Source of the DNA: Gammaproteobacteria bacterium
Lineage (GTDB): Bacteria; Pseudomonadota; Gammaproteobacteria; JACCYU01
NCBI GenBank assembly: GCA_013696315.1
Contig: JACCYU010000092.1
Span: 1 to 60,761 of the forward strand
Length of the DNA stretch: 60,761 nucleotides
Reading direction: 5' to 3'
The position numbers were made by a program, and so were the translations under genes. Positions 1-60,761 of the stretch are shown piece by piece. How positions within the stretch are numbered: position 1 is the stretch's first letter; each line of letters opens with the position of its first letter. The notes beneath the pieces were generated by a model, which saw only the letters and a program-made list of their open reading frames with translations, made no database searches and was not told where the DNA came from.

Positions 1-101
1 GTCAACTGGTTGAGTCGCGAGCCGCGACCGCCAGCCAGGATGAGCGCCAGTGTGTCGCGGGTGAGCCGGCTGACGTAGCGGGGCGAGCTCATTGGTTTCA
101 T
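1..101 (-). CDS. glgC: glucose-1-phosphate adenylyltransferase, first 33 codons only (runs off left edge)
   Basis: Own reverse-strand translation from ATG 101..99: [33 protein letters not shown]. It contains the LILAGGxGxRL nucleotide-binding motif of GlgC. Divergent from glgA. Too short for the ORF track. Confidence 0.75.
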
Positions 102-293
102 GAAATTCAAAGCTCCTTTAAGGGTAGCCGGCGCGATGCGCGGAACGCCACGATGGTCGCGATAAAAATAATCAAACGATAGCATGTGGATAGCATAGTT
201 AAATCGTCAAGCAAAATAGCCGGGGCCGTGGCCATCGATCAAGGGGCTAAAAACGGCGACGAACGCGCTCCTCGCCGAAAAAATCCGGAAAAA

Positions 294-1742
294 ATGAAAG
301 TATTGTTTGCTACCAGTGAGCTGTACCCGCTGATCAAGACCGGTGGGCTTGCGGACGTGAGCGCGAGCCTGGCGGCAGCGCTGAAGGCGCTGGGACATGA
401 TGTGAAGATCATGCTGCCGGCGTATGGGGAGGCGCTGGCCACGGTTGAGCGCACGGAGCCAATCGCACGTCTGTCAGTGATGAATCAGACCGTCGCACTC
501 GAACGCTGCTGGGTGACAGATTCCGGGACCGAGGTCTGGCTGGTGCGTGCGCCGCTGTTCGATCGCCCGGGCAATCCGTACCTTGCCGAAGACGGCGCGC
601 CGTGGCCGGATAACGCGGAGCGCTTCGCGCTGTTCTGCCGCGCGGTGGCCGCGGTCGCGACGGGGCGCGCGGGAGCGGAATGGCGGCCGGACGTGCTGCA
701 TTGTCACGACTGGCAGAGCGGTCTGGCGCCGGCCCTGCTGGCGTCCGAGAAGCGGCGCCCGGCCGTGGTCTACACCATTCACAACCTTTCATATCAGGGC
801 CTGTTTCCGCGCGCAACTTTTGCAGGACTGCATCTGCCGGAAGCGCTGTGGTCGCCGGCGGCGCTGGAGTTTTACGGGCAGTTGTCATTCATGAAAGGCG
901 GGTTGACCTTCAGCGATCGCATCACCGCCGTGAGTCCCGGTTACGCGCGCGAAATCCAGACGCCGCAATTCGGTTGCGGGCTGGATGGACTGCTGCGCAG
1001 TCGCGCCGCGGTGCTCTCCGGCATCGTGAACGGCATCGACGCGCAAGCATGGGACCCGGCGCGCGACCCGTATCTGGTTAAAAATTACAATAGCGACACG
1101 CTGGCTGACAAGCGTGCAAACCGGCAGGCGCTGGAGCACGCGTTAGGTTTGTCGCCGCGCGCGGATTCGATGCTGATCGGCATGATCGGGCGGCTGGTGG
1201 AACAGAAAGGCATCGACCTGCTGCTGGGCGCGCTGCCGGAACTCGTGAAACGGCCGCTGCGCATGGTACTGCTGGGCACGGGTCAGCCGGAATACGAAAT
1301 GGCGCTGGCCGAATGGCAGCAACGTCATCCGGAAATAGTCAGCGTGCGTATCGGTTACAACGAGCAACTTGCGCATCGCATCGAGGGGGGCGCTGATGTG
1401 TTTCTCATGCCGTCGCGCTTCGAGCCCTGCGGTCTCAACCAGATGTACAGCCAGCGATACGGCACCGTACCTATAGTGCGCCGCACCGGCGGGTTGCAGG
1501 ATACGGTTACGGATACGACGGCCGAGACGTGGGCTTCGGGTACCGCGACTGGATTTATATTCGACGAGCCGACCTCGCTTGCCTTGCTGGACACAATCGA
1601 TCAGGCGCTCGCCCTGTACGCAAAGCCGCGTCGCTGGCGCGCGCTCGTCCGCAACGGCATGCGTCAGGATTTTTCCTGGCGACGCAGCGCCGGCGACTAT
1701 GTGTCGGTGTACGGGCAGGCGTTACGCGTCTCCCCGGATTGA
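294..1742 (+). CDS. glgA: glycogen synthase (ADP-glucose type)
   Basis: Track ORF 186..1742. MKVLFATSELYPLIKTGGLADV is the canonical GlgA N-terminus, so ATG 294 is preferred over GTG 186. The C-terminal motif RFEPCGLNQMYSQRYGT is also present. Confidence 0.9.
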   Translation: MKVLFATSELYPLIKTGGLADVSASLAAALKALGHDVKIMLPAYGEALATVERTEPIARLSVMNQTVALERCWVTDSGTEVWLVRAPLFDRPGNPYLAEDGAPWPDNAERFALFCRAVAAVATGRAGAEWRPDVLHCHDWQSGLAPALLASEKRRPAVVYTIHNLSYQGLFPRATFAGLHLPEALWSPAALEFYGQLSFMKGGLTFSDRITAVSPGYAREIQTPQFGCGLDGLLRSRAAVLSGIVNGIDAQAWDPARDPYLVKNYNSDTLADKRANRQALEHALGLSPRADSMLIGMIGRLVEQKGIDLLLGALPELVKRPLRMVLLGTGQPEYEMALAEWQQRHPEIVSVRIGYNEQLAHRIEGGADVFLMPSRFEPCGLNQMYSQRYGTVPIVRRTGGLQDTVTDTTAETWASGTATGFIFDEPTSLALLDTIDQALALYAKPRRWRALVRNGMRQDFSWRRSAGDYVSVYGQALRVSPD

Positions 1743-1829
1743 CGCGGTAAGACGCGCAGCCGCGCGCTGGCGCACGATTGTAATCCTTACAGCCGGACGC
1801 GCCAGATGCGCGCCCGGCGATGATGGATC

Positions 1830-1988
1830 TTATTTTTTTGCGATGATCCAGATCGCGTGAATGATGCCGGGGATGTAGCCCAGGAGGGTCAGCAGTATAT
1901 TGATCCAGAATTGCAGGCCCAGACCGACCTGTAAAAATACGCCAACCGGTGGCAACAGGATCGCGAAAATAATGCGGACGATGTCCAT
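1830..1988 (-). CDS. Pmp3/YqaE-family small hydrophobic proteolipid (52 aa)
   Basis: Own translation: MDIVRIIFAILLPPVGVFLQVGLGLQFWINILLTLLGYIPGIIHAIWIIAKK*. It has two TM helices and the LPPxGV ... GxIHAxW signature of the UPF0057/Pmp3 family. Below the 60-aa cutoff of the ORF track. Confidence 0.7.
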   Translation of the reverse strand: MDIVRIIFAILLPPVGVFLQVGLGLQFWINILLTLLGYIPGIIHAIWIIAKK

Positions 1989-2099
1989 GGTGTCAGGATC
2001 TCCAGGGTGCGGGTGGATTCAGATTCATTTCCGACACGCACCGCCATCCATGGCAGGTTACGCGTCGGTTGTCGCAGGGGTTTACCGGCGCTATGAGGT

Positions 2100-2816
2100 T
2101 TAGCGCCGCCCGCCGACGGCCATATCCTTGGGCGCGCCACTCATGCCCCCAAACGCGGCCGCGAGCGCGCCGAGCAGCAGCGCGATGAAACCGCCAAACG
2201 CCGCCCCCGAAGCAATGGGTGCGACCTGCTTAGTTGTCTGTTTGACTTCCTTACCCGCGCCCGACAGCGCCTGCTCGGCCTGCCGGCGCATCTGACGGTA
2301 TTGCTGCTGGGCCTGATCGATCGCCTGGTTGGCTTCCTGCCGTGCCTGACCCGGATTTTTCTTGATCGTTTCGGCGGCTTCCGGCGCGACCGACTTGACA
2401 CTCTGCCCTGCCACCTGCAACCCCTGTCCGAGTATGCCGGTTACACCGCTTATGGCGCCGCCAACCACTGATGTAGCGAGATACAGGGTAAGCAGCGTTG
2501 CCAGCGCCCAGACGACGATGCCGTTGAGAAAGCCGTCGCCTTTTGCCGGTATGCCAGCAAGACGGCCCGCCATGAAACCGCCGATATACAAGGAGACAAG
2601 AGTGCTTACCACAAGCCAGATGCCCGCACCTATGCCGACGCCGCTCAGCGCCTGGGCGTTTGGATCCATTACGCCCAGACCGATGCCGAGCCCCAGCATG
2701 GAAAGTGTCATCTGGATCACGAGCGCGACCAGCGTGCCCGCGATTATCGCACCCCAGGAAATGCGCTTGACGACTTCATAGTGTTCGCCTGCGTATGTGT
2801 TCGTTTGATTTGCCAT
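2100..2816 (-). CDS. hypothetical Gly/Ala-rich integral membrane protein with Gln-rich coiled segment
   Basis: 238-aa ORF with several predicted TM helices (GAIIAGTLVALVIQMTLSMLGLGIGLG...). A hydrophilic QQQYRQMRRQAEQ segment precedes a last TM. No family recognised. Confidence 0.55.
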   Translation of the reverse strand: MANQTNTYAGEHYEVVKRISWGAIIAGTLVALVIQMTLSMLGLGIGLGVMDPNAQALSGVGIGAGIWLVVSTLVSLYIGGFMAGRLAGIPAKGDGFLNGIVVWALATLLTLYLATSVVGGAISGVTGILGQGLQVAGQSVKSVAPEAAETIKKNPGQARQEANQAIDQAQQQYRQMRRQAEQALSGAGKEVKQTTKQVAPIASGAAFGGFIALLLGALAAAFGGMSGAPKDMAVGGRR

Positions 2817-2941
2817 CAGTTGTGCCTCTTCATTAGATTTGAGTTAAAGGGAAAATGCGCCGCGAGCTTTTTGGTTTCGATTCTCCGTAGCGCGACACGC
2901 GACAGCATACAGCGAGTTACCTGCATGCGACACCCGCTGAA

Positions 2942-4162
2942 TCAAGCAGTTTTCGTTCCATCGATTACCGCAGATAGCCGTTGACGTAAAACCATAGCGC
3001 AGCCACCGCGATCGAAAGCGTTGTTATGGGAATTCCAATCTTCGCAATTCGCTGAAGCCCCGGGCACGCCATGCGCGGCGGCGCGTTCCACGACGATGAT
3101 ATTGGCGAGGCTGCCGGTCAGCAGCAGATTGCCGGAAAGCGTGGTAAACACGGCCAGCGCCGTCAGCACGTCCGCCGGGATGGTCTCCAGCGCCTGCAGG
3201 AGCATCACCACGACAGGTACGTTGCCTATCGTGTTGCTCGCTATCACGGAAAACGGGGTCAGCAGCGACAACCGGTAAGGCAGCAACTCATTAATCTTGC
3301 AGCCAGTCGATCAGGCCGGGTGCGGCCGGCAGGCTTGTGAACGCGGCCGTGACCGTGAACAGACTCGCGATCAGCGCTAGCAGCGACCAGTCCACCTGTC
3401 GCAGCAAAACCGGAGTCGTGATCCGGCGCCCCAGGATCAGAACCGCCGCGAGTTCACGCTGCCCGTCGAAAAACACCACCAGCAGAATCAGCGCTGCGGT
3501 GGCGAGAAAGCTCTTGGCGGTCAGCCAAGGATGAACCTCGACCGGCGGATCGGCGCTAGCCTGGCCGTTCGCCGCACGCAGCGATTGACGCCAAATGGTC
3601 GCGATTACCACGAAGACGATAAACAGCGCGGCGATGGCCGGCACGGCGGCGGTGAGAAAATAGTCGAAGAAACCGAGCCGGCCGATCTCGCCGATCAGAA
3701 TATTCTGCGGATTGCCGATCAGGCTGGCGGCCGAACCCGCGTTCGCGCTGCCCGCCAGCGCCAGCAGAAACGGCCGCGGGTCCAGCTCGCGCGCGTAACG
3801 CGACACACAGCAGCGGCGTAAAAGCGAACAGCACGATATCGTTAACCAGCACCACGGACAGCTTGCCACCGACCAGCACGACAGGACTGGCGTCAACACG
3901 ACTGAGCAACGCGCCTGTGAAATCAAAACAATGCGCGGCCGCGAAATGTCCGCCGAGAATCATCAGCGCGAACAGCAGCAGCAGGGTCGGCAGTTCCAGG
4001 GCGTGCGGTAACTGCGCGACGCCAAGCGCACCGCTCGCCAGCAACACGATCATGCCGGTCAATGCGAGCCCGGTACGGTCCACGGCCAGCCCGGGAATGC
4101 GCCCCGGCCATGCGCACGTACACCGCGATGAATACGCCTGTGATTAGCGCCGTATCGACCAC
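2942..4162 (-). pseudogene. ArsB/NhaD-superfamily anion permease, disrupted by three frame changes
   Basis: Four consecutive minus-strand ORF pieces (3923..4162, 3556..4083, 3291..3926, 2942..3286) read as one permease when joined: ...ALITGVFIAVYV / RIPGLAVDRTGLALTGMIVLLASGA...FTPLLCV / SRYARELDPRPFLLALAGSANAGSAASLIGNPQNILIGE... / KINELLPYRLSLLTPFSVIASNTIGNVPVVVML. Frame switches lie near 4100, 3805 and 3297. Confidence 0.7.
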
Positions 4163-4272
4163 ACCGCAGGGCCGCGTAAAGCGTCTCGCGTTTCTCCGGG
4201 CCGAACCGCGATTTCGAAGTTCTTGGAGTCAACTTTGTTATCGGGCCACATTACGCTGAACCATTTGCCCCA

Positions 4273-6324
4273 TCACTCAAGCAGCGCTTTCAATAGCGCG
4301 TCCGGCGTATCCGAGTAGAACGGGATGTTGACACGCGTTGCCATATCATCGGAAAGCTCAACAAGTTGCTTGCGAGCGGAGACTGGCATCAGAACCGTAG
4401 CCGCCCCCTTCTCTACGGCTACCTCGACGATGCCAACGGCATTCGCTAACGGCTCCACCGAGCCACCGAGGTTCAATGCGCCAACCACGATCAGGCCACC
4501 TTTCATGCTCTTTTCTAACAGCCCGCTGCAAAGAGCCATCAATGCCGGCAGACCAAGAGCAGTCCCGGTACGGTCGTTGTCTATCGCGCGCAGCTGTACG
4601 GAGAACTCATGCGAACGCGGATCCCTATCCCCAACCAGTTCCTTTGCCCGCGTGTACAGGTTCTGCTCGGCGTAACGCACGCTCTCGCGGAACGCCGGCG
4701 GGACCGGGGCGTTCAGTATCTTGACGCCGCTACCCCGGCCGACGGTGGCCTCAATGCGGTAGAGGCTGGCGCCCGTCTCCAGGCCGCCCGGACTGATGCC
4801 CCACACCTGCCCTGGCGGCAGTGGGTCGAGCTCAATGGCTTCGTCGCTGTGCAGCTCTGGGGTCGTAACGAACTTCTCGATGCCGTCTTCGCCCATTGCG
4901 TAACTGAAATGCGTGTTGCGGAACTCGCTCTTGAACACCCGCTTCTGTTGTTCCTTGACCCGGCGACGCATTTCGAGGGCAACCCGGACCATCGCCTCCA
5001 GTTCATCGTCCGGGATGACCATCTCCGGGTCTGGATAAAGCAATTTCAGTAGGCCGCTTACGGTCTTGTTGACCGCCGTGATGTCCCGTCCGCTAAGCGC
5101 CCCGCCATAGTTCACGCGGCCCTGTAGCGCGGGAGTCCGACTGCCCGTCCGCAGCCGACTCCAGCACTCGGACAGAAAGTCACTGACCAAACCGAAGTGG
5201 TCCGTGAAGTGCTCGTTCGGACTCAACTTCGGGAAGTCCCACCCCGGCACATAGGCATGAATGCGGTCCATGAAAGCCGTGTCGTCCCGCATCTCTGGGG
5301 GTAGCGGGCTTAGGAGGTGCCCAAACCGCTGCTGGTGCGAGACCTCCACATTGAGGTTGCCGACCATGACGATACCCTCGGCCCTGATGCTCTCCTTGCC
5401 ACGGGAGAACTCCCCGGATTCCATGTATCCCTTGAGGATGTTCACGCCATCTTTCTGATCAAATGACACGCCCGAGATTTCATCGAAGCAGACCACGTCG
5501 TACTGGCAAACCAAGCCGCGTTGTCCTGTTCCCATATGAACGAACATCTTGGCCACCGTCGCCTTGCCGCCCGAAATCAGATGGGCGTAGGGAGAAATCT
5601 GCTGGAACAGGTGACTCTTCCCCGTCCCGCGGGGACCCAGCTCGACCATGTTGTAGTTCCGTTCTACGAACGGCACCATCCGGACAAGCGCCACCAACTG
5701 CGCCCGCTCCGAGAGCGCAGCTGGCTCGAGCCCAACGCTGCGGAGCAGAACACTTTTCCATTCTTCGCTGGTGAAGTCGTGTCGTCCGCGTTTGAGCGTA
5801 TCCAGTACATCGGCCTTGGACAGCTGAATGGCTCGAAGGCTGTCGATTGCGAAAGGACGGCCCCCTTTCTCTTGTGCGATGGCAGCGTCGTAGCTCAGCG
5901 TGACTTCGGCATAAAAGCCATCAGTGAGCATGCGCTCATGCTGCTTGACCAGACTGTCGTCGATGCGAACGTCTTTGATTGCGAGACTGGGGAGTTCGGC
6001 GACGAACGAGTCCGTCTTGGCGTCAAGCTTCGCTCTGACAATATCGATGAGCTTGATCGAGCCCAGGTCGCGGGCTCTCGCCTTGAAGAGCTCCACTTCG
6101 CCCGTTCTCACTGTCCGGTCAGCCAGCTGACGTTCGACGATCGTCAGCCCTTCCTCGATCTCCTGCTCGTCCGTGCTCGCGCAGTACCGCCCGAGAAGAA
6201 ACTCGACCACATACGTCGGCACCGGATACTGGCGGCTGTACTTGCGCACCAGGTCCTTACGTACCAGGTAGCCTTCAAACGCCGTCGCCGCCAAGCGATC
6301 GAGTTGATCGAGTACCACTTTCAA
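4273..6324 (-). CDS. brxL: BREX system Lon-protease-like ATPase BrxL
   Basis: 683 aa. Features: N-terminus FEGYLVRKDLVRKYSRQYPVPTYVVEFLLGRY, Walker A GPRGTGKSH, and a C-terminal Lon-like domain. Last gene of the canonical BREX-1 order. TTG start overlaps the pglZ stop (TTGA). Confidence 0.9.
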   Translation of the reverse strand: MKVVLDQLDRLAATAFEGYLVRKDLVRKYSRQYPVPTYVVEFLLGRYCASTDEQEIEEGLTIVERQLADRTVRTGEVELFKARARDLGSIKLIDIVRAKLDAKTDSFVAELPSLAIKDVRIDDSLVKQHERMLTDGFYAEVTLSYDAAIAQEKGGRPFAIDSLRAIQLSKADVLDTLKRGRHDFTSEEWKSVLLRSVGLEPAALSERAQLVALVRMVPFVERNYNMVELGPRGTGKSHLFQQISPYAHLISGGKATVAKMFVHMGTGQRGLVCQYDVVCFDEISGVSFDQKDGVNILKGYMESGEFSRGKESIRAEGIVMVGNLNVEVSHQQRFGHLLSPLPPEMRDDTAFMDRIHAYVPGWDFPKLSPNEHFTDHFGLVSDFLSECWSRLRTGSRTPALQGRVNYGGALSGRDITAVNKTVSGLLKLLYPDPEMVIPDDELEAMVRVALEMRRRVKEQQKRVFKSEFRNTHFSYAMGEDGIEKFVTTPELHSDEAIELDPLPPGQVWGISPGGLETGASLYRIEATVGRGSGVKILNAPVPPAFRESVRYAEQNLYTRAKELVGDRDPRSHEFSVQLRAIDNDRTGTALGLPALMALCSGLLEKSMKGGLIVVGALNLGGSVEPLANAVGIVEVAVEKGAATVLMPVSARKQLVELSDDMATRVNIPFYSDTPDALLKALLE

Positions 6325-8702
6325 TCCTCACCCCCGATGATCGTGGGTTGTTTAGTAATCACGTGGCCGCTTGCATCGAGCACGACCACGACAGCCGGCG
6401 TACCTGCAAGCTCGTCATCAGCAACCAGAAGGCTTGCCGCACCTTTGGCATCCACTGGTCGCACGTTGCTGACGCTCGAGCCCGGGTCGTTGACCTTCGT
6501 TCGCAGATCGACGGACAGCCCAGGCTGAGCGGACTCAATCTGCACCCTGCAGCGCAGGCCGGCCCAGGAGACGCCAGCCACCTTCGCTGCCGTCTTGGGA
6601 GTACTCGCGCCAGCGGTGACCCGGATGACGGGCACGAGACTCTCCTGCAGACTCAAGCCCCCGTGGGTGTATTCGTTACCCGCACAGAAACACGCGATAC
6701 CGGGCGCAACGGCTACACGTTCGTGCGCATTCCAGTGCCACCGCACGGTCGGTACCCCGACTTTCGATCCGCCCTTGATCGCGGCGCAGCGCGCCCACCG
6801 GCTCGCCGTGAGATATTTCGGGAGATCGACCTTGGGCAGCCCACCTGGAAGCCACAGCCAGCCGTGGTCCGTCACCACGCGGATTTCACGCCACCCGGCA
6901 TCCAGAAGGGATTCGATGCGTTCGAGCAGTAAGTCAACCTGGTCTTCAATTCGACCGGCGAGTTTCCCTTGCAATGAGTGGCCCAGCTTGTCGAGTTCCT
7001 CGTTCTCGGTCCAACCTCGACCCGATGGGTCGCCCGTCTCATCCACCCCAACATACTGATAGCCCGCCGCAGACAGCAGCTTGCGGAACCGATCCGTGGT
7101 CAGCGGTTGTTCAGTGTCTGCCGTCGCGGGCAGAAAATCCTCGCCGAGGGATAATCCCTTGATGTCCTCTGCCACCGGAGACACTGCCGGTTTCGCAGTT
7201 GCCGTGACCGTCGGCAGGCCGGCCCAGCGGGTTGACATCATCACGGACCAGCCCTTCGCCCGCATGCGCTCCGCCAGGCCTTGCGAAACGTCTAAGCGGA
7301 GCCCATCCGCGAACTGGATCATCCCGCCGGATTCGACTTGTACATCCTCCATCCCCTGCCCATCGTAACCAGGAAGGGGTTCCTTTTCGGCCAACTCTTG
7401 CAGGTGCTCAGCCGCCGACTCCAGCCAGGGACGGTATATGGCGTTCAACGCCTTGCTTAGAGCCTGGGCGTCAGCGGACCATTTCACCGCGGCCATCGTG
7501 GAAAGCGCCGCAGCGTCCGCCTCCCATGCCGCATCGACATACAGCTTGGCCATATCGGCCGCTGTTGCACCGCCGAGTTTGCTCGACGTGCGCGCAGCGA
7601 GCACCGCCAAGTGCGCGAGGGCGTTCGCCAACGGCGCCTGATCGAGCCTCGCCCAGACCCAGCCACGTCTCAGACCGTGGGTCTTCTCCAGCGAAAGAAT
7701 CTGCGCGCGCGCGGCCGCTGGCGATTTTTTCTCGAGGTCAAGGAGAGCTTGTCGGAGACTCGCCTCCGCTTCCTCGTTGCGCTGCGGCCAAGGTGAAGGA
7801 TCGGAGAGTAGATCCGTCTGAAAGGGCATGGCCTTACGCAACAACTCCGGCACGCCCGGGTACAACGTCGGCGATTCGGCAAAACGCTCCCACACGCGCC
7901 CCCACGGGCCCGCCCTCTGTCCGAGCAGCTCAGCTGCTACCAGCTCGCCATCCTTGTCCGGATCAAACTTGAGGTCCGCCTTGCAACGCGACTTGAAAGC
8001 GCTCCAGCGTCCGCTGTTCCAACCGGACTTCACCGCGTCCGGGTCGCTCAGCCAGAGCAGCAAGTCTTTTGCGGGGTCATCGGAGAAGAGCTTATCGAAA
8101 TCCTCTGCTTCGAGATGCTTGCCTTTGAGCCTTTCCACCGACGTCGTCGCCAGCTCGGTAAGCGCGCCCACCATCGACCGACGGGTGGCTGCATCGCGCG
8201 CCACATCCAGACCAAGCCCGCCGTCTTCGGCGACCAGGAATGCCTCGACGCTCCAGTCCTTGCCGTTCTTCTGGGTCCAGCACACACCTCGGTATTGAAG
8301 CTCCACCAGCGGCTTGAGGCTATCCGGGCACTCCTGGACGGCCCTGAGTTCCTGCCGGCTGACCCCGGGCAGGTAGATAATCGGTATTGTTCCCTCTTGG
8401 ATCGCGACGTCTGGGAGCGCACGGTCGACCACGCTGCGTAACCAGATCGCCGGGCCGATGCGCTGCTCAGGCTGGTACTCCCCAAACGTCAGAAGCTGTG
8501 GCAGCAGCCGCCGAAGCTGGGGAACGACTGGCTGCCATTGAGCATCTTGATCCGTCCACAAGACGGCGTACGGATGCACAACATCGTTCGGGTTGTACCT
8601 CACTGCACCCTCCAGCGAGCGAACCAAAGACTCAACGACGGTAATACTCGAGTGGACTGCTTGGGTTCTCACCGTATCGCCTTCTTCACGATACACCTGC
8701 AA
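6321..8702 (-). CDS. pglZ: BREX-1 alkaline-phosphatase-superfamily protein PglZ
   Basis: 793 aa with N-terminal YAVLWTDQDAQW and the PglZ core IRVVTDHGWLWLPGG. Sits directly upstream of brxL. Start is uncertain: TTG 8702, GTG 8696 or a later GTG. Confidence 0.9.
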   Translation of the reverse strand: MQVYREEGDTVRTQAVHSSITVVESLVRSLEGAVRYNPNDVVHPYAVLWTDQDAQWQPVVPQLRRLLPQLLTFGEYQPEQRIGPAIWLRSVVDRALPDVAIQEGTIPIIYLPGVSRQELRAVQECPDSLKPLVELQYRGVCWTQKNGKDWSVEAFLVAEDGGLGLDVARDAATRRSMVGALTELATTSVERLKGKHLEAEDFDKLFSDDPAKDLLLWLSDPDAVKSGWNSGRWSAFKSRCKADLKFDPDKDGELVAAELLGQRAGPWGRVWERFAESPTLYPGVPELLRKAMPFQTDLLSDPSPWPQRNEEAEASLRQALLDLEKKSPAAARAQILSLEKTHGLRRGWVWARLDQAPLANALAHLAVLAARTSSKLGGATAADMAKLYVDAAWEADAAALSTMAAVKWSADAQALSKALNAIYRPWLESAAEHLQELAEKEPLPGYDGQGMEDVQVESGGMIQFADGLRLDVSQGLAERMRAKGWSVMMSTRWAGLPTVTATAKPAVSPVAEDIKGLSLGEDFLPATADTEQPLTTDRFRKLLSAAGYQYVGVDETGDPSGRGWTENEELDKLGHSLQGKLAGRIEDQVDLLLERIESLLDAGWREIRVVTDHGWLWLPGGLPKVDLPKYLTASRWARCAAIKGGSKVGVPTVRWHWNAHERVAVAPGIACFCAGNEYTHGGLSLQESLVPVIRVTAGASTPKTAAKVAGVSWAGLRCRVQIESAQPGLSVDLRTKVNDPGSSVSNVRPVDAKGAASLLVADDELAGTPAVVVVLDASGHVITKQPTIIGGED

Positions 8703-9948
8703 CGTAAATCGTCAGCATGAGTTCCGATTCGTCGACCAGACGGTATTCCGGGGCTTTTCCTGACAGTTGTTCGCTGCGAGACAAGATGATCGGCACACCT
8801 TCACCGCGTTTGTCCATGATGTGGGAGCGATGAGCTGCAAACTCGTCTCCCTCAACCGGACAGCGCGCGAGTAGACTAGTAATGGCTTCGTTACGGGCGG
8901 CTTGCCGATAAGGCAGGCTCTCAGGCGTCATGGTGTTGGCAAGTAGTCCCAGCGTGTACAGCTCCAGCCTGTCGTCGAACAACCGCAGGCGCACCTTGCT
9001 GCCCGCCATCGAATAGTCGCGATGCGCGACGGCGTTGGTCACCGCCTCGAAGACGGCGAGCATGTCGTACTGCGGCAAGTCCTCGCGCCCGCCCTCCGCG
9101 CGCTTTCGAGCCGCACTCTGCATATTCTTTCGCACGAAGTCGCAAGCATCGAAGATCTGGTGGTCCAGTGAACCTGTAATGTTTCGGGCATCGCGCTGAT
9201 AAGCCGACTCGATTTGCGGTGCAATCACTGACCCCCGGTAGGCCACGGCCTGAACGAAGGCGCCGGGCAGGAACCGCTCGGGTTCCCGGCAAGCCATGAG
9301 CACTCCGGCCACGGTGGGCCGCCACACGTCAGCATCATCTTGCGAAGCCATTGCCAACTTGGCGAGCAGCTGTTCGGGCGCGTCGGTCGAGCGCAGCGTG
9401 CCGAAGCGACGCCACAATGGCTCTTCGAGATCGGCAAGCGTCGCCCGCGGCACCGGCGTTTCATCAAAACGAATCAGACGGGCTTGGCTGCGCTGCTGGA
9501 AAAGTCGCGCCAGTTGATCGGGTGGTATAGGTCGCTTCGATGATCCAACCCGATGACAATATCCCGCCGGACTTTGGTGCACGAACAGACTGGGCGGCAC
9601 TTCGATGCGTATTACAGGCTGCTCCGTCCCTCCGCTGTCTGGCAGCGTAAGCCGCTCGATCACCGGTGCCGCAGGCGGCTTGATCGAGTCCTCGCACGCC
9701 TGGCGCACCATCGTTTCCACGGCATCAAGCCGATCGACGGGAATGCCCAGTACCTCGCGCGTTTTGTCATGCACCCCCAATACCAACACGCCGCCGCGGC
9801 TGTTGGCGAAGGCAGCCAGCCGATCGGCAAGGTCGTTCTGTCCAGGGCCACGAATCTTACCGCTGGCAAAACGCACCTCCTTCAGTTCCAGGAAACTGTC
9901 TTCGCCCAGTCGAATCTTTTCGAGCAGTTCGCTGCGTGTCGCGAACAT
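8686..9948 (-). CDS. AlbA_2 (Schlafen-like, 'divergent AAA_4') + HATPase_c_4 domain protein, BREX-embedded
   Basis: 420 aa. The N-terminus ESxFLELKEV...LADRLAAFANSRGGVLVLGV is typical of the AlbA_2/Schlafen-type DNA/RNA-binding domain. The C-terminal EAVTNAVAHRDY motif is typical of HATPase_c_4. The ATG lies 1 nt after the upstream stop, with a GGGAGG SD inside the upstream gene. Confidence 0.75.
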   Translation of the reverse strand: MFATRSELLEKIRLGEDSFLELKEVRFASGKIRGPGQNDLADRLAAFANSRGGVLVLGVHDKTREVLGIPVDRLDAVETMVRQACEDSIKPPAAPVIERLTLPDSGGTEQPVIRIEVPPSLFVHQSPAGYCHRVGSSKRPIPPDQLARLFQQRSQARLIRFDETPVPRATLADLEEPLWRRFGTLRSTDAPEQLLAKLAMASQDDADVWRPTVAGVLMACREPERFLPGAFVQAVAYRGSVIAPQIESAYQRDARNITGSLDHQIFDACDFVRKNMQSAARKRAEGGREDLPQYDMLAVFEAVTNAVAHRDYSMAGSKVRLRLFDDRLELYTLGLLANTMTPESLPYRQAARNEAITSLLARCPVEGDEFAAHRSHIMDKRGEGVPIILSRSEQLSGKAPEYRLVDESELMLTIYVAGVS

Positions 9949-9949
9949 G

Positions 9950-12747
9950 TCAGACCTCCCGCCCCAATCGTGCCCAGCGGCGGGAGAACGCCTCGCGACC
10001 GCCTTCCATTACCCGACAGACTTCCTCTCGGACCGTCTTCTCTTGCAATGCACCGCGCTCGACGACTCGGCACTGGCCGCCTCGGAAATCGAAGGCATGC
10101 ACCATCTCCGGATCCCCGTTGACCACCACGTTAGGGTTATGCGTCACGATGATCAGTTGCCGGCGCTGCTTGTTCTCGCGGATCTGGCGTACAATCAGCT
10201 GATAAATCAAATGGTTGTCCAGATCGTCCTCGGGCTGGTCGAGGATCAGCGGCTCATCGCCGAACGCAAGCAGAAACGCCAGCAGGGCTGCCGAACGCTG
10301 GCCTTGCGAGCCCTGGGTAATGGCCGACCAGTCACGCCCGTCTCCCCCGCGACTGTATTCGATGCGAAGGTCGCCCTCTGGGAACCAGCAGCGGGCGTGA
10401 TCGGTAAACTCGGGTTTTTCAGCTTACGCTGGAGGTAATTCTGGAAATGCCCGCCGAAGTCAGTATCAAGCTCAATCATCCGCTGCTTGATGCTTTGCAA
10501 TACGACCTCCCGATCTGGGGCGTCCGCTAACTCGAACGCCAACCCGCCCGCAGGCTCGCCGTCATCGAACCGCAAGATGTCGTTTTCGAAGCGGTCGTCC
10601 TGCGCATCAAGCAGATCGCGCAAACTGCGCTCGATGCTGCGCGCATCGAAGCCAAATCCAACCACCTTCATACGCACGAAGTTATTGGTCTCCAACGTGG
10701 CCACTACAAATTGGGCACGCGCCTGCGTCGTGTCCCTGCGCGTGTCAAACACGCGTTGCCACTGGGCCTCGCTTTCAGCTTCCAGGCGTTCCCGATCCTG
10801 GCGTAGCTGATCGAGCTGTTTCAGTTGTGCTTCAAGATGTTGACGCTCCTGTACCAATCGCCCGAAGGCTTGCGGATCGGCGACGCCTTGTGCTGCGAGT
10901 GCGGCTTGAAGCGCCTCATAGTCGGTCTGCGCCTTGTCAGCGCGCTGGCGCCACTCTGCAAGCCGGCCGTCAGTGGCAAGCACCCGGACCTTCGCGGCGA
11001 GCGTGTCTGCGGCTCGTCCGAGCGCCTCGCGGGCCTCGCCCAATGTCCGCTCTGCCTCGACCCGCCACGCGAGGGCCTCGCGATCCCGCGTGGCATCGAA
11101 GGTGCCATCCGGCCAGTCGTCGAGCAGTAGATCTTGCGCCAAAGCCTCGATGCCCCCGGGTGTCGTTTGCAGTTGCTCAAGAGTTGTATCGATCTCCCGG
11201 CGCTGTCGAAGAGCTTGCTGGTGGGCCTTCAGCACCTCGGCGTGATGGGACTGTGCCAAGGCTTCGAGCTTGCGATTCAGGTCCGCGAGCTTGCGTTCCA
11301 GCTCCGGCCGTCCGGCTAATCTCCCGTCCAGTTCGCGCAACCTTGCTCGCTGTGAAAAAAAGGCGTTCTTCGCCTCTCTAAAGGCTCGATGCAGTTCTCC
11401 TATGTTGGCCGCTTCGTCAATCACGTCGAGCAACGCCTGCCGGCTGTCTCCAGCCATAGCCGCGATCTGCTTCTGTGAACATAACCGGATCGGGAAGCGC
11501 TCCGCATGCACCGCTTGGCTGGACGATGTTCGCCACTCGCCATCGTCGTCTTGTTCCTCGACGACCGCCCCTGGGGGGTCCCGGCGCCAGCGCAGTCGGT
11601 GCGTAAATCCCTCGCGCATCAGCGCCACGCGGATTTCAGTGTTTTCTCGCAGCGCGCCATCCCCGTCGCGCCCCTTAACTGGTTGAGAAAAACTCTTGAA
11701 CTCGCGGGAGGGCTCTGTCTCGTCTCCGAGGCGACGCAACTCATCATCTCGCTGGTACGCTAGGCGCAGAGCATGCACAATGGTCGACTTGCCCGTACCG
11801 CGTCCTCCGATCAACGCATTGTAGTAAGGCGTGAAGGCAAGCCGCTCCTGGGTGCCGTTACCCATAAAGCGTGCAGACTCGATCTCGATGCCGGTGATGA
11901 AGTGTGCCGGCGTCTGGAACCGGTCGAACTCCCCTTCGTCACTCCGCCGGATCGAGATCCCGTTGCCATCCAGAAGCGCGAGGCGCTGCCCTTCCAACGT
12001 GGGGCTCGCCATCTTGACCCAGGTATAGCCTGAGCCGGGAACGCCGTTACCCTGGAAGCTGTGACAGTCGCTACCCAACACCCGCGCCCACTTGCCACGG
12101 CATTCGTCGAATACCGTAGGGGTGAGTGAACGCAAATCACACCACTCCATCGCCAATACGTCCTTGACTTCAAACACCTGTCGAATGGTGTTGGCGTCGA
12201 GATGCGGTTGCCTGCCATTCGCAACCCGTAACAATCCCTTTTCCTTGTCGGCGTGCGCGGGTATGGCAACCCCGCCTGCGTCGAGTACTGCTTGCACCAC
12301 CTCGGCCGGACCCAAGCGGGTAACACCGTCGCTGTCGCCCTCGGTTCCTTGGTACCTGACGGTCGCCAGTAGGTCCGTGATAGTGCGGGTCGTTAATTCT
12401 GGATCAAAGATCGCGAGCAAATGGAAACCGCTGGAAACAGAAAGCTCGACGCCTGGGAATAGCGTCAACTCCCGAAATCCCTCAGGCGGCGACCCGGCAT
12501 CGTCTTGCCCCTTCATCTGGTCGTAGGCCGCCTTGAGGCCATCGACCCACGCGCCGCTGTTGTGGTCGGTGATCGCTACGCAATCGACCTCGGCGGCCAT
12601 GTAGCGCAACAACCAGTCTTCAGGTGCGACAGCACCACCGTTCTTCGCCCAGTAAGTATCGGTGGAGGCCGGTGTATGCGTATGAAAGTCGAACTTCCAC
12701 CAGCGCGATCCCGGGTAGGGCCAATCTTTTTGTGTGTGATCAGTCAT
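9950..12747 (-). pseudogene. PHP-phosphoesterase / SMC-like ABC ATPase fusion (Ppl / TrlF-like), one frameshift
   Basis: Track ORFs 10246..12747 and 9950..10210, plus my translation of the gap.
- PHP motifs: FDFHTHTPAS, ITDHN.
- Walker A: GGRGTGKST.
- Coiled coil of ~350 aa.
- After a frame change at the T5 run 10415..10419: KPEFTDHARCWFPEGDLRIEYSRGGDGRDWSAITQGSQGQRSAALLAFLLAFGDEPLILDQPEDDLDNHLIYQLI...LIIVTHNPN, giving the ABC signature, Walker B and H-loop.
- Length 2798 nt; adding 1 nt gives 933 codons. Confidence 0.75.
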
Positions 12748-15700
12748 GGCTGTTTATCCTCCGCCCGTTCGCGGGCCGCGCGTTTCTCGGCAACAGTGAG
12801 ATGCACGTCGTTGACACGCTCGCCGGTGAATTTGCCGTTGTTCCAGAACCACGCGAACTGCGCCTGGTCGCGTATAGGTTCTTTGCCGCGGTCCTTGTTC
12901 CGGTGGATGTTCGGCTTAGCGCGCAGGATGCCGGCGCCTCTCTTGGCGCCCGGAATGTCCTTGGCCATGAAGGGACGAATGTTCAACCGCACGCCGTCGT
13001 TGATGTCCGGCGCCCAGCCGATGGCTTGTTCCTCAATGGGCTTCCAGCGCACGAAAATGTCGAAAGGCGGTTCGCCCTCTATTATGGCGATGAGGCGTTT
13101 CTGCAATTCCAGCGCCGCGGCCAGGCGATCCTCCGCGCCACCTTCACCGCGCTTCACACCATCCTGCTGGCGCGCGATCCAGTCGCCGAGATAGCTGTAG
13201 GTGAGGGACTCCAGAAGGCGCCGGCCCTTGCCGTTGCCCTCGGCCAGCTTATGGTAGTTGACCAGGGCGTGGAAGCCATCGCGCTTGCGGCCATCCCAGA
13301 TGTGCCATATGAAGGGGCGGTGATGGAACAGCTTGCAGTGCTGTTCGAAGAACCGGTTGCGTAGCCAATCGTCGAGACTGTTACTGCCGGCCTCCGCAAG
13401 CAATTTCGAGAGCGTGTCGTTGCCCCATTCGTCGCCCCAGGCGGCTACCAGTAGATGCAACAAGCGCTCGTGCGCAGGTCGTTCACCACGCGCGGACGGC
13501 AGGCAGACAATACCGTCTGCATCCCCCTGATGGATCAAATCATCCGGGGCGAGCGCCGGGCAATCGGGAAAACTTGAACCGGTCTGGCGCGGCCACTGGT
13601 AGCCGAGCAACCGGGCCACGACCACCTGCAACGGCTGGCCTGAACCTTTGGGCTGCCGTTGAACAACCACTGCGTCGGGTCGCTCGAAAACGGCTTGGGC
13701 AACCCGTGCGGATACTTCTCCGCCGCCACCTTCTGCCAGTAAGCCAGGTCGAAGGGAACTTTTACGAGCGATGAATTTGTAACTTTGAGTGCTTGATCGA
13801 CACTACGCACATTCAGAGAAAACTGCGGTGATGAGCAGTAACACCAAATCGCAGCAAGGTCCGATTCCTCATTTGGGCATATCGCGCCGACATTGTCATC
13901 AAAGCGATCTCCGAGATAAAGTGTGGAGGCTAGCCCGGACATGCGGCTAACAATGATTCCTTTCTTTCCCCACACCTCTTGCCCAGTTCGCCATCGTTGA
14001 ATGGCCGTGTTAAGGTGCCTAACGCTCTGGGCGGCGGCATAAAGTTCGCCGGTGCCTTGTTGCCAAAAGACGACTTGGGATCGACCGCCATAATATTCCG
14101 ATAGACCCACGGTGCTTTGCAGATACTCCCAGTCAGGTTTGATGCTCGTGGGCTCCCAAAAAATTGGAAAAAGCGATTTCCATCTCCGGTCAACATTCCT
14201 GAAGCGAACGATGCGACTTTGTTCAGGAATGCCGAACGTATTTGGGTATCAATCACGATTCGAGCGTCGGGATTCAACAACTGATCTGCTTGCCGGGCGA
14301 TCACCGGAGGACATAAATTTTGGTCGCTAAGTCTTAATGATTTTTCGACCGGCGTCGTTGCTTCCGTCACGTCAAGCCCTGCCATCGTTGCTCCGTCGCG
14401 AGGCCGTGCAGCTGATATGACGCCCAGTTGTATATTGAAATCCCACATTGGCGTCTGAAAGCCCTTTGGCCCAAGCCGAGCGATGATATTCCACGTTTGA
14501 TACTTCAACAGAGATTTTCGAAGCGTCGAATAGATACCAAGAAACAACCAATTCTGCGGCGTGACCAATGCGGTCGTGCCGGAGTCTGGACAGAAGGTAA
14601 GGCAACGCTCCACGAAAGCTGTGGCTAAGTCGGCTTTGCTAGCGGGAAAATATTGCTCCAAGTGGTTCCTGAGGATGTCGTCCTGCTTTCGGCTACCGAG
14701 GTAAGGCACGTTGGTGGCGACGAGCGTGAACTGGCCGGCGAGAATTTCCGCCGCCTTGGCCAGGCCGCGCGCGGTCACGGCCATTTCGTGCGCGGTGTCG
14801 TCCCTGACTTCCTGCGCCAGCGCCTTTTCCAGCAGCGGCTGGAGTTCATGGAACGCGGCCACCAGCAGGTCGCCCTCGCCGGCGCGCGGGTTGATGAGGC
14901 TGCCCAGCACCGCCGCCTTGGTGAACAGCCGGTAAAGCCGCTCCATGCCGCGCTGGAGCTTCTGGTTGTCGCCGGCAATCGCGAGCCATTCGGCTTCGCG
15001 CGTGTTCGGCGCGAGACCGGAGCAGGCCAGGTTCAGCCGGCAGCGCGCAGTGGCCCACGCGCCGCCACGCGGCCAGCGCCAGGTTGAACGCGCCGATCTG
15101 CGTGCAGCGCGGGTCAAGCTCTAGCCCGAACAGGTTGTCGCGGATGACCGCCGCCACCGCTGCCTTCTCGTCCAGCTGTTCCTCCGCCATGCGCAGCGCG
15201 ACGAGCCGCTCAAACATCGCCACCACGAAATGTCCGCTGCCCATACATGGGTCGAGGCACTTGAGTTCCTTCGCCGTCTTCGGCCAGCCGTCAAACGTGC
15301 CGGCGGCGGGAGTCCACTTGCCGCCCTCACCTTGGATGAAGCGGAGATATTTCCATGGCCAGCACGGCAGCGACACGGCCTGGCGGAGTTCGTCCTCGCT
15401 CTGCGCCTTTTCGGCCAGATTGGGATTGGCGGCGAAAACCTTGCCCGCGTGCCACGCGCCGAGCGTGTTATCGAGCAAAAAGTCCACCATGTAATCCTCC
15501 GTGAACAGTTGCGTGACCGCCGGCAGTTCATCCGCGCCGATCTTGTTGCCGGCGGCGTTCACCTCATCCTTCTTCCTGGTCTGCCAGAACTGGTAAACCC
15601 AGCCGAGCGAGTCCGTCGCAGTAAAGACATCGGTCGGCAGGCCTTCAACCAGCGTTTCCAGTTTCAATCGATGCTCCCGCGCGAGCTGGACTTTGAACAC

Positions 15701-16147
15701 CGGATGGTCGGGGCGGAACACCTGCGGCAGCATCCGATTGGCAAAGCGCGCAGCCAGCGCCCATTGGTCGACGCCCTCTTTCTTCGCCAGCTCTTCACAT
15801 TCAGCCAGGGTGATGGCGACCCCCATGTCCGGTTCGATGAGCAAATCGCTCTCGGCGAGAAAGCGGGCAAAGAGCATTCCGTGCCAGTGCTCGTAGGCGC
15901 ACTCGTGCACCTGGTGATCGATGCCCTGGCTTCCCGAACGCGCATCGAGCCGGTCACCGAGCTGGCGCGCGTGGGCGCGCAACCGCCGGCGCAGGGTGCG
16001 CTGCTCCGAGCTCATATGCCCGTACGGCTCGTGGTGGTGCACGGCGAGCGCCTCCAACGCTACACGGGCGCCCGCTTCAGCCACGTCGCGCGCTTGGACA
16101 ACAGTGCGTTCGAGTTGCCTGCGAAGGTGTGGCGAGAGCGTTTCCAC
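12744..16147 (-). pseudogene. pglX: BREX-1 N6-adenine DNA methyltransferase PglX, three frameshifts
   Basis: Four overlapping pieces: 14846..16147, 13930..15117, 13535..14110 and 12744..13670.
- Motif I LDPCMGSGHF, motif IV ATNVPYLG, C-terminal LQVVVARLLGYQWP.
- Joined reading: ...FNLALAAW..ALP|LNLACSGL..., ...GNRFFQFF|WEPTSIKPDWEYLQSTVGLSEYYGG..., ...DPTQWLFNGSPK|GSGQPLQVVVARLL...
- Length 3404 nt. Removing one inserted base and restoring two deleted ones gives 3405 nt, a multiple of 3. Confidence 0.85.
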
Positions 16148-16156
16148 GATTCTGGG

Positions 16157-16445
16157 TCACTCGAATTCGGCACGCGGCAGGCCGGCCCAAGGGGTGATCG
16201 ACATCATTCGGCAAAACGCCCCCGCATTATTTTCAGGCGAATGAACTTCTGTAGGGTGGATTAAGGCGCGTAGCGCCGAATTCACAGCGGTTGGTGGATA
16301 CGCCCGCAAAACCGGCGGGCTTTATCCACCCTACATGGCTACATTGCTGGATGACCTTACCATCGTGCAGAGGCATTTTCGGGAAAACCGCGAGCCGCCA
16401 GAATTTGGCGGACATCCTGCCGGAAAGGACCCGCAACTTACGCAA
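16157..16445 (-). pseudogene. hicA: hicA (YcfA/HicA-family toxin) remnant: frame-disrupted and split by a REP-like element
   Basis: The reading begins LRKLRVLSG. The HicA-like stretch DVRQILAARGF is only seen after a 1-nt frame switch, then ...GKVIQQCSH ends exactly at the REP element. The 30 codons after the element end ...SITPWAGLPRAEFE*, resembling the AGLxxxEF HicA C-terminus. The start overlaps the hicB stop. The reconstruction is tentative. Confidence 0.4.
16250..16335. repeat. 86-bp REP/MITE-like nested palindromic element
   Basis: Terminal inverted repeats: tgtagggtggat (16250..16261) and atccaccctaca (16324..16335). Internal hairpins: ggcgc-gta-gcgcc (16265..16277), and ggtggata/gcccgc...gcgggc/tatccacc (16293..16330). 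The architecture resembles enterobacterial-type REP units. Confidence 0.6.
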
Positions 16446-16659
16446 CGGCCACCTCGACGTGGGTCACATAGACTTCGCTGTGCAGCCGCTGCTGAATCTC
16501 GGTGGCGGAAGCGGTCTCGAAAAACAGTTCCAGAGCCGCCTTGAGATTATTGCGCGCCTCGTCCACCGTCGCGCCCTCGCTGGCGACATCCACGTCCGGA
16601 CACAAGGCGACGTAGCCGTCGCCCTCCCGTTCAATGATTGCCGTTAGCTGTCTGTTCAT
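16438..16659 (-). CDS. hicB: HicB-family antitoxin (UPF0150 fold, no DNA-binding extension)
   Basis: 73 aa: LTAIIEREGDGYVALCPDVDVASEGATVDEARNNLKAALELFFE matches the HicB N-terminal domain pattern (YxAxIExExDGYVAxCPExDxASQGxTxEEAxxNLKEALELY). Confidence 0.8.
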   Translation of the reverse strand: MNRQLTAIIEREGDGYVALCPDVDVASEGATVDEARNNLKAALELFFETASATEIQQRLHSEVYVTHVEVAVA

Positions 16660-16687
16660 GGCTGTACTCCTCTGTCGTTCGATCTCA

Positions 16688-19600
16688 TCAATTGACGAAC
16701 ACAGGCCCGTGCCTGATCTGTTCGAGCAACTCCTGCTCGGTCTTCACGATCCACGCGTTGACCTCATCGGGCGTGCGGAGCGTGGCGCTGCCGAGCTTGA
16801 CGTGGTGTGTTTTGGGCTCGACGAGCTTGTCGGCCTGGATGCGCGCGTCTGCGAAGAGCTGTGGGAGTGCCGCCGTGCGCGTCCTCCATGCAGCTAGGGA
16901 AATACGCTCTAGGGATTCGAGCACTTCCTGCTCGGTGCCCGTCACGCCCTTGGTGATCTTGACGATGTGCAACTGGCCAAGGATCCGATCCCCTTCCTCT
17001 TGCCCGATCTTGTGCCAGCTCTCGGCACTTGCAAGGCGCTGCCATTCCGCCTCAAAAATTTCGGCGTAGCGCTTCTCCGCTTGCGCAAGGGCCATCCGGA
17101 GCGCATCCGCCAGCGCCTTGGTGAGGTCGGGCACTCGATCCGTCGCGTCGAGCAGGCCGCGGTTCGCCGCGATGGCCTCGATCTGTGGCTTCGCCTCCTT
17201 CGCGGCATCCAGGCTATCGACATGACGGGCCAATGACAGCAAGCGCTCGTAAGCCGGCTGGCGCTTGTCTGCCATGTCGCGAGCCTTACTCCACTCTTCG
17301 ATGTTCTTGATGAGTTCATCGTGACGGTTGAGGATGCCGAGCAGTTGCTCATTACCGGCACGCGACTGCAGATCCAATAGGTGGCTGGTATCCGGGCGTT
17401 CGGGCAGCGGGGCTTCGCCCCCGGCACGGTTAGCCAACTCGGCGAGCTTTGCGAGGAACTGGCCGGCAGCCGCCGCCTCGTCGTTCGGCTTGCAGGCAAT
17501 CCCAGCCGTCTGAAACAATTTGCGCACCTTGAGGCGCTCGCGGGTGTCGATGGTCGCGCTCTCGACGCGGAAGTCGGTACTCGACACCTTCGCCTGATCC
17601 AGCTGCCCCGGCTTCAGCGGCGTTCCGTTTGCGGTCGCGCGCAGATGCCCGGTACCAAACAGGCTGATGAGCGCTGCGTCGACCGCATCTCGCGACCACC
17701 CATAGGGCGGGCCCGAGAAATGAGAGCGCACATCCTTACCCTTTTTCCCGGATCCGACGAACGACAGCACGGCCGAGCAGACCGGATGATCTTCGGTCTT
17801 GCCGCTGTAGTCCAGCGCCTCCAGGGGATGCTCGGCGCCCTTGCGGGCCCGCTCGATGACTTTCGGCCAACGGTGGTCGTCGGCGTCCTTGAACTCATAG
17901 AAGAGCCGATCCAGAGATGCGTCGGCGGCTTCCCTCACCTTATCCAGCAGCGTTGATTCCAATCGCTCGGTACCGCCACCCTGGAACACCTTCGCCCCAT
18001 CGACGACTTCGGCCACGAGTGTCCGCAGGCTGTTGGCTGCCTCGGTTAGCCGAGTCTCCATGCCCTGACGGGCCTCGATACCTTCGGGGGTCGAGGGGAC
18101 TCCCTTGTATTCTAAAGTATCCTTCGCCGCGCTCTGGGCGGCGATGACGCGGGCCAGCGCGTCGGCGCGAGATTTGGGCACAAACACGTGGATGATGGGA
18201 CTGTCGGCCCCCGCCGCACGTGCATCGGCGACCACGCTCTTCTCGTCGGCGCCCCAGCCATCGCGTATCCAGACCGGAACCTCGTGGCCGGTTTCCTGCG
18301 GAGGTTCGGTGCCGAAGTGCAACGCGAGCTTCCTGGGCTCCTTGCACTTGCCATGCAGGAGCTTCACGGACCCCACCGCATCCTGTACCGCGGAGCCAAG
18401 GAGCTGAGCGCGTTTGCTGCTCATGCGAGTGGGATCATTGACGAGCTTGGTTTGCCGGTTGCGGAACTCGGCTTCCCATTCGCTGCTTTCCCGCGTCTGA
18501 AGACTGTACTCATCGTCCAGCTTGATCAGCGTGCCAGCGGCCACCAGCTCGTCCAGCAGCTTCGGTACCTGACCGCGCAGCGTGGCGCCGTCCTTCGCCA
18601 GATCCTTCACCAGCAGATCCGCCAATGCATCGGCGGTGGCGCGAACCCCGATGTCGGCACCCGCTTCCCGCGGGAGCTTGCGGATAAGGAACACCAGTGC
18701 GCACAGCCGCGACTTGAGGCGGCCGTCGGGAGTGCCGTCGTCCTGCGCGATGATGGTCTCGTTGACCTCGCGGAGCAGAACACCGGACTGAAGCAGGTTG
18801 GCGGAGATCTCCTCGAATAGAAAATCCGCTGGCACCACCGTACCGACTGGCTCCTCGGCGGTGCGCCGTATGGCGTCGTAGACGATACAAAGCTGCGTGC
18901 GGAGCTGTCCGGCAGTGCCCGCGCGGTCAACCGCGCGCAGAGTATGCTCCCAGAAGCGCCGGCGGACGGGCAGCAACGGATAGTCCTCGACCAGGATCGA
19001 CTTATCCTCGCCGCGGGGTCCGATCTTGGTGCTCACCAAGTGACGGTCGAGTTCCCCTGAGTTGGCTTCCAGAGTCGATCTGACGTCGTTCACTCGGTCC
19101 GGGCGCTTCGCCAGGACAACCCGCCGGGTGACCGTTTCAACATCGTTGTCGGAGAGTTCCACATTGACCGTGAACGGCCCTGGAGACGTTGAAGCGCCGG
19201 CGTGCCCGAAAGGGCGGTTTGTCCAGTACCCAGGAAGAGCAGGCGATCGCCGAACCGTTTGCTGCAGGCTTCAACCACCTCCTGAACGACGTAGGATCGG
19301 CTGGAGTCGTCTCCGATGTACTGCTGCACCTCATCGAGGATGATGACGGCGCCAGGCATCTCGCCGTTGGACGACAGCGTGTCCTGTAGCGCGTTGACGA
19401 ACTCGTCGGTGGTGATGTCCTTCGGCTTCGGGAACTGAGCACGCAATGCAGCCCTGGCGTCCTTCTCGTTGGCTGCGAAGTTCGAGTCCGCAACGAACAA
19501 GGCTTTCGTGATCAAGGGGCTGACATACAGATCATTCAGCTCACGGCGGAACTCGCGCCCTTCCGCCTCGACCGCCGCGCGCACCTGATCGTAAATATCA

Positions 19601-20130
19601 TTCTTCTTCAGCCAGAGGGAGAAGCGCGCCTGGGGGAAACTCTCGGGGAGTTCCGCGGACTTGAACACAATCCCGAGAAGCGCGAGCCGAACGCTGTCAC
19701 CGGCGCCGGCGCCGAGGGTTCCGGCCGCCGCATGCAACCCGTGGCCTCGCTTGCCCAGTGTCGAGATTTCCTTCAGCAGATCCTCGACGTCATTCGGAAG
19801 CCGAGCCAAACCGCTGGCACTGGCGCCATCTTCGGGGAAGGTGTAGTCCGTCCACAGGAAGCGCAGCATTTTGGCCAGGTGAGATTTGCCGCTGCCGAAG
19901 AATCCGCTGATCCACGCTGCCGGTTGCTCGGGGTGGCCCTGATTGCTGACGTACGAATCGAGAATGCGAACCAGGCCGCGTTGATACTCACCTTCACAGA
20001 CGAAGTACTCGAGTTCGAAGCGCAGCGTGCGGCGCTCGTCATCGCTCAGGGCGTCGGTCATGGCCGCGACGCCATTGTTGAGCAAAGTGATCTTGCTGGG
20101 ATCCCGCTGGTAGATATCCCGGTTTTTCAT
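16688..20130 (-). pseudogene. brxC: BREX-1 P-loop ATPase BrxC/PglY, one frameshift
   Basis: Pieces 19090..20187 and 16688..19162, with Walker A SGFFGSGKSH.
- ATG 20130 (MKNRDIYQRDP) overlaps the brxB stop as ATGA.
- The joined reading ...GTPALQRLQGR|FTVNVELSDNDVETVTRRVVLAKRP needs one extra T in cgttcacgg (plus strand aa 19173..19174).
- Length 3443 nt; adding 1 nt gives 1148 codons. Confidence 0.85.
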
Positions 20131-20696
20131 ACCTCGTACACGCCTCGATCTTCTTGCACCGTAATCGGGACTGCCAGGTAGTTCCATCCATCCCGCGCGT
20201 CCAGCAAACGATAGTTGCTGTTCTCGTACTCACCAGGGAAGAACACAACCACACGACCTCTGATATCCCGCTCGATCTCCTTCATTAACTCCGATACGCG
20301 GACGAACCCGAACAGAGAAGCGATACCATAGACCCCCACAACCGAGTTATCGTCAATGCCGGACGCCGTGAGTGCGGCACGCATCTGCCCGGCGACGTAT
20401 TCAAGAAAGGCATCGTCGAGCTTTAACTCAAGATCTTCCGGGCACTCGAAGTAACTGTCTCGGTACTCCGTATTGGCCATCCACTCCGCAAATGCCCGAG
20501 TCAGATCACACTCGCTCCAACCATGCCCTGCCTCCGCGGTCGCCAGCGCGAACAGATCTTTCCGCGCCCGCAGCCGCCGCTCGTCGGCTTTGTCGTAAAC
20601 GATGAAAATGGCACGCTGCGCGCCCGCCAGGTCCTTTTGCCACGGAAGCGCAATGTAGCTCTTGTAGCGGTCAGCCAACCTGTCGATGCGCCCCAT
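20127..20696 (-). CDS. brxB: BREX protein BrxB (DUF1788)
   Basis: 189 aa: RIDRLADRYKSYIALPWQKDLAGAQRAIFIVYDKADERRLRARKDLF is typical of BrxB. Positioned between brxA and brxC. Confidence 0.85.
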   Translation of the reverse strand: MGRIDRLADRYKSYIALPWQKDLAGAQRAIFIVYDKADERRLRARKDLFALATAEAGHGWSECDLTRAFAEWMANTEYRDSYFECPEDLELKLDDAFLEYVAGQMRAALTASGIDDNSVVGVYGIASLFGFVRVSELMKEIERDIRGRVVVFFPGEYENSNYRLLDARDGWNYLAVPITVQEDRGVYEV

Positions 20697-21510
20697 GGAT
20701 CAACTCCCGCTCCTTCTCGGTGAACATGGTCGGAAACGACACGTCAATGACCGAGCCAGATTGCTTGAAATGGAGCAGTCCAAGCCGCCTGGCATCAACC
20801 GCAACATCAATGAGCTCTTCGGGGCTGGCATCCAACATGGCAGCCCAGGGCGTCTCGAATAGCGAGCGCCCACGCCGCCCCATGGCAAAACCCAGCAACA
20901 ACGCATACGCACTTGCCGCGGGCGTTGCCTCGACGCGCTGTCTGGTCTTACGCCCGCGTCCAAGCAGATGCCCGGACTGGGTCCAAGACGACGAGGCATT
21001 GCGCACTACTTTATCCAGCGTCGCATCGTTGAGGCGATCGCCAATAGCATCGGAAAGCGCATCCTTCATCGATTGCCGTGCGAACTCGTGCCCAAACGGA
21101 GTGCCGATTATGGCCCTTGTGGTTGCTCTTAGCAGCGGGTCGCGCGCGAGAGCGAGCAGGAGCGCAAGGAGTGGGCGACTGGTTTCGTGCCTGCCCCAGA
21201 GGTCCCTCAGAACGCGGAAAAGCATGATCCGAGCATCAAGCCCATAGAGCTCAGTCAGCCTTTGGAGGGAGAGCTTGCGGGTTGCCGCTGTCCTCTTGCC
21301 CAGACAATTGTCCTCCACAACCGCATGCGCGTAGTCTTCACGGGAGGCTTCGCCGGGAGCCGCTTCCAGCAGACGCGACAGCTCGTCAAGCATGATCGTC
21401 CGACTGGTGTGAGTGCCGCGGCCACCAGAACGGAATCCCCAAAGCAAGGCGCGGTTCGGCGGGAGACCGGCTATCCCGGTTTCGAAATTCGGATCGTATA
21501 TTGCGCCCAC
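20671..21510 (-). CDS. brxA: BREX protein BrxA (DUF1819)
   Basis: 279-aa ORF, first gene of the operon, overlapping the brxB start. Helical and Leu/Ala/Arg-rich, consistent with DUF1819. The start codon is uncertain because the ORF is longer than the ~200 aa I recall as typical. Confidence 0.75.
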   Translation of the reverse strand: MGAIYDPNFETGIAGLPPNRALLWGFRSGGRGTHTSRTIMLDELSRLLEAAPGEASREDYAHAVVEDNCLGKRTAATRKLSLQRLTELYGLDARIMLFRVLRDLWGRHETSRPLLALLLALARDPLLRATTRAIIGTPFGHEFARQSMKDALSDAIGDRLNDATLDKVVRNASSSWTQSGHLLGRGRKTRQRVEATPAASAYALLLGFAMGRRGRSLFETPWAAMLDASPEELIDVAVDARRLGLLHFKQSGSVIDVSFPTMFTEKERELIHGAHRQVG

Positions 21511-21877
21511 GATCGAACACTATAGACCAATAAGAAACGTTATCAGTATTCGCCGGCAAACTAGCCGGCGGAAGACAAGAGTAACAATTGTACACATCAA
21601 CAGCTGGATTGCGGGAGAAGTGCCGGTGTATTTATGACGATTTCGCCCGCACGTACGCCCAAGCAGCATGGCATCGGCAGAGTAACTAGTCATTGCCTCA
21701 GCCCAACGGTCTCCCGATTCTCAAACAATCGCGAGCGACACAATTCAGCATACGAACAAGGCAGCATGCGCGGGGCGTCATAGCTCGCCGAGATACGAAA
21801 ATACCTCGACGCTTTGCTCTGCTCTAATGTCTATGACAGCTTGATCGGCTGACGCTTTGTGAGTATTGATCGGCGCC

Positions 21878-21890
21878 TGAATCCGATTCA
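21878..21890. promoter_or_regulatory. candidate TetR operator palindrome TGAATC-c-GATTCA
   Basis: Perfect 6+1+6 inverted repeat 21 nt upstream of the tetR-like ATG (21911), in the brxA/tetR divergent intergenic region. Confidence 0.25.
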
Positions 21891-21910
21891 TACTCCGCGC
21901 CTTCTTCACT

Positions 21911-22669
21911 ATGCGAATGCTGATGGGCACCCGGGAACGTCGCCAGCGCGAGATCGCCGAGCGTGAACAGCGCTTTCTCGATTGCGCGCGCGCTTTGATG
22001 CTGCAGGATGGTCTGCTCGGCCTGCAGATGGCGCGGGTGGCCGAGGCCTGCGATTACGCGACCGGCACGCTCTATCAGCATTTCGAATCCAAGGAAGACC
22101 TGCTGGTCGCGCTGGCCTGAGACAAGGCCGCCATCCGTGCCGAACTGTTCGAACGCGCGGCGCGCTGGCAGGCGCCGTCACGCGAACGTATTTTCGCGGT
22201 CGCGGTCGGCGACATGATTTTCGCGCGCCGCTATCCGGATTACTTTCGGCTGGCGCAGTATGTTGTTACCGAAGTGGTGTGGCGCGCGTCCTCGGCCCGG
22301 CGGCGCACGCAGGCACTGGCGGCCAGCAAACTCATCAGCGCCGCCGTGTTCGACATTTATCGGGATGCGATGGCGTCGGGCGATCTGCCGGCGCGCGGGC
22401 TCACTGTTCCCGAATTGATGGTGGGCCCGTGGACGCTCTGTCTTGGCATGCATACGCTGGTGCACGCCGAAGGCATGTTGCAGCAATACGAGGTGCGCGA
22501 TCCGTACCGCCTGCTGATGCGCAATGTTCATCACTTACTGAACGGCTATGGCTGGCGGCCGCTGTTCGACCCCGAAGATGACGCCACCCTGGATGCCTTC
22601 ATCGCCCGTGTCTGCGAAGAAGTGTTTCATGACAGCTGCGTGATGCGCGACGATGCGCCCGCGCATTGA
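21911..22669 (+). pseudogene. TetR/AcrR-family regulator interrupted by an in-frame TGA
   Basis: Track ORFs 21911..22120 and 22214..22669 are in the same frame. My translation across the gap reads ...ATGTLYQHFESKEDLLVALA*DKAAIRAELFERAARWQAPSRERIFAVAVGDMIFARRYPDYF... The N-terminal HTH is typical of TetR. The single stop is at 22118..22120. Confidence 0.8.
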
Positions 22670-22703
22670 TCAGCCACCCGCCCCTTCACTTCGCGTACCT
22701 GTC

Positions 22704-23891
22704 ATGACTTACCGCTCCATTCTGCTGCCCGTCGGGGCGCTGCTGGTGTTCGGCGGGCTGATGTTCGTCAAGTGGTATGGCGACAAGCAGATGAACGCCA
22801 TGTTCGACAACATGCCGGAACCCCCGGTGACCATTTCGTCCGCGCAGGTACAACAGGGGCGCTGGCCGCGGGAGGTTGAAACGGTGGGCACCTTCGCTGC
22901 GGTCAACGGGGCCCAGCTCGCCACCGAAGCCAGCGGTATCGTCGATGATATCAGCTTCAAAAATGGCTCCGCTGTCAAGGCCGGCGAGATTATTCTGCGC
23001 CTGAATACCGACATCGAGGTGGCTGAACTCAACGCGCTAGAGGCCGCCGCCCGCCTGGCCGAAATCGAACTGGAACGGGTTCGCAGTCTCTATGAATCGA
23101 ACAATGTCTCCAGGGCCGAGGTCGATATCCGCCAGACCCAGGCCGACCAGGCGCGCGCCAACCTCGATGCGCAGCGCGCGCGGGTTGAGCAGAAGACGAT
23201 AGTGGCGCCAGTCTCCGGGGTGCTGGGCATCCGGCAGGTGAATCTCGGACAGTACGTCGAGGCCGGCAGCGCGATCGTTACATTGCAATCACTGGATCCG
23301 ATTTTTCTCAACTTCATGCTACCGGAGCAGCGGCTGACCGACATCTCCGCCGGGCAGCTGGTGACCGCGCATGGAAGTGCTTTCGCGGACGAGCCATTTC
23401 ACGGCGTCGTCACCGCGATCGAGCCGCGGGTGGAGCAGAGCACGCGCAATTTCATGATTCAGGCGACCATTGATAATCCGGATGGCCATTTGCGCCCCGG
23501 CATGTTCGCGCGGGTAGAGCTGGCGTTCGGAGCGCCACAGGAGGTGCTCACCGTGCCGCAAACGGCCATTAACTTTAACCCTTATGGCAATTCCGTTTAT
23601 GTCATTCGTGAAGCTCGCGTGCCCGCGCAATCGCCACCGCCGGGCAATAGAGAACCTGCGCCCGCTGGCAGCGCGCAGGCGACCGAGCAACCACCGCGGC
23701 TTACCGTGGTGCAGCGCTTCATACGCACCGGCGCGCGGCGTGGCGACCTGATTTCGGTCACGGACGGCCTGCGGGCCGGCGAAAGAGTAGCGACCAGCGG
23801 GCTACTGAAGCTGCGCAACGAGGCAGTCGTTAATATCAACAACAAGATCAGGCCCGAAGCGGATGTTTCGCCTACTCCGCCGAATAGCTGA
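22704..23891 (+). CDS. RND efflux periplasmic adaptor (membrane fusion protein)
   Basis: Track ORF 22653..23891. ATG 22704 is preferred, giving MTYRSILLPVGALLVFGGLMF as the TM anchor. Also has a coiled-coil hairpin and the beta-barrel motif IVAPVSGVLGIRQVNLGQYV. Confidence 0.85.
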   Translation: MTYRSILLPVGALLVFGGLMFVKWYGDKQMNAMFDNMPEPPVTISSAQVQQGRWPREVETVGTFAAVNGAQLATEASGIVDDISFKNGSAVKAGEIILRLNTDIEVAELNALEAAARLAEIELERVRSLYESNNVSRAEVDIRQTQADQARANLDAQRARVEQKTIVAPVSGVLGIRQVNLGQYVEAGSAIVTLQSLDPIFLNFMLPEQRLTDISAGQLVTAHGSAFADEPFHGVVTAIEPRVEQSTRNFMIQATIDNPDGHLRPGMFARVELAFGAPQEVLTVPQTAINFNPYGNSVYVIREARVPAQSPPPGNREPAPAGSAQATEQPPRLTVVQRFIRTGARRGDLISVTDGLRAGERVATSGLLKLRNEAVVNINNKIRPEADVSPTPPNS

Positions 23892-23978
23892 CGATCCAAC
23901 CTGTCGTAAGCAGCGCTCGCGCGCCATGACAGGCCTGGAGCGGGACATTTCTCTCCCGCGAATCAGCTAACCCCGGCC

Positions 23979-26900
23979 ATGTCCTTCACCGACATCTTCA
24001 TCCGCAGACCCGTGCTCGCCATGGTCGTGAACCTGTTCATTTTTCTGCTGGGATTGCGCGCCGCACAGGAACTCAACGTCCGCCAGTACCCCGAGCTGCA
24101 AAACGCGGTAATTACCGTCAACACCACTTACGTTGGCGCGGACGCCGACCTGGTGCAGGGTTTCATTACCACGCCCATGGAGCGTGAGGTCGCGTCCGCC
24201 GACGGCATCGATTACATCGTTTCCACCAGCCTGCCCAGCATCAGTTCCATTCAGGCTTATGTACGCCTGGGCGCCGATCCCAACGAGGTGCTGACGCAGA
24301 TCGTTGCCAAAGTGCAGGTCGTGCGCCGCGACCTGCCGGAAGAATCCGAGGATCCGGTGGTGGATCTCGCCATCGGCGATACTACCGCGGCCATGTATCT
24401 GTCGTTCTTCAGCGAGGTGCTGGACAACAACCAGATCACGGATTATCTGGTGCGGGTGGTCGAGCCGAAGCTCGCGACCATCCCCGGCGTGCAGCGCGCG
24501 AGGATTCTGGGCGACCGCACCTTCGCCATGCGCGTCTGGCTGAAGCCCGACCGCATGACCGCCATGAATATCACCGCCAGCGACGTGTACGCGGCGCTGC
24601 GCGCCAACAACGTGCTGTCGGCGGTGGGCTCCACCAAAGGCTCGATGGTGGTGGTTGACCTGACCGCGCGTACCGATCTGCGCACACCGGAGGAATTCCG
24701 CAACCTGGCGGTGCGCGCGGAGAACGGCGCCATCGTGCGTCTGTCGGATATCGCCAATGTTGACCTGGGCTCGGAGAGCTATCAGACCAGCGTCAGCTTC
24801 AACGGAGAATCGGCGACCTTCATGGGCATCGAGGTAGCGCCCGACGCGAATTCGCTGGACGTGATTCAGGCCGTGCGCCAGGTCTGGGACAACGAAATCG
24901 TGCCCCAACTGCCACAGGGACTGGGAGCTTCCATCCCGTATGACAGCACGGAATACATTCAGGACGCCATCGAAGAGGTGATCAAGACCCTAGCCGAGGC
25001 GGTGCTGATTGTCGTGGTGGTGATTTTTCTGTTTCTGGGGTCGCTGCGCAGTGTGATCATCCCGGCCGTGACCGTGCCGCTGTCCATGGTCGGCGCGCTG
25101 TTCCTGATGCTGCTGATGGGTTTCACCATCAATCTACTGACTCTGCTGGCGATGGTGCTGGCGGTAGGCATCGTGGTGGACGACGCCATCATCGTGCTGG
25201 AGAACATCCACCGGCACATCGAAGAAGGCATGAGCCCGGCCGATGCCGCGCTGACCGGCGCGCGCGAACTGGCGTGGCCGGTGGTGGCGATGACCACCAC
25301 CCTGATTGCGGTGTATTTGCCGATCGGGTTTATCGGCGGCTTGACCGGCACGTTGTTCGTGGAGTTCGCGTTCACTCTGGCCGGGGCGGTGCTGCTTTCC
25401 GGCGTGATCGCGCTGACCTTGTCGCCGATGATGTGCGCCAGACTCCTTAAACCGCATGCCGATGGTCAGGCGGCGACGGGCAGCGACAAACTGGCTGCAT
25501 GGCTGGACCGGCAGTTCGAAAAACTGCGCCTGGCGTACCAGCGCAGCCTGCACCGCTCGATGGGCGACCGCTGGGGCATCCTCGTGTTCGGCGCGATCGT
25601 GTTCGTGTCATGTTATTTCCTGTTCGTATCGACGCAATCGGAGCTCGCGCCCGAGGAAGATCAAGGCTTTATCCTCACTTTCTCGGAAAGCGATCCCTAT
25701 TCGACAATCGAGTATCTGGAAAGCTATACGCGCGAACTGGACACGATCGCCGAAGATCTGCCCGAAATGGAAAACCTGTTTCTGCTGAACGGCGTGGGCG
25801 GCGGCGGTGCGGCGGTATCGACCAACACGGCGATCGCCGGCTTCGTGCTCAAGCCCTGGACCGAGCGGCAACGCTCCAGCCAGGAAGTGCTTAACGAGGT
25901 GATCAATCCGCGCATCGGTAAGATCGCCGGCCTGCAGGTTGCCGCGTTCGTTCCCCCAGCGTTGCCTACTGGTGGCGGCGGGGGGTTCCCCGTGGAGTTC
26001 GTCATCGGCGGCACCGCGCCGGTGGAGAGCCTGAACGAGGTCGCCGGTGCGGTAATGGGCGCCGCGCAGAACAGCAAGAAGTTTATCTTTCTCAACAGCG
26101 ATCTCAAGATCAACAAGCCACGCACCGATGTGTTGATCGATCGTGACAAGGCGGCGCTGCTCGGCATCGACATGCAAGACTTAAGCGCCGACATGGCGGC
26201 CATGCTGTCCGGTGGATTCGCCAACCGCTTCTCGCTGGAGAATCGATCGTACGAGGTTATCCCGCAGGTGCAGAGGGTAGACCGCCTCAACGCGGGGCAG
26301 CTCGAACAATATTACACGCGCACCGGCAGCGGCGAGCTGGTGCCGTTATCGACGGTGGTATCGCTCAAGGATTCGGTGGAACCTCAGCAGCTCAAGCGTT
26401 TTCAGCAGTTGAACAGCGTGACGATCTCCGGCCTCCCGCGACCGGGCGTGTCGCTGGGTGAGGCCTTGAGCGTGCTGGAACAGGCGGCCGCCGATAACCT
26501 GCCGCCCGGTTTCACCGTGGATTACTCGGGTCAGTCGCGACAGTTCAAGACCGAGGGCGCGGCGCTGATGCTGACGTTTTTCTTTGCGCTGATCGTGATC
26601 TACCTGGTGCTGGCGGCGCAGTTCGAGTCGCTTCGCGATCCGATTATCATGCTGGTCACGGTGCCTATGTCCATCAGCGGCGCGCTGCTGGCGCTGAATG
26701 TGGTCGGTATTCTGAATGGCATGCAGATCACCAACTTTCCCGGCGTGAGCCTGAACATTTACACGCAGGTGGGCCTGGTAACCCTGATCGGCGTGATCTC
26801 CAAACACGGGATCCTGATCGTCGAATTCGCCAATCGATTGCAGCGCGAGGGCCGGTCGAAACAGGCGGCGATCGAGGAGGCGTCTTCCATACGCCTGCGG

Positions 26901-27128
26901 CCGGTGCTGATGACCACTGCCTCGCTGGTGCTGGCCATGGCGCCCCTATTGATCGCCTCAGGTCCGGGCGCCGCTTCGCGATTCTCAATGGGCTTCGTGA
27001 TCGCCAGCGGCATGACCATCGGCACCTTGTTCACGCTGTTCGTGGTGCCGGCGGTTTATGTATCGCTCGCGAAAGATCACTCGCGCGAGCAGGCCGCGGG
27101 CCTCGGTGCGCCGGCAGTGAGTCATTGA
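23979..27128 (+). CDS. RND efflux transporter permease (AcrB/MdtB-like)
   Basis: 1049 aa: MSFTDIFIRRPVLAMVVNLFIFLLG and VGIVVDDAIIVLENIHRHIEEG, with the typical 12-TM two-loop organisation. Confidence 0.95.
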   Translation: MSFTDIFIRRPVLAMVVNLFIFLLGLRAAQELNVRQYPELQNAVITVNTTYVGADADLVQGFITTPMEREVASADGIDYIVSTSLPSISSIQAYVRLGADPNEVLTQIVAKVQVVRRDLPEESEDPVVDLAIGDTTAAMYLSFFSEVLDNNQITDYLVRVVEPKLATIPGVQRARILGDRTFAMRVWLKPDRMTAMNITASDVYAALRANNVLSAVGSTKGSMVVVDLTARTDLRTPEEFRNLAVRAENGAIVRLSDIANVDLGSESYQTSVSFNGESATFMGIEVAPDANSLDVIQAVRQVWDNEIVPQLPQGLGASIPYDSTEYIQDAIEEVIKTLAEAVLIVVVVIFLFLGSLRSVIIPAVTVPLSMVGALFLMLLMGFTINLLTLLAMVLAVGIVVDDAIIVLENIHRHIEEGMSPADAALTGARELAWPVVAMTTTLIAVYLPIGFIGGLTGTLFVEFAFTLAGAVLLSGVIALTLSPMMCARLLKPHADGQAATGSDKLAAWLDRQFEKLRLAYQRSLHRSMGDRWGILVFGAIVFVSCYFLFVSTQSELAPEEDQGFILTFSESDPYSTIEYLESYTRELDTIAEDLPEMENLFLLNGVGGGGAAVSTNTAIAGFVLKPWTERQRSSQEVLNEVINPRIGKIAGLQVAAFVPPALPTGGGGGFPVEFVIGGTAPVESLNEVAGAVMGAAQNSKKFIFLNSDLKINKPRTDVLIDRDKAALLGIDMQDLSADMAAMLSGGFANRFSLENRSYEVIPQVQRVDRLNAGQLEQYYTRTGSGELVPLSTVVSLKDSVEPQQLKRFQQLNSVTISGLPRPGVSLGEALSVLEQAAADNLPPGFTVDYSGQSRQFKTEGAALMLTFFFALIVIYLVLAAQFESLRDPIIMLVTVPMSISGALLALNVVGILNGMQITNFPGVSLNIYTQVGLVTLIGVISKHGILIVEFANRLQREGRSKQAAIEEASSIRLRPVLMTTASLVLAMAPLLIASGPGAASRFSMGFVIASGMTIGTLFTLFVVPAVYVSLAKDHSREQAAGLGAPAVSH

Positions 27129-27214
27129 ATTCTCAAAAAAGCAACCGGGCTGGCTGCCGAAACGTCAAACGTCCGCGGCGCTGGCTGGGTAGCAAGGAGG
27201 AGTTACCGCGACTG

Positions 27215-27406
27215 CTACTTCGTCAAAATCAGTTTTCCGTTGCGCGTGATGCGTAAAATATAGTCTTCGCCCGCATGGCTGATCGTCACGCGGCCATGAT
27301 TTCCTACCAGTTCCAGTACATCGACTCTCCCGCGCGACGTTGCGTCGGAGCCAGCGCGATTACTCTCCGATTTGAGTCTGGACGGCGCTTTGCTGACGTC
27401 TTGCAT
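27215..27406 (-). CDS. hemP: hemin uptake protein HemP/HmuP (63 aa)
   Basis: The C-terminal part of track ORF 27215..27673 from ATG 27406 reads ...GRVTISHAGEDYILRITRNGKLILTK, matching the HemP signature (xIxHxGxxYxLRxTxxGKLILTK). The upstream 89 codons of the track ORF look non-coding. Confidence 0.8.
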   Translation of the reverse strand: MQDVSKAPSRLKSESNRAGSDATSRGRVDVLELVGNHGRVTISHAGEDYILRITRNGKLILTK

Positions 27407-27430
27407 CGATTGATCTCCCGTGTGCGTAAT

Positions 27431-27449
27431 ATTAATGATAATAGTTATT
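27431..27449. promoter_or_regulatory. Fur box upstream of hemP
   Basis: attaatgataatagttatt matches the GATAATGATAATCATTATC consensus at 14 of 19 positions by hand alignment. It lies 25-43 nt upstream of the hemP ATG, in an AT-rich island. Confidence 0.55.
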
Positions 27450-27501
27450 ATTAGTAATGCAAGCGGTCCGGGCAAAAAAATTCTGTGGCCGCAAAAACGA
27501 C

Positions 27502-28872
27502 TCAGCTGGTCGCTTGGTTGATACCTGCCTCCGCGACGGCTGCCATTGCCTGAATTTCTTCTGGCGCGATGACATACGGCGGCATGAAATACACCACGTT
27601 GCCCAAAGGCCTCAGCAGAAATCCGTGGCAAAGCGCGTAGCGATAGACCCCGAGTCCGCGCCTTTCCTGCCACGGGTAGCTCAGTCCGCTCTCTTTGTCT
27701 TGCACCATTTCCGCCGCTGCGATCATGCCGGTCTGGCGCACCTCGCCCACATGCGGATGATCCCTTAATGGCTCGACCGCCTTTGCCATCGTCGCGATCA
27801 GCGCCCGATTGCCAGCGATGATATCGTCATCGCTGAATATCTTCAGCGTCGCCAGCGCCGCGGCGCACGCGAGCGGATTGCCGGTGTACGAGTGCGAGTG
27901 CAGAAATGCGCGCAGACTCGCATAGTCGTCATAGAAAGCGTCATACACATCATCGATGGTTAACACGGCCGACAAGGGCAGATAGCCGCCGGTCAGACCC
28001 TTGGACAAACACAGGAAATCGGGGCTGATGTCGGCCAGTTCGCACGCGAACATCGTACCCGTGCGCCCGAAGCCGACCGCAATTTCGTCGGCGATCAGAT
28101 GCACCTGGTGGCGGTCGCAAGCGTCGCGCAGCAAGCTCAGATAAACGGGATCGTACATGCGCATCCCGCCCGCGCATTGCACCAGCGGCTCGACGATAAC
28201 CGCGCAGACCTCGTGCGCGTGCCGCTCCAGCGCGGCTTCCATGTGCGCGAACATGCGACGCGTGTACGCCGCGCAAACTTCGCCCGGATCCCGCCGGGAG
28301 CAATCCGGGCTGGGCACGGTGATGACATCCAGCAACAGCGGCGCGTATGTCTCCTTGTAAAGCGCCATGTCGCTGACCGATAACGCGCCCAGGGTCTCGC
28401 CGTGGTAACTGCCGGAGAGATTGATAAAGCGCGTTTTCTGAAGCCGACCGCAGTTGCGCCAGTAGTGAAAACTCATCTTCAGGGCGATCTCGACCGCGGC
28501 TGATCCGCTGTCGGCATAGAAACAGCGGGACAGACCTGGCGGCGCAATCTCGATCAGACGCTCGGACAGCTCGATCACCGGCTCATGCGTAAACCCTGCG
28601 AGAATAACGTGTTCCAGCGTAGCGGCCTGTTCCCGCATAGCCGCGTTGATCCGCGGATTGGCGTGGCCAAACAGATTCACCCACCATGAGCTTATCGCGT
28701 CCAGATAGCGGTTGCCGTCGAAATCCTCCAGCCACACCCCCTGCCCGCGCCGGATCGGAATCATTGGCAGTAGCTCGTGATCCTTCATCTGCGTGCAGGG
28801 GTGCCACACAGCGCGCAGGTCGCGCTCGCGCAAAGCCGCATTGGTTTTTTCGCGTGTCATACGGCACATCAT
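27502..28872 (-). CDS. bioA: adenosylmethionine-8-amino-7-oxononanoate aminotransferase
   Basis: 456 aa: DLRAVWHPCTQMKDHE...YLDAISSWWVNLFGHANP and DEIAVGFGRTGTMFA match the BioA pattern. The true start may be ATG 28860. Confidence 0.9.
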   Translation of the reverse strand: MMCRMTREKTNAALRERDLRAVWHPCTQMKDHELLPMIPIRRGQGVWLEDFDGNRYLDAISSWWVNLFGHANPRINAAMREQAATLEHVILAGFTHEPVIELSERLIEIAPPGLSRCFYADSGSAAVEIALKMSFHYWRNCGRLQKTRFINLSGSYHGETLGALSVSDMALYKETYAPLLLDVITVPSPDCSRRDPGEVCAAYTRRMFAHMEAALERHAHEVCAVIVEPLVQCAGGMRMYDPVYLSLLRDACDRHQVHLIADEIAVGFGRTGTMFACELADISPDFLCLSKGLTGGYLPLSAVLTIDDVYDAFYDDYASLRAFLHSHSYTGNPLACAAALATLKIFSDDDIIAGNRALIATMAKAVEPLRDHPHVGEVRQTGMIAAAEMVQDKESGLSYPWQERRGLGVYRYALCHGFLLRPLGNVVYFMPPYVIAPEEIQAMAAVAEAGINQATS

Positions 28873-28991
28873 ATCGAACGCACCGTGGAAATTGACCCCT
28901 CATACGATAAAGCGTGAGTGCAACATTTCGTGGTGCGAGGCGACGTGGTCACGTAGGCTAAGGCGATGAACTCAGCATCACAGGCAGACTC

Positions 28992-30125
28992 ATGCACCCA
29001 GAATTTCCGTTAGCCGAGGACATCGTGCATTTGAATCACGCCGGCGTGGGGCCGTGGCCGCGGCGCACCATCGATGCCATTGCCCGCTTTGCGGATGAGA
29101 ACATGCGGCTTGGCAGCAGGCATTACCTTCGCTGGCTGGAAGTCGAGCGCGAGTTGCGCGAGATTTTGCGCTGGCTGATCAACGCCCCATCGGCGGACGA
29201 GATCGCACTCCTTAAAAACACGTCGGAAGCGCTGTCGATGGTCGCGTACGGCATTGACTGGCGGTCTGGAGATAATGTGGTTGCCAGCCGTCAGGAGTTC
29301 CCTTCGAATCGTATCGTCTGGGAGTCGCTGGAGCCACACTTCGGGGTCGAAGTACGGCTGGCGGATCTTGACCAGGGCGTGACACCCGAAGACGCGCTGT
29401 TGGCGCACGTCGATAAACATACCCGCCTGTTAGCGGTGAGTTCCGTGCAATACGCCAGCGGCTTGCGCATGGATCTGGACAGGCTCGGCGAGGCGTGCCG
29501 CGCACGCAACGTGCTCTTTTGCGTGGATGCGATTCAGACCCTGGGCGCGCTGCCGTTCGACGTTCAGACCTGCGGCGTGGATTTCGTCATGGCCGACGGG
29601 CACAAGTGGATGCTGGCGCCGGAGGGCGTGGCGCTGTTTTACTGTAAGCCGGAATGTCGCGAACAACTGCGTTTGAGCCAGTTCGGCTGGCATATGGTCG
29701 AAGATCATAACGATTACGACCGCATGGACTGGCAGCCCGCGGCCAGCGCGCGCCGCTTCGAGGCCGGCAGCGCGAACAATATGGGTATACATGCACTACA
29801 CGCCAGTTTGAGCCTGCTGCGGGAAGAGGGCTTGTCGTCGATTCACGAAATCATTTCAAGAAACACCTTGTATCTCTACGATTCATTACAGGACGCAGGG
29901 TTTGAAGTGATCACGCCCCGAGCGTCGGAACGACGCGCAGGAATCATTACCTTCCGGCACCCCCACAAGGACAATCGCGCGATCTATGAGTATCTGCAGT
30001 CCGCAGGCATATTGTGCGCGCGGCGCGCGGGCGGGATTCGATTCTCACCGCATTTCTATACCCCGCCCGAATTTCTGGATCGCGCGCTCAATACGTTGCG
30101 GCAGGTGGTCCATGCGTGCGGGTAG
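28992..30125 (+). CDS. class V PLP-dependent aminotransferase / cysteine-desulfurase-like enzyme
   Basis: 377 aa: HLNHAGVGPWP near the N-terminus and the DFVMADGHKWMLAPEG Lys-PLP region. Confidence 0.75.
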   Translation: MHPEFPLAEDIVHLNHAGVGPWPRRTIDAIARFADENMRLGSRHYLRWLEVERELREILRWLINAPSADEIALLKNTSEALSMVAYGIDWRSGDNVVASRQEFPSNRIVWESLEPHFGVEVRLADLDQGVTPEDALLAHVDKHTRLLAVSSVQYASGLRMDLDRLGEACRARNVLFCVDAIQTLGALPFDVQTCGVDFVMADGHKWMLAPEGVALFYCKPECREQLRLSQFGWHMVEDHNDYDRMDWQPAASARRFEAGSANNMGIHALHASLSLLREEGLSSIHEIISRNTLYLYDSLQDAGFEVITPRASERRAGIITFRHPHKDNRAIYEYLQSAGILCARRAGGIRFSPHFYTPPEFLDRALNTLRQVVHACG

Positions 30126-30228
30126 AGAAACTGCGGCCCCAAGATTGCTTGTGAATTGTGTGACGTGACGGGCAAAGCGCCTAAAAGCGCGGGCGCTACA
30201 ATGCCCGTATTGGCTTACGGAGAAGCGG

Positions 30229-31134
30229 GTGCTGAAACGACTTCAAACGCGGATGTGGAATATGGTCACCGACTGGCTCAACGCCGAGTCGGGCGAAGGA
30301 GAGCCGCACCTGTCGAATTACGAGCGCATGCGCGTGGAAATCAGGCCCGCCGACGTGGTGCTGGTCGAGGGCCGCACTCGCATTAGCAACAGCATCAAGA
30401 ATATTACGCTCAGCTCGTGGACGCACGCCGCGCTCTACATCGGACGACTACGCGATATAGAGGATTACGACCTGCGGGAATATCTCGCCTACCACTACGC
30501 CGGCGATGCCGCGGAGCCACTGGTCATCGAAGCCCTGCTGGGCGAAGGCACGGTCGTCACGCCACTGCGCTATTATCAAAATTATCATTTGCGTATCTGC
30601 CGGCCCAAGGGCTTGTCGCGTACCGACGCCGAGCTGGTGATTCGTCATTGCATTGGTTGCATCAGTCTGGACTACGACGTGCGCCAGTTGCTGGATCTGG
30701 CGCGTTTCCTGTTCCCGTATGGCCTGTTGCCGCGTCGCTGGCGTTCGAGTCTGTTCGCGCACAACACGGGGCTGCCCACCCGCACTGTGTGTTCGACCAT
30801 GATCGGGGAAGCGTTTCAGTCAGTCAGATTTCCGATCCTGCCGCTCGCGCGTGAGCCGGTCGGCAAACACGGCAGCTTGCGGGACCGTAATGCCAAACTG
30901 TTCACTCCCCGGGATTTCGATTACTCTCCCTATTTCGAGATTATCAAATATCCGATGTACGACTTCGACGAACTGGCGGTATATCGCCAGCTTCCCTGGG
31001 CGCTGGAAGAATTGATCGAGCGAAGTCCGGACGAATTGAGCGGAACAGTAGATCCGTCTACCGGAGCGCCGGCCGATCGCGACCGCGCCGGCGGGCTAAT
31101 GGCCAAAACCGTGGCAAGCGGCATCACAGGATGA
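30229..31134 (+). CDS. putative permuted papain-like (YiiX/NlpC-P60 superfamily) protein
   Basis: 301 aa. His precedes Cys (SSWTHAALYIG ... RTVCSTMIGEAF), as in permuted papain-fold YiiX-like enzymes. Weak assignment made by eye only. Confidence 0.4.
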   Translation: MLKRLQTRMWNMVTDWLNAESGEGEPHLSNYERMRVEIRPADVVLVEGRTRISNSIKNITLSSWTHAALYIGRLRDIEDYDLREYLAYHYAGDAAEPLVIEALLGEGTVVTPLRYYQNYHLRICRPKGLSRTDAELVIRHCIGCISLDYDVRQLLDLARFLFPYGLLPRRWRSSLFAHNTGLPTRTVCSTMIGEAFQSVRFPILPLAREPVGKHGSLRDRNAKLFTPRDFDYSPYFEIIKYPMYDFDELAVYRQLPWALEELIERSPDELSGTVDPSTGAPADRDRAGGLMAKTVASGITG

Positions 31135-31223
31135 GTTTGATTGTAAAGCTGTTACTCGCCATCGAATTGGCTTGTTCCGGCTCAATCGCACATGCAACAT
31201 TGTCCTTGAATGCCGGCTGAATC

Positions 31224-32540
31224 TTGGCATCAACCGCCCATTCCCAATTCGAGCGCCCGGTCTTTATCATTGACGGAAGCCGCTCGCCATTTCTCAAGTT
31301 CCGCAATCGGCCCGGACCGTTCAAGGCCGCTGAACTCGCCGTGCAGACCGCACGCCCGTTGCTGCTCCGTCAACCGTTCGAGGCCGACGCACTCGATGAA
31401 GTGATACTGGGTTGCGCCGCACCCGGCGCGGAAGAAATGAACATCGCTCGCGTGGCCGCATTGCGGGCAGGATGCGGAAATGCAGTGCCCGCCTGGACCG
31501 TGCAGCGCAATTGCGGTTCCGGTCTGCAGGCCTTCGATTCGGCGTTCCGTAATATCGCGAGCGGTCGGGCTGACCTGATTCTGGCCGGTGGCGTGGAGGC
31601 CATGAGTCATGCGCCATTGCTGCTGCAGGATAAACTGGTCGAATGGCTGGCCGCATGGCGTGCGGCAGGTACGCGACAGCGTCTGAAATTGATTTCGACC
31701 TTGCGTCCGTCAAACCTGGCGCCGGTTTCGGGGCTGCTCAAGGGCCTGTCTGATCCGGGCACAGGTTTATCGATGGGTCAGACGGCCGAAAATCTGGCGT
31801 ATCGATTTGGGATCAGCCGCGAAGAGATGGACCATTACGCCTGCGAGAGTCATCGGCGGCTGTACCGAGCGCAGGAGACGCCAGGCGTGCTCCGAGAAAT
31901 CGAGGTGATCTACGATCGCAAAGGCAACGCCTGTGAGCGCGATGACGGTGTGCGCCCGGATACGACGATCGACAAACTGGCGGCGCTCAAGCCTGCGTTC
32001 GACAAGCCGTTCGGAAAAGTCACGGTCGGCAACAGCGCGCAGCTTTCCGATGGCGCGGCGTGGCTCATCCTGGCCAGCGAGGCGGCAGTGAATCGCCATG
32101 GATTGAACCCGCCAGCCCGCGTCGTGGATTGTGAATGGGCGGGGCTGGACCCGGCGCAGATGGGACTGGGGCCCGTGCATGCGATGGCGCCGGTACTGGC
32201 ACGCAACGCACTGGAGACGACGCATATCGACTACTGGGAAATCAACGAGGCGTTCGCCGCGCAGGTGCTCGCCTGCCTGGCGGCAGCGGCCGACCTCGCA
32301 TACAGCCAGCAGGAACTCGGTCTGGATCGCGCGCTCGGCGAGATTCCCCATGAACGCCTGAATGTCGACGGCGGCGCCATCGGTCTGGGCCATCCGGTGG
32401 GCGCGAGCGGCGCGCGACTGGTGCTGCACCTCATGCACGTTCTGCAGCGTGAAAAGGCGTCGCGGGGCGTCGCGGCACTTTGTATCGGCGGCGGCCAGGG
32501 CGGCGCGATGCTGATCGAAAATTTGCACGTCCGGCCATGA
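31224..32540 (+). CDS. acetyl-CoA C-acyltransferase (thiolase)
   Basis: 438 aa with the active-site Cys region [12 protein letters not shown] and C-terminal [20 protein letters not shown]...[12 protein letters not shown]. Confidence 0.9.
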
Positions 32541-34546
32541 CTGAGAATTGGCGTCGGGAAACGGACGCCACCGGCATCGTGTGGCTTTGTCTGGATGTCC
32601 CCATTGCTGCCGCCAACGTACTGAACGCCGCGGTCTTCGACGAGCTGGATCAAATCCTGACAGCGTTGTCGGCAGCGGCGCCGCGCGGCGTGGCGTTCTG
32701 TTCAGGCAAGCCCGGCGGATTCATTGCCGGCGCCGACGTCAAGGCATTCCAAACCATCCGCGGGCCTGACGACGCTTATGCCATCGTGCGCCGCGGTCAG
32801 GGCATCATGAACCGCATCGAGGCGCTGCCCTGCCCCACCGTCGCCGTCATCAACGGTTTCTGTCTTGGTGGCGGGCTGGAACTCGCGCTCGCCTGCGATT
32901 ATCGGGTCGCGCTGGATGATCCTTCCGCCCGCCTGGGGCTGCCCGAAATCAAGCTTGGCATCCATCCGGGCTTTGGCGGCACCTTGCGGTCGATCCGTCT
33001 GCTGGGAGCGGTGGCCGCGCTGGACATGATGCTCACTGGCAAGGCCCTGGACGCGCAATACGCGTGCAGGATCGGCCTGGTAGATCTCGCAGTCCCGTCG
33101 CGATATCTACATCACGCCGCGCGCCAGCTGCTGACGACGAGGCCGGCACGGCGCCGACCGCACCGCCTCGCGCGGCTCGCCAATATCAAGCCGGCGCGCT
33201 TCGTACTTGGAACCTATCTGCGCAGACGCATCGCAGCCAAAGCCCGGCAGGATCATTATCCGGCGCCCTACGCGCTGCTCGATCTGTGGCAAAAGCATGG
33301 CGGTAATATGGACACCTGGCTTACGCGTGAAGCCGAATCGGTCGCCGGGCTGAGTACCACGGCGACCGCGCGCAATCTGTTGCGAGTGTTCGGGCTGCAA
33401 AACCGCCTGAAATCGCAGGGTGACAAGTCGGCGTTCCGCCCGCGCCACGTGCACGTGATCGGCGGCGGAACCATGGGCGCAGACATCGCCGCATGGATCG
33501 CGGCGCACGACTTTGTCGTCACAGTGCAGGACACCAGCACCGGGCGCCTGGCCGCGATGATGGAACGCGCCTGCGAACTGCTAGCGAAACAGTTTCACTC
33601 ACAGCGGCAGCTTTCCGCCGTGCTCGATCGACTGATACCGGACGACAAAGGCGTGGGGTTGGTGCGCGCCGACATCGTTATCGAAGCGATCATCGAGGAT
33701 CAGGCGGCCAAGCAAGCGCTTTACCGCGAGATCGAACCGCGGATGAAAGCCGATGCCCTGCTTGCCACCAACACCTCCAGCCTGAGCATCGAGTCCCTGG
33801 CGCAGGCGCTAGTTAACCCCGGCCGGCTGATTGGCCTGCATTTCTTCAGCCCGGTCGTCCGCATGCCGCTGGTCGAGCTCGTTCTGGGCCCGGCGACTTT
33901 TCCGGCTACGCAAGCAAAAGCAGCCGCTTTCGCGCGGCATATCGATAAACTGCCGTTACCGACCAGCAATCGCCCCGGTTTTCTGGTCAATCGTGTGTTA
34001 ACGCCTTACCTGCTGGAGGCTATGCTCATGCTCGATGAAGGCATACCCGCGGCGGTGATCGATAAGTCGGCAGTACAATTCGGCATGCCGATGGGACCCG
34101 TGGAACTCGCGGACAGCGTCGGTCTGGATGTCGTGCTCGCTGCGGCCGAGCGAATGGCGCGCGAATTCAATTTCGACGTGCCGGCAACATTGCGGGAGAA
34201 AGTAACGGCGGCGCAATTGGGCCGCAAGACCGGACGGGGTTTTTATGCCTACAAGGCAGGCAAGCCTCTGCGCACGCGCCGCGCGCGCTACTCAGGCGAA
34301 CGCCAGCGCCTCGAAAACCGCTTGATCCTGCGGCTTATCAATGAGACGGTAGCGTGCCTGCGCGAAGGGGTCGTCGAAGACACCGACCTGCTCGACGCCG
34401 GCATCGTGTTCGGTACAGGTTTCGCTCCGTTTCGTGGTGGACCGCTGCACTACCGCGATGCCTATGGCCGTGACGCCATGCGGGATGAACTACGGGCGCT
34501 GGAGGATTCCTACGGCCAGCGATTCGCCGCCGATCCGCGCTGGTGA
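32537..34546 (+). CDS. fused enoyl-CoA hydratase / 3-hydroxyacyl-CoA dehydrogenase (FadB/FadJ-like)
   Basis: ATG 32537 overlaps the thiolase stop (ATGA). Crotonase motif [18 protein letters not shown], followed by the NAD-binding stretch [16 protein letters not shown]. Confidence 0.9.
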
Positions 34547-34626
34547 CGCGCGCGCCCCGTGAATATGCGCAACACCAGCGAAAACGACGCGGCCGCAATC
34601 TGGATTCCTGTCGCGTGACCACGAGT

Positions 34627-35523
34627 ATGCCATTGGATAGACGACCGAATTTTCTTTGTATTGGGGCGCAGCGGGCCGGGTCAACGTGGTTATACGAGAA
34701 TCTGAAGGCGCACGCGGGCATCTGGCTGCCGCCGATCAAAGAGCTACATTACTTCGACGAGCTGCGTGTGCAGCCCTTCTGGTGCAAGCGCTACAAGAGC
34801 CACCTCGGAGGACGCATTCGTCACGCAAGGACCTCGTTGCGCCACGGCGACTGGTCGATGGCCGGTTTTATGTGGGACGCGAAGTTCTTAGGCTTGCCCA
34901 GGTCGGACCGCTGGTATGCTTCCCTGTTCTCCCGGTCGGGCAAGCTTGCGGCGGGCGAAATCACGCCCGCTTATTCTACGCTCTCCGCGGATGCGGTCGC
35001 GGCGATAAAGCGCATCAACCCCGACATGAGGATAATTTTTCTGCTGCGCGATCCTATCGATCGCTCGTGGTCGCAGGCGCGCAAAGACCTTCCCCGCGTG
35101 CACGGCAAAAGGTTGGACGAGATACCGACGCGGGATGTGGTCGGGTGGTTTAACTCCCGCTGGTGCATGACGCGTTCTGATTATCTCGCTACCTTAAACA
35201 ACTGGTTAGCGCATTTTCCGCGCGATCAGTTTTTTGTTGGCTTTCACGAGGAGATCATCGCGCACCCCAGAGATTTATTGTTGCGGCTCTTTGAATTTCT
35301 TGGCGTGGAGAAGTCGGAAAGACACTTTTCACCCAACCTGATGCACGCGATTAACCCGGCAACAGAAGTGGGCCTGGCGCCAGTCTACGAGTACGAGCTC
35401 GCGCGATTACATGAGCCTGGGCTGGCTGGACTCAAGGAGATGTTTTCGCCGTATCCAGCGCGGTGGCACCAGCGATGTGTCCGCGTGCTTGAGCGGTACG
35501 AGCGCGGCGAATCTCACGCCTAG
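34627..35523 (+). CDS. sulfotransferase-family protein
   Basis: From ATG 34627: PNFLCIGAQRAGSTWLYENL (5'-PSB loop) and IIFLLRDPIDRSWS (3'-PB motif). Confidence 0.7.
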   Translation: MPLDRRPNFLCIGAQRAGSTWLYENLKAHAGIWLPPIKELHYFDELRVQPFWCKRYKSHLGGRIRHARTSLRHGDWSMAGFMWDAKFLGLPRSDRWYASLFSRSGKLAAGEITPAYSTLSADAVAAIKRINPDMRIIFLLRDPIDRSWSQARKDLPRVHGKRLDEIPTRDVVGWFNSRWCMTRSDYLATLNNWLAHFPRDQFFVGFHEEIIAHPRDLLLRLFEFLGVEKSERHFSPNLMHAINPATEVGLAPVYEYELARLHEPGLAGLKEMFSPYPARWHQRCVRVLERYERGESHA

Positions 35524-35618
35524 CGAAGTTCCGGCGCGTGAGGAAATGGTGAATGCAGCGCGCCGCAGCACTTGCGATTAACGCCACCGCGATTGCTGCG
35601 GCAGACGCCGACGCTCGG

Positions 35619-37043
35619 TCAGAAGTGGATTGCGCGGTCGTCGACCGCCAGGGCGGCTTCATGCACGGCTTCTGACAAGGTCGGATGGGCGTGCACCGTG
35701 CGCGCCAGGTCTTCGGCGCTGGCGCCGAATTCCATCGCGGTGACGACTTCGGCGATCAGCTCGGACGCTTGCGGGCCCAGGATATGCGCGCCCAGGATAC
35801 GATCGGTATTCGCGTCAGCAAGGACTTTGACCTTGCCACCGGTCTCGCCGACACCGCGTGCGCGACCGTTTGCGATGAATGGGAAAGCGCCGGTACGATA
35901 TTCAATGCCCTCCTGCGTGAGCTGTTGCTCGCTTTTCCCTACCCACGCGATCTCGGGCCATGTGTAGATGACCCACGGAATTGTCGCGTAATTCACGTGC
36001 CCCGCCTGACCGGCGATGCGCTCGGCTACTGCCACCCCTTCTTCCGAGCCCTTGTGCGCCAGCATGGGGCCGCGCACGACGTCCCCGACCGCGTACACAT
36101 TTTCCAGGTTGGTGCGGCAGTTCCCATCGACCTCTATGTATCCGCGGGCATCGAGCTTGAGCCCCGCCGCCTGCGCATTGAGCCCCTCGGTGTTGGGTTT
36201 GCGGCCGATCGCCACGATGAGCTTGTCCACTTCCAGCGTATCGTTTGCGTCACCGACCTTGAAGCCGACCGAAACCGAATCGGCGACCTGCGCAGCCGTG
36301 ACCTTCGCGCCCATACGGAGATCCAGCCCCTGCCGTTTCAGTAGCTTGAATGCTTCATCCGCGATTTCGCGATCGACCGCCGGAAGAAAGGTATCCAGCG
36401 CCTCCAGAACGACTACTCTTGACCCCAGTCGGTTCCACACGCTACCAAGCTCCAGGCCGATCACACCCGCGCCAATGACGCCCAGCCGCGCGGGTACTTG
36501 CTCGAACGAGAGCGCGCCGCTGGAATCGACCACTTGTTGCTGATCGATGGCGGCGGCCGCAAGCGTGGCAGGCACCGAGCCGGTCGCGATGATCACCGAG
36601 TCCGCTTCGAGCTGCAAATCATCGTCACCATCGCTCATCGGGCTAACCGTAACCTGCCGATCGCCGCTTAAAACACCACGACCGGTGAAACGCTTCACGC
36701 GGTTCTTCTTGAAGAGACTGTCGATGCCGCCGGTCAGCCCCCGCACGATCTTTTGCTTGCGCTTTTGCATGGCCGCGACATCGATGCGGACATCGTTCGC
36801 GATTATCCCGTGTTCCTGCGCCTGGTGCGTGAGGAGATGAAAGTAATGACTGGAGTCGAGTAATGCCTTGGAGGGAATACAGCCGACGTTAAGGCAGGTG
36901 CCGCCTAACGACGCGCGGCCCTCCGGTTCGCGCCACTGGTCCACGCATGCGGTATTGAGGCCGAGCTGGGCGCAGCGGATAGCCGCGACATACCCGGCCG
37001 GTCCCGCGCCGATTACGACCACGTCGTAACGATTATGTGCCAT
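35619..37043 (-). CDS. lpdA: dihydrolipoyl dehydrogenase (E3)
   Basis: 474 aa: [16 protein letters not shown], the redox disulfide [13 protein letters not shown], and C-terminal HAHPTLSE. Confidence 0.95.
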
Positions 37044-37107
37044 TGACGATGAAAGGCGGTTGTAAGGTTAGCGCTAGAGACGATGCTCAGTACGCGAGAC
37101 TCAAGGA

Positions 37108-38454
37108 CTATATCTGTAGCAGCAGACGGCTCGGGTCTTCCAGCTGCTCCTTGATCGTGACCAGGAACTGCACGGCCTCACGGCCATCGATGATACGGTG
37201 ATCGTAAGAAAGCGCGAGATACATCATCGGCCTGATGACAATTTCTCCATCCATCGCGATGGGTCGCTCCTCGATCTTGTGCATGCCGAGAATCGCGCTC
37301 TGCGGCGGGTTGAGGATCGGGGTCGAGAGCAATGATCCGAACACGCCACCGTTGGTGATGGTGAAGGTTCCGCCGGTCAACTCCTCAATGGTCAGCGAAT
37401 TGTCTTTCGCCTTGCGAGCGAAGTCCGTCACCGCCTTTTCGATCGCCGCCATGCTGAGTCGATCGGCATCACGCAGAATCGGCACCACCAGCCCGCGCGC
37501 GGAGCCGACGGCAATACCGATATCGAAAAACCCGTGATAGATAAGGTCGTTCTGGTCAATCGAAGCGTTGACGACGGGGAAGCGCCTGAGCGCCTCGATC
37601 GAGGCCAATACGAAAAACGCCGTAAACCCTAAGCGTACGCCATGCGTTTTCTCGAACCTGTCGCGGTAGCGCTCCCTCAGGTTGAGGATCGGCCGCATGT
37701 CAACTTCGTTGAAGGTGGTCAATATGGCGTTGTCGCGCTGGGCCTGGAGCAGACGCTCCGCCACCCTTTTGCGCAGCCGCGTCATCGGCACGCGCTGCTG
37801 CGTGCGTGACGCGGCACCTTGAACGCCTTCCTGCACGTCCGCCGATTGAACTGCGGTACTATCGTCGCTACTCCGCGATTGCACGCGCGCCAGCACATCC
37901 GCCTTCGTGAGCCGCCCGTCCTTGCCGGTGGCCGTTATCTCGTTCGGATGCAGAGCGTTTTCGGTTAACAGCTTGCGCACCGCCGGCCCCAGGCGCGCAG
38001 TGGCATCTTCGTCATCCCCGGGCTGACCGGCATTGGCCGCGCGCTTGGCGCCATTACCTGGCGCGGCGTTCACGGTATCCTTGGGGGTCGCCGCGGCCGA
38101 TGTTGACGCCTCGACGCCCGGTGCGATCGATGCAGCGGCCTGCGTCCGTTGCTTGCTGGATGGCTGCGATTCCGCCGCCGGCGGCCCGTTTTCCGCAGAG
38201 GAATCATTTTCCGCACCCGCTTCGGTGTCGATGATGGCGATCACTTCGTTGCTGGACACATCACCGCCAGTTTTGCGGATTTCCTTCAATATGCCGCTGT
38301 CGGCCGCGGTGATTTCCAGCACCACTTTATCGGTTTCGATATCGATCAGGTTTTCGCCACGCGCCACGCGCTCGCCCTGCTGCTTTTGCCAGTCGAGCAA
38401 GGTGGCTTCCGTGATCGATTCGGCGAGTTGCGGGACTTTAACTTCGACTAACAC
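37108..38454 (-). CDS. sucB: 2-oxoglutarate dehydrogenase E2, dihydrolipoyllysine succinyltransferase
   Basis: 448 aa with the lipoyl domain [10 protein letters not shown], an Ala/Pro linker, and the catalytic [13 protein letters not shown]. Confidence 0.95.
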
Positions 38455-38635
38455 CGGATAATCTCCGCGCCATACCGACTACGCGCACCACGACATGCGG
38501 CGGAAGTCTGCAAGACAGAACGTGGGCCTAGCGACAAGATAGATTTGAGCCCTGAGAAAAGGACGGACGCTTATAGCGACTTAGCTTGAGACTAGCGCTC
38601 AACCTACCCTCAGTCAACCGGCCGCCAATTGTCAC

Positions 38636-41485
38636 TTATGCGCTGCTCACCTGCCTCTGCGCCTGTATGCGCTCCAGCCGCAAGGCGTCAGCAACGAGCC
38701 GTTTCTGCTGGGCAAGGTGCACGTGAAGATAACCGACCGCAGGCGAAGCCGAGTAAGGTCGGCCCGCGTATTCCAGGCTATGCCGGGAGGAGAGACAGGC
38801 ATTCAAATGCCGGCGTGACTGCATGTAGTTCCAAGCGCCCTGGTTGCGCGGTTCCTCTTGAACCCACACCACATTGCGCGCGTTGGGGTAGCGCTCCAGA
38901 ACCTCGGCGATCTCGTCCAGCGGAAACGGATACTGCTGCTCGATGCGAACGATCGCGGTATCGCGCAGGTCGTGTTCGCGCCGTGCTTCCAGCAGGTCGA
39001 AATAAACTTTTCCGCTACACAGCAACAGGCGCCTGACCCGGCGAGGATCGATGTCGTCGATCTCGTCGATCACATTGTGCCAGCCCGCCTCCGAGATATC
39101 CGTTAGCGACGAGGCCGAAAGCTTGTGGCGCAACAGACTCTTAGGACTCAATACGATCAGCGGCTTGCGATATGGTCGCAGGATCTGGCGCCTGAGCATG
39201 TGGAACATCTGCGCGGGCGTACTCGGCACGCAGACCTGGATGTTGTCCTCCGCGCACAACTGCAGGTAACGCTCCAGGCGGGCGGAGGAATGTTCCGGGC
39301 CCTGACCATCGTAGCCGTGGGGCAGGAACAGGACGATGCCACTCAGTCGTCGCCACTTCGATTCCGATGAACTGATGAACTGATCGATGATGACCTGCGC
39401 GCCGTTGGCGAAGTCGCCGTACTGCGCTTCCCAGATCACCAGCGCGTCGGGCTCCGCGGTGCTGTACCCCATCTCGAAACCCAGTACGGCAGCTTCCGAC
39501 AGGAGCGAGTTGATCGGCAGAAACAGCGGCTGATGTTTATAAAGGTGCTGAAGAGGAACATGCGTACGGCGGCTGTCCTGATCATGGATGACCGCGTGCC
39601 GATGAAAAAAAGTGCCGCGCGCGCTGTCCTGCCCCGACAGCCGCACCTGAAAGCCTTCTTCCAGTAATGACGCGTAGGCCAGCGTTTCCGCGAATCCCCA
39701 GTCCATGGCCTGCTTGCCAGCGCCCATCTTGCGACGCGCATCCAGTAACTTAGTCACGGCCCGATGCAGCCTGAAGTCATCGGGCACTATCGTCATTTTC
39801 GCTGTTAACGAACCGATGCGCTGCCGGCTGATCGCGGTATCGGCGGCGGCTGTCCAGTGCGTATCGAAAAAATTCCGGAAGTCGACCAGATAGGCGCTGT
39901 CTACCTTGGCCGCATGCGGCCCGGATACGATCTGGTTGGCGTCCAGTTTTTCGTGATAATGGCGCCGCATTTCGTCGGCTTCATCAACGCCGATAACCTC
40001 ATCCTGCAGCAGCAGATTGGCGTAGATATCCGTCACGCGCGGGTGACCCTTGATGCGCTGATACATAATTGGCTGCGTTGCTGAGGGTTCATCCGCTTCG
40101 CTATGGCCATAGCGACGATAGCAAACCATGTCGATTACCACGTCTTTGTTGAACTTCATGCGGAAATCAAGCGCCAGCTCGGTGACGTACACGACCGCTT
40201 CCGGATCATCCGCGTTGACGTGAAAGATGGGCGCCTGCACCATCTTGGCGACATCCGTGCAATAAAGCGTGGATCGGGAGTCCAGAGGGTCGCTGGTGGT
40301 GAATCCGATCTGGTTGTTGATGACGATATGTACGGTGCCGCCGGTCGAATAGCCGCGCGTCTCCGACAGATTCAGCGTTTCCATCACCACGCCCTGTCCC
40401 GCGAACGCGGCGTCGCCATGGATTAGCACCGGCAACACCTCGTTACGTTCGTAGTCGCCGCGACGCTCCTGCCGGGCGCGCGCCGAGCCTTCGACCACCG
40501 GATTGATGATCTCGAGATGCGACGGGTTAAACGCCAAGACCAGATGGACCGGCCCGCCCTGCGTGCTCAAATCCGCGGAGAACCCCTTGTGGTATTTGAC
40601 ATCGCCCGAACCGTTGCCGGGATCGACCTTGCCTTCGAATTCCTCGAACAGATCACGAGGTTTGATGCCCAAGGTATTGACCTGTACGTTTAAGCGTCCG
40701 CGGTGCGCCATGCCGACGATGACTTCCTTGACCTTGTGTTCACAACCGCTGCGGTTGATTATCGCGTCCAGCAGCGGGATCAGGCTTTCGCCGCCCTCGA
40801 GCGAGAATCGTTTCTGGCCGACATATTTATTGTGCAGATACTCTTCCAGCCCGTTGGCCGCGATGAGGCGCTCCAGAATGGCCTTTCTTCTGTTCACATC
40901 GAAGCCCGCACCGCCTCCGGCGAGCTCTAGGCGCTGCTGAATCCACCGCTTTTCCTCGGTCTCGGTCAGATACATGTATTCCGAGCCTATGGTGCCGCAG
41001 TAGGTCACGCTCAGAATATTGAGCACCTCCCGCAACGTCGCCTGACGGGGACCGAACAACGACCCGGTGTTGAACACGGTTTCCATATCCGCTGACGTGA
41101 GGCCATGGAACTCCGGATTCAGGTCGGCGACCGGTGGCCGGTCATATTGATCGAGTGGATCGAGGTCGGCCTGCCGGTGACCGCGGAAACGGTAGGTGTT
41201 AATTAACTGCAGTACAGCAACCTGCTTGGCGTCAAAGTCAGAATGCTCGCGGCCATTTGCGGTATTTGCAACGCTCTGATGTTTTGTCGCAACTTGCCGG
41301 AAGGCTTGACTGATTGGTGCATGCGGGACGTCGCGTGGCGTATTCGAATCCGCACTCGCGATCTGATCGAAATACTCTTGCCATCGAGGATGAACAGAGT
41401 TTCGATCGTCAAGATATGCCTCGTAAAGGCCCTCAATGAAGGATGCATTCCCGCTGAAAAGGTGGGAATGTCCTGTATCAGTCAT
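38636..41485 (-). CDS. sucA: 2-oxoglutarate dehydrogenase E1
   Basis: 949 aa: FIEGLYEAYLDD N-terminus, with GMAHRGRLNV and HGDAAFAGQGVV motifs. Confidence 0.95.
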   Translation of the reverse strand: MTDTGHSHLFSGNASFIEGLYEAYLDDRNSVHPRWQEYFDQIASADSNTPRDVPHAPISQAFRQVATKHQSVANTANGREHSDFDAKQVAVLQLINTYRFRGHRQADLDPLDQYDRPPVADLNPEFHGLTSADMETVFNTGSLFGPRQATLREVLNILSVTYCGTIGSEYMYLTETEEKRWIQQRLELAGGGAGFDVNRRKAILERLIAANGLEEYLHNKYVGQKRFSLEGGESLIPLLDAIINRSGCEHKVKEVIVGMAHRGRLNVQVNTLGIKPRDLFEEFEGKVDPGNGSGDVKYHKGFSADLSTQGGPVHLVLAFNPSHLEIINPVVEGSARARQERRGDYERNEVLPVLIHGDAAFAGQGVVMETLNLSETRGYSTGGTVHIVINNQIGFTTSDPLDSRSTLYCTDVAKMVQAPIFHVNADDPEAVVYVTELALDFRMKFNKDVVIDMVCYRRYGHSEADEPSATQPIMYQRIKGHPRVTDIYANLLLQDEVIGVDEADEMRRHYHEKLDANQIVSGPHAAKVDSAYLVDFRNFFDTHWTAAADTAISRQRIGSLTAKMTIVPDDFRLHRAVTKLLDARRKMGAGKQAMDWGFAETLAYASLLEEGFQVRLSGQDSARGTFFHRHAVIHDQDSRRTHVPLQHLYKHQPLFLPINSLLSEAAVLGFEMGYSTAEPDALVIWEAQYGDFANGAQVIIDQFISSSESKWRRLSGIVLFLPHGYDGQGPEHSSARLERYLQLCAEDNIQVCVPSTPAQMFHMLRRQILRPYRKPLIVLSPKSLLRHKLSASSLTDISEAGWHNVIDEIDDIDPRRVRRLLLCSGKVYFDLLEARREHDLRDTAIVRIEQQYPFPLDEIAEVLERYPNARNVVWVQEEPRNQGAWNYMQSRRHLNACLSSRHSLEYAGRPYSASPAVGYLHVHLAQQKRLVADALRLERIQAQRQVSSA

Positions 41486-41634
41486 AATTAACCCGGCCGC
41501 AAAGACAAAATATGTCTGAATTCAATGACACTTAAATGCTAACGCACGATGGGATTAATCACAACACAAGGTTACACTCTTACAACAATGCCGTCGTACA
41601 AATAATTCATGCCAGTCACGCTCGCGAACTAAAA

Positions 41635-41979
41635 CTACATCATCTGCCCGACACTGTCGCTTTGCGCCGTGCCCGCCAGTAATCCTTCAATGCGATTGCG
41701 GGTTGCGCCGTGGTCCTGATCGTTGAACTGCATCCCGATGCCCGGCGTGCGATTGCCCTGCGCACCTTGTGGCGTAATCCACACAACACGCCCCGCTATC
41801 GGTATGCGTTCTTAATCATCGATCAGGGTCAGGAGCATGAAAACATCTTCGCCCAGCTTGTAAACTTTCTTGGTGGGAACGAAAACACCACCGTTCTTCA
41901 CAAACGGCATGAATGCTGCCTCCAGGGATGGCTTGTCCTGGATCGACAACGATAGAATGCCCCGACTGTTGTCCGTCAT
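41635..41979 (-). pseudogene. pilZ: type IV pilus assembly PilZ-domain protein with in-frame TAA at codon 56
   Basis: Own translation: MTDNSRGILSLSIQDKPSLEAAFMPFVKNGGVFVPTKKVYKLGEDVFMLLTLIDD*ERIPIAGRVVWITPQGAQGNRTPGIGMQFNDQDHGATRNRIEGLLAGTAQSDSVGQMM*. It is collinear with Pseudomonas-type PilZ throughout. The stop is at 41812..41814. Both halves fall below the track cutoff. Located immediately downstream of holB, as in other gammaproteobacteria. Confidence 0.75.
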
Positions 41980-41989
41980 GCGTGTCTCC

Positions 41990-42988
41990 TCATGCCTTCG
42001 TAGCGTTGAACAGGCCGGTCAGGGCGATCAGCGTATCCTCCAGCACAAGCTGGGGGCTAAGCGGCACCTGCCGCATCCGGCGATAATCGATCAATACGTC
42101 GTAGAGTGCGAACGAGGCGCCCAAGTCTAGGCGCTGGGTGACAGCCTGCAAGCTTTGTACGACATCCGGGTTATTTAACCCGCCAAGCGTACCGTTCGAC
42201 CGTATTTTTACTACGTCGACCAGCCATGACAGCAGCCAGGCCACGATCATTTCGGGCGCGTATTGACGCCAGCGTTCCGCCACGTTAACCGGCGTATCGC
42301 GCGCTTCAGCCAGGCACTGGATATCGGAAAATACGGCGCGCCGCGCGCTGAGCAGATCATTGCGGCTCCATGCCAGCGCGGCCAGCGGCGCGCCGCGCGC
42401 GAGCGCAAGGGAGGTTTCGGCATCGACGTCGGGCGCCTTCGCTACCAGCCATTCGAGCGCCATGGCGCGCGCCGGACACCTAAACTCGATCCGTTGACAA
42501 CGGCTCAGCAAGGTTGCGGGCAATGACGCCGCCCGCGCGGTCACCAGCAGGATGACTGAAAATGGCGGCGGTTCTTCAAGCGTCTTCAGCAAACTGTTGG
42601 CAGCGTTGCGATTGATCGTGTCGGCATTCGAGATCAATGCGACCTTGTAACGTCCGGAGTCACGGCTCAGGCTGACAAAATGGCTCAGTGCGCGTATCTG
42701 ATCGATCCTGATCTGCTGACTATCGCCTTCCGGCGCGGTGTGCAGAAAATCTGCATGATTGCCGACGGAAAGCAGGTGACACGCTCGACAACACGAGCAG
42801 GCATTCGACCCTACAGGTGCGTCGCACAGCAGAAAACGCGCGAATCTGTGCGCGAAACTCAGTTTGCCAAGACCCGCCGGCCCGCTCAGCAGCAGGGCAT
42901 GCGGGAGCGTCGCCTCTTGCGCACGGCGCGCATATTGCGCCCACTGCGCCGCATGCCAGGGGTAGGATTCCGGGAGCGCTGCAATCAC
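41990..42988 (-). CDS. holB: DNA polymerase III delta-prime subunit
   Basis: 332 aa: HALLLSGPAGLGK, a zinc-module-like CxxCxxC region, and a KTLEEPP motif. Confidence 0.9.
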   Translation of the reverse strand: MIAALPESYPWHAAQWAQYARRAQEATLPHALLLSGPAGLGKLSFAHRFARFLLCDAPVGSNACSCCRACHLLSVGNHADFLHTAPEGDSQQIRIDQIRALSHFVSLSRDSGRYKVALISNADTINRNAANSLLKTLEEPPPFSVILLVTARAASLPATLLSRCQRIEFRCPARAMALEWLVAKAPDVDAETSLALARGAPLAALAWSRNDLLSARRAVFSDIQCLAEARDTPVNVAERWRQYAPEMIVAWLLSWLVDVVKIRSNGTLGGLNNPDVVQSLQAVTQRLDLGASFALYDVLIDYRRMRQVPLSPQLVLEDTLIALTGLFNATKA

Positions 42989-43608
42989 GTGAATAACGTT
43001 TCTATCACGCCGGCGATCCGGCGGCGAACGTCATCCAGGCCGCCATTGGCGTCGATGACATGGAATCGTCGGGGCTCGCGCGTCGCGCGCTCAAGGTACG
43101 CCTGCTGCACGCGGACAAAAAAATCCGCATCCTCACGCTCGAAACGGTCCGCGGGCCCCCGCGATCGGATTCGCGACCGCGCCGTCTCGATCCCGGCTTG
43201 CAGCAGCAAGGTGTGATCCGGCCTGAAATCGTTTTGCACCCACTGCTCCAGGTCGGCGATGCGTTGGTCGGCAATGCCTCGGCCGGCGCCCTGATAGGCG
43301 TAGGTCGCATCGGTAAAACGGTCGCTCACGACCCAGCGGCCCGTCGCCAGCGCGGGCCAGACGACCTCACTCAGATGCTGCGCGCGCGCCGCGAAGATCA
43401 GCAACAGTTCGGTGTCCGGACCCATGGCCGGCATTCCGTTAGCGAGCAATAAGCCGCGAAGACGATCACCCAGCTCGGTGCCGCCAGGCTCGCGCGTGGC
43501 GACAACGTCGATACCATGCACGCGCAAAAGCTCACACAAGGTACTGATATGCGTAGACTTACCTACCCCCTCGATGCCTTCAACAGTGATGAACCGAGGC
43601 GCTTTCAC
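42985..43608 (-). CDS. tmk: thymidylate kinase
   Basis: 207 aa: FITVEGIEGVGKST P-loop and DRFTDATYAYQG. Confidence 0.95.
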   Translation of the reverse strand: MKAPRFITVEGIEGVGKSTHISTLCELLRVHGIDVVATREPGGTELGDRLRGLLLANGMPAMGPDTELLLIFAARAQHLSEVVWPALATGRWVVSDRFTDATYAYQGAGRGIADQRIADLEQWVQNDFRPDHTLLLQAGIETARSRIRSRGPADRFEREDADFFVRVQQAYLERATREPRRFHVIDANGGLDDVRRRIAGVIETLFT

Positions 43609-44630
43609 TTCGTGCCTGCCCCATAGCGGCTGGCGTCGCCGCCAACTTGATACTCGATCACCGCTGCGCGGTGTTCGTCGTAGGTCGCGGAGAAATGATG
43701 ACTGCCGTCGGGTTTGGCAACGAAGAACAGGGCGTCCGTCGTTGCCGGATGCAGCACAGCGGCCAGCGAGGCGCCACTGGGCATGGCGATGGGCGTGGGC
43801 GTGAGGCCCTTGTGGATATAGGTGTTATAAGGCGTATCCCCACGCAAATCACTCGAGCGAATGTCGCCGCCATAACTGTCGCTTAGCCCGTAAACGATGG
43901 TCGGGTCGGTTTGCAGACGCATATCCATGTCAAGCCTTGCGATAAACACACCCGCGATTATTGGGCGTTCCGCCCGCGTCGCGGTTTCCTTTTCCACGAT
44001 CGAGGCCAGAATCAGCGCTTCGTAAGGCGTTTTCAGCGGCAGGCCGGGATCGCGCTTGTCCCATAATTCAGCAAGCTGCCGCCGCATGCTCTCATGACTT
44101 CTGCGCAGGAATTCGATATCCGTGGTGCCGCGTGGAAAATAATAAGTGTCGGGGAAAAACCAGCCCTCCGGATGCGCGCCCGGCTCCCCCAGCGCTGTCA
44201 TCACGTCCGCGGGATCATTTACCGTCATTTCGATCCGCGGGTGGCGCGCCAGCGCGTCCATCACCTGCTTGAATGTCCAGCCTTCCACGAGCGTCAGGCT
44301 GAATTGGCGCGTCGTGCCGGTTACGAGATGATCCAGCAGCCTCTGGGGCGTGAGGGGGCCTTGCAGGCGATATTCACCCGCCTTGAGGGACTGCGCCTTG
44401 CCCTGTAGCCGGGCCATGCCAATCCAGTACGCGTAGCGTGTGAGCAGACCACGTCGCGCCAGTCGTTGCGCAATCTCATTGAAAGAGGCGCCGACCGGAA
44501 TATCGAAGAAAACCGTTCTGCCCGCCGCCAATGCCGGTCGGTTCAAGAACAGATAGGCATCCGCGACTATGATCGCGCCACCGAACAGTATTACACCCAG
44601 TATTGTGGCAACAAGCGCGCCTCGCTTCAT
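43605..44630 (-). CDS. mltG: endolytic peptidoglycan transglycosylase MltG (YceG)
   Basis: Track ORF 43605..44687. ATG 44630 (MKRGALVATILG, TM anchor) overlaps the pabC stop as ATGA. YceG motifs LASIVEKE and YNTYIHKGLTPTPIA are present. Confidence 0.9.
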   Translation of the reverse strand: MKRGALVATILGVILFGGAIIVADAYLFLNRPALAAGRTVFFDIPVGASFNEIAQRLARRGLLTRYAYWIGMARLQGKAQSLKAGEYRLQGPLTPQRLLDHLVTGTTRQFSLTLVEGWTFKQVMDALARHPRIEMTVNDPADVMTALGEPGAHPEGWFFPDTYYFPRGTTDIEFLRRSHESMRRQLAELWDKRDPGLPLKTPYEALILASIVEKETATRAERPIIAGVFIARLDMDMRLQTDPTIVYGLSDSYGGDIRSSDLRGDTPYNTYIHKGLTPTPIAMPSGASLAAVLHPATTDALFFVAKPDGSHHFSATYDEHRAAVIEYQVGGDASRYGAGTK

Positions 44631-45445
44631 GCGATGTCCAGGCAGCGCACGAAGTCGCGCACCAGCGGATGCGCGCAATACAAGCAAGCACCGAACTGAC
44701 GCACCGGCCAGATGCCGATGAGGCTATTGCAGAAAAACACGGCATCCGCGCGCGCTAGGTCAGGCAGGCTAAGCTCGCCGATCGTGACCGGCGTGTGCGC
44801 GCGGGTCGCGTGCTCGATGATGCGTTCGCGCATGATGCCGGCCACACCCGCAAAATCCAGAGCCGGCGTGTGCAATGTTTCCGCGCGCACCGCGAAAACA
44901 TTGCTCATGGTCCCCTCGACCACCAGCCCTTCGGTGTCGAGCAGTAACCCCTCCTGATATTCGTCCTGCCATTCAGCGCGCGCCAGGACTTGCTCCAGTC
45001 GATTCAGGTGTTTTATGCCCGCGAGCAAAGGATTGCGCGCCAGGCGCGTACGGCAGAGCGTTAGCGCGATGCCGTGGTTACGATAATCAGGCGAATGCTC
45101 CGGCCAGGGATTGATCATCAGAATACGCGTGGGCGGCGTTTCGACCGACGGCCGATAGCCCCGTCCGCCGTGCCCTCGCGTGATGATAATTTTAAGCACC
45201 GCGCGTTCGACACCCGCGCACAGCAGCAAAGCCTCGGCCTCCAGCAGTGACAATGCGGGCGGATCGATCGCGAGCCGGCCGCAGCCGGTGCGGAGTCGCC
45301 GCAGATGTCTGTCCAGATGTTCGGGAACCGCATCCCGCACCGCGATGGTCTCGAACACCCCGTCGCCGTACAGCAGGCCGCGATCCTCGACCGGAACTGT
45401 GGGCTGGTTCGAGCCATTGACGAGCGCCATCCTGTACTCCTTCAC
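44627..45445 (-). CDS. pabC: aminodeoxychorismate lyase (class IV aminotransferase fold)
   Basis: 272 aa with DRGLLYGDGVFET. Sits between fabF and mltG, as in E. coli. Confidence 0.85.
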   Translation of the reverse strand: MKEYRMALVNGSNQPTVPVEDRGLLYGDGVFETIAVRDAVPEHLDRHLRRLRTGCGRLAIDPPALSLLEAEALLLCAGVERAVLKIIITRGHGGRGYRPSVETPPTRILMINPWPEHSPDYRNHGIALTLCRTRLARNPLLAGIKHLNRLEQVLARAEWQDEYQEGLLLDTEGLVVEGTMSNVFAVRAETLHTPALDFAGVAGIMRERIIEHATRAHTPVTIGELSLPDLARADAVFFCNSLIGIWPVRQFGACLYCAHPLVRDFVRCLDIA

Positions 45446-45567
45446 AGTACCGTGCGAGTGCGTCTCAGGCGCGGCGATGCCGCGGCTGCAACGAAAATGA
45501 CGGGGCGCACCGATCTTCCGCGCCCTGATCGCTGACGCTCAACCTTGCCGTTGCTGTAACAGGCGGA

Positions 45568-46809
45568 TTAAAGCTTGCGGAATACAACCGTGCCGTTCGT
45601 GCCCCCGAATCCGAATGAATTGGACATGGTCACGGCAAGCTTGCTGTCGCGCGCCGTGTTGGGAACGTAGTCAAGATCGCAATCCGGATCAGGGGTATCC
45701 AGATTGATGGTCGGGGGGACAATCTGATCCCTGATCGCGAGCACCGAGAAAACCGCTTCGACGCCGCCGGCGGCGCCCAGCAGATGTCCGATCATGGATT
45801 TCGTGGAGCTTAACGCGAGCTTGTAGGCGTGGTCACCGAACGCTTTCTTTACGCCCTCGGTTTCGGCGCGATCACCGGCCGGCGTCGACGTACCGTGCGC
45901 GTTGATGTAATCCACATCTTCCCGGTTGATGCCGGCGTCGCGCAGTGCGTTAGCCATGCACAAGGCGGCACCCGCGCCGCCCGGCGCGGGCGACGTCATG
46001 TGATAAGCGTCGCTGCTGACCCCGTAACCAACCAGTTCGCAGTAGATGTTCGCGCCGCGCGCCCTCGCCTGCTCGTACTCTTCCAGCACCATTACCCCCG
46101 CCCCGTCGCCCAGGACGAAGCCGTCACGATACAGATCCCAGGGGCGGCTGGCGCGCTCGGGATCATTGTTATGGCTGGCGCACAGCGCCCTGGCGGATGC
46201 GAACCCGCCGATGCCGAGTGGGCATGTCGCCATCTCCGCGCCGCCGGCCAGCATCGCGTCGGCGTCGTTATTGGCGATCATGCGGGCCGCGTCGCCGATA
46301 TTGTGAGTGCCCGTCGTGCAAGCTGACACGATCGAAATATTGGGCCCGCGCATGCCGTACATAATTGACAGATGCCCGGAGGCCATGTTGATGATGCTGC
46401 TCGGTACGAAAAACGGCGAGATACGGCGCGGGCCGCCTTTCATGAAGGCCAGGTAGTTTCTTTCGATGCCGGGCAGACCGCCGATACCCGACCCGATTGC
46501 CACGCCGATCCGCGTGTCGTTTGCCTCCGTGACCTCGAGCCCGGCATCATTGATGGCCTGCACGCCGGCAGCGATACCATAATGGATGAAGGCATCCATT
46601 TTTTTCTGCTCTTTGGGCGCGATATAGTCATCCGCGTTAAAGTCGCAGACTGGCCCTGAGATCTGCACTGAAAACTTGCTGGCGTCGAATACCTCGATCC
46701 TCTTAATACCACTGCGGCCGGCAACGATATTTTTCCAGGCTGACTCAGTGGTTGAACCGACCGGGGAGACGATGCCTAGCCCCGTGATGACGACACGTCG
46801 TCTGGACAT
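45568..46809 (-). CDS. fabF: 3-oxoacyl-ACP synthase II
   Basis: 413 aa: [15 protein letters not shown], the active-site VSACTTG, and HGTSTPAGD / GHLLGAAG. Confidence 0.95.
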
Positions 46810-46879
46810 GTCTATTCAGTATCCTGCGGTGCGTGGACGGTGATAGCGATAGGACAAACCACATTGAAACCTTAAGGAC

Positions 46880-47116
46880 TTATTCAGTGTGCGCGTTGAT
46901 GTAATCGATCGCCTGCTGAACCGTGGTAATTTTCTCGGCTTCTTCGTCCGGTATTTCGCACTCGAACTCCTCCTCCAGCGCCATTACCAGTTCAACCGTA
47001 TCGAGCGAGTCGGCCCCAAGGTCGTCGACAAAAGAGGCGCTGTCCGTAACATCTTCTTCATTGACACCCAATTGCTCGACGACAATCGCCTTAACGCGCT
47101 CCTGGATTTTGTTCAT
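46880..47116 (-). CDS. acpP: acyl carrier protein
   Basis: 78 aa with the phosphopantetheine attachment site [20 protein letters not shown]. Confidence 0.97.
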
Positions 47117-47499
47117 AGTTTACTGATCCTCTCCTGCATGAGTGTATGCACGGCGCTTGGCCGCACTCGCTGATAATTGATTAGCTTGCGCGGACGCATG
47201 GTCGGACATGATGCCGTTTCGCCGTTGTGCGGGTCGATATTTGTGGTGCCACTTCAAAGAGACTCTGCGTTTGCTTAAACTCGACCTGTGCCCGTCAGTA
47301 ACGTCTGCGAGAACTGCAACGCGCGTTATTCTAGTGAAAACGGATCGACCAATCCACTCGTCGGCGCAAATCTCGACCCGTCTTCGCGCCTGCCCGCAAG
47401 CCGCACTTCAACGATGAACTCTTCGTAATATCAAAACGTTGTGGCGCAACTGGAACAACGTCATCATGTTTTCGCGCAATGTAAACACCATGCTATCGC

Positions 47500-48243
47500 T
47501 CATGGCATGTACAACCCACCATTCACGTTGAGTGTTTCTCCCGTGATGTACGCGGCTGCCGGCGAGGCCAGAAACAGCACGGCTTGCGCGACATCGTCTA
47601 CATCGCCGAGCCGGCCGAGCGGAATCTGCTGTTGCAGTGCATTGCGCCGCGCCTCCGGCATCGCGCGCGTCATGTCGGTATCGATAAAACCGGGCGCGAC
47701 GGTATTAACCGTTATCCCTCGCCCGCCGGTCTCGCGGGCTAGCGACTTGGAAAAGCCAATGATGCCTGCCTTGGCTGCCGCGTAATTGGCTTGTCCCGCG
47801 TTACCGGTAATGCCAACCACCGAGGCAATGTTGACGATGCGGCCCGTGCGGGCGCGCATCATGCCACGCAGACAGGCTTTGCACAACCGATAGGCCGCGC
47901 TCAGATTCGTGCTCATGACGGCGTCCCAGTCCGCATCTTTCATGCGCATCAGAAGACTGTCGCGAGTAATACCGGCATTGTTAACCAGAATGCCCACCGC
48001 ACCGAACTGGGTGTTGATGTTCCCAATGACAGTCTCGATGTTTGCCGACTCGCGGACATCCAGTCGCATCCCCGCGCCTCTAATATCCTGTTTCGCAAGA
48101 TATTGGTTGATGGCGTCTGCGCCTTCAGCCGATGTTGCGGTGCCGATCACGATCGCGCCGTGCGCGCCCAGCGAGCGCGCGATCGCCTGGCCGATGCCGC
48201 GGCTGGCGCCGGTTACCAGCGCGATCTGATTAGCTAACGTCAT
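47500..48243 (-). CDS. fabG: 3-oxoacyl-ACP reductase
   Basis: From ATG 48243: ALVTGASRGIG, NNAGITRD, YAAAKAG, and C-terminal GETLNVNGGLYM. Confidence 0.95.
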   Translation of the reverse strand: MTLANQIALVTGASRGIGQAIARSLGAHGAIVIGTATSAEGADAINQYLAKQDIRGAGMRLDVRESANIETVIGNINTQFGAVGILVNNAGITRDSLLMRMKDADWDAVMSTNLSAAYRLCKACLRGMMRARTGRIVNIASVVGITGNAGQANYAAAKAGIIGFSKSLARETGGRGITVNTVAPGFIDTDMTRAMPEARRNALQQQIPLGRLGDVDDVAQAVLFLASPAAAYITGETLNVNGGLYMP

Positions 48244-48250
48244 GTGCGTA

Positions 48251-49261
48251 TCAGCATGCACGCGCGGCGCGACTTAGAACCAGCGCCTGTTCCAGGCTTT
48301 GCGGGTCATATATGCAGGCACATTGCAGCGACTTATCTATGCGTTTGTTGAGGCCGCTCAGGACTTTGCCCGGCCCGAACTCGAGCACGCCACTGACACC
48401 GCGTGTCGCGAATGACCTGATCGTCTCCACCCAGCGTACCGGGCTGTAAAGCTGACGGGCCAGCATGACACGGATAGTGTCGGCGTCATCGTGATGGCGA
48501 ACGTCCACATTATGCAGTACGGGTATGTCGGGCGAGCGCAGTTGCGCTTTGGCCAGGCGCGGCGCCAGCGCTTGTGCTGCAGGCATCATCAGACTGCAGT
48601 GCGCGGGCACGCTGACTGCGAGCCGCAGCACTCTTCTGGCCCCCAATGCCGTGGCGAGCGACATCGCGCGCGAGACTGCCGCGCTGTCGCCGGCAATCAC
48701 GACCTGGCCGGGCGCGTTGAAATTGACGGGTGCTACGATCAGATCTTCGGCCGCTTGCGCGCATATGTCGGCGACCTCCGCATCATCGAGGCCCAGCACG
48801 GCGGCCATGGCGCCGTCACGTTCCTTTACCGCTGCCTGCATGAGGCGCCCGCGCTCTCTGACCAGAATGGCGGCCTCCCGAAAGTCCAGCGCTCCGCCGC
48901 AGACCAGCGCGGTATACTCGCCAAAACTGTGGCCGGCCATGATGACTGGCGCCCTGCCACCCGCGGCCCGCCATGCCCGCCATACGGCTACGCCGGCGGC
49001 GAGCATTACGGGCTGTGTGTTCTCTGTGCGATTGAGTTCACTTGCAGGGCCATCCGTGACCAGCGACCACAAATCGAACGAAAGACTGTCCGACAATTCC
49101 GCGAAAGTCTCGCGCACAATCGGATAAGCCTGCGCCAACGCATTCAACATGCCGATCGACTGGGCGCCCTGCCCCGGGAAAACGCCGCCAAGCAGCGTCG
49201 TATCGGCAGCATCGGCTTTTGAATCTTGTGAAACGGTCGGTAGCGAACTCATATTTGACAT
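48251..49261 (-). CDS. fabD: malonyl-CoA-ACP transacylase
   Basis: VFPGQGAQSIGM and the active-site GHSFGEY. The start is ambiguous (ATG 49261, 49252 or upstream 49321). Confidence 0.9.
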   Translation of the reverse strand: MSNMSSLPTVSQDSKADAADTTLLGGVFPGQGAQSIGMLNALAQAYPIVRETFAELSDSLSFDLWSLVTDGPASELNRTENTQPVMLAAGVAVWRAWRAAGGRAPVIMAGHSFGEYTALVCGGALDFREAAILVRERGRLMQAAVKERDGAMAAVLGLDDAEVADICAQAAEDLIVAPVNFNAPGQVVIAGDSAAVSRAMSLATALGARRVLRLAVSVPAHCSLMMPAAQALAPRLAKAQLRSPDIPVLHNVDVRHHDDADTIRVMLARQLYSPVRWVETIRSFATRGVSGVLEFGPGKVLSGLNKRIDKSLQCACIYDPQSLEQALVLSRAARAC

Positions 49262-49412
49262 TGTTTGAGGATAATGCCCGGCATAAGTGTATCGGACGGG
49301 TTCGAATTCAAGCCGCGCCACTCAGCGCGAAAAAGCTTGTCTTGGCAGACCAATTGCCGATAATGGCCGATCCTGCGTTTGACACGACCCGTTGGATACA
49401 ACCCGAGAATTT

Positions 49413-49634
49413 ATGCCGAAAGAAGATCACATTGAAATGGAGGGCACTGTCATCGAAACCCTGCCCAATACGATGTTCCGTGTAGAGCTGGAGAATGGTC
49501 ATGTCGTTACCGCGCATATTTCCGGGCGCATGCGCAAGCATTATATACGCATTCTGACCGGCGATAAGGTAACGGTGCAACTAACCCCTTATGACCTGAG
49601 CAAGGGCCGCATCACGTATCGCGGACGCGGATAG
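49413..49634 (+). CDS. infA: translation initiation factor IF-1
   Basis: [70 protein letters not shown] is the near-universal IF-1 sequence. Confidence 0.95.
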
Positions 49635-49665
49635 CGCGACCGCTTCGCGTTCTCCACCCGGGGAC

Positions 49666-51921
49666 TCATAGCACCGTTTCCTCGGCAAACTCCAGCACCA
49701 GTTCACCTTCGCTCACGCTGACCCGCACTTCTCCGCCACGCATCAGCCGCCCGAACAGGATGTCCTCGGCGAGCGGTTTCTTGATGTGCTCCTGAATGAC
49801 ACGCGCCATGGGCCGCGCGCCCATCTTCGGATCGTAGCCACGTTTCGCGAGCCAGCTACGGGCTGCATCATCCACGATCAAACTGACCTTTTTCTCTTCT
49901 AGTTGCGCTTCCAGCTGGATGATGAACTTGTCCACCACGTTCGCGATGGTGCGCTGATCCAGCGACTTGAACTGGATGATCGCGTCAAGGCGATTGCGGA
50001 ATTCCGGCGTGAAACTGCGGCGCAGCACTTCCATGGCGTCGGACGAGTGATCCTGCGTGGTAAAGCCCACGCTCGGACGGCTGATCGCTTCCGCGCCGGC
50101 ATTGGTGGTCATCACAACGATAATATTGCGAAAATCCACCTTGCGTCCGTTGGTATCGGTCAAGGTACCGTGATCCATCACCTGCAACAGCAGATTGAAT
50201 ACATCTGGGTGCGCCTTCTCGATCTCGTCGAGCAGCAGCACCGCATGCGGCGACTTCAGCACTGAATCGGTGAGCAACCCGCCTTGATCGAAACCGACAT
50301 AGCCGGGCGGCGCACCGATCAGGCGCGACACCGTGTGGCGCTCCATGTACTCGGACATGTCGAAACGGATTAATTCGATACCCATGATCATCGCCAACTG
50401 CCGCGTGACTTCGGTCTTGCCCACACCAGTAGGTCCAGTGAACAGGAACGAGCCTATTGGTTTCTGCGTGTCTCCCAGCCCTGAGCGCGACATCTTGATG
50501 GCCGAGGACAACGACTCGATGGCGTCGTTCTGGCCGAACACAACAACTTTGAGGTTGCGCTCCAGGCTCTTGAGCGTTTCCACATCGGAGGCGGACACGC
50601 TTTTGGGCGGAATCCGCGCCATCTTGGCGATGATGTTTTCCACGTCGCGCACGGATACGGTTTTCTTGCGCGCGGACGCCGGCTTGAGGCGCAGGTGCGC
50701 GCCGGCCTCGTCGATCACGTCGATGGCCTTGTCGGGCAGATGGCGATCGTTGATATATCGCGACGCCAGATCGGCCGCCGCCTGCAGGGCCTTATCCGTG
50801 TAGCGAACTTCATGATGCTCTTCGAAGCGCGTCTTCAGGCCCTTCAGAATCCGATAGGTTTCATCCACCGACGGTTCGCTGATGTCGATTTTCTGGAAAC
50901 GCCGCGCCAGCGCGCGGTCTTTCTCGAACACGCCCCGGTATTCCTGATACGTAGTCGAACCGATACACTTCAGATCACCCGATGCGAGTACCGGTTTGAT
51001 GAGATTAGACGCATCCATCACGCCACCGGAAGCGGAACCGGCGCCGATGATGGTGTGAATCTCGTCGATAAACAAAATCGACCCGGGCTGGCGCTTGAGC
51101 TGCGCCAGTACCGCCTTGAGGCGCTTTTCGAAATCTCCGCGATACTTCGTGCCCGCCACGAGCGCGCCCAAATCAAGCGCGTAAATTGTGCTTTTCTCGA
51201 GAATTTCCGGTACTTCGCGGTCCACAATTCGCTTTGCGAGACCTTCTGCTATGGCGGTTTTGCCGACGCCTGCCTCACCCACGAACAACGGGTTGTTCTT
51301 GCGCCGACGACAGAGTATCTGCACGGTGCGTTCGATTTCGAAATCCCGACCGATAAGCGGGTCGATCTTGCCGCGACGCGCCATGTCATTGAGGTTGCTC
51401 GCAAAGCTTTCCAGCGGCTTCTTGCCGCCCGCCTCGTCGCCGCCCTCCTGCTCCAGACCCGCCCCGCTCTCTTCATCCTGCTCCTCGGGCACCTTCGAAA
51501 TCCCATGCGAGATGTAATTGACGACGTCCAGACGCGCGACGTCGTGCTGATTGAGCAGGAACACAGCGTGGGATTCCTGTTCGCCGAAAATCGCCACCAG
51601 CACGTTGGCGCCGTTGACCTCTTTCTTGCCGGACGACTGCACGTGAAACACGGCGCGTTGCAACACGCGATTAAAACCTAGGGTCGTCTGTGTATCGCGG
51701 GTGTCATTGACCGGCAGGAGCGGCGTGTTTTCCTCGATATATTCCGCCAGCTGTTTACTTAAGCTGACCAAATTGACCCCGCACGCGCGCAGCACGCCGA
51801 CGGCCGTTGGATTATCCAGTAGCGCCAGCAGCAGGTTCTCGACAGTCATGAATTCATGACGCCGCTCGCGCGCCAGCTTGAACGCCACGTTGAGAGTAAA
51901 TTCAAGTTCTTTGTTCAGCAT
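49666..51921 (-). CDS. clpA: ATP-dependent Clp protease ATP-binding subunit ClpA
   Basis: 751 aa with two AAA modules (GEAGVGKTA; GPTGVGKTE) and an N-terminal Clp_N repeat. Confidence 0.95.
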
Positions 51922-51947
51922 GATGCACCCGGGTTTAACATGTCAGA

Positions 51948-52271
51948 TCAGGCCTCCTCCATGGCACACAAAAGTGGATGCTGATTGGCGCGGGCGTAAT
52001 CGTTGACCTGCGCGACCTTGGTCTCCGCAATGTCGCGCGTGAACACCCCGCACACGCCTTTGCCGCTGGTATGCACGTGCAACATGATTCGCACCGCGGT
52101 CTCCGCGTCCAATTTGAAAAAACTTTCCAGCACATGCACGACAAATTCCATGGGGGTGTAATCATCGTTGATCAACACCACTTTGTAGAGCGGCGGTTTT
52201 TTGGTCCTGGGTCGCGTTTCCTCGACGGCCAGTTCGCCATTTTCACGCGATTTCCGTTCGTCGTCGTTCAT
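51948..52271 (-). CDS. clpS: ClpA adaptor protein ClpS
   Basis: 107 aa: [20 protein letters not shown] is typical of ClpS. Lies upstream of clpA. Confidence 0.9.
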
Positions 52272-52592
52272 CTGGCATGAGTTCGTTTGCTACCTGAAAT
52301 TCGCTCAACCACATGAGATAGTATATACGCCCCGTATGGTGTCCGCATGACCGAAACATGGACTCCTCGGCCTTGCGCGATCAGTTTCGACCATGGCCAA
52401 TGAGAAAGTTTATGGTGGCATGGGCGGTCACCGATGGAAACAAACATACGCCTGGTGGCCTCATGGTCTAGAGCGCCAGTGGACACCTGAGATTGCGACG
52501 CGTCGCCCGCTTTTCAACCCATGTGTTCAACCCACAAGATCGAGGCGCAAGTCCGGCCACGGTGCGTTTTCCAATATGTTACATTTTCGCCC

Positions 52593-53039
52593 ATGGACTG
52601 GGCGCCTCATGTAACCGTCGCCGCGATTATCGAACGCGATGGCCAATTTCTGCTGGTTGACGAAGTCGTCGACGGCAACCGTGTGTTGAATCAGCCGGCC
52701 GGGCACCTCGATGAGGGTGAAACCCTTATCGACGCGGTGATCCGCGAAACCCTGGAGGAGACGGCCTGGCATTTCCGACCCAGCGCGCTGGTGGGCGTTT
52801 ATCGCTGGCGACAGCCGGGCGGTGGCCACACTTTTCTGCGTGTGGCTTTCAGCGGCGAAGTCACCGCGCACGATCCCGACCGCAAACTGGACGCGGGCAT
52901 AATAAAGAGCGTGTGGATGACGGCGTCACAGCTCGCAAGTGCTAAGCACCGCCTGCGCAGTCCGATGGTGTTGCGCTGCGTGGACGATTACCGTTCCGGC
53001 GCGCGTCACTCATTGTCTATCGTGTCCGACATCGTTTAG
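52593..53039 (+). CDS. NUDIX hydrolase
   Basis: From ATG 52593, with the Nudix box [21 protein letters not shown]. Confidence 0.8.
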
Positions 53040-53041
53040 CC

Positions 53042-54238
53042 ATGCCCACGCATCGCAAGCCTCAGGTCATTGTCGGCATGTCCGGCGGAGTGGATTCGTC
53101 GGTGGCCGCGCTGCTGCTGTTACAGCAGGGTTATGCCGTCGAAGCCCTGTTTATGAAGAACTGGGAAGAGGACGATGCGAGTGGCCACTGTGTCGCCGCG
53201 CAAGACCTGGCAGATGCAACCGCGGTCTGCGAGCGGCTCGGTATCCGATTGCACCGGATTAATTTTTCGTTCGAATACTGGGAAAGAGTGTTCAGCCTGT
53301 GTCTGGACGAATTCCGTGCCGGTCGTACGCCCAATCCAGACGTGTTGTGCAATCGCGAAATCAAGTTCAAGGCGTTTCTGGAGCACGCGCAGGCGCTGGG
53401 CGCCGAAGTAGTTGCAACCGGCCACTACACGGGCATCGAAAAAACGGCTACCGGGCGGCATCTGGTCAAGGCGCGCGATGAGGCGAAAGACCAGACATAT
53501 TTTCTTTATATGCTGGGGCAGCGGCAGCTCGCTAGCGCGCTGTTTCCGCTCGCCAACCTGCGCAAGCGCGATGTCAGGGCGATCGCCGAGCAGGCCGGAC
53601 TCGTCACGCACGACAAGAAAGACAGCACCGGTTTGTGCTTTATCGGCGAGCGGCGTTTCGGCGAATTTCTGGCGCGCTTCCTGCCCGCGCAACCTGGCGA
53701 TGTGGTGGACACTGACGGGCGCACCCTCGGCGCGCACCAAGGGCTGATGTTCTACACGATAGGTCAGCGCCAGGGCTTAGGCATAGGCGGGCGGCGCGGG
53801 ACGCCCGAATCACCCTGGTACGTGGTGGAGAAACATCCTGAGACCAATCAGCTGATCGTCGCGCAAGGCCATGATCACGAGCGACTTTTCAGCAACACAC
53901 TAACGGCCAATCAAGTGCACTGGGTCGCTGACGCAGGGCCTGCTCTGCCGCTACGCTGTACGGCTAAAATCCGCTACCGGCAGCAGGATCAGACCTGTGT
54001 GCTGACCGGTGCACAAAATCACGTACAGGTGAGTTTCGAACAACCGCAGCGCGCGGTGACACCCGGCCAGTCCGTCGTATTCTACCGCGGTAATCGATGC
54101 CTCGGCGGCGGCATCATCGCGCAGCGATCGAACGCCGACTACCCGCGCTCGGCCCCCGCAGAGCGGCGTCGCGGCATAGCTGGCGAATCGCGAATCGGGC
54201 CGCTACCGCGGAGCGTTCTGATCACGGTAAGTGACTGA
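53042..54238 (+). CDS. mnmA: tRNA 2-thiouridine(34) synthase
   Basis: 398 aa with PP-loop [15 protein letters not shown], then [12 protein letters not shown] and ATGHY. Confidence 0.95.
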
Positions 54239-54244
54239 ACCACG

Positions 54245-54856
54245 GTGAAGAATCGCTTAATCGCGTTGGCCGGCCTTTATCAGAGCGTGGATCTCGTCCA
54301 CCAGATCGCCTGGCACGGAAACGCCGAGCCGCGGCCTTTTGACGCCAGCGTCGGCAGTCTCTTCAAGCTCGACGCCCCGAACTATGCCGATGTTTACGGC
54401 GCACCCGAGGGCATCCGCTCCGGGCTGGCAGTGCTGCGCGCGCAACTGACCGAGATTGACAAAAAACCACAACTGGAGCGCACGCGGTACGTGGTGAATC
54501 TGCTTTCTTTGGAGAAGAAACTTTCTCGCGATGCGTCGATGACCGCCACACTGAGAGAGGGGCTGGAGCGGGCGCGCGAACAACTGGCGCATTTCGGGCC
54601 CACGCACATCAATGTAATCAGCCAGCTTGCGGACACCTATCAGCGATCGATCAGCCGGTTGCGGCCGCGTATTATCGTCAAGGGTGAGCAGTCGTATCTT
54701 GCGAATCCCGACAACGCCAGCCGCATTCGCGTGCTGCTGCTGGCCGGCATCCGCGCGGCCGTGCTGTGGCGGCAGGCCGGCGGCAACCGCTGGCGGATTG
54801 TGTTCGGGCGCAATGCGCTGCTTCGCGAACTGGAGTCGGCGAGCCCGCGTGCATGA
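54245..54856 (+). CDS. hflD: high-frequency-of-lysogenization protein HflD homologue
   Basis: 203 aa, GTG start, with ALAGLYQSVDLVHQIAW. Follows mnmA, the conserved mnmA-hflD arrangement. Confidence 0.8.
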   Translation: MKNRLIALAGLYQSVDLVHQIAWHGNAEPRPFDASVGSLFKLDAPNYADVYGAPEGIRSGLAVLRAQLTEIDKKPQLERTRYVVNLLSLEKKLSRDASMTATLREGLERAREQLAHFGPTHINVISQLADTYQRSISRLRPRIIVKGEQSYLANPDNASRIRVLLLAGIRAAVLWRQAGGNRWRIVFGRNALLRELESASPRA

Positions 54857-54982
54857 TTGTGATCTCCCATGAGTTATCTACTGTGAGCGTGAGCTACCAC
54901 AGGCGCGCGGATTTGAGGATAATGATGGGATACATCGGCTTGTTATTTCCTTACCGCAACGCGCGGACAACAACGAGAATCA

Positions 54983-57793
<2,811 letters not shown>

Positions 57794-57862
57794 CGTCATT
57801 GCCGCGGCACGCGCACTTACTGAACGAACGATGTTTCTCGAGAGTCGCGCGGCTGCTGTTGA

Positions 57863-59512
57863 TCAGGCGGGCTGTACCGCGGGCATCGATTTAACTGGAT
57901 TCCAGGCTGGATCCTGCAACTTGGCATCCAGCGCCTCGATAGGCAGCGGCGGGCACAAGAAATAGCCTTGCAGCGCGTCGCAGCCCCAGGCGGCCAGCAA
58001 CTCCAGGGATTCGCGGTTTTCGATGCCCTCGGCAGTCACCCAGTGGCCCAGATTGTGGGCCAGCACGATGGTGGAGCGGACGATTATCGCGTCGTTATGA
58101 TCGCGCGCCACGTTGACGATGAATGACCGATCGATCTTGATCTCACTCACCGGCAGTTTGCGCAGGTAAACCAGCGACGAATAACCGGTGCCGAAATCGT
58201 CGATCGAGAAACGCACGCCGAACTGCGAGAGCCGCCTTGCAGCCGCCAGCGCCGCGTCGGGATTCGACATGACGGCCGTTTCCGTAATCTCGAGTTTCAA
58301 TCGCTTCGGCGGCAGGCCGCGTTTGCGCACGCCTTCGGCAATGTGCTGAACCAGGTCTGGCTCCTGCAGATTGATGGCGGAGATATTGGTGGCAATCGGC
58401 ATGGCGTTGCCCACGCTATGCCATGCCGCCAGTTGGTCGAGCACCACTTCCAGCACCCACCGATTAACGATATTGATCAAACCATGCTCTTCGGCAAGCG
58501 CGATAAAGTCTTCGGGGTACAGCAAGCCAAGCCGTGGATGCGGCCATCGCACCAGGGCCTCGACGCCAGTGAGTCTGCCAGCCTTGGCGCCGAATTGCGG
58601 CTGGTAATGAACTACCAGAGCATGCTGCTCGATCGCCTGCCGCAGTTCGCCGAGTATGCCCAGCCGCTGACGGCCAGCGCTCTCCAGCGTCTGCTCGTAG
58701 ACCACAACGTCGGCCCCCCGGCGTTTGGCCTCGTACATCGATAGCTCGGCGTGTTTGATAAGTTCGTCGTGACCCGCGCCGTGCTCCGGATGATAAGCGA
58801 CGCCAATGCTCACGCCGACGTCGGCCGGATGACCTTCGACGGCCAGCGGCTTTTGCAGCACGGCGGCGACGTGCTGGCCAATTAGACGCGGATGCTCGGG
58901 ATCGACAATGGGATTGATCAGCACGGCAAACTCGTCACCGCCAAGCCGCGCCACCAGATCCGTGATGCGCAGCGATCGCTGCAGGCGCAATCCCGCCTCC
59001 TGCAGCACCGTGTCGCCGTAACGGTGACCCATGGTTTTGTTGATCAGCTTGAATCGATCCAGATCCATAACCAGCACCGCCAGCCGCCGCGGCGACGCGG
59101 TGTCAGCGATGGCGCGTTCGAGCTGACCCACGAAGAACTGACGATTGGGCAGATTCGTGAGCGGATCGTGCGTAGCGCGATGCTGCTCCAGTGCCGCGAG
59201 CCGCAGCATCTCGCGCATCATGCGCCGGGTGATGCGCGAGATAGCCCACACGAAGCAGCCGGCTCCGAATAACACAGCCGCCGCTGCCACCTCCATCAGC
59301 CCGATTTTCTGTTTGGCGACCGCAATGGCGAGCACCATATAACCGAGTATGCCGGTGACAAACGCGACGAGCAGCGCAGGCAACGCCAGCCACACGCGCG
59401 AGTGACCGCGCGCGTGCAGAACGATGTCGCGCACGGGGACGAGCGCGGCCGTCAGCATCGCGGCGCCCAGCGCCAGCAGCACGCAAGCCGCGATCGCGAC
59501 CAAGTCAAACAT
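57863..59512 (-). CDS. membrane-anchored GGDEF-EAL (diguanylate cyclase/phosphodiesterase) protein
   Basis: 549 aa with N-terminal TM helices, RLGGDEFAVL, EALVRW, and DDFGTGYSSL. Confidence 0.9.
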   Translation of the reverse strand: MFDLVAIAACVLLALGAAMLTAALVPVRDIVLHARGHSRVWLALPALLVAFVTGILGYMVLAIAVAKQKIGLMEVAAAAVLFGAGCFVWAISRITRRMMREMLRLAALEQHRATHDPLTNLPNRQFFVGQLERAIADTASPRRLAVLVMDLDRFKLINKTMGHRYGDTVLQEAGLRLQRSLRITDLVARLGGDEFAVLINPIVDPEHPRLIGQHVAAVLQKPLAVEGHPADVGVSIGVAYHPEHGAGHDELIKHAELSMYEAKRRGADVVVYEQTLESAGRQRLGILGELRQAIEQHALVVHYQPQFGAKAGRLTGVEALVRWPHPRLGLLYPEDFIALAEEHGLINIVNRWVLEVVLDQLAAWHSVGNAMPIATNISAINLQEPDLVQHIAEGVRKRGLPPKRLKLEITETAVMSNPDAALAAARRLSQFGVRFSIDDFGTGYSSLVYLRKLPVSEIKIDRSFIVNVARDHNDAIIVRSTIVLAHNLGHWVTAEGIENRESLELLAAWGCDALQGYFLCPPLPIEALDAKLQDPAWNPVKSMPAVQPA

Positions 59513-59521
59513 GGACGATTT

Positions 59522-60761
59522 TTATTCTCCGGCGCCGATCCCGCCGCGCGTCAACTGTTCGGGATTCAGCAGTCTGCGCAACTCGTCTTCCGACAGGTCG
59601 GTCTTTTCGCGCGCGACCTCGATGACCGGCCTACCTTGCGCGTATGCCAGCTTGGCAATTGCAGCACCCCGCTCGTAACCGATAACGCCATTCAGCGCGG
59701 TCACCAGAATCGGATTACGATCAATCGCCTGCTGAATGTTTTTGTCATTTACGGTGAAACCGGCGATGGCCTTTTCGCCCAGTGCCCGCGCGGCGCCGCT
59801 TAAAATTTCTACACTCTGCAACAGATTATAGGCGACCACCGGCAACATGACGTTGAGCTGGAAGTTGCCGGCCTGTCCGGCGATCGTCAGGGTCGTGTCG
59901 TTCCCAATCACTTGCGCGCACACCATCGCAACCGCCTCGGGAATCACCGGATTGACCTTGCCGGGCATGATGCTGCTGCCGGGCTGCAGCGGCGGCAGGG
60001 CGATCTCGCCCAGACCCGCCAGTGGCCCGGAATTCATCCAGCGCAGATCGTTGGCGATCTTCATTAAACTCACGGCCAGCGTTTTGAGCTGACCGCTGAC
60101 CTCCACTGCCGTGTCCTGGCTGCTTAAGCCCTCGAACAGATTTGGTTTTGGCTCGAACGCCACGCCGGTCTCGCGGGTCAGCTCGGCGGCGACGCGATTG
60201 CCGAGCTCGGGATGCGCGTTGATGCCGGTACCGACCGCCGTGCCGCCTTGCGCAAGCTGACGCAGCCGCGGCAGAGTCGATTCCAGCCGCGCCACGCCGA
60301 GTCTTACCTGCGCCGCCCACCCGCTCAATTCCTGATCCAGACGAACGGGCATGGCATCCATGAGATGCGTGCGCCCGGTTTTCACCACGCCTTTGACCTC
60401 ATTGCCTTTACGATCAATTGCCTCAGCAAGCGTGGCAAGTGCCGGCAGCAGGCGCTCGTGCAGCATCAGGCAGGCGCTCAGGTGAATCGCGGTGGGGATC
60501 ACGTCGTTCGAACTCTGGCTCATGTTGACGTGATCGTTCGGGTGCACGGTTGCGCCCAACCGTTGCGTCGCCAGTCGCGCGATCACCTCGTTGGCGTTCA
60601 TGTTGGTGCTGGTGCCCGACCCGGTCTGAAATACATCGACCGGGAACTGCCGGTCGAATTCGCCCGCGGCCACGGACCGCGCCGCTGCCGAGATCGCTTC
60701 CGCCATTTTGTCGTTCATCAGGCCCAGCTCGCAGTTCGCGTGCGCGCAGGCGGCCTTGATC
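59522..60761 (-). CDS. fumC: class II fumarate hydratase (N-terminus beyond right edge)
   Basis: QTGSGTSTNMNANEVIA, TGRTHLMDAMP, and the GSSIMPGKVNP signature. The reading frame stays open to the window end (..KAACAHANCELGLMNDK..). Confidence 0.9.
   Translation of the reverse strand, partial: IKAACAHANCELGLMNDKMAEAISAAARSVAAGEFDRQFPVDVFQTGSGTSTNMNANEVIARLATQRLGATVHPNDHVNMSQSSNDVIPTAIHLSACLMLHERLLPALATLAEAIDRKGNEVKGVVKTGRTHLMDAMPVRLDQELSGWAAQVRLGVARLESTLPRLRQLAQGGTAVGTGINAHPELGNRVAAELTRETGVAFEPKPNLFEGLSSQDTAVEVSGQLKTLAVSLMKIANDLRWMNSGPLAGLGEIALPPLQPGSSIMPGKVNPVIPEAVAMVCAQVIGNDTTLTIAGQAGNFQLNVMLPVVAYNLLQSVEILSGAARALGEKAIAGFTVNDKNIQQAIDRNPILVTALNGVIGYERGAAIAKLAYAQGRPVIEVAREKTDLSEDELRRLLNPEQLTRGGIGAGE

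Follow-up and report, generated by a model that had tools for sequence, protein, structure and literature searches.

On the minus strand of the window, by which we mean the whole 60,761-nucleotide stretch (positions 1 to 60,761) of contig JACCYU010000092.1 of a gammaproteobacterium (assembly GCA_013696315.1), lie the six genes of a type 1 BREX system in canonical order, brxA-brxB-brxC-pglX-pglZ-brxL, together with two additional gene pairs nested inside the operon (Table 1). PADLOC HMMs (E from 6.8e-78 for BrxB to 0) and NCBIfam profiles agree on the six assignments, as a preliminary description of the sequence had proposed; its further claim that the operon is complete does not hold, since brxC carries one frameshift and pglX three, and relatives have single ORFs.

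Table 1. Features of the locus, with coordinates in the window
Feature	Position	Strand	Evidence
Inserted island, 18.9 kb	2964..21858	.	Empty sites of relatives
CitMHS-family permease pseudogene, leftmost island gene	2964..4162	-	Pfam; missing from empty sites
brxL (Lon-like protease/ATPase), intact	4273..6324	-	PADLOC BrxL 1.1e-291, profile 4-677 of 680
pglZ (type B), intact	6321..8702	-	PADLOC PglZ E=0, profile 3-773 of 774; NF033450
trlG-like gene, intact, 420 aa	8686..9948	-	Schlafen AlbA_2 PF04326 residues 16-141; HATPase_c_4 PF13749 316-413
trlF-family / Ppl-like PHP exonuclease-ABC ATPase pseudogene	9950..12747	-	PADLOC Ppl; NF045780
pglX methyltransferase pseudogene	12744..16147	-	PADLOC PglX over four ORFs; three deletions
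hicA remnant	16157..16445	-	DNA alignment to intact 72-aa HicA_toxin genes of two related loci (L062, L063)
88-nt palindromic (REP/MITE-like) element inside hicA remnant	16249..16336	.	Inverted arms, fold
Putative hicB-family antitoxin gene, intact, 73 aa	16438..16659	-	Homologues named HicB family antitoxin
brxC ATPase pseudogene	16688..20130	-	PADLOC BrxC split across two ORFs; 1-nt deletion 19175
brxB, intact	20127..20696	-	PADLOC BrxB 6.8e-78; Pfam BrxB
brxA, intact	20671..21510	-	PADLOC BrxA 1.5e-100, profile 11-259 of 259
Non-coding leader of island	21511..21858	-	Sigma-70-like site 21546-21519; homology limits

Gene content of the operon

The operon matches the PglZ type B clade of type 1 BREX in its six genes, their order and orientation, and their coupled junctions. 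PglZ passes NF033450, the NCBIfam model for BREX-1 PglZ type B (914.1 bits; cut-off 400), and BrxL combines the Pfam domains BrxL_N and BrxL_ATPase with a score of 632.6 bits for TIGR02653 (cut-off 628). Residues 1-279 of BrxA align at 82% identity to a related locus, L001, and a protein identical to BrxB is present in four other assemblies; searches for proteins identical to PglZ, BrxL or the first PglX ORF, with translated or M-corrected starts, returned no matches. Most proteins are 78-94% identical to those of the BREX loci of Sedimenticola selenatireducens DSM 17993 (L041), Nitrosococcus wardiae (L064) and a third relative, L063, with lower values (33-57%) for the middle segments of PglX. 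The overlapping ATGA/TTGA junctions noted in the preliminary description are borne out for most gene boundaries, with ATGA at brxB/brxC and between pglX and the next gene, TTGA at pglZ/brxL, and overlaps of 26 nt at brxA/brxB and 11-17 nt between the trlG-like gene and pglZ; the trlF-like stop and trlG-like start are 1 nt apart. Where the locus departs from the type 1 standard is in its frameshifted brxC and pglX and in the two gene pairs, which lie at the junctions at which cargo had been described, although the PHP-ATPase gene turns out to be split at 10415 and hicA to be a remnant.

The first pair fills the pglX-pglZ junction (8686-12747). Two ORFs of its upstream gene match the PADLOC Ppl profile, the N-terminal one at 1.6e-81 and the C-terminal one at 1.8e-19. 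With a single A restored, the gene becomes one ORF of 932 aa, which reaches 603 bits against the TrlF model NF045780 (cut-off 350; profile positions 2-944 of 944) and 493 bits against the Ppl model NF042955, below the cut-off of 1000 and hence short of equivalog level. Searches of PDB sequences linked the TrlF-like protein weakly to SMC/AriA and its TrlG-like partner, also weakly, to the Schlafen N-domain.

The second pair occupies the brxC-pglX junction (16157-16659). The putative HicB has 7543 homologues. The best of them, at 88-93% identity, carry the name HicB family antitoxin in NCBI or JGI annotation and adjoin a PF07927 HicA gene; the Pfam models UPF0150 and HicB_lk_antitox match the window protein only at E values of 0.008-0.013, under their cut-offs. 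The neighbouring hicA was recognised through DNA alignment, its conceptual 29-aa fragment having no Pfam match: only the 5′ and 3′ ends align, a 1-nt deletion is present, and in place of the middle stands a palindrome of 88 nt with arms GTAGGGTGGAT at 16251-16261 and 16324-16334 and a fold energy of -48.1 kcal/mol (z = -4.39), which is missing from the intact hicA genes of L062 and L063. A hicB-hicA pair is found at the same junction in L063, the closest relative, and in N. wardiae, where HicB is 89% identical and the gene order is the same. Unlike the N. wardiae pair, which is a type II HicAB system, the window pair has lost its toxin gene to the deletion and palindrome, leaving the putative antitoxin gene orphaned.

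Frameshifts in brxC, pglX and the trlF-like gene

Three genes of the operon are broken by small deletions. A 1-nt deletion at 19175 (GG to G) divides brxC into two ORFs, 19090-20187 and 16688-19162, which cover BrxC profile positions 1-318 and 324-1145. In pglX, deletions of 2 nt at ~15036, 1 nt at 14162 and 1 nt at 13656 (GGG to GG) leave four ORFs (14846-16147, 13930-15117, 13535-14110 and 12744-13670) that cover PADLOC PglX positions 1-370, 354-661, 682-831 and 827-1124, respectively, and tblastn with intact relatives traces three frame changes along the gene. The trlF-like gene lacks 1 nt at 10415 (A6 to A5). In the intact relatives used as references (L001, L041, L013, L039, L005, L035 and L016), brxC (~1166 aa) and pglX (1124-1164 aa) are single ORFs. 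The 2-nt deletion in pglX falls between the DPCMGSG motif, in ORF 14846-16147, and the Eco57I/N6_Mtase match with NVPY, in ORF 13930-15117, so that the SAM-binding and catalytic methyltransferase motifs are not contiguous in the window.

Several of these lesions touch short runs (A6 at 10415, GGG at 13656, GG at 19175) in which errors are frequent, and it could be argued that they reflect sequencing or assembly mistakes in an operon that is intact and functional. The same lesions nonetheless recur in other records, two of them contigs of 4.6 kb and 2.3 kb, the shorter one belonging to an assembly with over 21,000 contigs: L049 (GCA_013816115.1) matches the window at 100% identity across 17835-22463, brxC deletion included, and L046 (GCA_020063825.1) is 99.9% identical and gap-free over 8459-10793, including the trlF deletion. 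Some of these assemblies may stem from one sample or from related ones, and L049 shows no difference from the window along its full length, so that independence is certain only where sequences differ, as in L046 and L047. The latter, a sister haplotype (GCA_051001175.1) that is 99.6% identical to the window and has the same tetR-RND flank, is without four of the window's lesions and carries an intact 932-aa trlF-like gene. It has lesions of its own, namely a 2-nt deletion in brxC at window position 17637 (also found in L048, possibly the read set behind L047) and deletions of 5 nt at 15293 and 1 nt at 14465 in pglX. The 2-nt and 5-nt deletions lie outside homopolymers.

The distribution of differences between the two haplotypes points the same way. 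In a comparison of the window with L047 that covers the island upstream of pglZ and its right flank, seven of the eight indels fall inside island genes (11.4 kb of coding sequence) and one is intergenic, whereas the coding sequence of the flank (~8.3 kb) has no indel; the binomial probability of such an island bias is ~0.02. SNP densities are equal in island and flank (3.5 and ~2.7 per kb), and the ratio of non-synonymous to synonymous changes (27:11 in the island, 10:9 in the flank) lies in the expected direction without being significant (Fisher p = 0.24). Housekeeping genes over the other 38 kb are full length, with complete Pfam coverage for fadA, fadB, holB, tmk, mltG, pabC, fabG and fabD. 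We therefore consider an artefactual origin highly improbable; the haplotypes argue that the frameshifts are real, and their reading frames show an island that is dying in the window lineage.

In Streptomyces Pgl, pglX undergoes phase variation via a G tract, and the two haplotypes examined here do differ in their shifted sites, as might be expected if the frameshifts reversibly toggled BREX. No site contains a long simple repeat, however, the longest run being A6; the three pglX lesions include a 2-nt deletion in unique sequence, and an open pglX is present in no haplotype seen. Multiple hits in one gene cannot revert jointly, and we regard reversible switching, too, as highly improbable. A literature search on frameshifted or pseudogenised BREX pglX returned nothing relevant.

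Because the window cannot encode BrxC, PglX or the PHP-ATPase, its lineage is predicted from these reading frames to be BREX-off for both defence and methylation, and intact reading frames are limited to four of the six BREX genes, brxC and pglX being broken. The pglZ, brxL, brxA, brxB and trlG-like genes may retain residual function, since the intactness of these five genes, with only five lesions, fits chance (~0.06). Tools that call systems by gene presence, PADLOC and DefenseFinder among them, may report the locus as BREX-1 plus Ppl; counting it as active immunity would be a mistake, since three of its genes are dead.

Junction cassettes and their relation to known systems

Comparison with related loci bears on whether the trlF-like and trlG-like genes belong to BREX or merely reside in it. 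The pglX-pglZ junction is filled in 33 of 37 measurable related loci, with the TrlG-like gene in 30 and both genes in 22, and loci with the pair are distributed over Gammaproteobacteria and MAGs labelled Vicinamibacterales, Bryobacterales, Latescibacterota and Binatia. Distant versions (24-27% identity) occupy the same slot, and in the window the start and stop codons of the pair are coupled to pglX and pglZ, all of which would suit an integral subunit of a BREX subtype, such as a nuclease effector. Against this, all six BREX genes accompany an empty junction in L001, L004, L009, L022 and N. wardiae, and other cassettes hold the slot in some loci. Cassette identity does not follow PglZ identity (81% against 64% in L042; 60% against 73% in L025). 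Moreover, the pair occurs alone on a Burkholderia thailandensis plasmid (NZ_CP068711) and between hsdR and hsdS of a type I restriction-modification operon on a Klebsiella plasmid (NZ_AP022145). An integral subunit thus seems unlikely to us, and by these gene neighbourhoods the pair is a self-contained cassette, autonomous of BREX.

A known counterpart with this gene order is the Temperature Restricting Locus, trlR-trlF-trlG, of Photorhabdus laumondii, which leads to growth arrest that is relieved by trlG mutations (PMC7554251). There, too, the PHP ('histidinol phosphatase') AAA-like ATPase comes first, and the second product joins AlbA_2 to HATPase_c_4, the architecture reported for Photorhabdus TrlG (PMC7554251). 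The likeness is drawn from the NCBIfam model and from plasmid partners of PGAP-named TrlF proteins, to which the window TrlG-like protein is 27% to 63.5% identical, the upper value being that of the B. thailandensis plasmid. In contrast to the Photorhabdus locus, the window pair is without a trlR regulator and is driven from within BREX; the end of pglX overlaps the trlF-like start (ATGA), leaving no room for a regulator gene of this kind.

The trlF-like gene also resembles that for Ppl, the anti-phage PHP exonuclease/NTPase of E. coli (PMC12904381, PMC11482910), in encoding an N-terminal PHP domain that contains HxH and, after it, an ABC-type ATPase in which Walker A and Walker B motifs are present. 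The nuclease activity of Ppl acts 3′-5′ on ssDNA and is inhibited by NTPs (PMC12904381). The window protein differs in falling below the equivalog cut-off and in being frameshifted, and it is not a single-gene system as Ppl is, since in the window, in the 22 loci that hold both genes and on plasmids its gene is succeeded by a TrlG-like one. A literature search found no earlier mention of TrlF-family PHP-ATPase and TrlG-like genes sitting together at a pglX-pglZ junction. It is conceivable that the pair constitutes a distinct two-gene, growth-arresting anti-phage module that nests preferentially in methylation-based immune operons (pglX-pglZ and hsdR-hsdS) and is coupled to them as a back-up, and that 'temperature restriction' in Photorhabdus reflects autoimmunity of this module and not thermoregulation; we regard this idea as on balance doubtful.

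BREX, DISARM, type I restriction-modification and Hma operons have been described with further defence systems nested inside them, for example BrxU in the BREX locus of pEFER (Payne et al., bioRxiv 10.1101/2024.01.29.577857). The locus studied here resembles them in that its extra genes lie on the same strand, nested between core genes at junctions that act as slots, and in that relatives carry HEC-01. It differs in that its embedded trlF-like gene is itself a pseudogene. Our comparisons across the clade support the idea of slots for embedded defence or toxin-antitoxin cassettes, an idea already published (bioRxiv 10.1101/2024.01.29.577857), and the island belongs to a known kind, of which it is an unremarkable, dying example. 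Two small leads follow: a clade of type B BREX-1 operons that usually carries a TrlF/TrlG-like pair at pglX-pglZ and sometimes hicBA or HEC-01 at brxC-pglX, and a gene pair that would connect the temperature-restricting locus of Photorhabdus, so far unexplained, with the anti-phage exonucleases of the Ppl family.

Origin and decay of the island

Empty sites in related genomes define the segment 2964-21858 as an inserted island. Window position 2043 is joined to 21859 with ~95 nt between in L054 and L056, and position 2863 to 21859 with ~218 nt between in L053 and L061; comparison with these relatives, whose flanks are 84-89% identical to the window and which are without the island, places its left edge at a conserved 19-mer (2945-2963). 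The check on the glgA-RND interval suggested in the preliminary description thus yielded empty sites and no direct repeats: a repeat search and pairwise alignment of the island ends found neither target-site duplication nor terminal, direct or inverted repeats, the best common word being 7 nt. Among ORFs and Pfam matches there is no integrase, transposase or WYL gene within or beside the island, a tRNA search found none, as had been stated for its borders, and an Rfam scan of positions 1-24000 gave zero matches; the features of an integrase-borne genomic island (integrase or transposase, tRNA target, flanking direct repeats) are therefore absent. The decayed permease, formerly taken for a native flank, is part of the segment missing from empty sites. 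Its CitMHS profile positions 10-113 lie in ORF 3556-4083 and 114-277 in ORF 3291-3926, in different frames. The permease may have arrived with BREX or earlier; neither its fragments nor the island end sequences have a counterpart at any of 45 related BREX loci.

Two histories could place cargo in this island. Both hicBA and the PHP-ATPase pair might have been taken up on the spot by an old resident island, and the variety of cassettes at both junctions in the clade (at brxC-pglX HEC-01 and an AbiJ-like gene, at pglX-pglZ others) indicates that capture at these junctions occurs somewhere in clade history. In the window, in situ capture nevertheless appears very unlikely: the same cassettes, at 57-93% protein identity, stand at the same junctions in distant hosts, the island is missing from relatives with 84-89% identical flanks, and its G+C follows the clade and not the host. 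The 'landing pad' of the preliminary description consequently holds for the junctions as cassette slots clade-wide and fails for the landing of cargo in this island.

We propose instead that the 18.9-kb island was gained by horizontal transfer into a glgA-tetR intergenic hotspot, and that its core, a type 1 BREX operon belonging to the PglZ type B clade, would have arrived as a ten-gene mosaic, brxA-brxB-brxC-[hicB-hicA]-pglX-[trlF-like-trlG-like]-pglZ-brxL. The bracketed pairs would be independent units, found repeatedly at the same two positions in loci across the clade, and both are likely to have been inherited with the operon because the same pairs occupy the same junctions in related loci. 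From what is known of the families, PglX of an intact system would methylate host DNA while replication of unmethylated phage DNA is blocked, the TrlF-like protein would act as a Ppl-type, NTP-gated PHP 3′-5′ exonuclease fused to an ABC ATPase and would form with its Schlafen-like TrlG partner an independent growth-arresting back-up, and HicBA would serve as toxin and antitoxin of type II. Taken as a whole, we consider this account of insertion, inherited cargo and subsequent decay likely.

The course of the decay can be partly ordered. The pglX 2-nt deletion, the hicA disruption and a tetR nonsense codon are common to both strain haplotypes and so came first, after which each haplotype gained its own brxC and pglX frameshifts and the window haplotype that in trlF as well. 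Strains 0.4% apart thus offer a dated decay series in a defence island, with shared pglX, hicA and tetR lesions followed by private ones in brxC, pglX and trlF, that fits the rapid turnover of defence systems. With five frameshifts, a disrupted hicA and other private lesions in a sister strain, the island is pseudogenised and not, as earlier suggested, domesticated. Nor can its age be read from composition: G+C is indeed similar in the island (0.609) and the rest of the window (0.604), except for a pglX block, but the clade spans 0.52-0.635 regardless of host flank (0.50-0.69) and the island is missing from the 84-89% identical relatives, so that the argument is void.

Upstream of brxA, the leader (21511-21858) contains one sigma-70-like site (21546-21519) where 0.5 would be expected, a weak result; homology to L063 stops at 21571 and homology to empty sites restarts at 21859. 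The G+C dip to 0.54 at 13.5-14.5 kb, inside pglX, was also considered as separate cargo and rejected, as 1-kb windows elsewhere reach a minimum of 0.535. The dip overlaps the stretch of PglX with the lowest conservation (33-57% identity), probably the region that recognises the target.

The BREX operon and its reading frames

Minus-strand ORFs between 4273 and 21510 were searched with PADLOC, Pfam and NCBIfam profiles, and all six BREX-1 families were matched strongly and in canonical order, in agreement with a preliminary description of the locus made from the sequence alone. Most junctions are coupled, also as described there: ATGA at brxB/brxC and between pglX and the next gene, TTGA at pglZ/brxL, and overlaps of 26 nt at brxA/brxB and 11–17 nt between pglZ and the gene preceding it. 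The absence of mobility genes and of a WYL regulator likewise held, as a search in and beside the BREX locus found no tRNA, Rfam family, integrase, transposase or WYL regulator.

The operon is not, however, complete, as that description had called it. brxC consists of two overlapping ORFs, matching PADLOC profile positions 1–318 and 324–1145, and pglX of four (1–370, 354–661, 682–831 and 827–1124), whereas related loci carry single ORFs for BrxC (~1166 aa) and PglX (1124–1164 aa). Using tblastn with the proteins of intact relatives, we found one frame change in brxC and three in pglX, and base-level alignment placed the individual lesions (see table). The first pglX lesion cuts the SAM-binding motif off from the Eco57I/N6_Mtase catalytic region.

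A scan with one genome per species provided 45 related loci (L001–L045), with PglZ 55–84% identical; their sources are Gammaproteobacteria and MAGs whose labels include Vicinamibacterales, Bryobacterales, Latescibacterota and Binatia. Across these phyla no other BREX protein comes close to BrxL in conservation (78–94% identity), and the middle of PglX, at just 33–57%, coincides with a G+C dip at window 13.5–14.5 kb.

Features of the BREX island and its borders, in window coordinates
Feature	Position	Details
BrxA	20671–21510	E = 1.5e-100
BrxB	20127–20696	E = 6.8e-78
BrxC		PADLOC E = 0, larger ORF
PglX		best E = 1.9e-171
PglZ	6321–8702	E = 0; NCBIfam 'BREX-1 PglZ type B', 914 bits (cut-off 400)
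BrxL	4273–6324	E = 1.1e-291
Cargo, brxC-pglX junction	16157–16659	hicB and hicA remnant
Cargo, pglX-pglZ junction	8686–12747	TrlF-like and TrlG-like genes
Palindrome in hicA	16249–16336	88 nt
brxC lesion	19175	1-nt deletion
pglX lesion 1	~15036	2-nt deletion, CCGGC[GA]TGAAC
pglX lesion 2	14162	1-nt deletion
pglX lesion 3	13656	1-nt deletion
PHP-ATPase gene lesion	10415	one A lost, A6 to A5
L047 lesion, brxC	17637	-2 nt; also in L048
L047 lesion, pglX	15293	-5 nt
L047 lesion, pglX	14465	-1 nt
Island	2964–21858	18.9 kb
Conserved 19-mer	2945–2963	sets left island edge
ORF without family match	2100–2816	minus strand, 238 aa
tetR	21881–22669	TetR family, beside RND pump
In-frame TGA in tetR	22118–22120

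Cassettes at two BREX junctions

At the pglX-pglZ junction, the first cargo gene matched PADLOC Ppl at 1.6e-81 and a short downstream ORF at 1.8e-19. This PHP-ATPase gene is broken by the loss of a single base, and restoring it yields a 932-aa ORF that scores 603 bits on the NCBIfam 'TrlF family AAA-like ATPase' model, above its cut-off of 350, and 493 bits on the Ppl equivalog model, below its cut-off of 1000. In the TrlF-like protein, a PHP HxH motif at the N-terminus is followed by ABC-type motifs, Walker A and Walker B, and the frameshift falls between these two. The neighbouring TrlG-like gene is intact and encodes 420 aa with Schlafen AlbA_2 and HATPase_c_4 domains, exactly the architecture of Photorhabdus TrlG, and comparison with the PDB gave weak matches to the Schlafen N-domain. 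TrlF is named after the Photorhabdus Temperature Restricting Locus, trlR-trlF-trlG, in which TrlF is described as a 'histidinol phosphatase' and TrlG combines AlbA_2 with HATPase_c_4; the operon causes growth arrest that is relieved by trlG mutations (PMC7554251). E. coli Ppl is described as a PHP ssDNA 3′-5′ exonuclease restrained by NTPs (PMC12904381) and is activated during infection (PMC12904381; PMC11482910).

The pglX-pglZ junction could be measured in 37 of the 45 related loci and is empty in 4 and occupied in 33. A TrlG-like gene directly precedes pglZ in 30 of the 37, and both genes are present in 22, so the pair was inherited at this junction, not captured here as had been supposed when the island was taken for a landing pad. 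Sixteen of the 22 pairs are close (Ppl-like 41–72%, TrlG-like 58–86% identical) and six are distant (~24–27%), one of which, in L005, still matched the same profiles. Sedimenticola selenatireducens DSM 17993 (L041) shares the arrangement of the window with its genes intact. Cassette identity does not track that of PglZ (81% versus 64% in L042, 60% versus 73% in L025), so cassettes are swapped between BREX loci. The pair also occurs outside BREX: alone and adjoining a MobF relaxase gene on a B. thailandensis plasmid (NZ_CP068711; TrlG-like 63.5% identical), and within the type I R-M operon of a Klebsiella plasmid (NZ_AP022145), where hsdR and hsdS flank it. The best reading of the pair is accordingly an autonomous embedded module, a phenomenon already published for defence operons (bioRxiv 10.1101/2024.01.29.577857). 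Two main leads follow: type B BREX-1 is regularly accompanied by a TrlF/TrlG-like pair, and this association ties the Photorhabdus TRL locus to Ppl-type phage defence.

Several related loci may have been rearranged. In L012 (1–4671), a second TrlF-like/TrlG-like pair (70% and 82% identical to that of the window) precedes a PglZ truncated after its first 240 residues; a further partial pglX and a full cassette-pglZ-brxL set come downstream, giving the appearance of a BREX locus that was rearranged or duplicated. Extra pglX fragments, C-terminal halves or short pieces, precede a full-length pglX in L025 (1–1309), L028 (81–1391) and L040 (92–628), where brxC was not seen at its expected place; these may represent tandem copies of pglX or specificity modules that were rearranged.

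The brxC-pglX junction holds a 73-aa ORF that matched Pfam HicB and UPF0150 at E ~0.01 only. Its family numbers >7500 proteins, the closest of which (88–93% identical) bear the name HicB family antitoxin. Nitrosococcus wardiae (L062/L064) and a JGI contig (L063) have this hicB between brxC and pglX, with a 72-aa PF07927 HicA gene after it; L063 is the closest BREX relative, with 87% DNA identity to window 16384–21571. Since the pglX-pglZ junction of N. wardiae is empty, each slot varies independently of the other. Only a remnant of hicA is left in the window, with a 1-nt deletion in its 5′ end, a recognisable 3′ end and a replaced middle. The replacement contains a palindrome, single-copy within the window, with arms GTAGGGTGGAT...ATCCACCCTAC, two inner hairpins and a fold energy of -48.1 kcal/mol (z = -4.39), which resembles an insertion of the REP or MITE type. 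Other relatives carry an AbiJ-like gene or HEC-01A/HEC-01B, an ABC ATPase with a ~205-aa partner, at this junction. The latter was matched by PADLOC in L006 (808–2585; 3.4e-191 and 7.1e-83) and is assigned in L037 (1268–3063) and L038 (1318–3116) from ORFs of equal size with similar N-termini.

Island limits and flanks

Scanning metagenomes for the RND adaptor protein identified relatives with an empty site, whose flanks share 84–89% DNA identity with the window. Two of these (L054, L056) join window 2043 to 21859 via ~95 nt, and two (L053, L061) join 2863 to 21859 via ~218 nt; together with the conserved 19-mer at the left edge, these joins delimit the island. No direct repeats were found at its ends. 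The CitMHS permease, previously placed at the border of the island, is not native flank; it lies within the segment that empty-site relatives lack, is itself frameshifted and was found in none of the related BREX loci. The G+C content of the island does resemble that of the rest of the window (0.609 versus 0.604), but the old age deduced from this likeness does not follow, as G+C ranges from 0.52 to 0.635 across the BREX clade and from 0.50 to 0.69 in host flanks, making the match uninformative as to age.

The region 2044–2863, with its ORF of no matched family, is present in L053 and L061 and absent from L054 and L056, indicating that the glgA-tetR interval varies even without a BREX island. 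On the other side, the in-frame stop of tetR comes immediately after a TetR_N domain that is complete, and beyond it the C-terminal part can be read on without a change of frame. The split gene is also called in L047 and L049, and L053 has lost the C-terminal half. As a consequence, the RND efflux pump may be derepressed.

Lesions in two haplotypes

Look-ups of identical proteins led to this locus in other assemblies as well, and the lesions are genuine; sequencing error is rejected. L049, a 4.6-kb contig of GCA_013816115.1, matches window 17835–22463 at 100% identity, brxC deletion included, and L046 (GCA_020063825.1) is 99.9% identical and gap-free over 8459–10793, where it shares the PHP-ATPase gene deletion. 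L047 (GCA_051001175.1), 99.6% identical over 20.6 kb and with the same tetR-RND flank, represents a second haplotype. The only frameshift it has in common with the window is the 2-nt pglX deletion; it is intact at the other four sites and has three private lesions. Of the eight indels that separate the haplotypes, seven lie within 11.4 kb of island coding sequence and one is intergenic, with none in ~8.3 kb of flanking coding sequence (binomial probability ~0.02). SNPs are equally dense in island and flank (3.5 versus ~2.7 per kb), so the island has been passed on vertically since the two strains diverged. Ratios of non-synonymous to synonymous changes (27:11 in the island, 10:9 in the flank) differ in the expected direction, not significantly. 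Elsewhere in the window, the housekeeping genes fadA, fadB, holB, tmk, mltG, pabC, fabG and fabD span the full length of their Pfam models.

Reversible phase variation, under which such frameshifts would switch genes off and on, is unlikely, because no lesion site is a long simple repeat and pglX has been hit three times. The process is instead neutral decay of a defence island. When intact, BREX would have methylated self DNA and blocked unmethylated phage DNA, the TrlF/TrlG-like pair would have served as a Ppl-type exonuclease module arresting growth, and HicBA as a toxin-antitoxin pair. Decay began with pglX, hicA and the neighbouring tetR, and was followed by private frameshifts in brxC and pglX in both haplotypes and in trlF in that of the window.

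The sole inter-haplotype indel outside the island (window 27316, L047 3381) precedes a 31-aa hemP-like gene by 6 nt, in a 373-nt intergenic stretch with four clustered SNPs (10.7 per kb).

Follow-up and report, generated by a model that had tools for sequence, protein, structure and literature searches.

A trlF-trlG-type gene pair nested between pglX and pglZ of a gammaproteobacterial BREX-1 operon is a member of a widespread, mobile two-gene module

Two ORFs on the minus strand between pglX and pglZ of a BREX-1 operon belong to a widespread two-gene module, trlF-trlG, that moves both vertically and horizontally. Their stop and start codons overlap or nearly touch, both between the two ORFs and with the neighbouring genes. 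The ORFs lie in a contig of a Gammaproteobacteria bacterium (GCA_013696315.1, JACCYU010000092.1:1-60761), and the whole analysed stretch of 60,761 nt is called the window below. The first, ORF A, is by its profile scores a TrlF-family member related to Ppl and not a Ppl equivalog. The second, ORF B, is by its sequence a Schlafen-type nuclease with an intact predicted E-x4-E-x-K...D site, a GHKL domain and a helix-turn-helix-like C-terminus. Taken as a whole, the pair is best explained, with a probability of roughly 0.55, as a Ppl-related, largely self-contained second-line or abortive-infection module in which TrlF would be the sensor and TrlG the effector. The features of the operon are the following.

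4273 to 6324, minus strand: brxL, Lon-like protease, intact (Pfam BrxL_N and BrxL_ATPase; TIGR02653, 632.6 bits)
6321 to 8702, minus strand: pglZ, BREX-1 phosphatase, type B, intact (NCBIfam NF033450, 914 bits against a cut-off of 400)
8686 to 9948, minus strand: ORF B, TrlG-like, 420 aa (Pfam SLFN_AlbA_2 and HATPase_c_4)
9950 to 12747, minus strand: ORF A, trlF, 932 aa when repaired (ORF pieces 10246-12747 and 9950-10210)
12744 to 16147, minus strand: pglX, BREX-1 adenine methyltransferase, four ORFs with at least three frameshifts, its stop overlapping the ORF A start
16148 to 16687, minus strand: insertion of 540 nt between brxC and pglX, from sequence and translation
16688 to 20187, minus strand: brxC, BREX P-loop protein, two ORFs, with a 1-nt deletion near 19177
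20127 to 20696, minus strand: brxB (Pfam BrxB, E = 5.2e-8)
20671 to 21510, minus strand: ORF at the brxA position, 279 aa, assigned by position only

The BREX-1 gene set was present, with BrxB, BrxC, PglX, type B PglZ and BrxL recognised by profile and brxA by position; Pfam and NCBIfam searches with the ORF at the brxA position gave no match. Positions 1-320 and 325-1172 of the NCBIfam BREX_BrxC profile matched separate ORFs. NCBIfam BREX_1_MTaseX matched the three pglX fragments scanned (all but that at 13535-14110), and pglX was colinear over four frames with the PglX of Sedimenticola selenatireducens (tblastn). The pglX stop (TGA, 12746-12744) shares bases with the ORF A start (ATG, 12747-12745) in an ATGA at 12744..12747. 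The ORF A stop (TGA, 9952-9950) lies 1 nt from the ORF B ATG at 9948, which has GGGAGG 6 nt upstream, and the ORF B stop (8688-8686) overlaps the earliest possible pglZ starts (TTG 8702 and GTG 8696), the next possible pglZ GTG lying 13 nt downstream. All three junctions were as given in an initial annotation of the window, and with the BREX profiles they agree with its description of a tightly coupled pair nested in BREX-1. Its premise that pglX is canonically followed directly by pglZ corresponds to the textbook layout, but ~7,000 of ~9,000 BREX loci have further genes between the two, among them PARIS and BrxU, and ~5,000 loci have uncharacterised genes there. Island boundaries were sought, and neither a tRNA, nor convincing flanking direct repeats, nor a striking break in GC or skew was found.

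Repaired ORF A scored 602.9 bits against NCBIfam TrlF_fam_ATP (NF045780; cut-off 350; profile positions 2-944 of 944). The initial annotation was correct in naming both Ppl and the NCBI TrlF family. Ppl is a single-gene anti-phage system (Gao et al. 2020) that has been used experimentally and for which a phage counter-gene exists. It shares with ORF A the PHP plus ATPase architecture and full-length homology (PADLOC Ppl, E = 4.6e-124), but differs in being a single gene, whereas ORF A has a translationally coupled Schlafen partner, and ORF A stayed below the Ppl equivalog cut-off (Ppl_antiphage NF042955, 493.2 bits against 1000). Pfam AAA_21, SMC_N and AAA_23 matched ORF A and the Pfam PHP model did not, because of which the PHP assignment rests on the NCBIfam domain, motifs and fold. 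NCBIfam CehA/McbA matched with E = 2.9e-8; residues D20, H22, (H24), D61, H62, E101, H109, H165, D229 and H231 occur in ORF A and vary little or not at all among 28 diverse members; and the PHP domain of RNase AM matched the model of an ORF A orthologue in Foldseek (E = 6.7e-6).

The ATPase motifs of ORF A (GGRGTGKS, SQKQ, SQGQR, DQPEDD and THN, as Walker A, Q-loop, signature, Walker B and H-loop) were family-invariant. The AF2 model of the Sedimenticola orthologue (74% identical to ORF A; pLDDT 83) matched the heads of MukB, JetC, Smc and Rad50 in Foldseek (E = 1e-11 to 1e-7), and a coiled coil of ~250 aa, helices 427-687 of the model, splits the ATPase head. The PADLOC LmuB model matched ORF A with E = 1.7e-10, and the AriA model gave a weak partial match (E = 1.5e-14). 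Every motif quoted in the initial annotation for a PHP domain joined to a Rad50/SMC-like ABC ATPase split by a coiled coil was present, and of the profiles that it proposed to search, AAA_23/SMC_N, SLFN_AlbA_2 and HATPase_c_4 matched and only Pfam PHP was silent.

ORF B matched Pfam SLFN_AlbA_2 (E = 5.5e-15) and HATPase_c_4 (E = 8.6e-15), in keeping with its earlier domain assignment. Its predicted catalytic residues (E16, E21, K23 and D61) aligned residue by residue with those of rat SLFN13 (5YD0), over an alignment that spans the E-x4-E-x-K and GGxxxxGVxD motifs, and the GHKL-type domain contains an N-box, E301..N305..H309RDY. Among 60 TrlG partners the catalytic residues were invariant in 59-60, and the N-box residues were invariant as well. 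The AF2 model of ORF B (pLDDT 76.5) matched 3LMM (E = 8e-17) and histidine-kinase CA domains, and also SLFN5/11/13/14 and SAMD9 (Foldseek, E about 1e-3); its C-terminus contains a helix-turn-helix-like region. NCBIfam gave no match to ORF B, and PADLOC matched it only to Schlafen-like/PNTD regions fused to pAgo/Aga proteins, with no system.

A pair of this kind already has a name, trlF-trlG, in the temperature restriction locus (TRL, trlR-trlF-trlG) of Photorhabdus laumondii (Hapeshi et al. 2020, bioRxiv 10.1101/2020.06.02.129163; PMC7554251). The view in the initial annotation that no described system was known to pair a PHP plus ATPase protein with an AlbA_2 partner was therefore wrong or overstated, and its term "candidate undescribed defence pair" is accurate in that no defence catalogue lists the pair (PADLOC v2 contains single-gene Ppl only) and inaccurate in that the genes are named; the match to a named system is partial, the TRL never having been described as defence. 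The two loci share gene order and architecture, a large PHP-annotated TrlF being directly followed by a protein with AlbA_2 and HATPase_c_4. They differ in trlR (~79 aa), which heads the TRL and is absent here, where the pglX stop overlaps the ORF A start, and in setting, the TRL being standalone and the present pair nested in BREX. No trlR-like small HTH ORF was evident upstream of brxA on reading of three-frame translations. ORF B was ~27-29% identical, over at least 85% of its length, to the IncC/P. syringae-type TrlG clade, to which Photorhabdus TrlG appears to belong (taxa listed as TrlG homologues in the TRL paper). RefSeq routinely annotates trlF-trlG on IncC and Pseudomonas plasmids, and the TRL paper was the only place in the literature search where AlbA_2 and HATPase_c_4 occurred together.

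At 36 C Photorhabdus ceases to grow, except where trlG is mutated; 32 heat-tolerant isolates carried trlG lesions, with none reported in the larger trlF, and a trlG point mutant differed from a deletion of the whole operon, which the authors attributed to interplay among the trl genes (Hapeshi et al. 2020, PMC7554251). That paper framed the TRL as a growth/temperature locus and did not mention phage. On such a framing the module would have no role in defence and would regulate growth or temperature, TrlG binding DNA as a transcription factor and TrlF working as a DNA-repair-like enzyme. Temperature restriction with altered virulence in Photorhabdus is indeed the only recorded phenotype, many members of the family carry a transcriptional-regulator annotation, and the TrlG model ends in the helix-turn-helix-like region noted above. 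The reading is nevertheless extremely improbable, given neighbourhoods that are overwhelmingly R-M, BREX and mobile-element, the strict conservation of the Schlafen catalytic residues, homology to Ppl and to bacterial Schlafen defence proteins, and a patchy distribution of TrlF/TrlG that looks horizontally transferred.

TrlG lay immediately downstream of TrlF, on the same strand, at 61 of 77 evaluable TrlF loci (79%; species-representative genomes of many phyla), and the gap between the genes was -17 to +7 nt in all 59 pairs (after start trimming). The association was asymmetric: TrlF was upstream of only 19-21 of 72 evaluable TrlG-like genes (metagenomes; ~29%), and the idea that TrlG always needs TrlF was rejected on that proportion. 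Pairwise identities of F and G were correlated (r = 0.83), which may reflect linkage alone. G-less TrlF clades exist, including 17 E. coli genomes, and one G-less TrlF adjoins sbcD-sbcC. That G-less TrlF proteins are true Ppl was also rejected, since none of the 10 TrlF proteins checked, with or without a G partner, reached the Ppl cut-off. Only ~6 full-length TrlF relatives were found in a scan of viral contigs, so TrlF is not mainly phage-borne.

G occurred alone as pglX-G-pglZ at two loci and as mod-G-res at three, and F alone as mod-F-res and as hsdS-F-hsdM at one locus each; from this occupancy of the same slots it follows that each gene can work without the other. These arrangements, the G-less clades, the ~70% of TrlG-like genes that lack TrlF and the activity of Ppl as a single gene would all fit two independent single-gene systems, a Ppl-like TrlF and a Schlafen-HisK, stacked in one slot and co-inherited through adjacency and not through cooperation. 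Such stacking is doubtful in view of the fixed order and translational coupling in the 79% of F genes that have G, of the tandem duplicates found at two loci, in which the duplicated unit is FG, of the interplay reported for Photorhabdus, and of the constructs reported as protective, which included no Slfn-HisKinase gene expressed by itself (Perez Taboada et al. 2026).

The pglX-trlF-trlG-pglZ nesting was found intact in Sedimenticola selenatireducens, and this nesting was found again at no fewer than four separated places in the F tree. The pair also lies inside DUF1156-DUF499 BREX-related operons, inside Type I R-M on IncC plasmids and, at one locus, inside Type III R-M. Stop/start overlaps were 3-4 nt in the three junction sets measured, with a 9-nt gap as the single exception. 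Schlafen-HisK-wHTH genes have been linked to BREX or BREX-related loci in at least 1017 taxa, and auxiliary and backup effectors for BREX have been proposed (Rakesh and Krishnan 2026). With that proposal, the overlaps with pglX and pglZ and the place of the pair, next after the methyltransferase gene in the BREX, DUF1156/DUF499 and Type III operons, are consistent with an integral accessory of the host system: a pair inactive by itself, which the methyltransferase complex would bring to unmodified DNA as an additional nuclease or effector arm. This is very unlikely: standalone pairs occur on plasmids of B. thailandensis and P. savastanoi and in Photorhabdus, and the pair is found in four mechanistically different host systems, some with a nuclease of their own. 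Moreover, hsdR or hsdS precedes it in some Type I loci, by which the generalisation that the pair always follows a methyltransferase was also rejected. TrlF/TrlG is a recurrent occupant of the pglX-pglZ gap that current defence catalogues have missed, and finding one cassette repeatedly nested in methylation-based systems of four kinds is relevant to the assembly of layered immunity. Went et al. do not include Ppl among the systems that they list for the pglX-pglZ gap.

Under the preferred reading of a largely self-contained sensor-effector module, the TrlF/TrlG unit would ride in the operons of methylation-based defences. Like Rad50, LmuB and AriA, TrlF would form dimers by way of its ATPase heads and coiled coil, and by analogy it may respond to foreign DNA, to DNA ends or to a disturbance of the host methyltransferase complex; its PHP site could process nucleic acid. 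TrlG would be a toxic effector which, once licensed, cuts tRNA or other RNA and arrests growth, a role proposed because the lesions of heat-tolerant Photorhabdus were in trlG and none was reported in trlF. The growth stop at 36 C would then be autoimmunity of the module, and a host-range-limiting phenotype at mammalian body temperature would be recast as defence-system autoimmunity. A more specific proposal, unlikely as it stands, is that the pair is a guard of methylation-based immunity: TrlF would monitor the methyltransferase/restriction complex or escaping phage DNA and, on attack by phage anti-restriction factors, set TrlG free, whose tRNA cleavage would abort the infection; the Photorhabdus phenotype would be heat-triggered autoimmunity of a phage-defence system. 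Such a guard would follow PARIS/Lamassu-like logic, with translational coupling tying it to BREX, DUF499-type BREX-related, Type I and Type III R-M operons. Were it true, Slfn-HisKinase, the largest bacterial Schlafen class, would gain its first partner-dependent mechanism.

PARIS, composed of the ABC ATPase AriA and the Toprim tRNA nuclease AriB, occupies the pglX-pglZ slot of Salmonella BREX. It resembles the present pair in joining an ABC ATPase to a nuclease in two genes in the same slot, ORF B being likewise a predicted tRNA-type RNase. By profiles and fold the pair is not PARIS: ORF A has an SMC/Rad50-like fold, a long coiled coil and a PHP domain besides, whereas AriA is of the OLD family, and ORF B, in which no Toprim domain was found, is Schlafen plus GHKL, whereas AriB is Toprim. 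Lamassu (LmuB + LmuA) and SbcCD/Mre11-Rad50 also couple a coiled-coil SMC/Rad50-like ATPase to a nuclease, but the nuclease in the ATPase chain of TrlF is PHP and not Mre11-type; with respect to Lamassu, an LmuC-like third gene is absent here and the second protein is a predicted RNase-type Schlafen. The wider family of Ppl is mostly two-gene.

ORF B has the commonest pSlfn architecture, Slfn + HisKinase (+HTH), with the Ex4(E/D)xK motif present. Slfn-HisKinase makes up 34% plus 19% of bacterial Schlafens, which cleave tRNA and cause abortive infection; the two protective pSlfns carried other fusion domains (Perez Taboada et al. 2026). Dependence on the conserved SMC-like protein encoded upstream would be one concrete explanation for why no lone Slfn-HisKinase construct was protective. 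Operons of PHP-ABC and Schlafen genes may already be described in the 2020 work of Krishnan et al. on ABC ATPase conflict systems. In the papers covered, the literature search on Schlafen, PHP, SMC/ABC and phage found nothing. The pSlfn papers (Perez Taboada et al. 2026; Rakesh and Krishnan 2026) do not mention a PHP/ABC partner, PHP having 0 occurrences in their texts, and the two matches to 'php' in the supplements of Rakesh and Krishnan were chance letters within alignments.

The present trlF/TrlG copy may be inactive or a product of mis-assembly: its trlF is frameshifted, the BREX operon around it is rich in frameshifts, and these are concentrated at 2.9-20.2 kb. In ORF A a single base is absent near 10420 (window CTGAAAAACCC, relatives CTGGAAAAACC), and all 120 relatives listed are unbroken at ~930-940 aa. 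Repair by addition of C (KLKNPEF) is probably not the true one; a restored G yields KLEKPEF, the family consensus. The frameshifts in brxC (one) and pglX (at least three) were absent from the initial annotation. Whether the frameshifts are real, and the BREX/TrlFG island a decaying pseudogene cluster, or are consensus errors of the MAG is independent of the readings weighed above. Decay is a serious candidate, at somewhat under even odds. In its favour, at least six frameshifts in brxC, pglX and trlF and at least one in the adjacent CitMHS permease all fall within 2.9-20.2 kb, neither glgA nor any of the large ORFs examined between 20.2 and 60.7 kb showed one, and NCBI calls a truncated ORF A protein of 833 aa. 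Consensus errors are suggested by cleanly mappable indels that are 1-2-nt deletions, two of them in G runs, and by fragments that remain 70-92% identical to Sedimenticola proteins except in the divergent pglX TRD (45-55%). Neither in-frame stops nor large deletions were seen, and the frameshift zone also takes in a gene unrelated to defence, as would fit a part of a metagenome assembly that has low coverage or varies between strains. The window copy is a poor experimental substrate, and intact copies exist in cultured strains. Intact pairs include those of Sedimenticola (ATZE01000001.1, trlF-trlG within 196179-217441), of the Methylococcus capsulatus locus and of IncC pNDM102337.

The Sedimenticola orthologue has a brxC-pglX spacing of just 8 nt, against the 540-nt insertion in the window. 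A small HicB-like ORF lies inside the insertion at 16438-16659, with a weak, sub-cut-off Pfam match to UPF0150/HicB_lk (E ~0.01). What looks like a degenerate HicA-like remnant, which had no match in a Pfam search, accompanies it in the insertion, and an inverted repeat at 16250-16335 looks REP-like. A promoter-like site was noted at 21546-21519, upstream of the ORF at the brxA position.

The two ORFs between pglX and pglZ, ORF A and ORF B, are by their sequences a BREX-embedded pairing of a Ppl/TrlF-family protein with a bacterial Schlafen, and as such a candidate defence system. The initial annotation had proposed them as a candidate undescribed pair; its observations on the sequence were borne out and its interpretation was supported in part, but the gene pair trlF-trlG had already been named in the temperature restriction locus (TRL, trlR-trlF-trlG) of Photorhabdus laumondii, from which TrlF takes its name (PMC7554251), and the pair in the window is a BREX-embedded version of it. 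Profile searches placed a BREX type 1 operon on the minus strand at about 4.3-21.5 kb of the window, a 60,761-bp contig of a metagenome-assembled genome (NCBI MAG labelled Gammaproteobacteria bacterium):

20671-21510, minus strand, 279-aa ORF at the brxA position (by position alone)
20127-20696, minus strand, brxB (profile match)
16688-20187, minus strand, brxC (profile match; one frameshift, at ~19177)
12744-16147, minus strand, pglX (profile match; at least three frameshifts, at ~15035, at ~13655 and, within the divergent target-recognition region, one or more)
9950-12747, minus strand, ORF A, trlF, between pglX and pglZ (one frameshift, at ~10420)
8686-9948, minus strand, ORF B, trlG-like, between pglX and pglZ
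6321-8702, minus strand, pglZ type B (profile match, 914 bits)
4273-6324, minus strand, brxL (profile match)

The ORF at the brxA position had no match in Pfam or NCBIfam, and is either a divergent BrxA or some other protein. The junctions from pglX to pglZ agreed at the sequence level with the initial annotation: pglX ends in a TGA that overlaps the start codon of ORF A as ATGA at 12744-12747, the ORF B ATG lies 1 nt past the ORF A TGA with GGGAGG 6 nt 5' of it, and the ORF B stop falls inside the start of pglZ or at most 13 nt away.

The gap between brxC and pglX is a second occupied slot of the same operon, with an insert of 540 nt (16148-16687; the gap is 8 nt in Sedimenticola). It contains a 73-aa HicB-like ORF (16438-16659), a putative degenerate HicA-like remnant (our own reading, with no Pfam match), and an inverted repeat with 16-nt arms (16250-16265 and 16320-16335), REP-like by eye.

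Frameshifts clustered at 2942-20187 and affected brxC, pglX, trlF and the CitMHS-type permease adjoining brxL, and all mapped events were 1-2-nt deletions. In the permease the break falls between positions 113 and 114 of the profile, with consecutive profile segments on ORFs 3556-4083 and 3291-3926 in different frames. Tested genes outside 2.9-20.2 kb were full length and looked intact. Two explanations fit this cluster: recent decay of the island, or a stretch of the metagenome assembly with low coverage or strain variability.

ORF A, broken by one missing base, encodes 932 aa once repaired. The repaired protein matched the entire NCBIfam TrlF_fam_ATP model (602.9 bits; cut-off 350), scored 493 bits against Ppl_antiphage (cut-off 1000) and matched the PADLOC Ppl model (E = 4.6e-124); by these scores it is related to Ppl, a validated single-gene system of unknown mechanism with a phage counter-gene, and is not its equivalog. 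The proposed combination of PHP and ABC domains was recovered in part by Pfam, which matched the ABC parts alone (AAA_21, SMC_N, AAA_23) and gave no PHP match. The PHP assignment stands because of an NCBIfam CehA/McbA domain match, His/Asp motifs invariant or nearly so in 28 diverse TrlF members, and the AlphaFold model of the Sedimenticola orthologue (74% identical, pLDDT 83). The N-terminal domain of that model resembles the PHP domain of RNase AM, and the remainder, with a long coiled coil, resembles the heads of MukB, JetC, Smc and Rad50. By fold, TrlF would be a nuclease-bearing SMC/Rad50-type ATPase. The family comprised 1,021 clusters (50% identity, E <= 1e-30).

Both domains expected in ORF B, SLFN_AlbA_2 and HATPase_c_4, were matched in Pfam. 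In a HMMER alignment, the N-terminal part of ORF B lined up with the catalytic lobe of rat SLFN13 (lgEdsflElKe to fsEsasiEfKq; GGvlvlGvhD to GGyllfGvdD). In the ORF B model (pLDDT 76.5), the whole length matched the uncharacterised structure 3LMM, the middle matched catalytic domains of histidine kinases, and the N-terminal part matched nuclease domains of Schlafens and SAMD9. The GHKL N-box and four Schlafen residues (E16, E21, K23, D61) were invariant in 59-60 of 60 TrlG partners, and the complete Schlafen active site makes RNA the likely substrate, probably tRNA. Cleavage of tRNA and abortive infection have been shown for bacterial Schlafens, whose commonest architecture is Slfn-HisKinase; no construct of that architecture was among the protective ones (Perez Taboada et al.).

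One genome per species was scanned with a diverse TrlF alignment, and from at least 573 relatives the best 80 loci were kept (31-69% identity, many phyla). Downstream sequence sufficed for evaluation at 77 of these loci, and at 61 of them a TrlG-like ORF came next on the same strand. With over-called starts trimmed, the gap between the genes was -17 to +7 nt in all pairs (59/59), and pairwise identities of TrlF and TrlG were correlated (r = 0.83). Tandem TrlF-TrlG units occurred twice (L027, 5779-13949; L047, 4753-15856). The association was weaker in reverse, TrlF being upstream of just 19-21 of 72 evaluable TrlG-like genes in a metagenome scan; TrlF is usually accompanied by TrlG, and TrlG-like proteins are often without TrlF. 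In one locus (L091, 2246-5421) a TrlG-like gene that shares 72% identity with ORF B had, in place of TrlF, a DUF2326 protein (600 aa) 113 nt upstream, which may be an alternative partner.

Nesting of the pair in BREX or R-M islands recurred in other genomes, at BREX, DUF1156/DUF499, Type I and Type III loci. The layout brxB-brxC-pglX-TrlF-TrlG-pglZ-brxL was intact on ATZE01000001.1 of the cultured Sedimenticola selenatireducens. It recurred in one metagenome locus (L157) and in eight BREX-nested loci, full or partial, from the sampled genomes (L023, L024, L034, L046, L047, L050, L055, L080); in a ninth genome locus (L036) the layout was degenerate. BREX-nested pairs fell at four or more separated places in a neighbour-joining TrlF tree without support values, interleaved with pairs of other contexts. 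The BREX-related arrangement DUF1156 methyltransferase-TrlF-TrlG-DUF499 was found in Methylococcus capsulatus, Acidithiobacillus and others, hsdR-TrlF-TrlG-hsdS-AAA-hsdM adjoining Tn7-like tnsD on IncC plasmids, mod-TrlF-TrlG-res (Type III) in L061, and stand-alone pairs on plasmids of B. thailandensis and P. savastanoi, pPsv48B being one stand-alone case. Overlaps of 3-4 nt were frequent at junctions with host genes, and same-strand upstream neighbours of TrlF were mostly R-M components.

This recurrent in-operon nesting in four classes of methylation-based systems was not found in the searchable literature. The paper on TRL places the operon on a Yersinia plasmid as well, adjoining Type I R-M fragments, and makes no mention of phage (PMC7554251). 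The pglX-pglZ gap is occupied in ~7,000 of ~9,000 loci, ~5,000 of them without a known system, and Ppl is absent from the listed occupants (BrxU, PARIS, others; Went et al. 2024). In at least 1017 taxa, tight linkage to BREX and BREX-related loci is reported for Schlafen-HisK-wHTH genes, with no mention of a PHP/ABC partner (Rakesh and Krishnan 2026).

Each gene also occurred alone in the same slots. TrlG without TrlF was found in metagenome loci as pglX-G-pglZ (L103, L136) and Type III mod-G-res (L142-144), and TrlF without TrlG as AIPR-mod-TrlF-res (L063, Type III), hsdS-F-hsdM (L070, Type I) and res-F-sbcD-sbcC (L073), these TrlF belonging to a G-less clade. The main rival explanation, two independent single-gene systems stacked in one slot, is for this reason serious.

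The favoured model makes TrlF a sensor or restrainer and TrlG a toxic effector, a split analogous to AriA/AriB and LmuB/LmuA; it draws on the TrlF fold, the TrlG active site and Photorhabdus genetics. Proteins of this SMC/Rad50 type recognise the ends or the topology of DNA in SbcCD, Lamassu and Wadjet. In Photorhabdus, growth at 36 C was permitted by mutations in trlG (AlbA_2 + HATPase_c_4), and none were reported in trlF, even though that gene presents the larger target (PMC7554251). This marks TrlG as the growth-arresting component and argues against TrlF as its obligatory activator, because loss-of-function alleles in trlF should otherwise dominate the suppressors. Under the favoured model, the module would be a backup layer expressed along with the host methylation-based system.

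Further genes accompanied some loci. At L050, a BREX locus, the brxC-pglX gap held a further TrlG-like gene (4100-5350) besides the pair between pglX and pglZ. In Methylococcus capsulatus (L003/L004), the host operon had a MazE/MazF pair (3543-4206) inserted between its helicase and DUF1156 methyltransferase genes, and DUF499 was followed by a TIR-domain gene. Clinical IncC NDM plasmids carried HTH-hsdR-TrlF-TrlG-hsdS-AAA-hsdM arrays, as beside the Tn7-like tnsD of E. coli pNDM102337 (L088, 134295-145342). A TrlG relative was present in 43 PLSDB plasmids (30 conjugative). Among complete E. coli genomes, 17 of 5,426 had a G-less TrlF-family gene, which on the ACN002 chromosome (L089, 304367-307120) stood by itself next to pinE and prophage tail genes.

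Follow-up and report, generated by a model that had tools for sequence, protein, structure and literature searches.

A frameshifted type 1 BREX operon, very probably dead and eroding neutrally, in a gammaproteobacterial contig

Gene content and order of the BREX operon

The window, i.e. the whole stretch of 60,761 nucleotides that was analysed, is an entire NCBI contig (JACCYU010000092.1) of a gammaproteobacterium. It contains on its minus strand a BREX operon spanning 21510..4273, in which brxA, brxB, brxC, pglX, pglZ and brxL were all matched using NCBIfam, Pfam and PADLOC and form one cluster in the order canonical for type 1 systems. Two accessory genes are inserted between pglX and pglZ, giving the order brxA-brxB-brxC-pglX-[Ppl-like]-[AlbA_2]-pglZ-brxL, with every gene on the minus strand. 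The genes brxA (279 aa) and brxB (189 aa) occupy 20127..21510 as intact ORFs (PADLOC BrxA E=1.5e-100, BrxB E=6.8e-78; Pfam BrxB) and are followed by a brxC pseudogene at 16688..20130, recognized by the NF033441 profile, and by a pseudogene of pglX, encoding the BREX-1 adenine methyltransferase, at 12744..16147, in which three of the four fragments match NCBIfam NF033452 (BREX_1_MTaseX). Next comes a frameshifted defence gene for a Ppl/TrlF-like PHP-ATPase at 9950..12747 (PADLOC Ppl, NCBIfam TrlF_fam_ATP), and then an accessory gene with Schlafen AlbA_2 and HATPase_c_4 domains (Pfam) at 8686..9948, whose ORF of 420 aa is intact. The operon is completed by pglZ, encoding the BREX-1 type B phosphatase, at 6321..8702 (NF033450 E=4e-275) and by the Lon-like brxL at 4273..6324 (TIGR02653, Pfam BrxL_N/BrxL_ATPase), both with intact ORFs in the window.

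Identification of the methyltransferase gene as pglX of BREX, as proposed in the first-pass annotation, is confirmed by the profile match and by the six-gene type 1 cluster around it. PglX gives hits with NF033452, PF07669 and PF02384, and the DPCMGSGHF and TNVPY motifs are conserved in the repaired protein, followed by a variable specificity block, in line with a gamma-class N6-adenine methyltransferase carrying SAM-binding and NPPY-type motifs. The Ppl-like gene matches PADLOC Ppl with E=4.6e-124 over profile positions 4-644 of 894, and its uncorrected ORF of 833 aa, taken without repair, scores 366 bits with NCBIfam TrlF (cut-off 350) and 328 bits with NCBIfam Ppl (cut-off 1000). A search for tRNA genes that could mark integration-site boundaries of a BREX island found none within the window. 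By gene content and order the locus is a type 1 BREX; the intact pglX and brxC needed for function are not there, both genes being broken.

The closest intact operons, with all eight genes in this layout, are those of a Logan contig from SRR13203225 (L081) and of Sedimenticola selenatireducens DSM 17993 (L001), whose gene order is identical to that of the window including the Ppl-like and AlbA_2 inserts, orthologues of the AlbA_2 gene being present in both; in contrast to the window, all genes of these two loci are intact. Amino-acid identity of BrxA, BrxB, BrxC, PglZ and BrxL is 82-93% to L081 and 78-92% to L001, and the conserved N- and C-terminal parts of PglX share ~85% identity with their closest relative, L081. 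Among GTDB representative genomes, a search for a near-identical intact allele found no relative above 67% identity.

Three nested deletions in pglX

As the first-pass annotation had stated, pglX can be read only by switching frame three times, since its minus-strand sequence falls into four ORFs that use three frames (14846-16147, 13930-15117, 13535-14110 and 12744-13670), and three small repairs restore a single uninterrupted ORF. Its repaired product of 1135 aa is colinear over its full length with intact homologues (1116-1191 aa), the closest of which is 73% identical overall. The accompanying arithmetic of one insertion and two deletions, turning 3404 into 3405 nt, was mistaken: all three lesions are deletions, and the ancestral gene is 3408 nt long (1135 codons plus stop).

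Sister sequences were located by searching with the specificity domain and by way of cluster members; the exact products of the Ppl-like fragment, Lpd and BioA of the window had no record, one cause for ORFs that start with GTG or TTG being translation of the start codon as V or L in place of M. L086/L089 belong to the NCBI MAG GCA_051001175.1 and are 99.6-99.7% identical to window positions 4374-38532. L087/L090 come from the Logan assembly of SRR33880244, the differences of L087 from the window being those of L086 and the counts for L090 being near-identical to those for L089. Three shorter sequences cover parts of pglX: L088 (NCBI GCA_020063985.1, window 12151-14378), L091 (ENA ERZ27252437, window 12212-14568, one SNP) and L092 (JGI 3300012185, window 12262-14417, one SNP). 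The reads behind L086 and L087 are probably the same, and the other samples are taken to be independent because their accessions differ.

Site 1 is a 2-nt deletion between positions 15036 and 15035 (minus strand), where ancestral GCA ATG AAC, encoding part of LPAMNL, was converted from GC[AA]TGAAC to GCTGAAC. A 2-nt gap appears in the window in each DNA alignment (with L001, L018 and L027), which overturns the earlier reading of one extra base, e.g. c at 15037, and every intact homologue reads LPAMNLACSGL here. The deletion lies outside any repeat. The sequence at site 1 is identical in L086 and L087, and the sister fragment P0176 has the same out-of-frame leader peptide as the window; L088, L091 and L092 do not extend over this stretch. 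Site 1 is the only frameshift common to all compared lineages that cover it. As judged from these alignments, it is the oldest detectable lesion, because no other frameshift is shared with the divergent sister MAG, and it is a plausible inactivating event, perhaps the first.

Site 2, within the target-recognition domain, is the loss of C from TTCTTTT, which leaves a run of six T on the coding strand (14158..14163, minus strand). The deletion is common to the window, L088, L091 and L092 and is absent from L086 and L087, which read CAATTCTTTTGGG at this position; the 99.6%-identical sister, intact at site 2, has CAA TTC TTT TGG, encoding the peptide FFQFFW. The first-pass annotation had placed a frameshift in this T6/A6 run, and both run and frameshift are real, but the T7 ancestor that it assumed is contradicted by the intact sister allele, TTCTTTT. 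On the alleles compared, the T6 run is a product of the C deletion and not a contracted T7.

At site 3 (13655..13657, minus strand) GGG has become GG by a 1-nt deletion: ancestral AAC GGG CAG, encoding NGQ, is read as AAC GGG CAG CCC (NGQP) by the sisters and as AAC GG- CAG by the window, with the missing base at 13656-13657. The G is kept in L086, L087 and L088 and is lost from the window, L091 and L092; P0362 and P0363 start with the out-of-frame leader VVVQRQ at this site. That one base is missing here had been recognized correctly, while the interval given for it, 13645-13652, lies 4-5 nt away from the true site as located by the GGG run and the sister alignment, and the restored peptide had been given wrongly as NGSPKGSGQPL, the sisters having NGQPKGSGQPL.

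The three pglX lesions are therefore nested among the assemblies in the order site 1, site 2, site 3, and this nested sharing identifies them as inherited mutations and not assembly errors. Were the frameshifts consensus artefacts of assembly or sequencing, the gene would be intact in the organism. Three of the five frameshifts found in the window do lie in short runs (GG, GGG and A6) prone to long-read consensus errors. However, all three pglX lesions recur across other accessions and assemblers (NCBI, Logan, ENA and JGI), the 2-nt deletion at site 1 is outside any repeat, and some 30 housekeeping genes at 22.6-60.7 kb (~38 kb), together with glgA, give full-length profile matches with no frame break, no coding indel being present against the sister in 14.9 kb. 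Such errors are a very improbable explanation.

Even less probable is phase variation, in which slippage between T6 and T7 in pglX would toggle BREX in the manner of the G tract of Streptomyces Pgl, a switch that had been suggested for this site. The T6 run falls exactly at one of the frameshifts, one added T would restore the same residues (FFW), and in Streptomyces phase variation of pglX through a homopolymer has been described (PMC4365076); disruptions of pglX are moreover said to be common (PMC9122589, PMC11341690). Against a switch, the intact allele of the sister, TTCTTTT, is not a homopolymer, and T6 has the same length in all four assemblies with the deletion (window, L088, L091 and L092), with no length heterogeneity. 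Six T are also short for a contingency locus, and T6 was the only tract found when pglX was searched for long simple-sequence tracts. The two other pglX lesions, outside long tracts, and the frameshifts in brxC and the Ppl-like gene described below would break the system at any tract length. The suggested switch is thus not borne out by the TTCTTTT allele of the sister, the fixed nested lesions and the further breaks.

Two other ways of joining the pieces of pglX were considered and rejected. Three sites that need shifts in different directions are not explained by programmed frameshifting on the ribosome or by slippage during transcription; two of them have no slippery motif, and the T-run at the remaining one is not conserved in the sister. 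For a shufflon or invertible pglX cassette, positions 1-24000 contain neither inverted or direct repeats of cassette size nor a second pglX fragment.

Lesions outside pglX and in the sister lineage

Extension of the decay beyond pglX had been missed in the first reading. In brxC a 1-nt deletion (GG to G) at ~19174 splits the gene, leaving ~319 codons in one piece and ~830 in the other, so that NF033441 positions 1-320 and 325-1172 fall in separate ORFs; the deletion is seen as a 1-nt gap relative to four relatives (L001, L018, L027 and L086), and the repaired product of 1147 aa has the length found in L081. The Ppl-like gene has lost one base of an A6 run, now A5, at ~10414, placing its last 155 residues in another frame; the tblastn alignment of the intact L081 protein changes frame at 10414-10417. 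Repair yields a product of 932 aa, the length at which the gene is intact in the sister L086. These two lesions are seen in the window alone, with no second assembly, and for them assembly error is a formal possibility, although no coding indels occur elsewhere in the assembly that carries them. Bacterial pseudogenes usually show a deletion bias, with which the later lesions of the window agree, and all five frameshifts in it are small deletions.

The sister MAG has lesions of its own, given here in window coordinates: a private 2-nt deletion in brxC (17636-17637), private deletions of 5 nt (15289-15293) and 1 nt (14465) in pglX, and a private 1-nt insertion in pglZ (G5 to G6, window 6657) that splits the product into 689 and 74 aa; its brxL shows an in-frame 3-nt difference from the window. 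On top of the shared site 1, each of the two lineages, which are ~0.3% apart, has thus gained four private frameshifts that differ from those of the other.

Substitutions in the BREX operon and housekeeping genes

Selection was assessed by comparing the window with the 99.6%-identical sister over the BREX operon and the adjoining 16 kb of housekeeping genes. Within the operon, 56 coding SNPs (42 nonsynonymous and 14 synonymous) give a dN/dS of 0.96, indistinguishable from neutral (p=0.88), whereas the 38 coding SNPs of the housekeeping genes (21 nonsynonymous and 17 synonymous) give 0.41, a departure from neutrality towards lower values (p=0.008). The operon has nine coding indel events and the housekeeping genes none (one intergenic), and the chance of all nine landing in BREX coding sequence is 0.003. 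Because the nonsynonymous-to-synonymous ratios of the two gene sets, compared directly, differ only marginally (Fisher p=0.07), more weight is given to the indel evidence. In a relative-rate test against the intact L081 locus, private amino-acid changes of the window lineage outnumbered those of L081 ~1.4-fold in every BREX gene tested, an excess that is uniform and by which broken and intact genes are not separable.

The most probable explanation, held with high confidence, is that this is a dead type 1 BREX operon, no longer functional and decaying under neutrality. The 'irreversible decay' that had been offered as the other possibility for pglX is upheld by the nested lesions, by the further broken genes and by the neutral substitutions. 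Five ORFs of the window are still intact (brxA, brxB, AlbA_2, pglZ and brxL), and some retained function of these genes is possible. Their integrity could also speak for a selected, partial remodelling, in which the knock-out of pglX and brxC was adaptive, for instance by letting in beneficial foreign DNA or by ridding the cell of a methyltransferase that is costly or toxic, and the intact genes were kept for another role; location of the first lesion in pglX, the gene least harmful to lose (PMC4365076), would fit such a course as well. However, the share of nonsynonymous SNPs is as high in the intact genes as in the broken ones (nonsynonymous to synonymous 4:0 in AlbA_2, 4:1 in pglZ, 7:2 in brxL and 2:0 in brxA), pglZ is frameshifted in the sister, and the lack of lesions in 7 kb of intact genes, given five lesions in 16.8 kb, is statistically unremarkable (P about 0.12). 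Adaptive remodelling is hence improbable, if less so than assembly error or phase variation, and neutral erosion remains the preferred reading.

The specificity segment of PglX

The target-recognition (specificity) segment of pglX, at 13789..14705 on the minus strand, is hypervariable and low in GC, with 51% against 61-66% in its flanks. No DNA homology to L081 was found across this stretch, and at the protein level it shares ~30-58% amino-acid identity with any database protein. The dip is present in all seven pglX homologues checked, as a block of ~0.9 kb with 48-52% GC between flanks of 59-64%, in loci ranging from 51 to 61% GC, and the block is unrelated at the DNA level between pglX genes that are otherwise 80-85% identical. 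This family-wide, low-GC and non-homologous block is the one feature of the locus that might merit a broader look. Tentatively, and with the odds rather against it, the specificity segment of the PglX family might constitute a self-contained, horizontally exchanged pool of cassettes with a base composition of its own. If so, BREX specificity in this family would evolve mainly by cassette replacement, and the lesions of the window would record the aftermath of the last cassette swap, once the system had been abandoned.

Order of breakdown

In Salmonella BREX, brxB, brxC, pglX and pglZ are each needed for methylation and restriction (PMC11341690). With three frameshifts in pglX and one in brxC, we infer that BREX is phenotypically off, as the first-pass annotation had expected for the loss of PglX. 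The site 1 deletion truncates PglX upstream of its catalytic NVPY motif and of the specificity domain, and without PglX there would be neither BREX methylation nor exclusion, whereupon the remaining genes would presumably lose their selective value. The window lineage would then have gained site 2 and, after it, site 3 of pglX, along with the brxC and Ppl-like lesions, and the sister MAG would independently have gained its lesions in brxC (2 nt), pglX (5 nt and 1 nt) and pglZ (+1).

Loss of pglX first may have been a harmless, safe route to shedding BREX, because PglX is reported to be toxic in the absence of PglZ in Streptomyces (PMC4365076); in Acinetobacter BREX, deletion of pglZ results in slower growth (PMC9122589). 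The locus offers a small natural example of the order in which BREX breaks down, a methyltransferase lesion being shared and different genes following in each sister lineage. This order is consistent with PglX being the dangerous component once PglZ is lost, and adds no new mechanism. For annotation, the contig should be recorded as carrying a dead BREX locus; BREX protection should not be credited to the organism, nor is a BREX methylation motif to be expected from it.

Comparison with known systems

The operon shares its six core genes and their order with the type 1 BREX systems of E. coli HS, Salmonella StySA, Acinetobacter and B. cereus, and its PglX has, like theirs, MmeI/Eco57I-type gamma-class motifs, a variable specificity domain and a conserved C-terminal region. 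It differs from them in being an array of pseudogenes with five frameshifts and in its Ppl/TrlF-like and AlbA_2/HATPase_c_4 inserts. With the Pgl system of Streptomyces coelicolor, a type 2 BREX, it has in common a pglX frameshift at a homopolymer and a system silenced by loss of pglX. However, Pgl contains a long G tract that gains and loses length reversibly at 10^-2 to 10^-4 (PMC4365076), whereas the T6 run of the window arose by deletion of a C, is constant in length in four assemblies and is accompanied by irreversible lesions. Generic decay of bacterial pseudogenes resembles the locus in all respects, namely small deletions, clustering in accessory DNA, neutral substitutions and lesions that differ between sisters, with no material difference. 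Disrupted pglX is already known, and PMC9122589 (citing Goldfarb 2015) and PMC11341690 describe it as frequent in BREX loci; the window is a further example, of plain pseudogenisation rather than regulation.

Lesions in and around the BREX operon

The brxC gene (16688-20130, minus strand) is a pseudogene due to the loss of one G from a GG at position 19174, and this frameshift leaves pieces of ~319 and ~830 codons. Sequence comparison revealed that neither the sister MAG nor any of the relatives is damaged at this site. Immediately downstream of brxL, a CitMHS/ArsB-type permease gene (2942-4162, minus strand) is a further multi-lesion pseudogene adjoining the BREX operon. It can be read only as three or more pieces: the frame changes between Pfam profile positions 10-113 and 114-277, and a third frame encodes the C-terminal piece. 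On the plus strand, a TetR-family regulator gene (21911-22669), located upstream of an RND efflux pump (22653-27128), carries a single in-frame stop (22118-22120), which falls after the HTH domain. In the sister MAG this regulator is called with an identical split of 65 + 151 amino acids. Because the regulator is interrupted by this stop, the pump may be derepressed.

Divergence from the sister MAG outside the operon

The housekeeping genes at 22536-38532 differ by 0.29% from those of the sister MAG contig L089, with a dN/dS of ~0.41, which is high for core metabolism. With several pseudogenes also lying within 25 kb, this value is a hint of weak purifying selection, which could stem from a host-restricted lifestyle or a small population. 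Alternatively, it could simply reflect very recent divergence. The two genomes also differ downstream of sucB: in L089 a DDE_Tnp_1 transposase gene follows (16119-17474), whereas in the window sucA comes directly after sucB (~38454-38636). This difference would correspond to an IS insertion or a rearrangement. The next-closest FadJ homologues, the sister aside, are only 83% and 77% identical, and therefore the lineage is poorly sampled.

Possible exchange and mobility of BREX components

The specificity block of pglX (13789-14705) has a GC content of 48-52% in every homologue checked (L081, L001, L018, L027, L082, L004 and L003), and the parts flanking it within the same genes have 59-66%. Across this block, DNA homology is absent between pglX genes that are otherwise 80-85% identical. 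The block looks like an exchanged cassette pool having its own base composition. In the relatives L082-L085, which carry P0001, the BREX operon adjoins the conjugation genes TraU and TraG_N, and the gene after it encodes a UvrD/PDDEXK helicase-nuclease that includes an M78 peptidase domain. This setting suggests that this BREX family is carried by conjugative elements.

Accessory genes between pglX and pglZ

Inside the operon, a Ppl/TrlF-like PHP-ATPase defence gene (9950-12747, minus strand), accompanied by an AlbA_2/HATPase_c_4 gene (8686-9948), lies between pglX and pglZ and is itself frameshifted by an A6 to A5 change at ~10414. The same two-gene insert is present, with both genes unbroken, in L081 (Logan SRR13203225) and in Sedimenticola (L001), whereas in L018 and L027 this position is occupied by other genes, only 24-33% identical.
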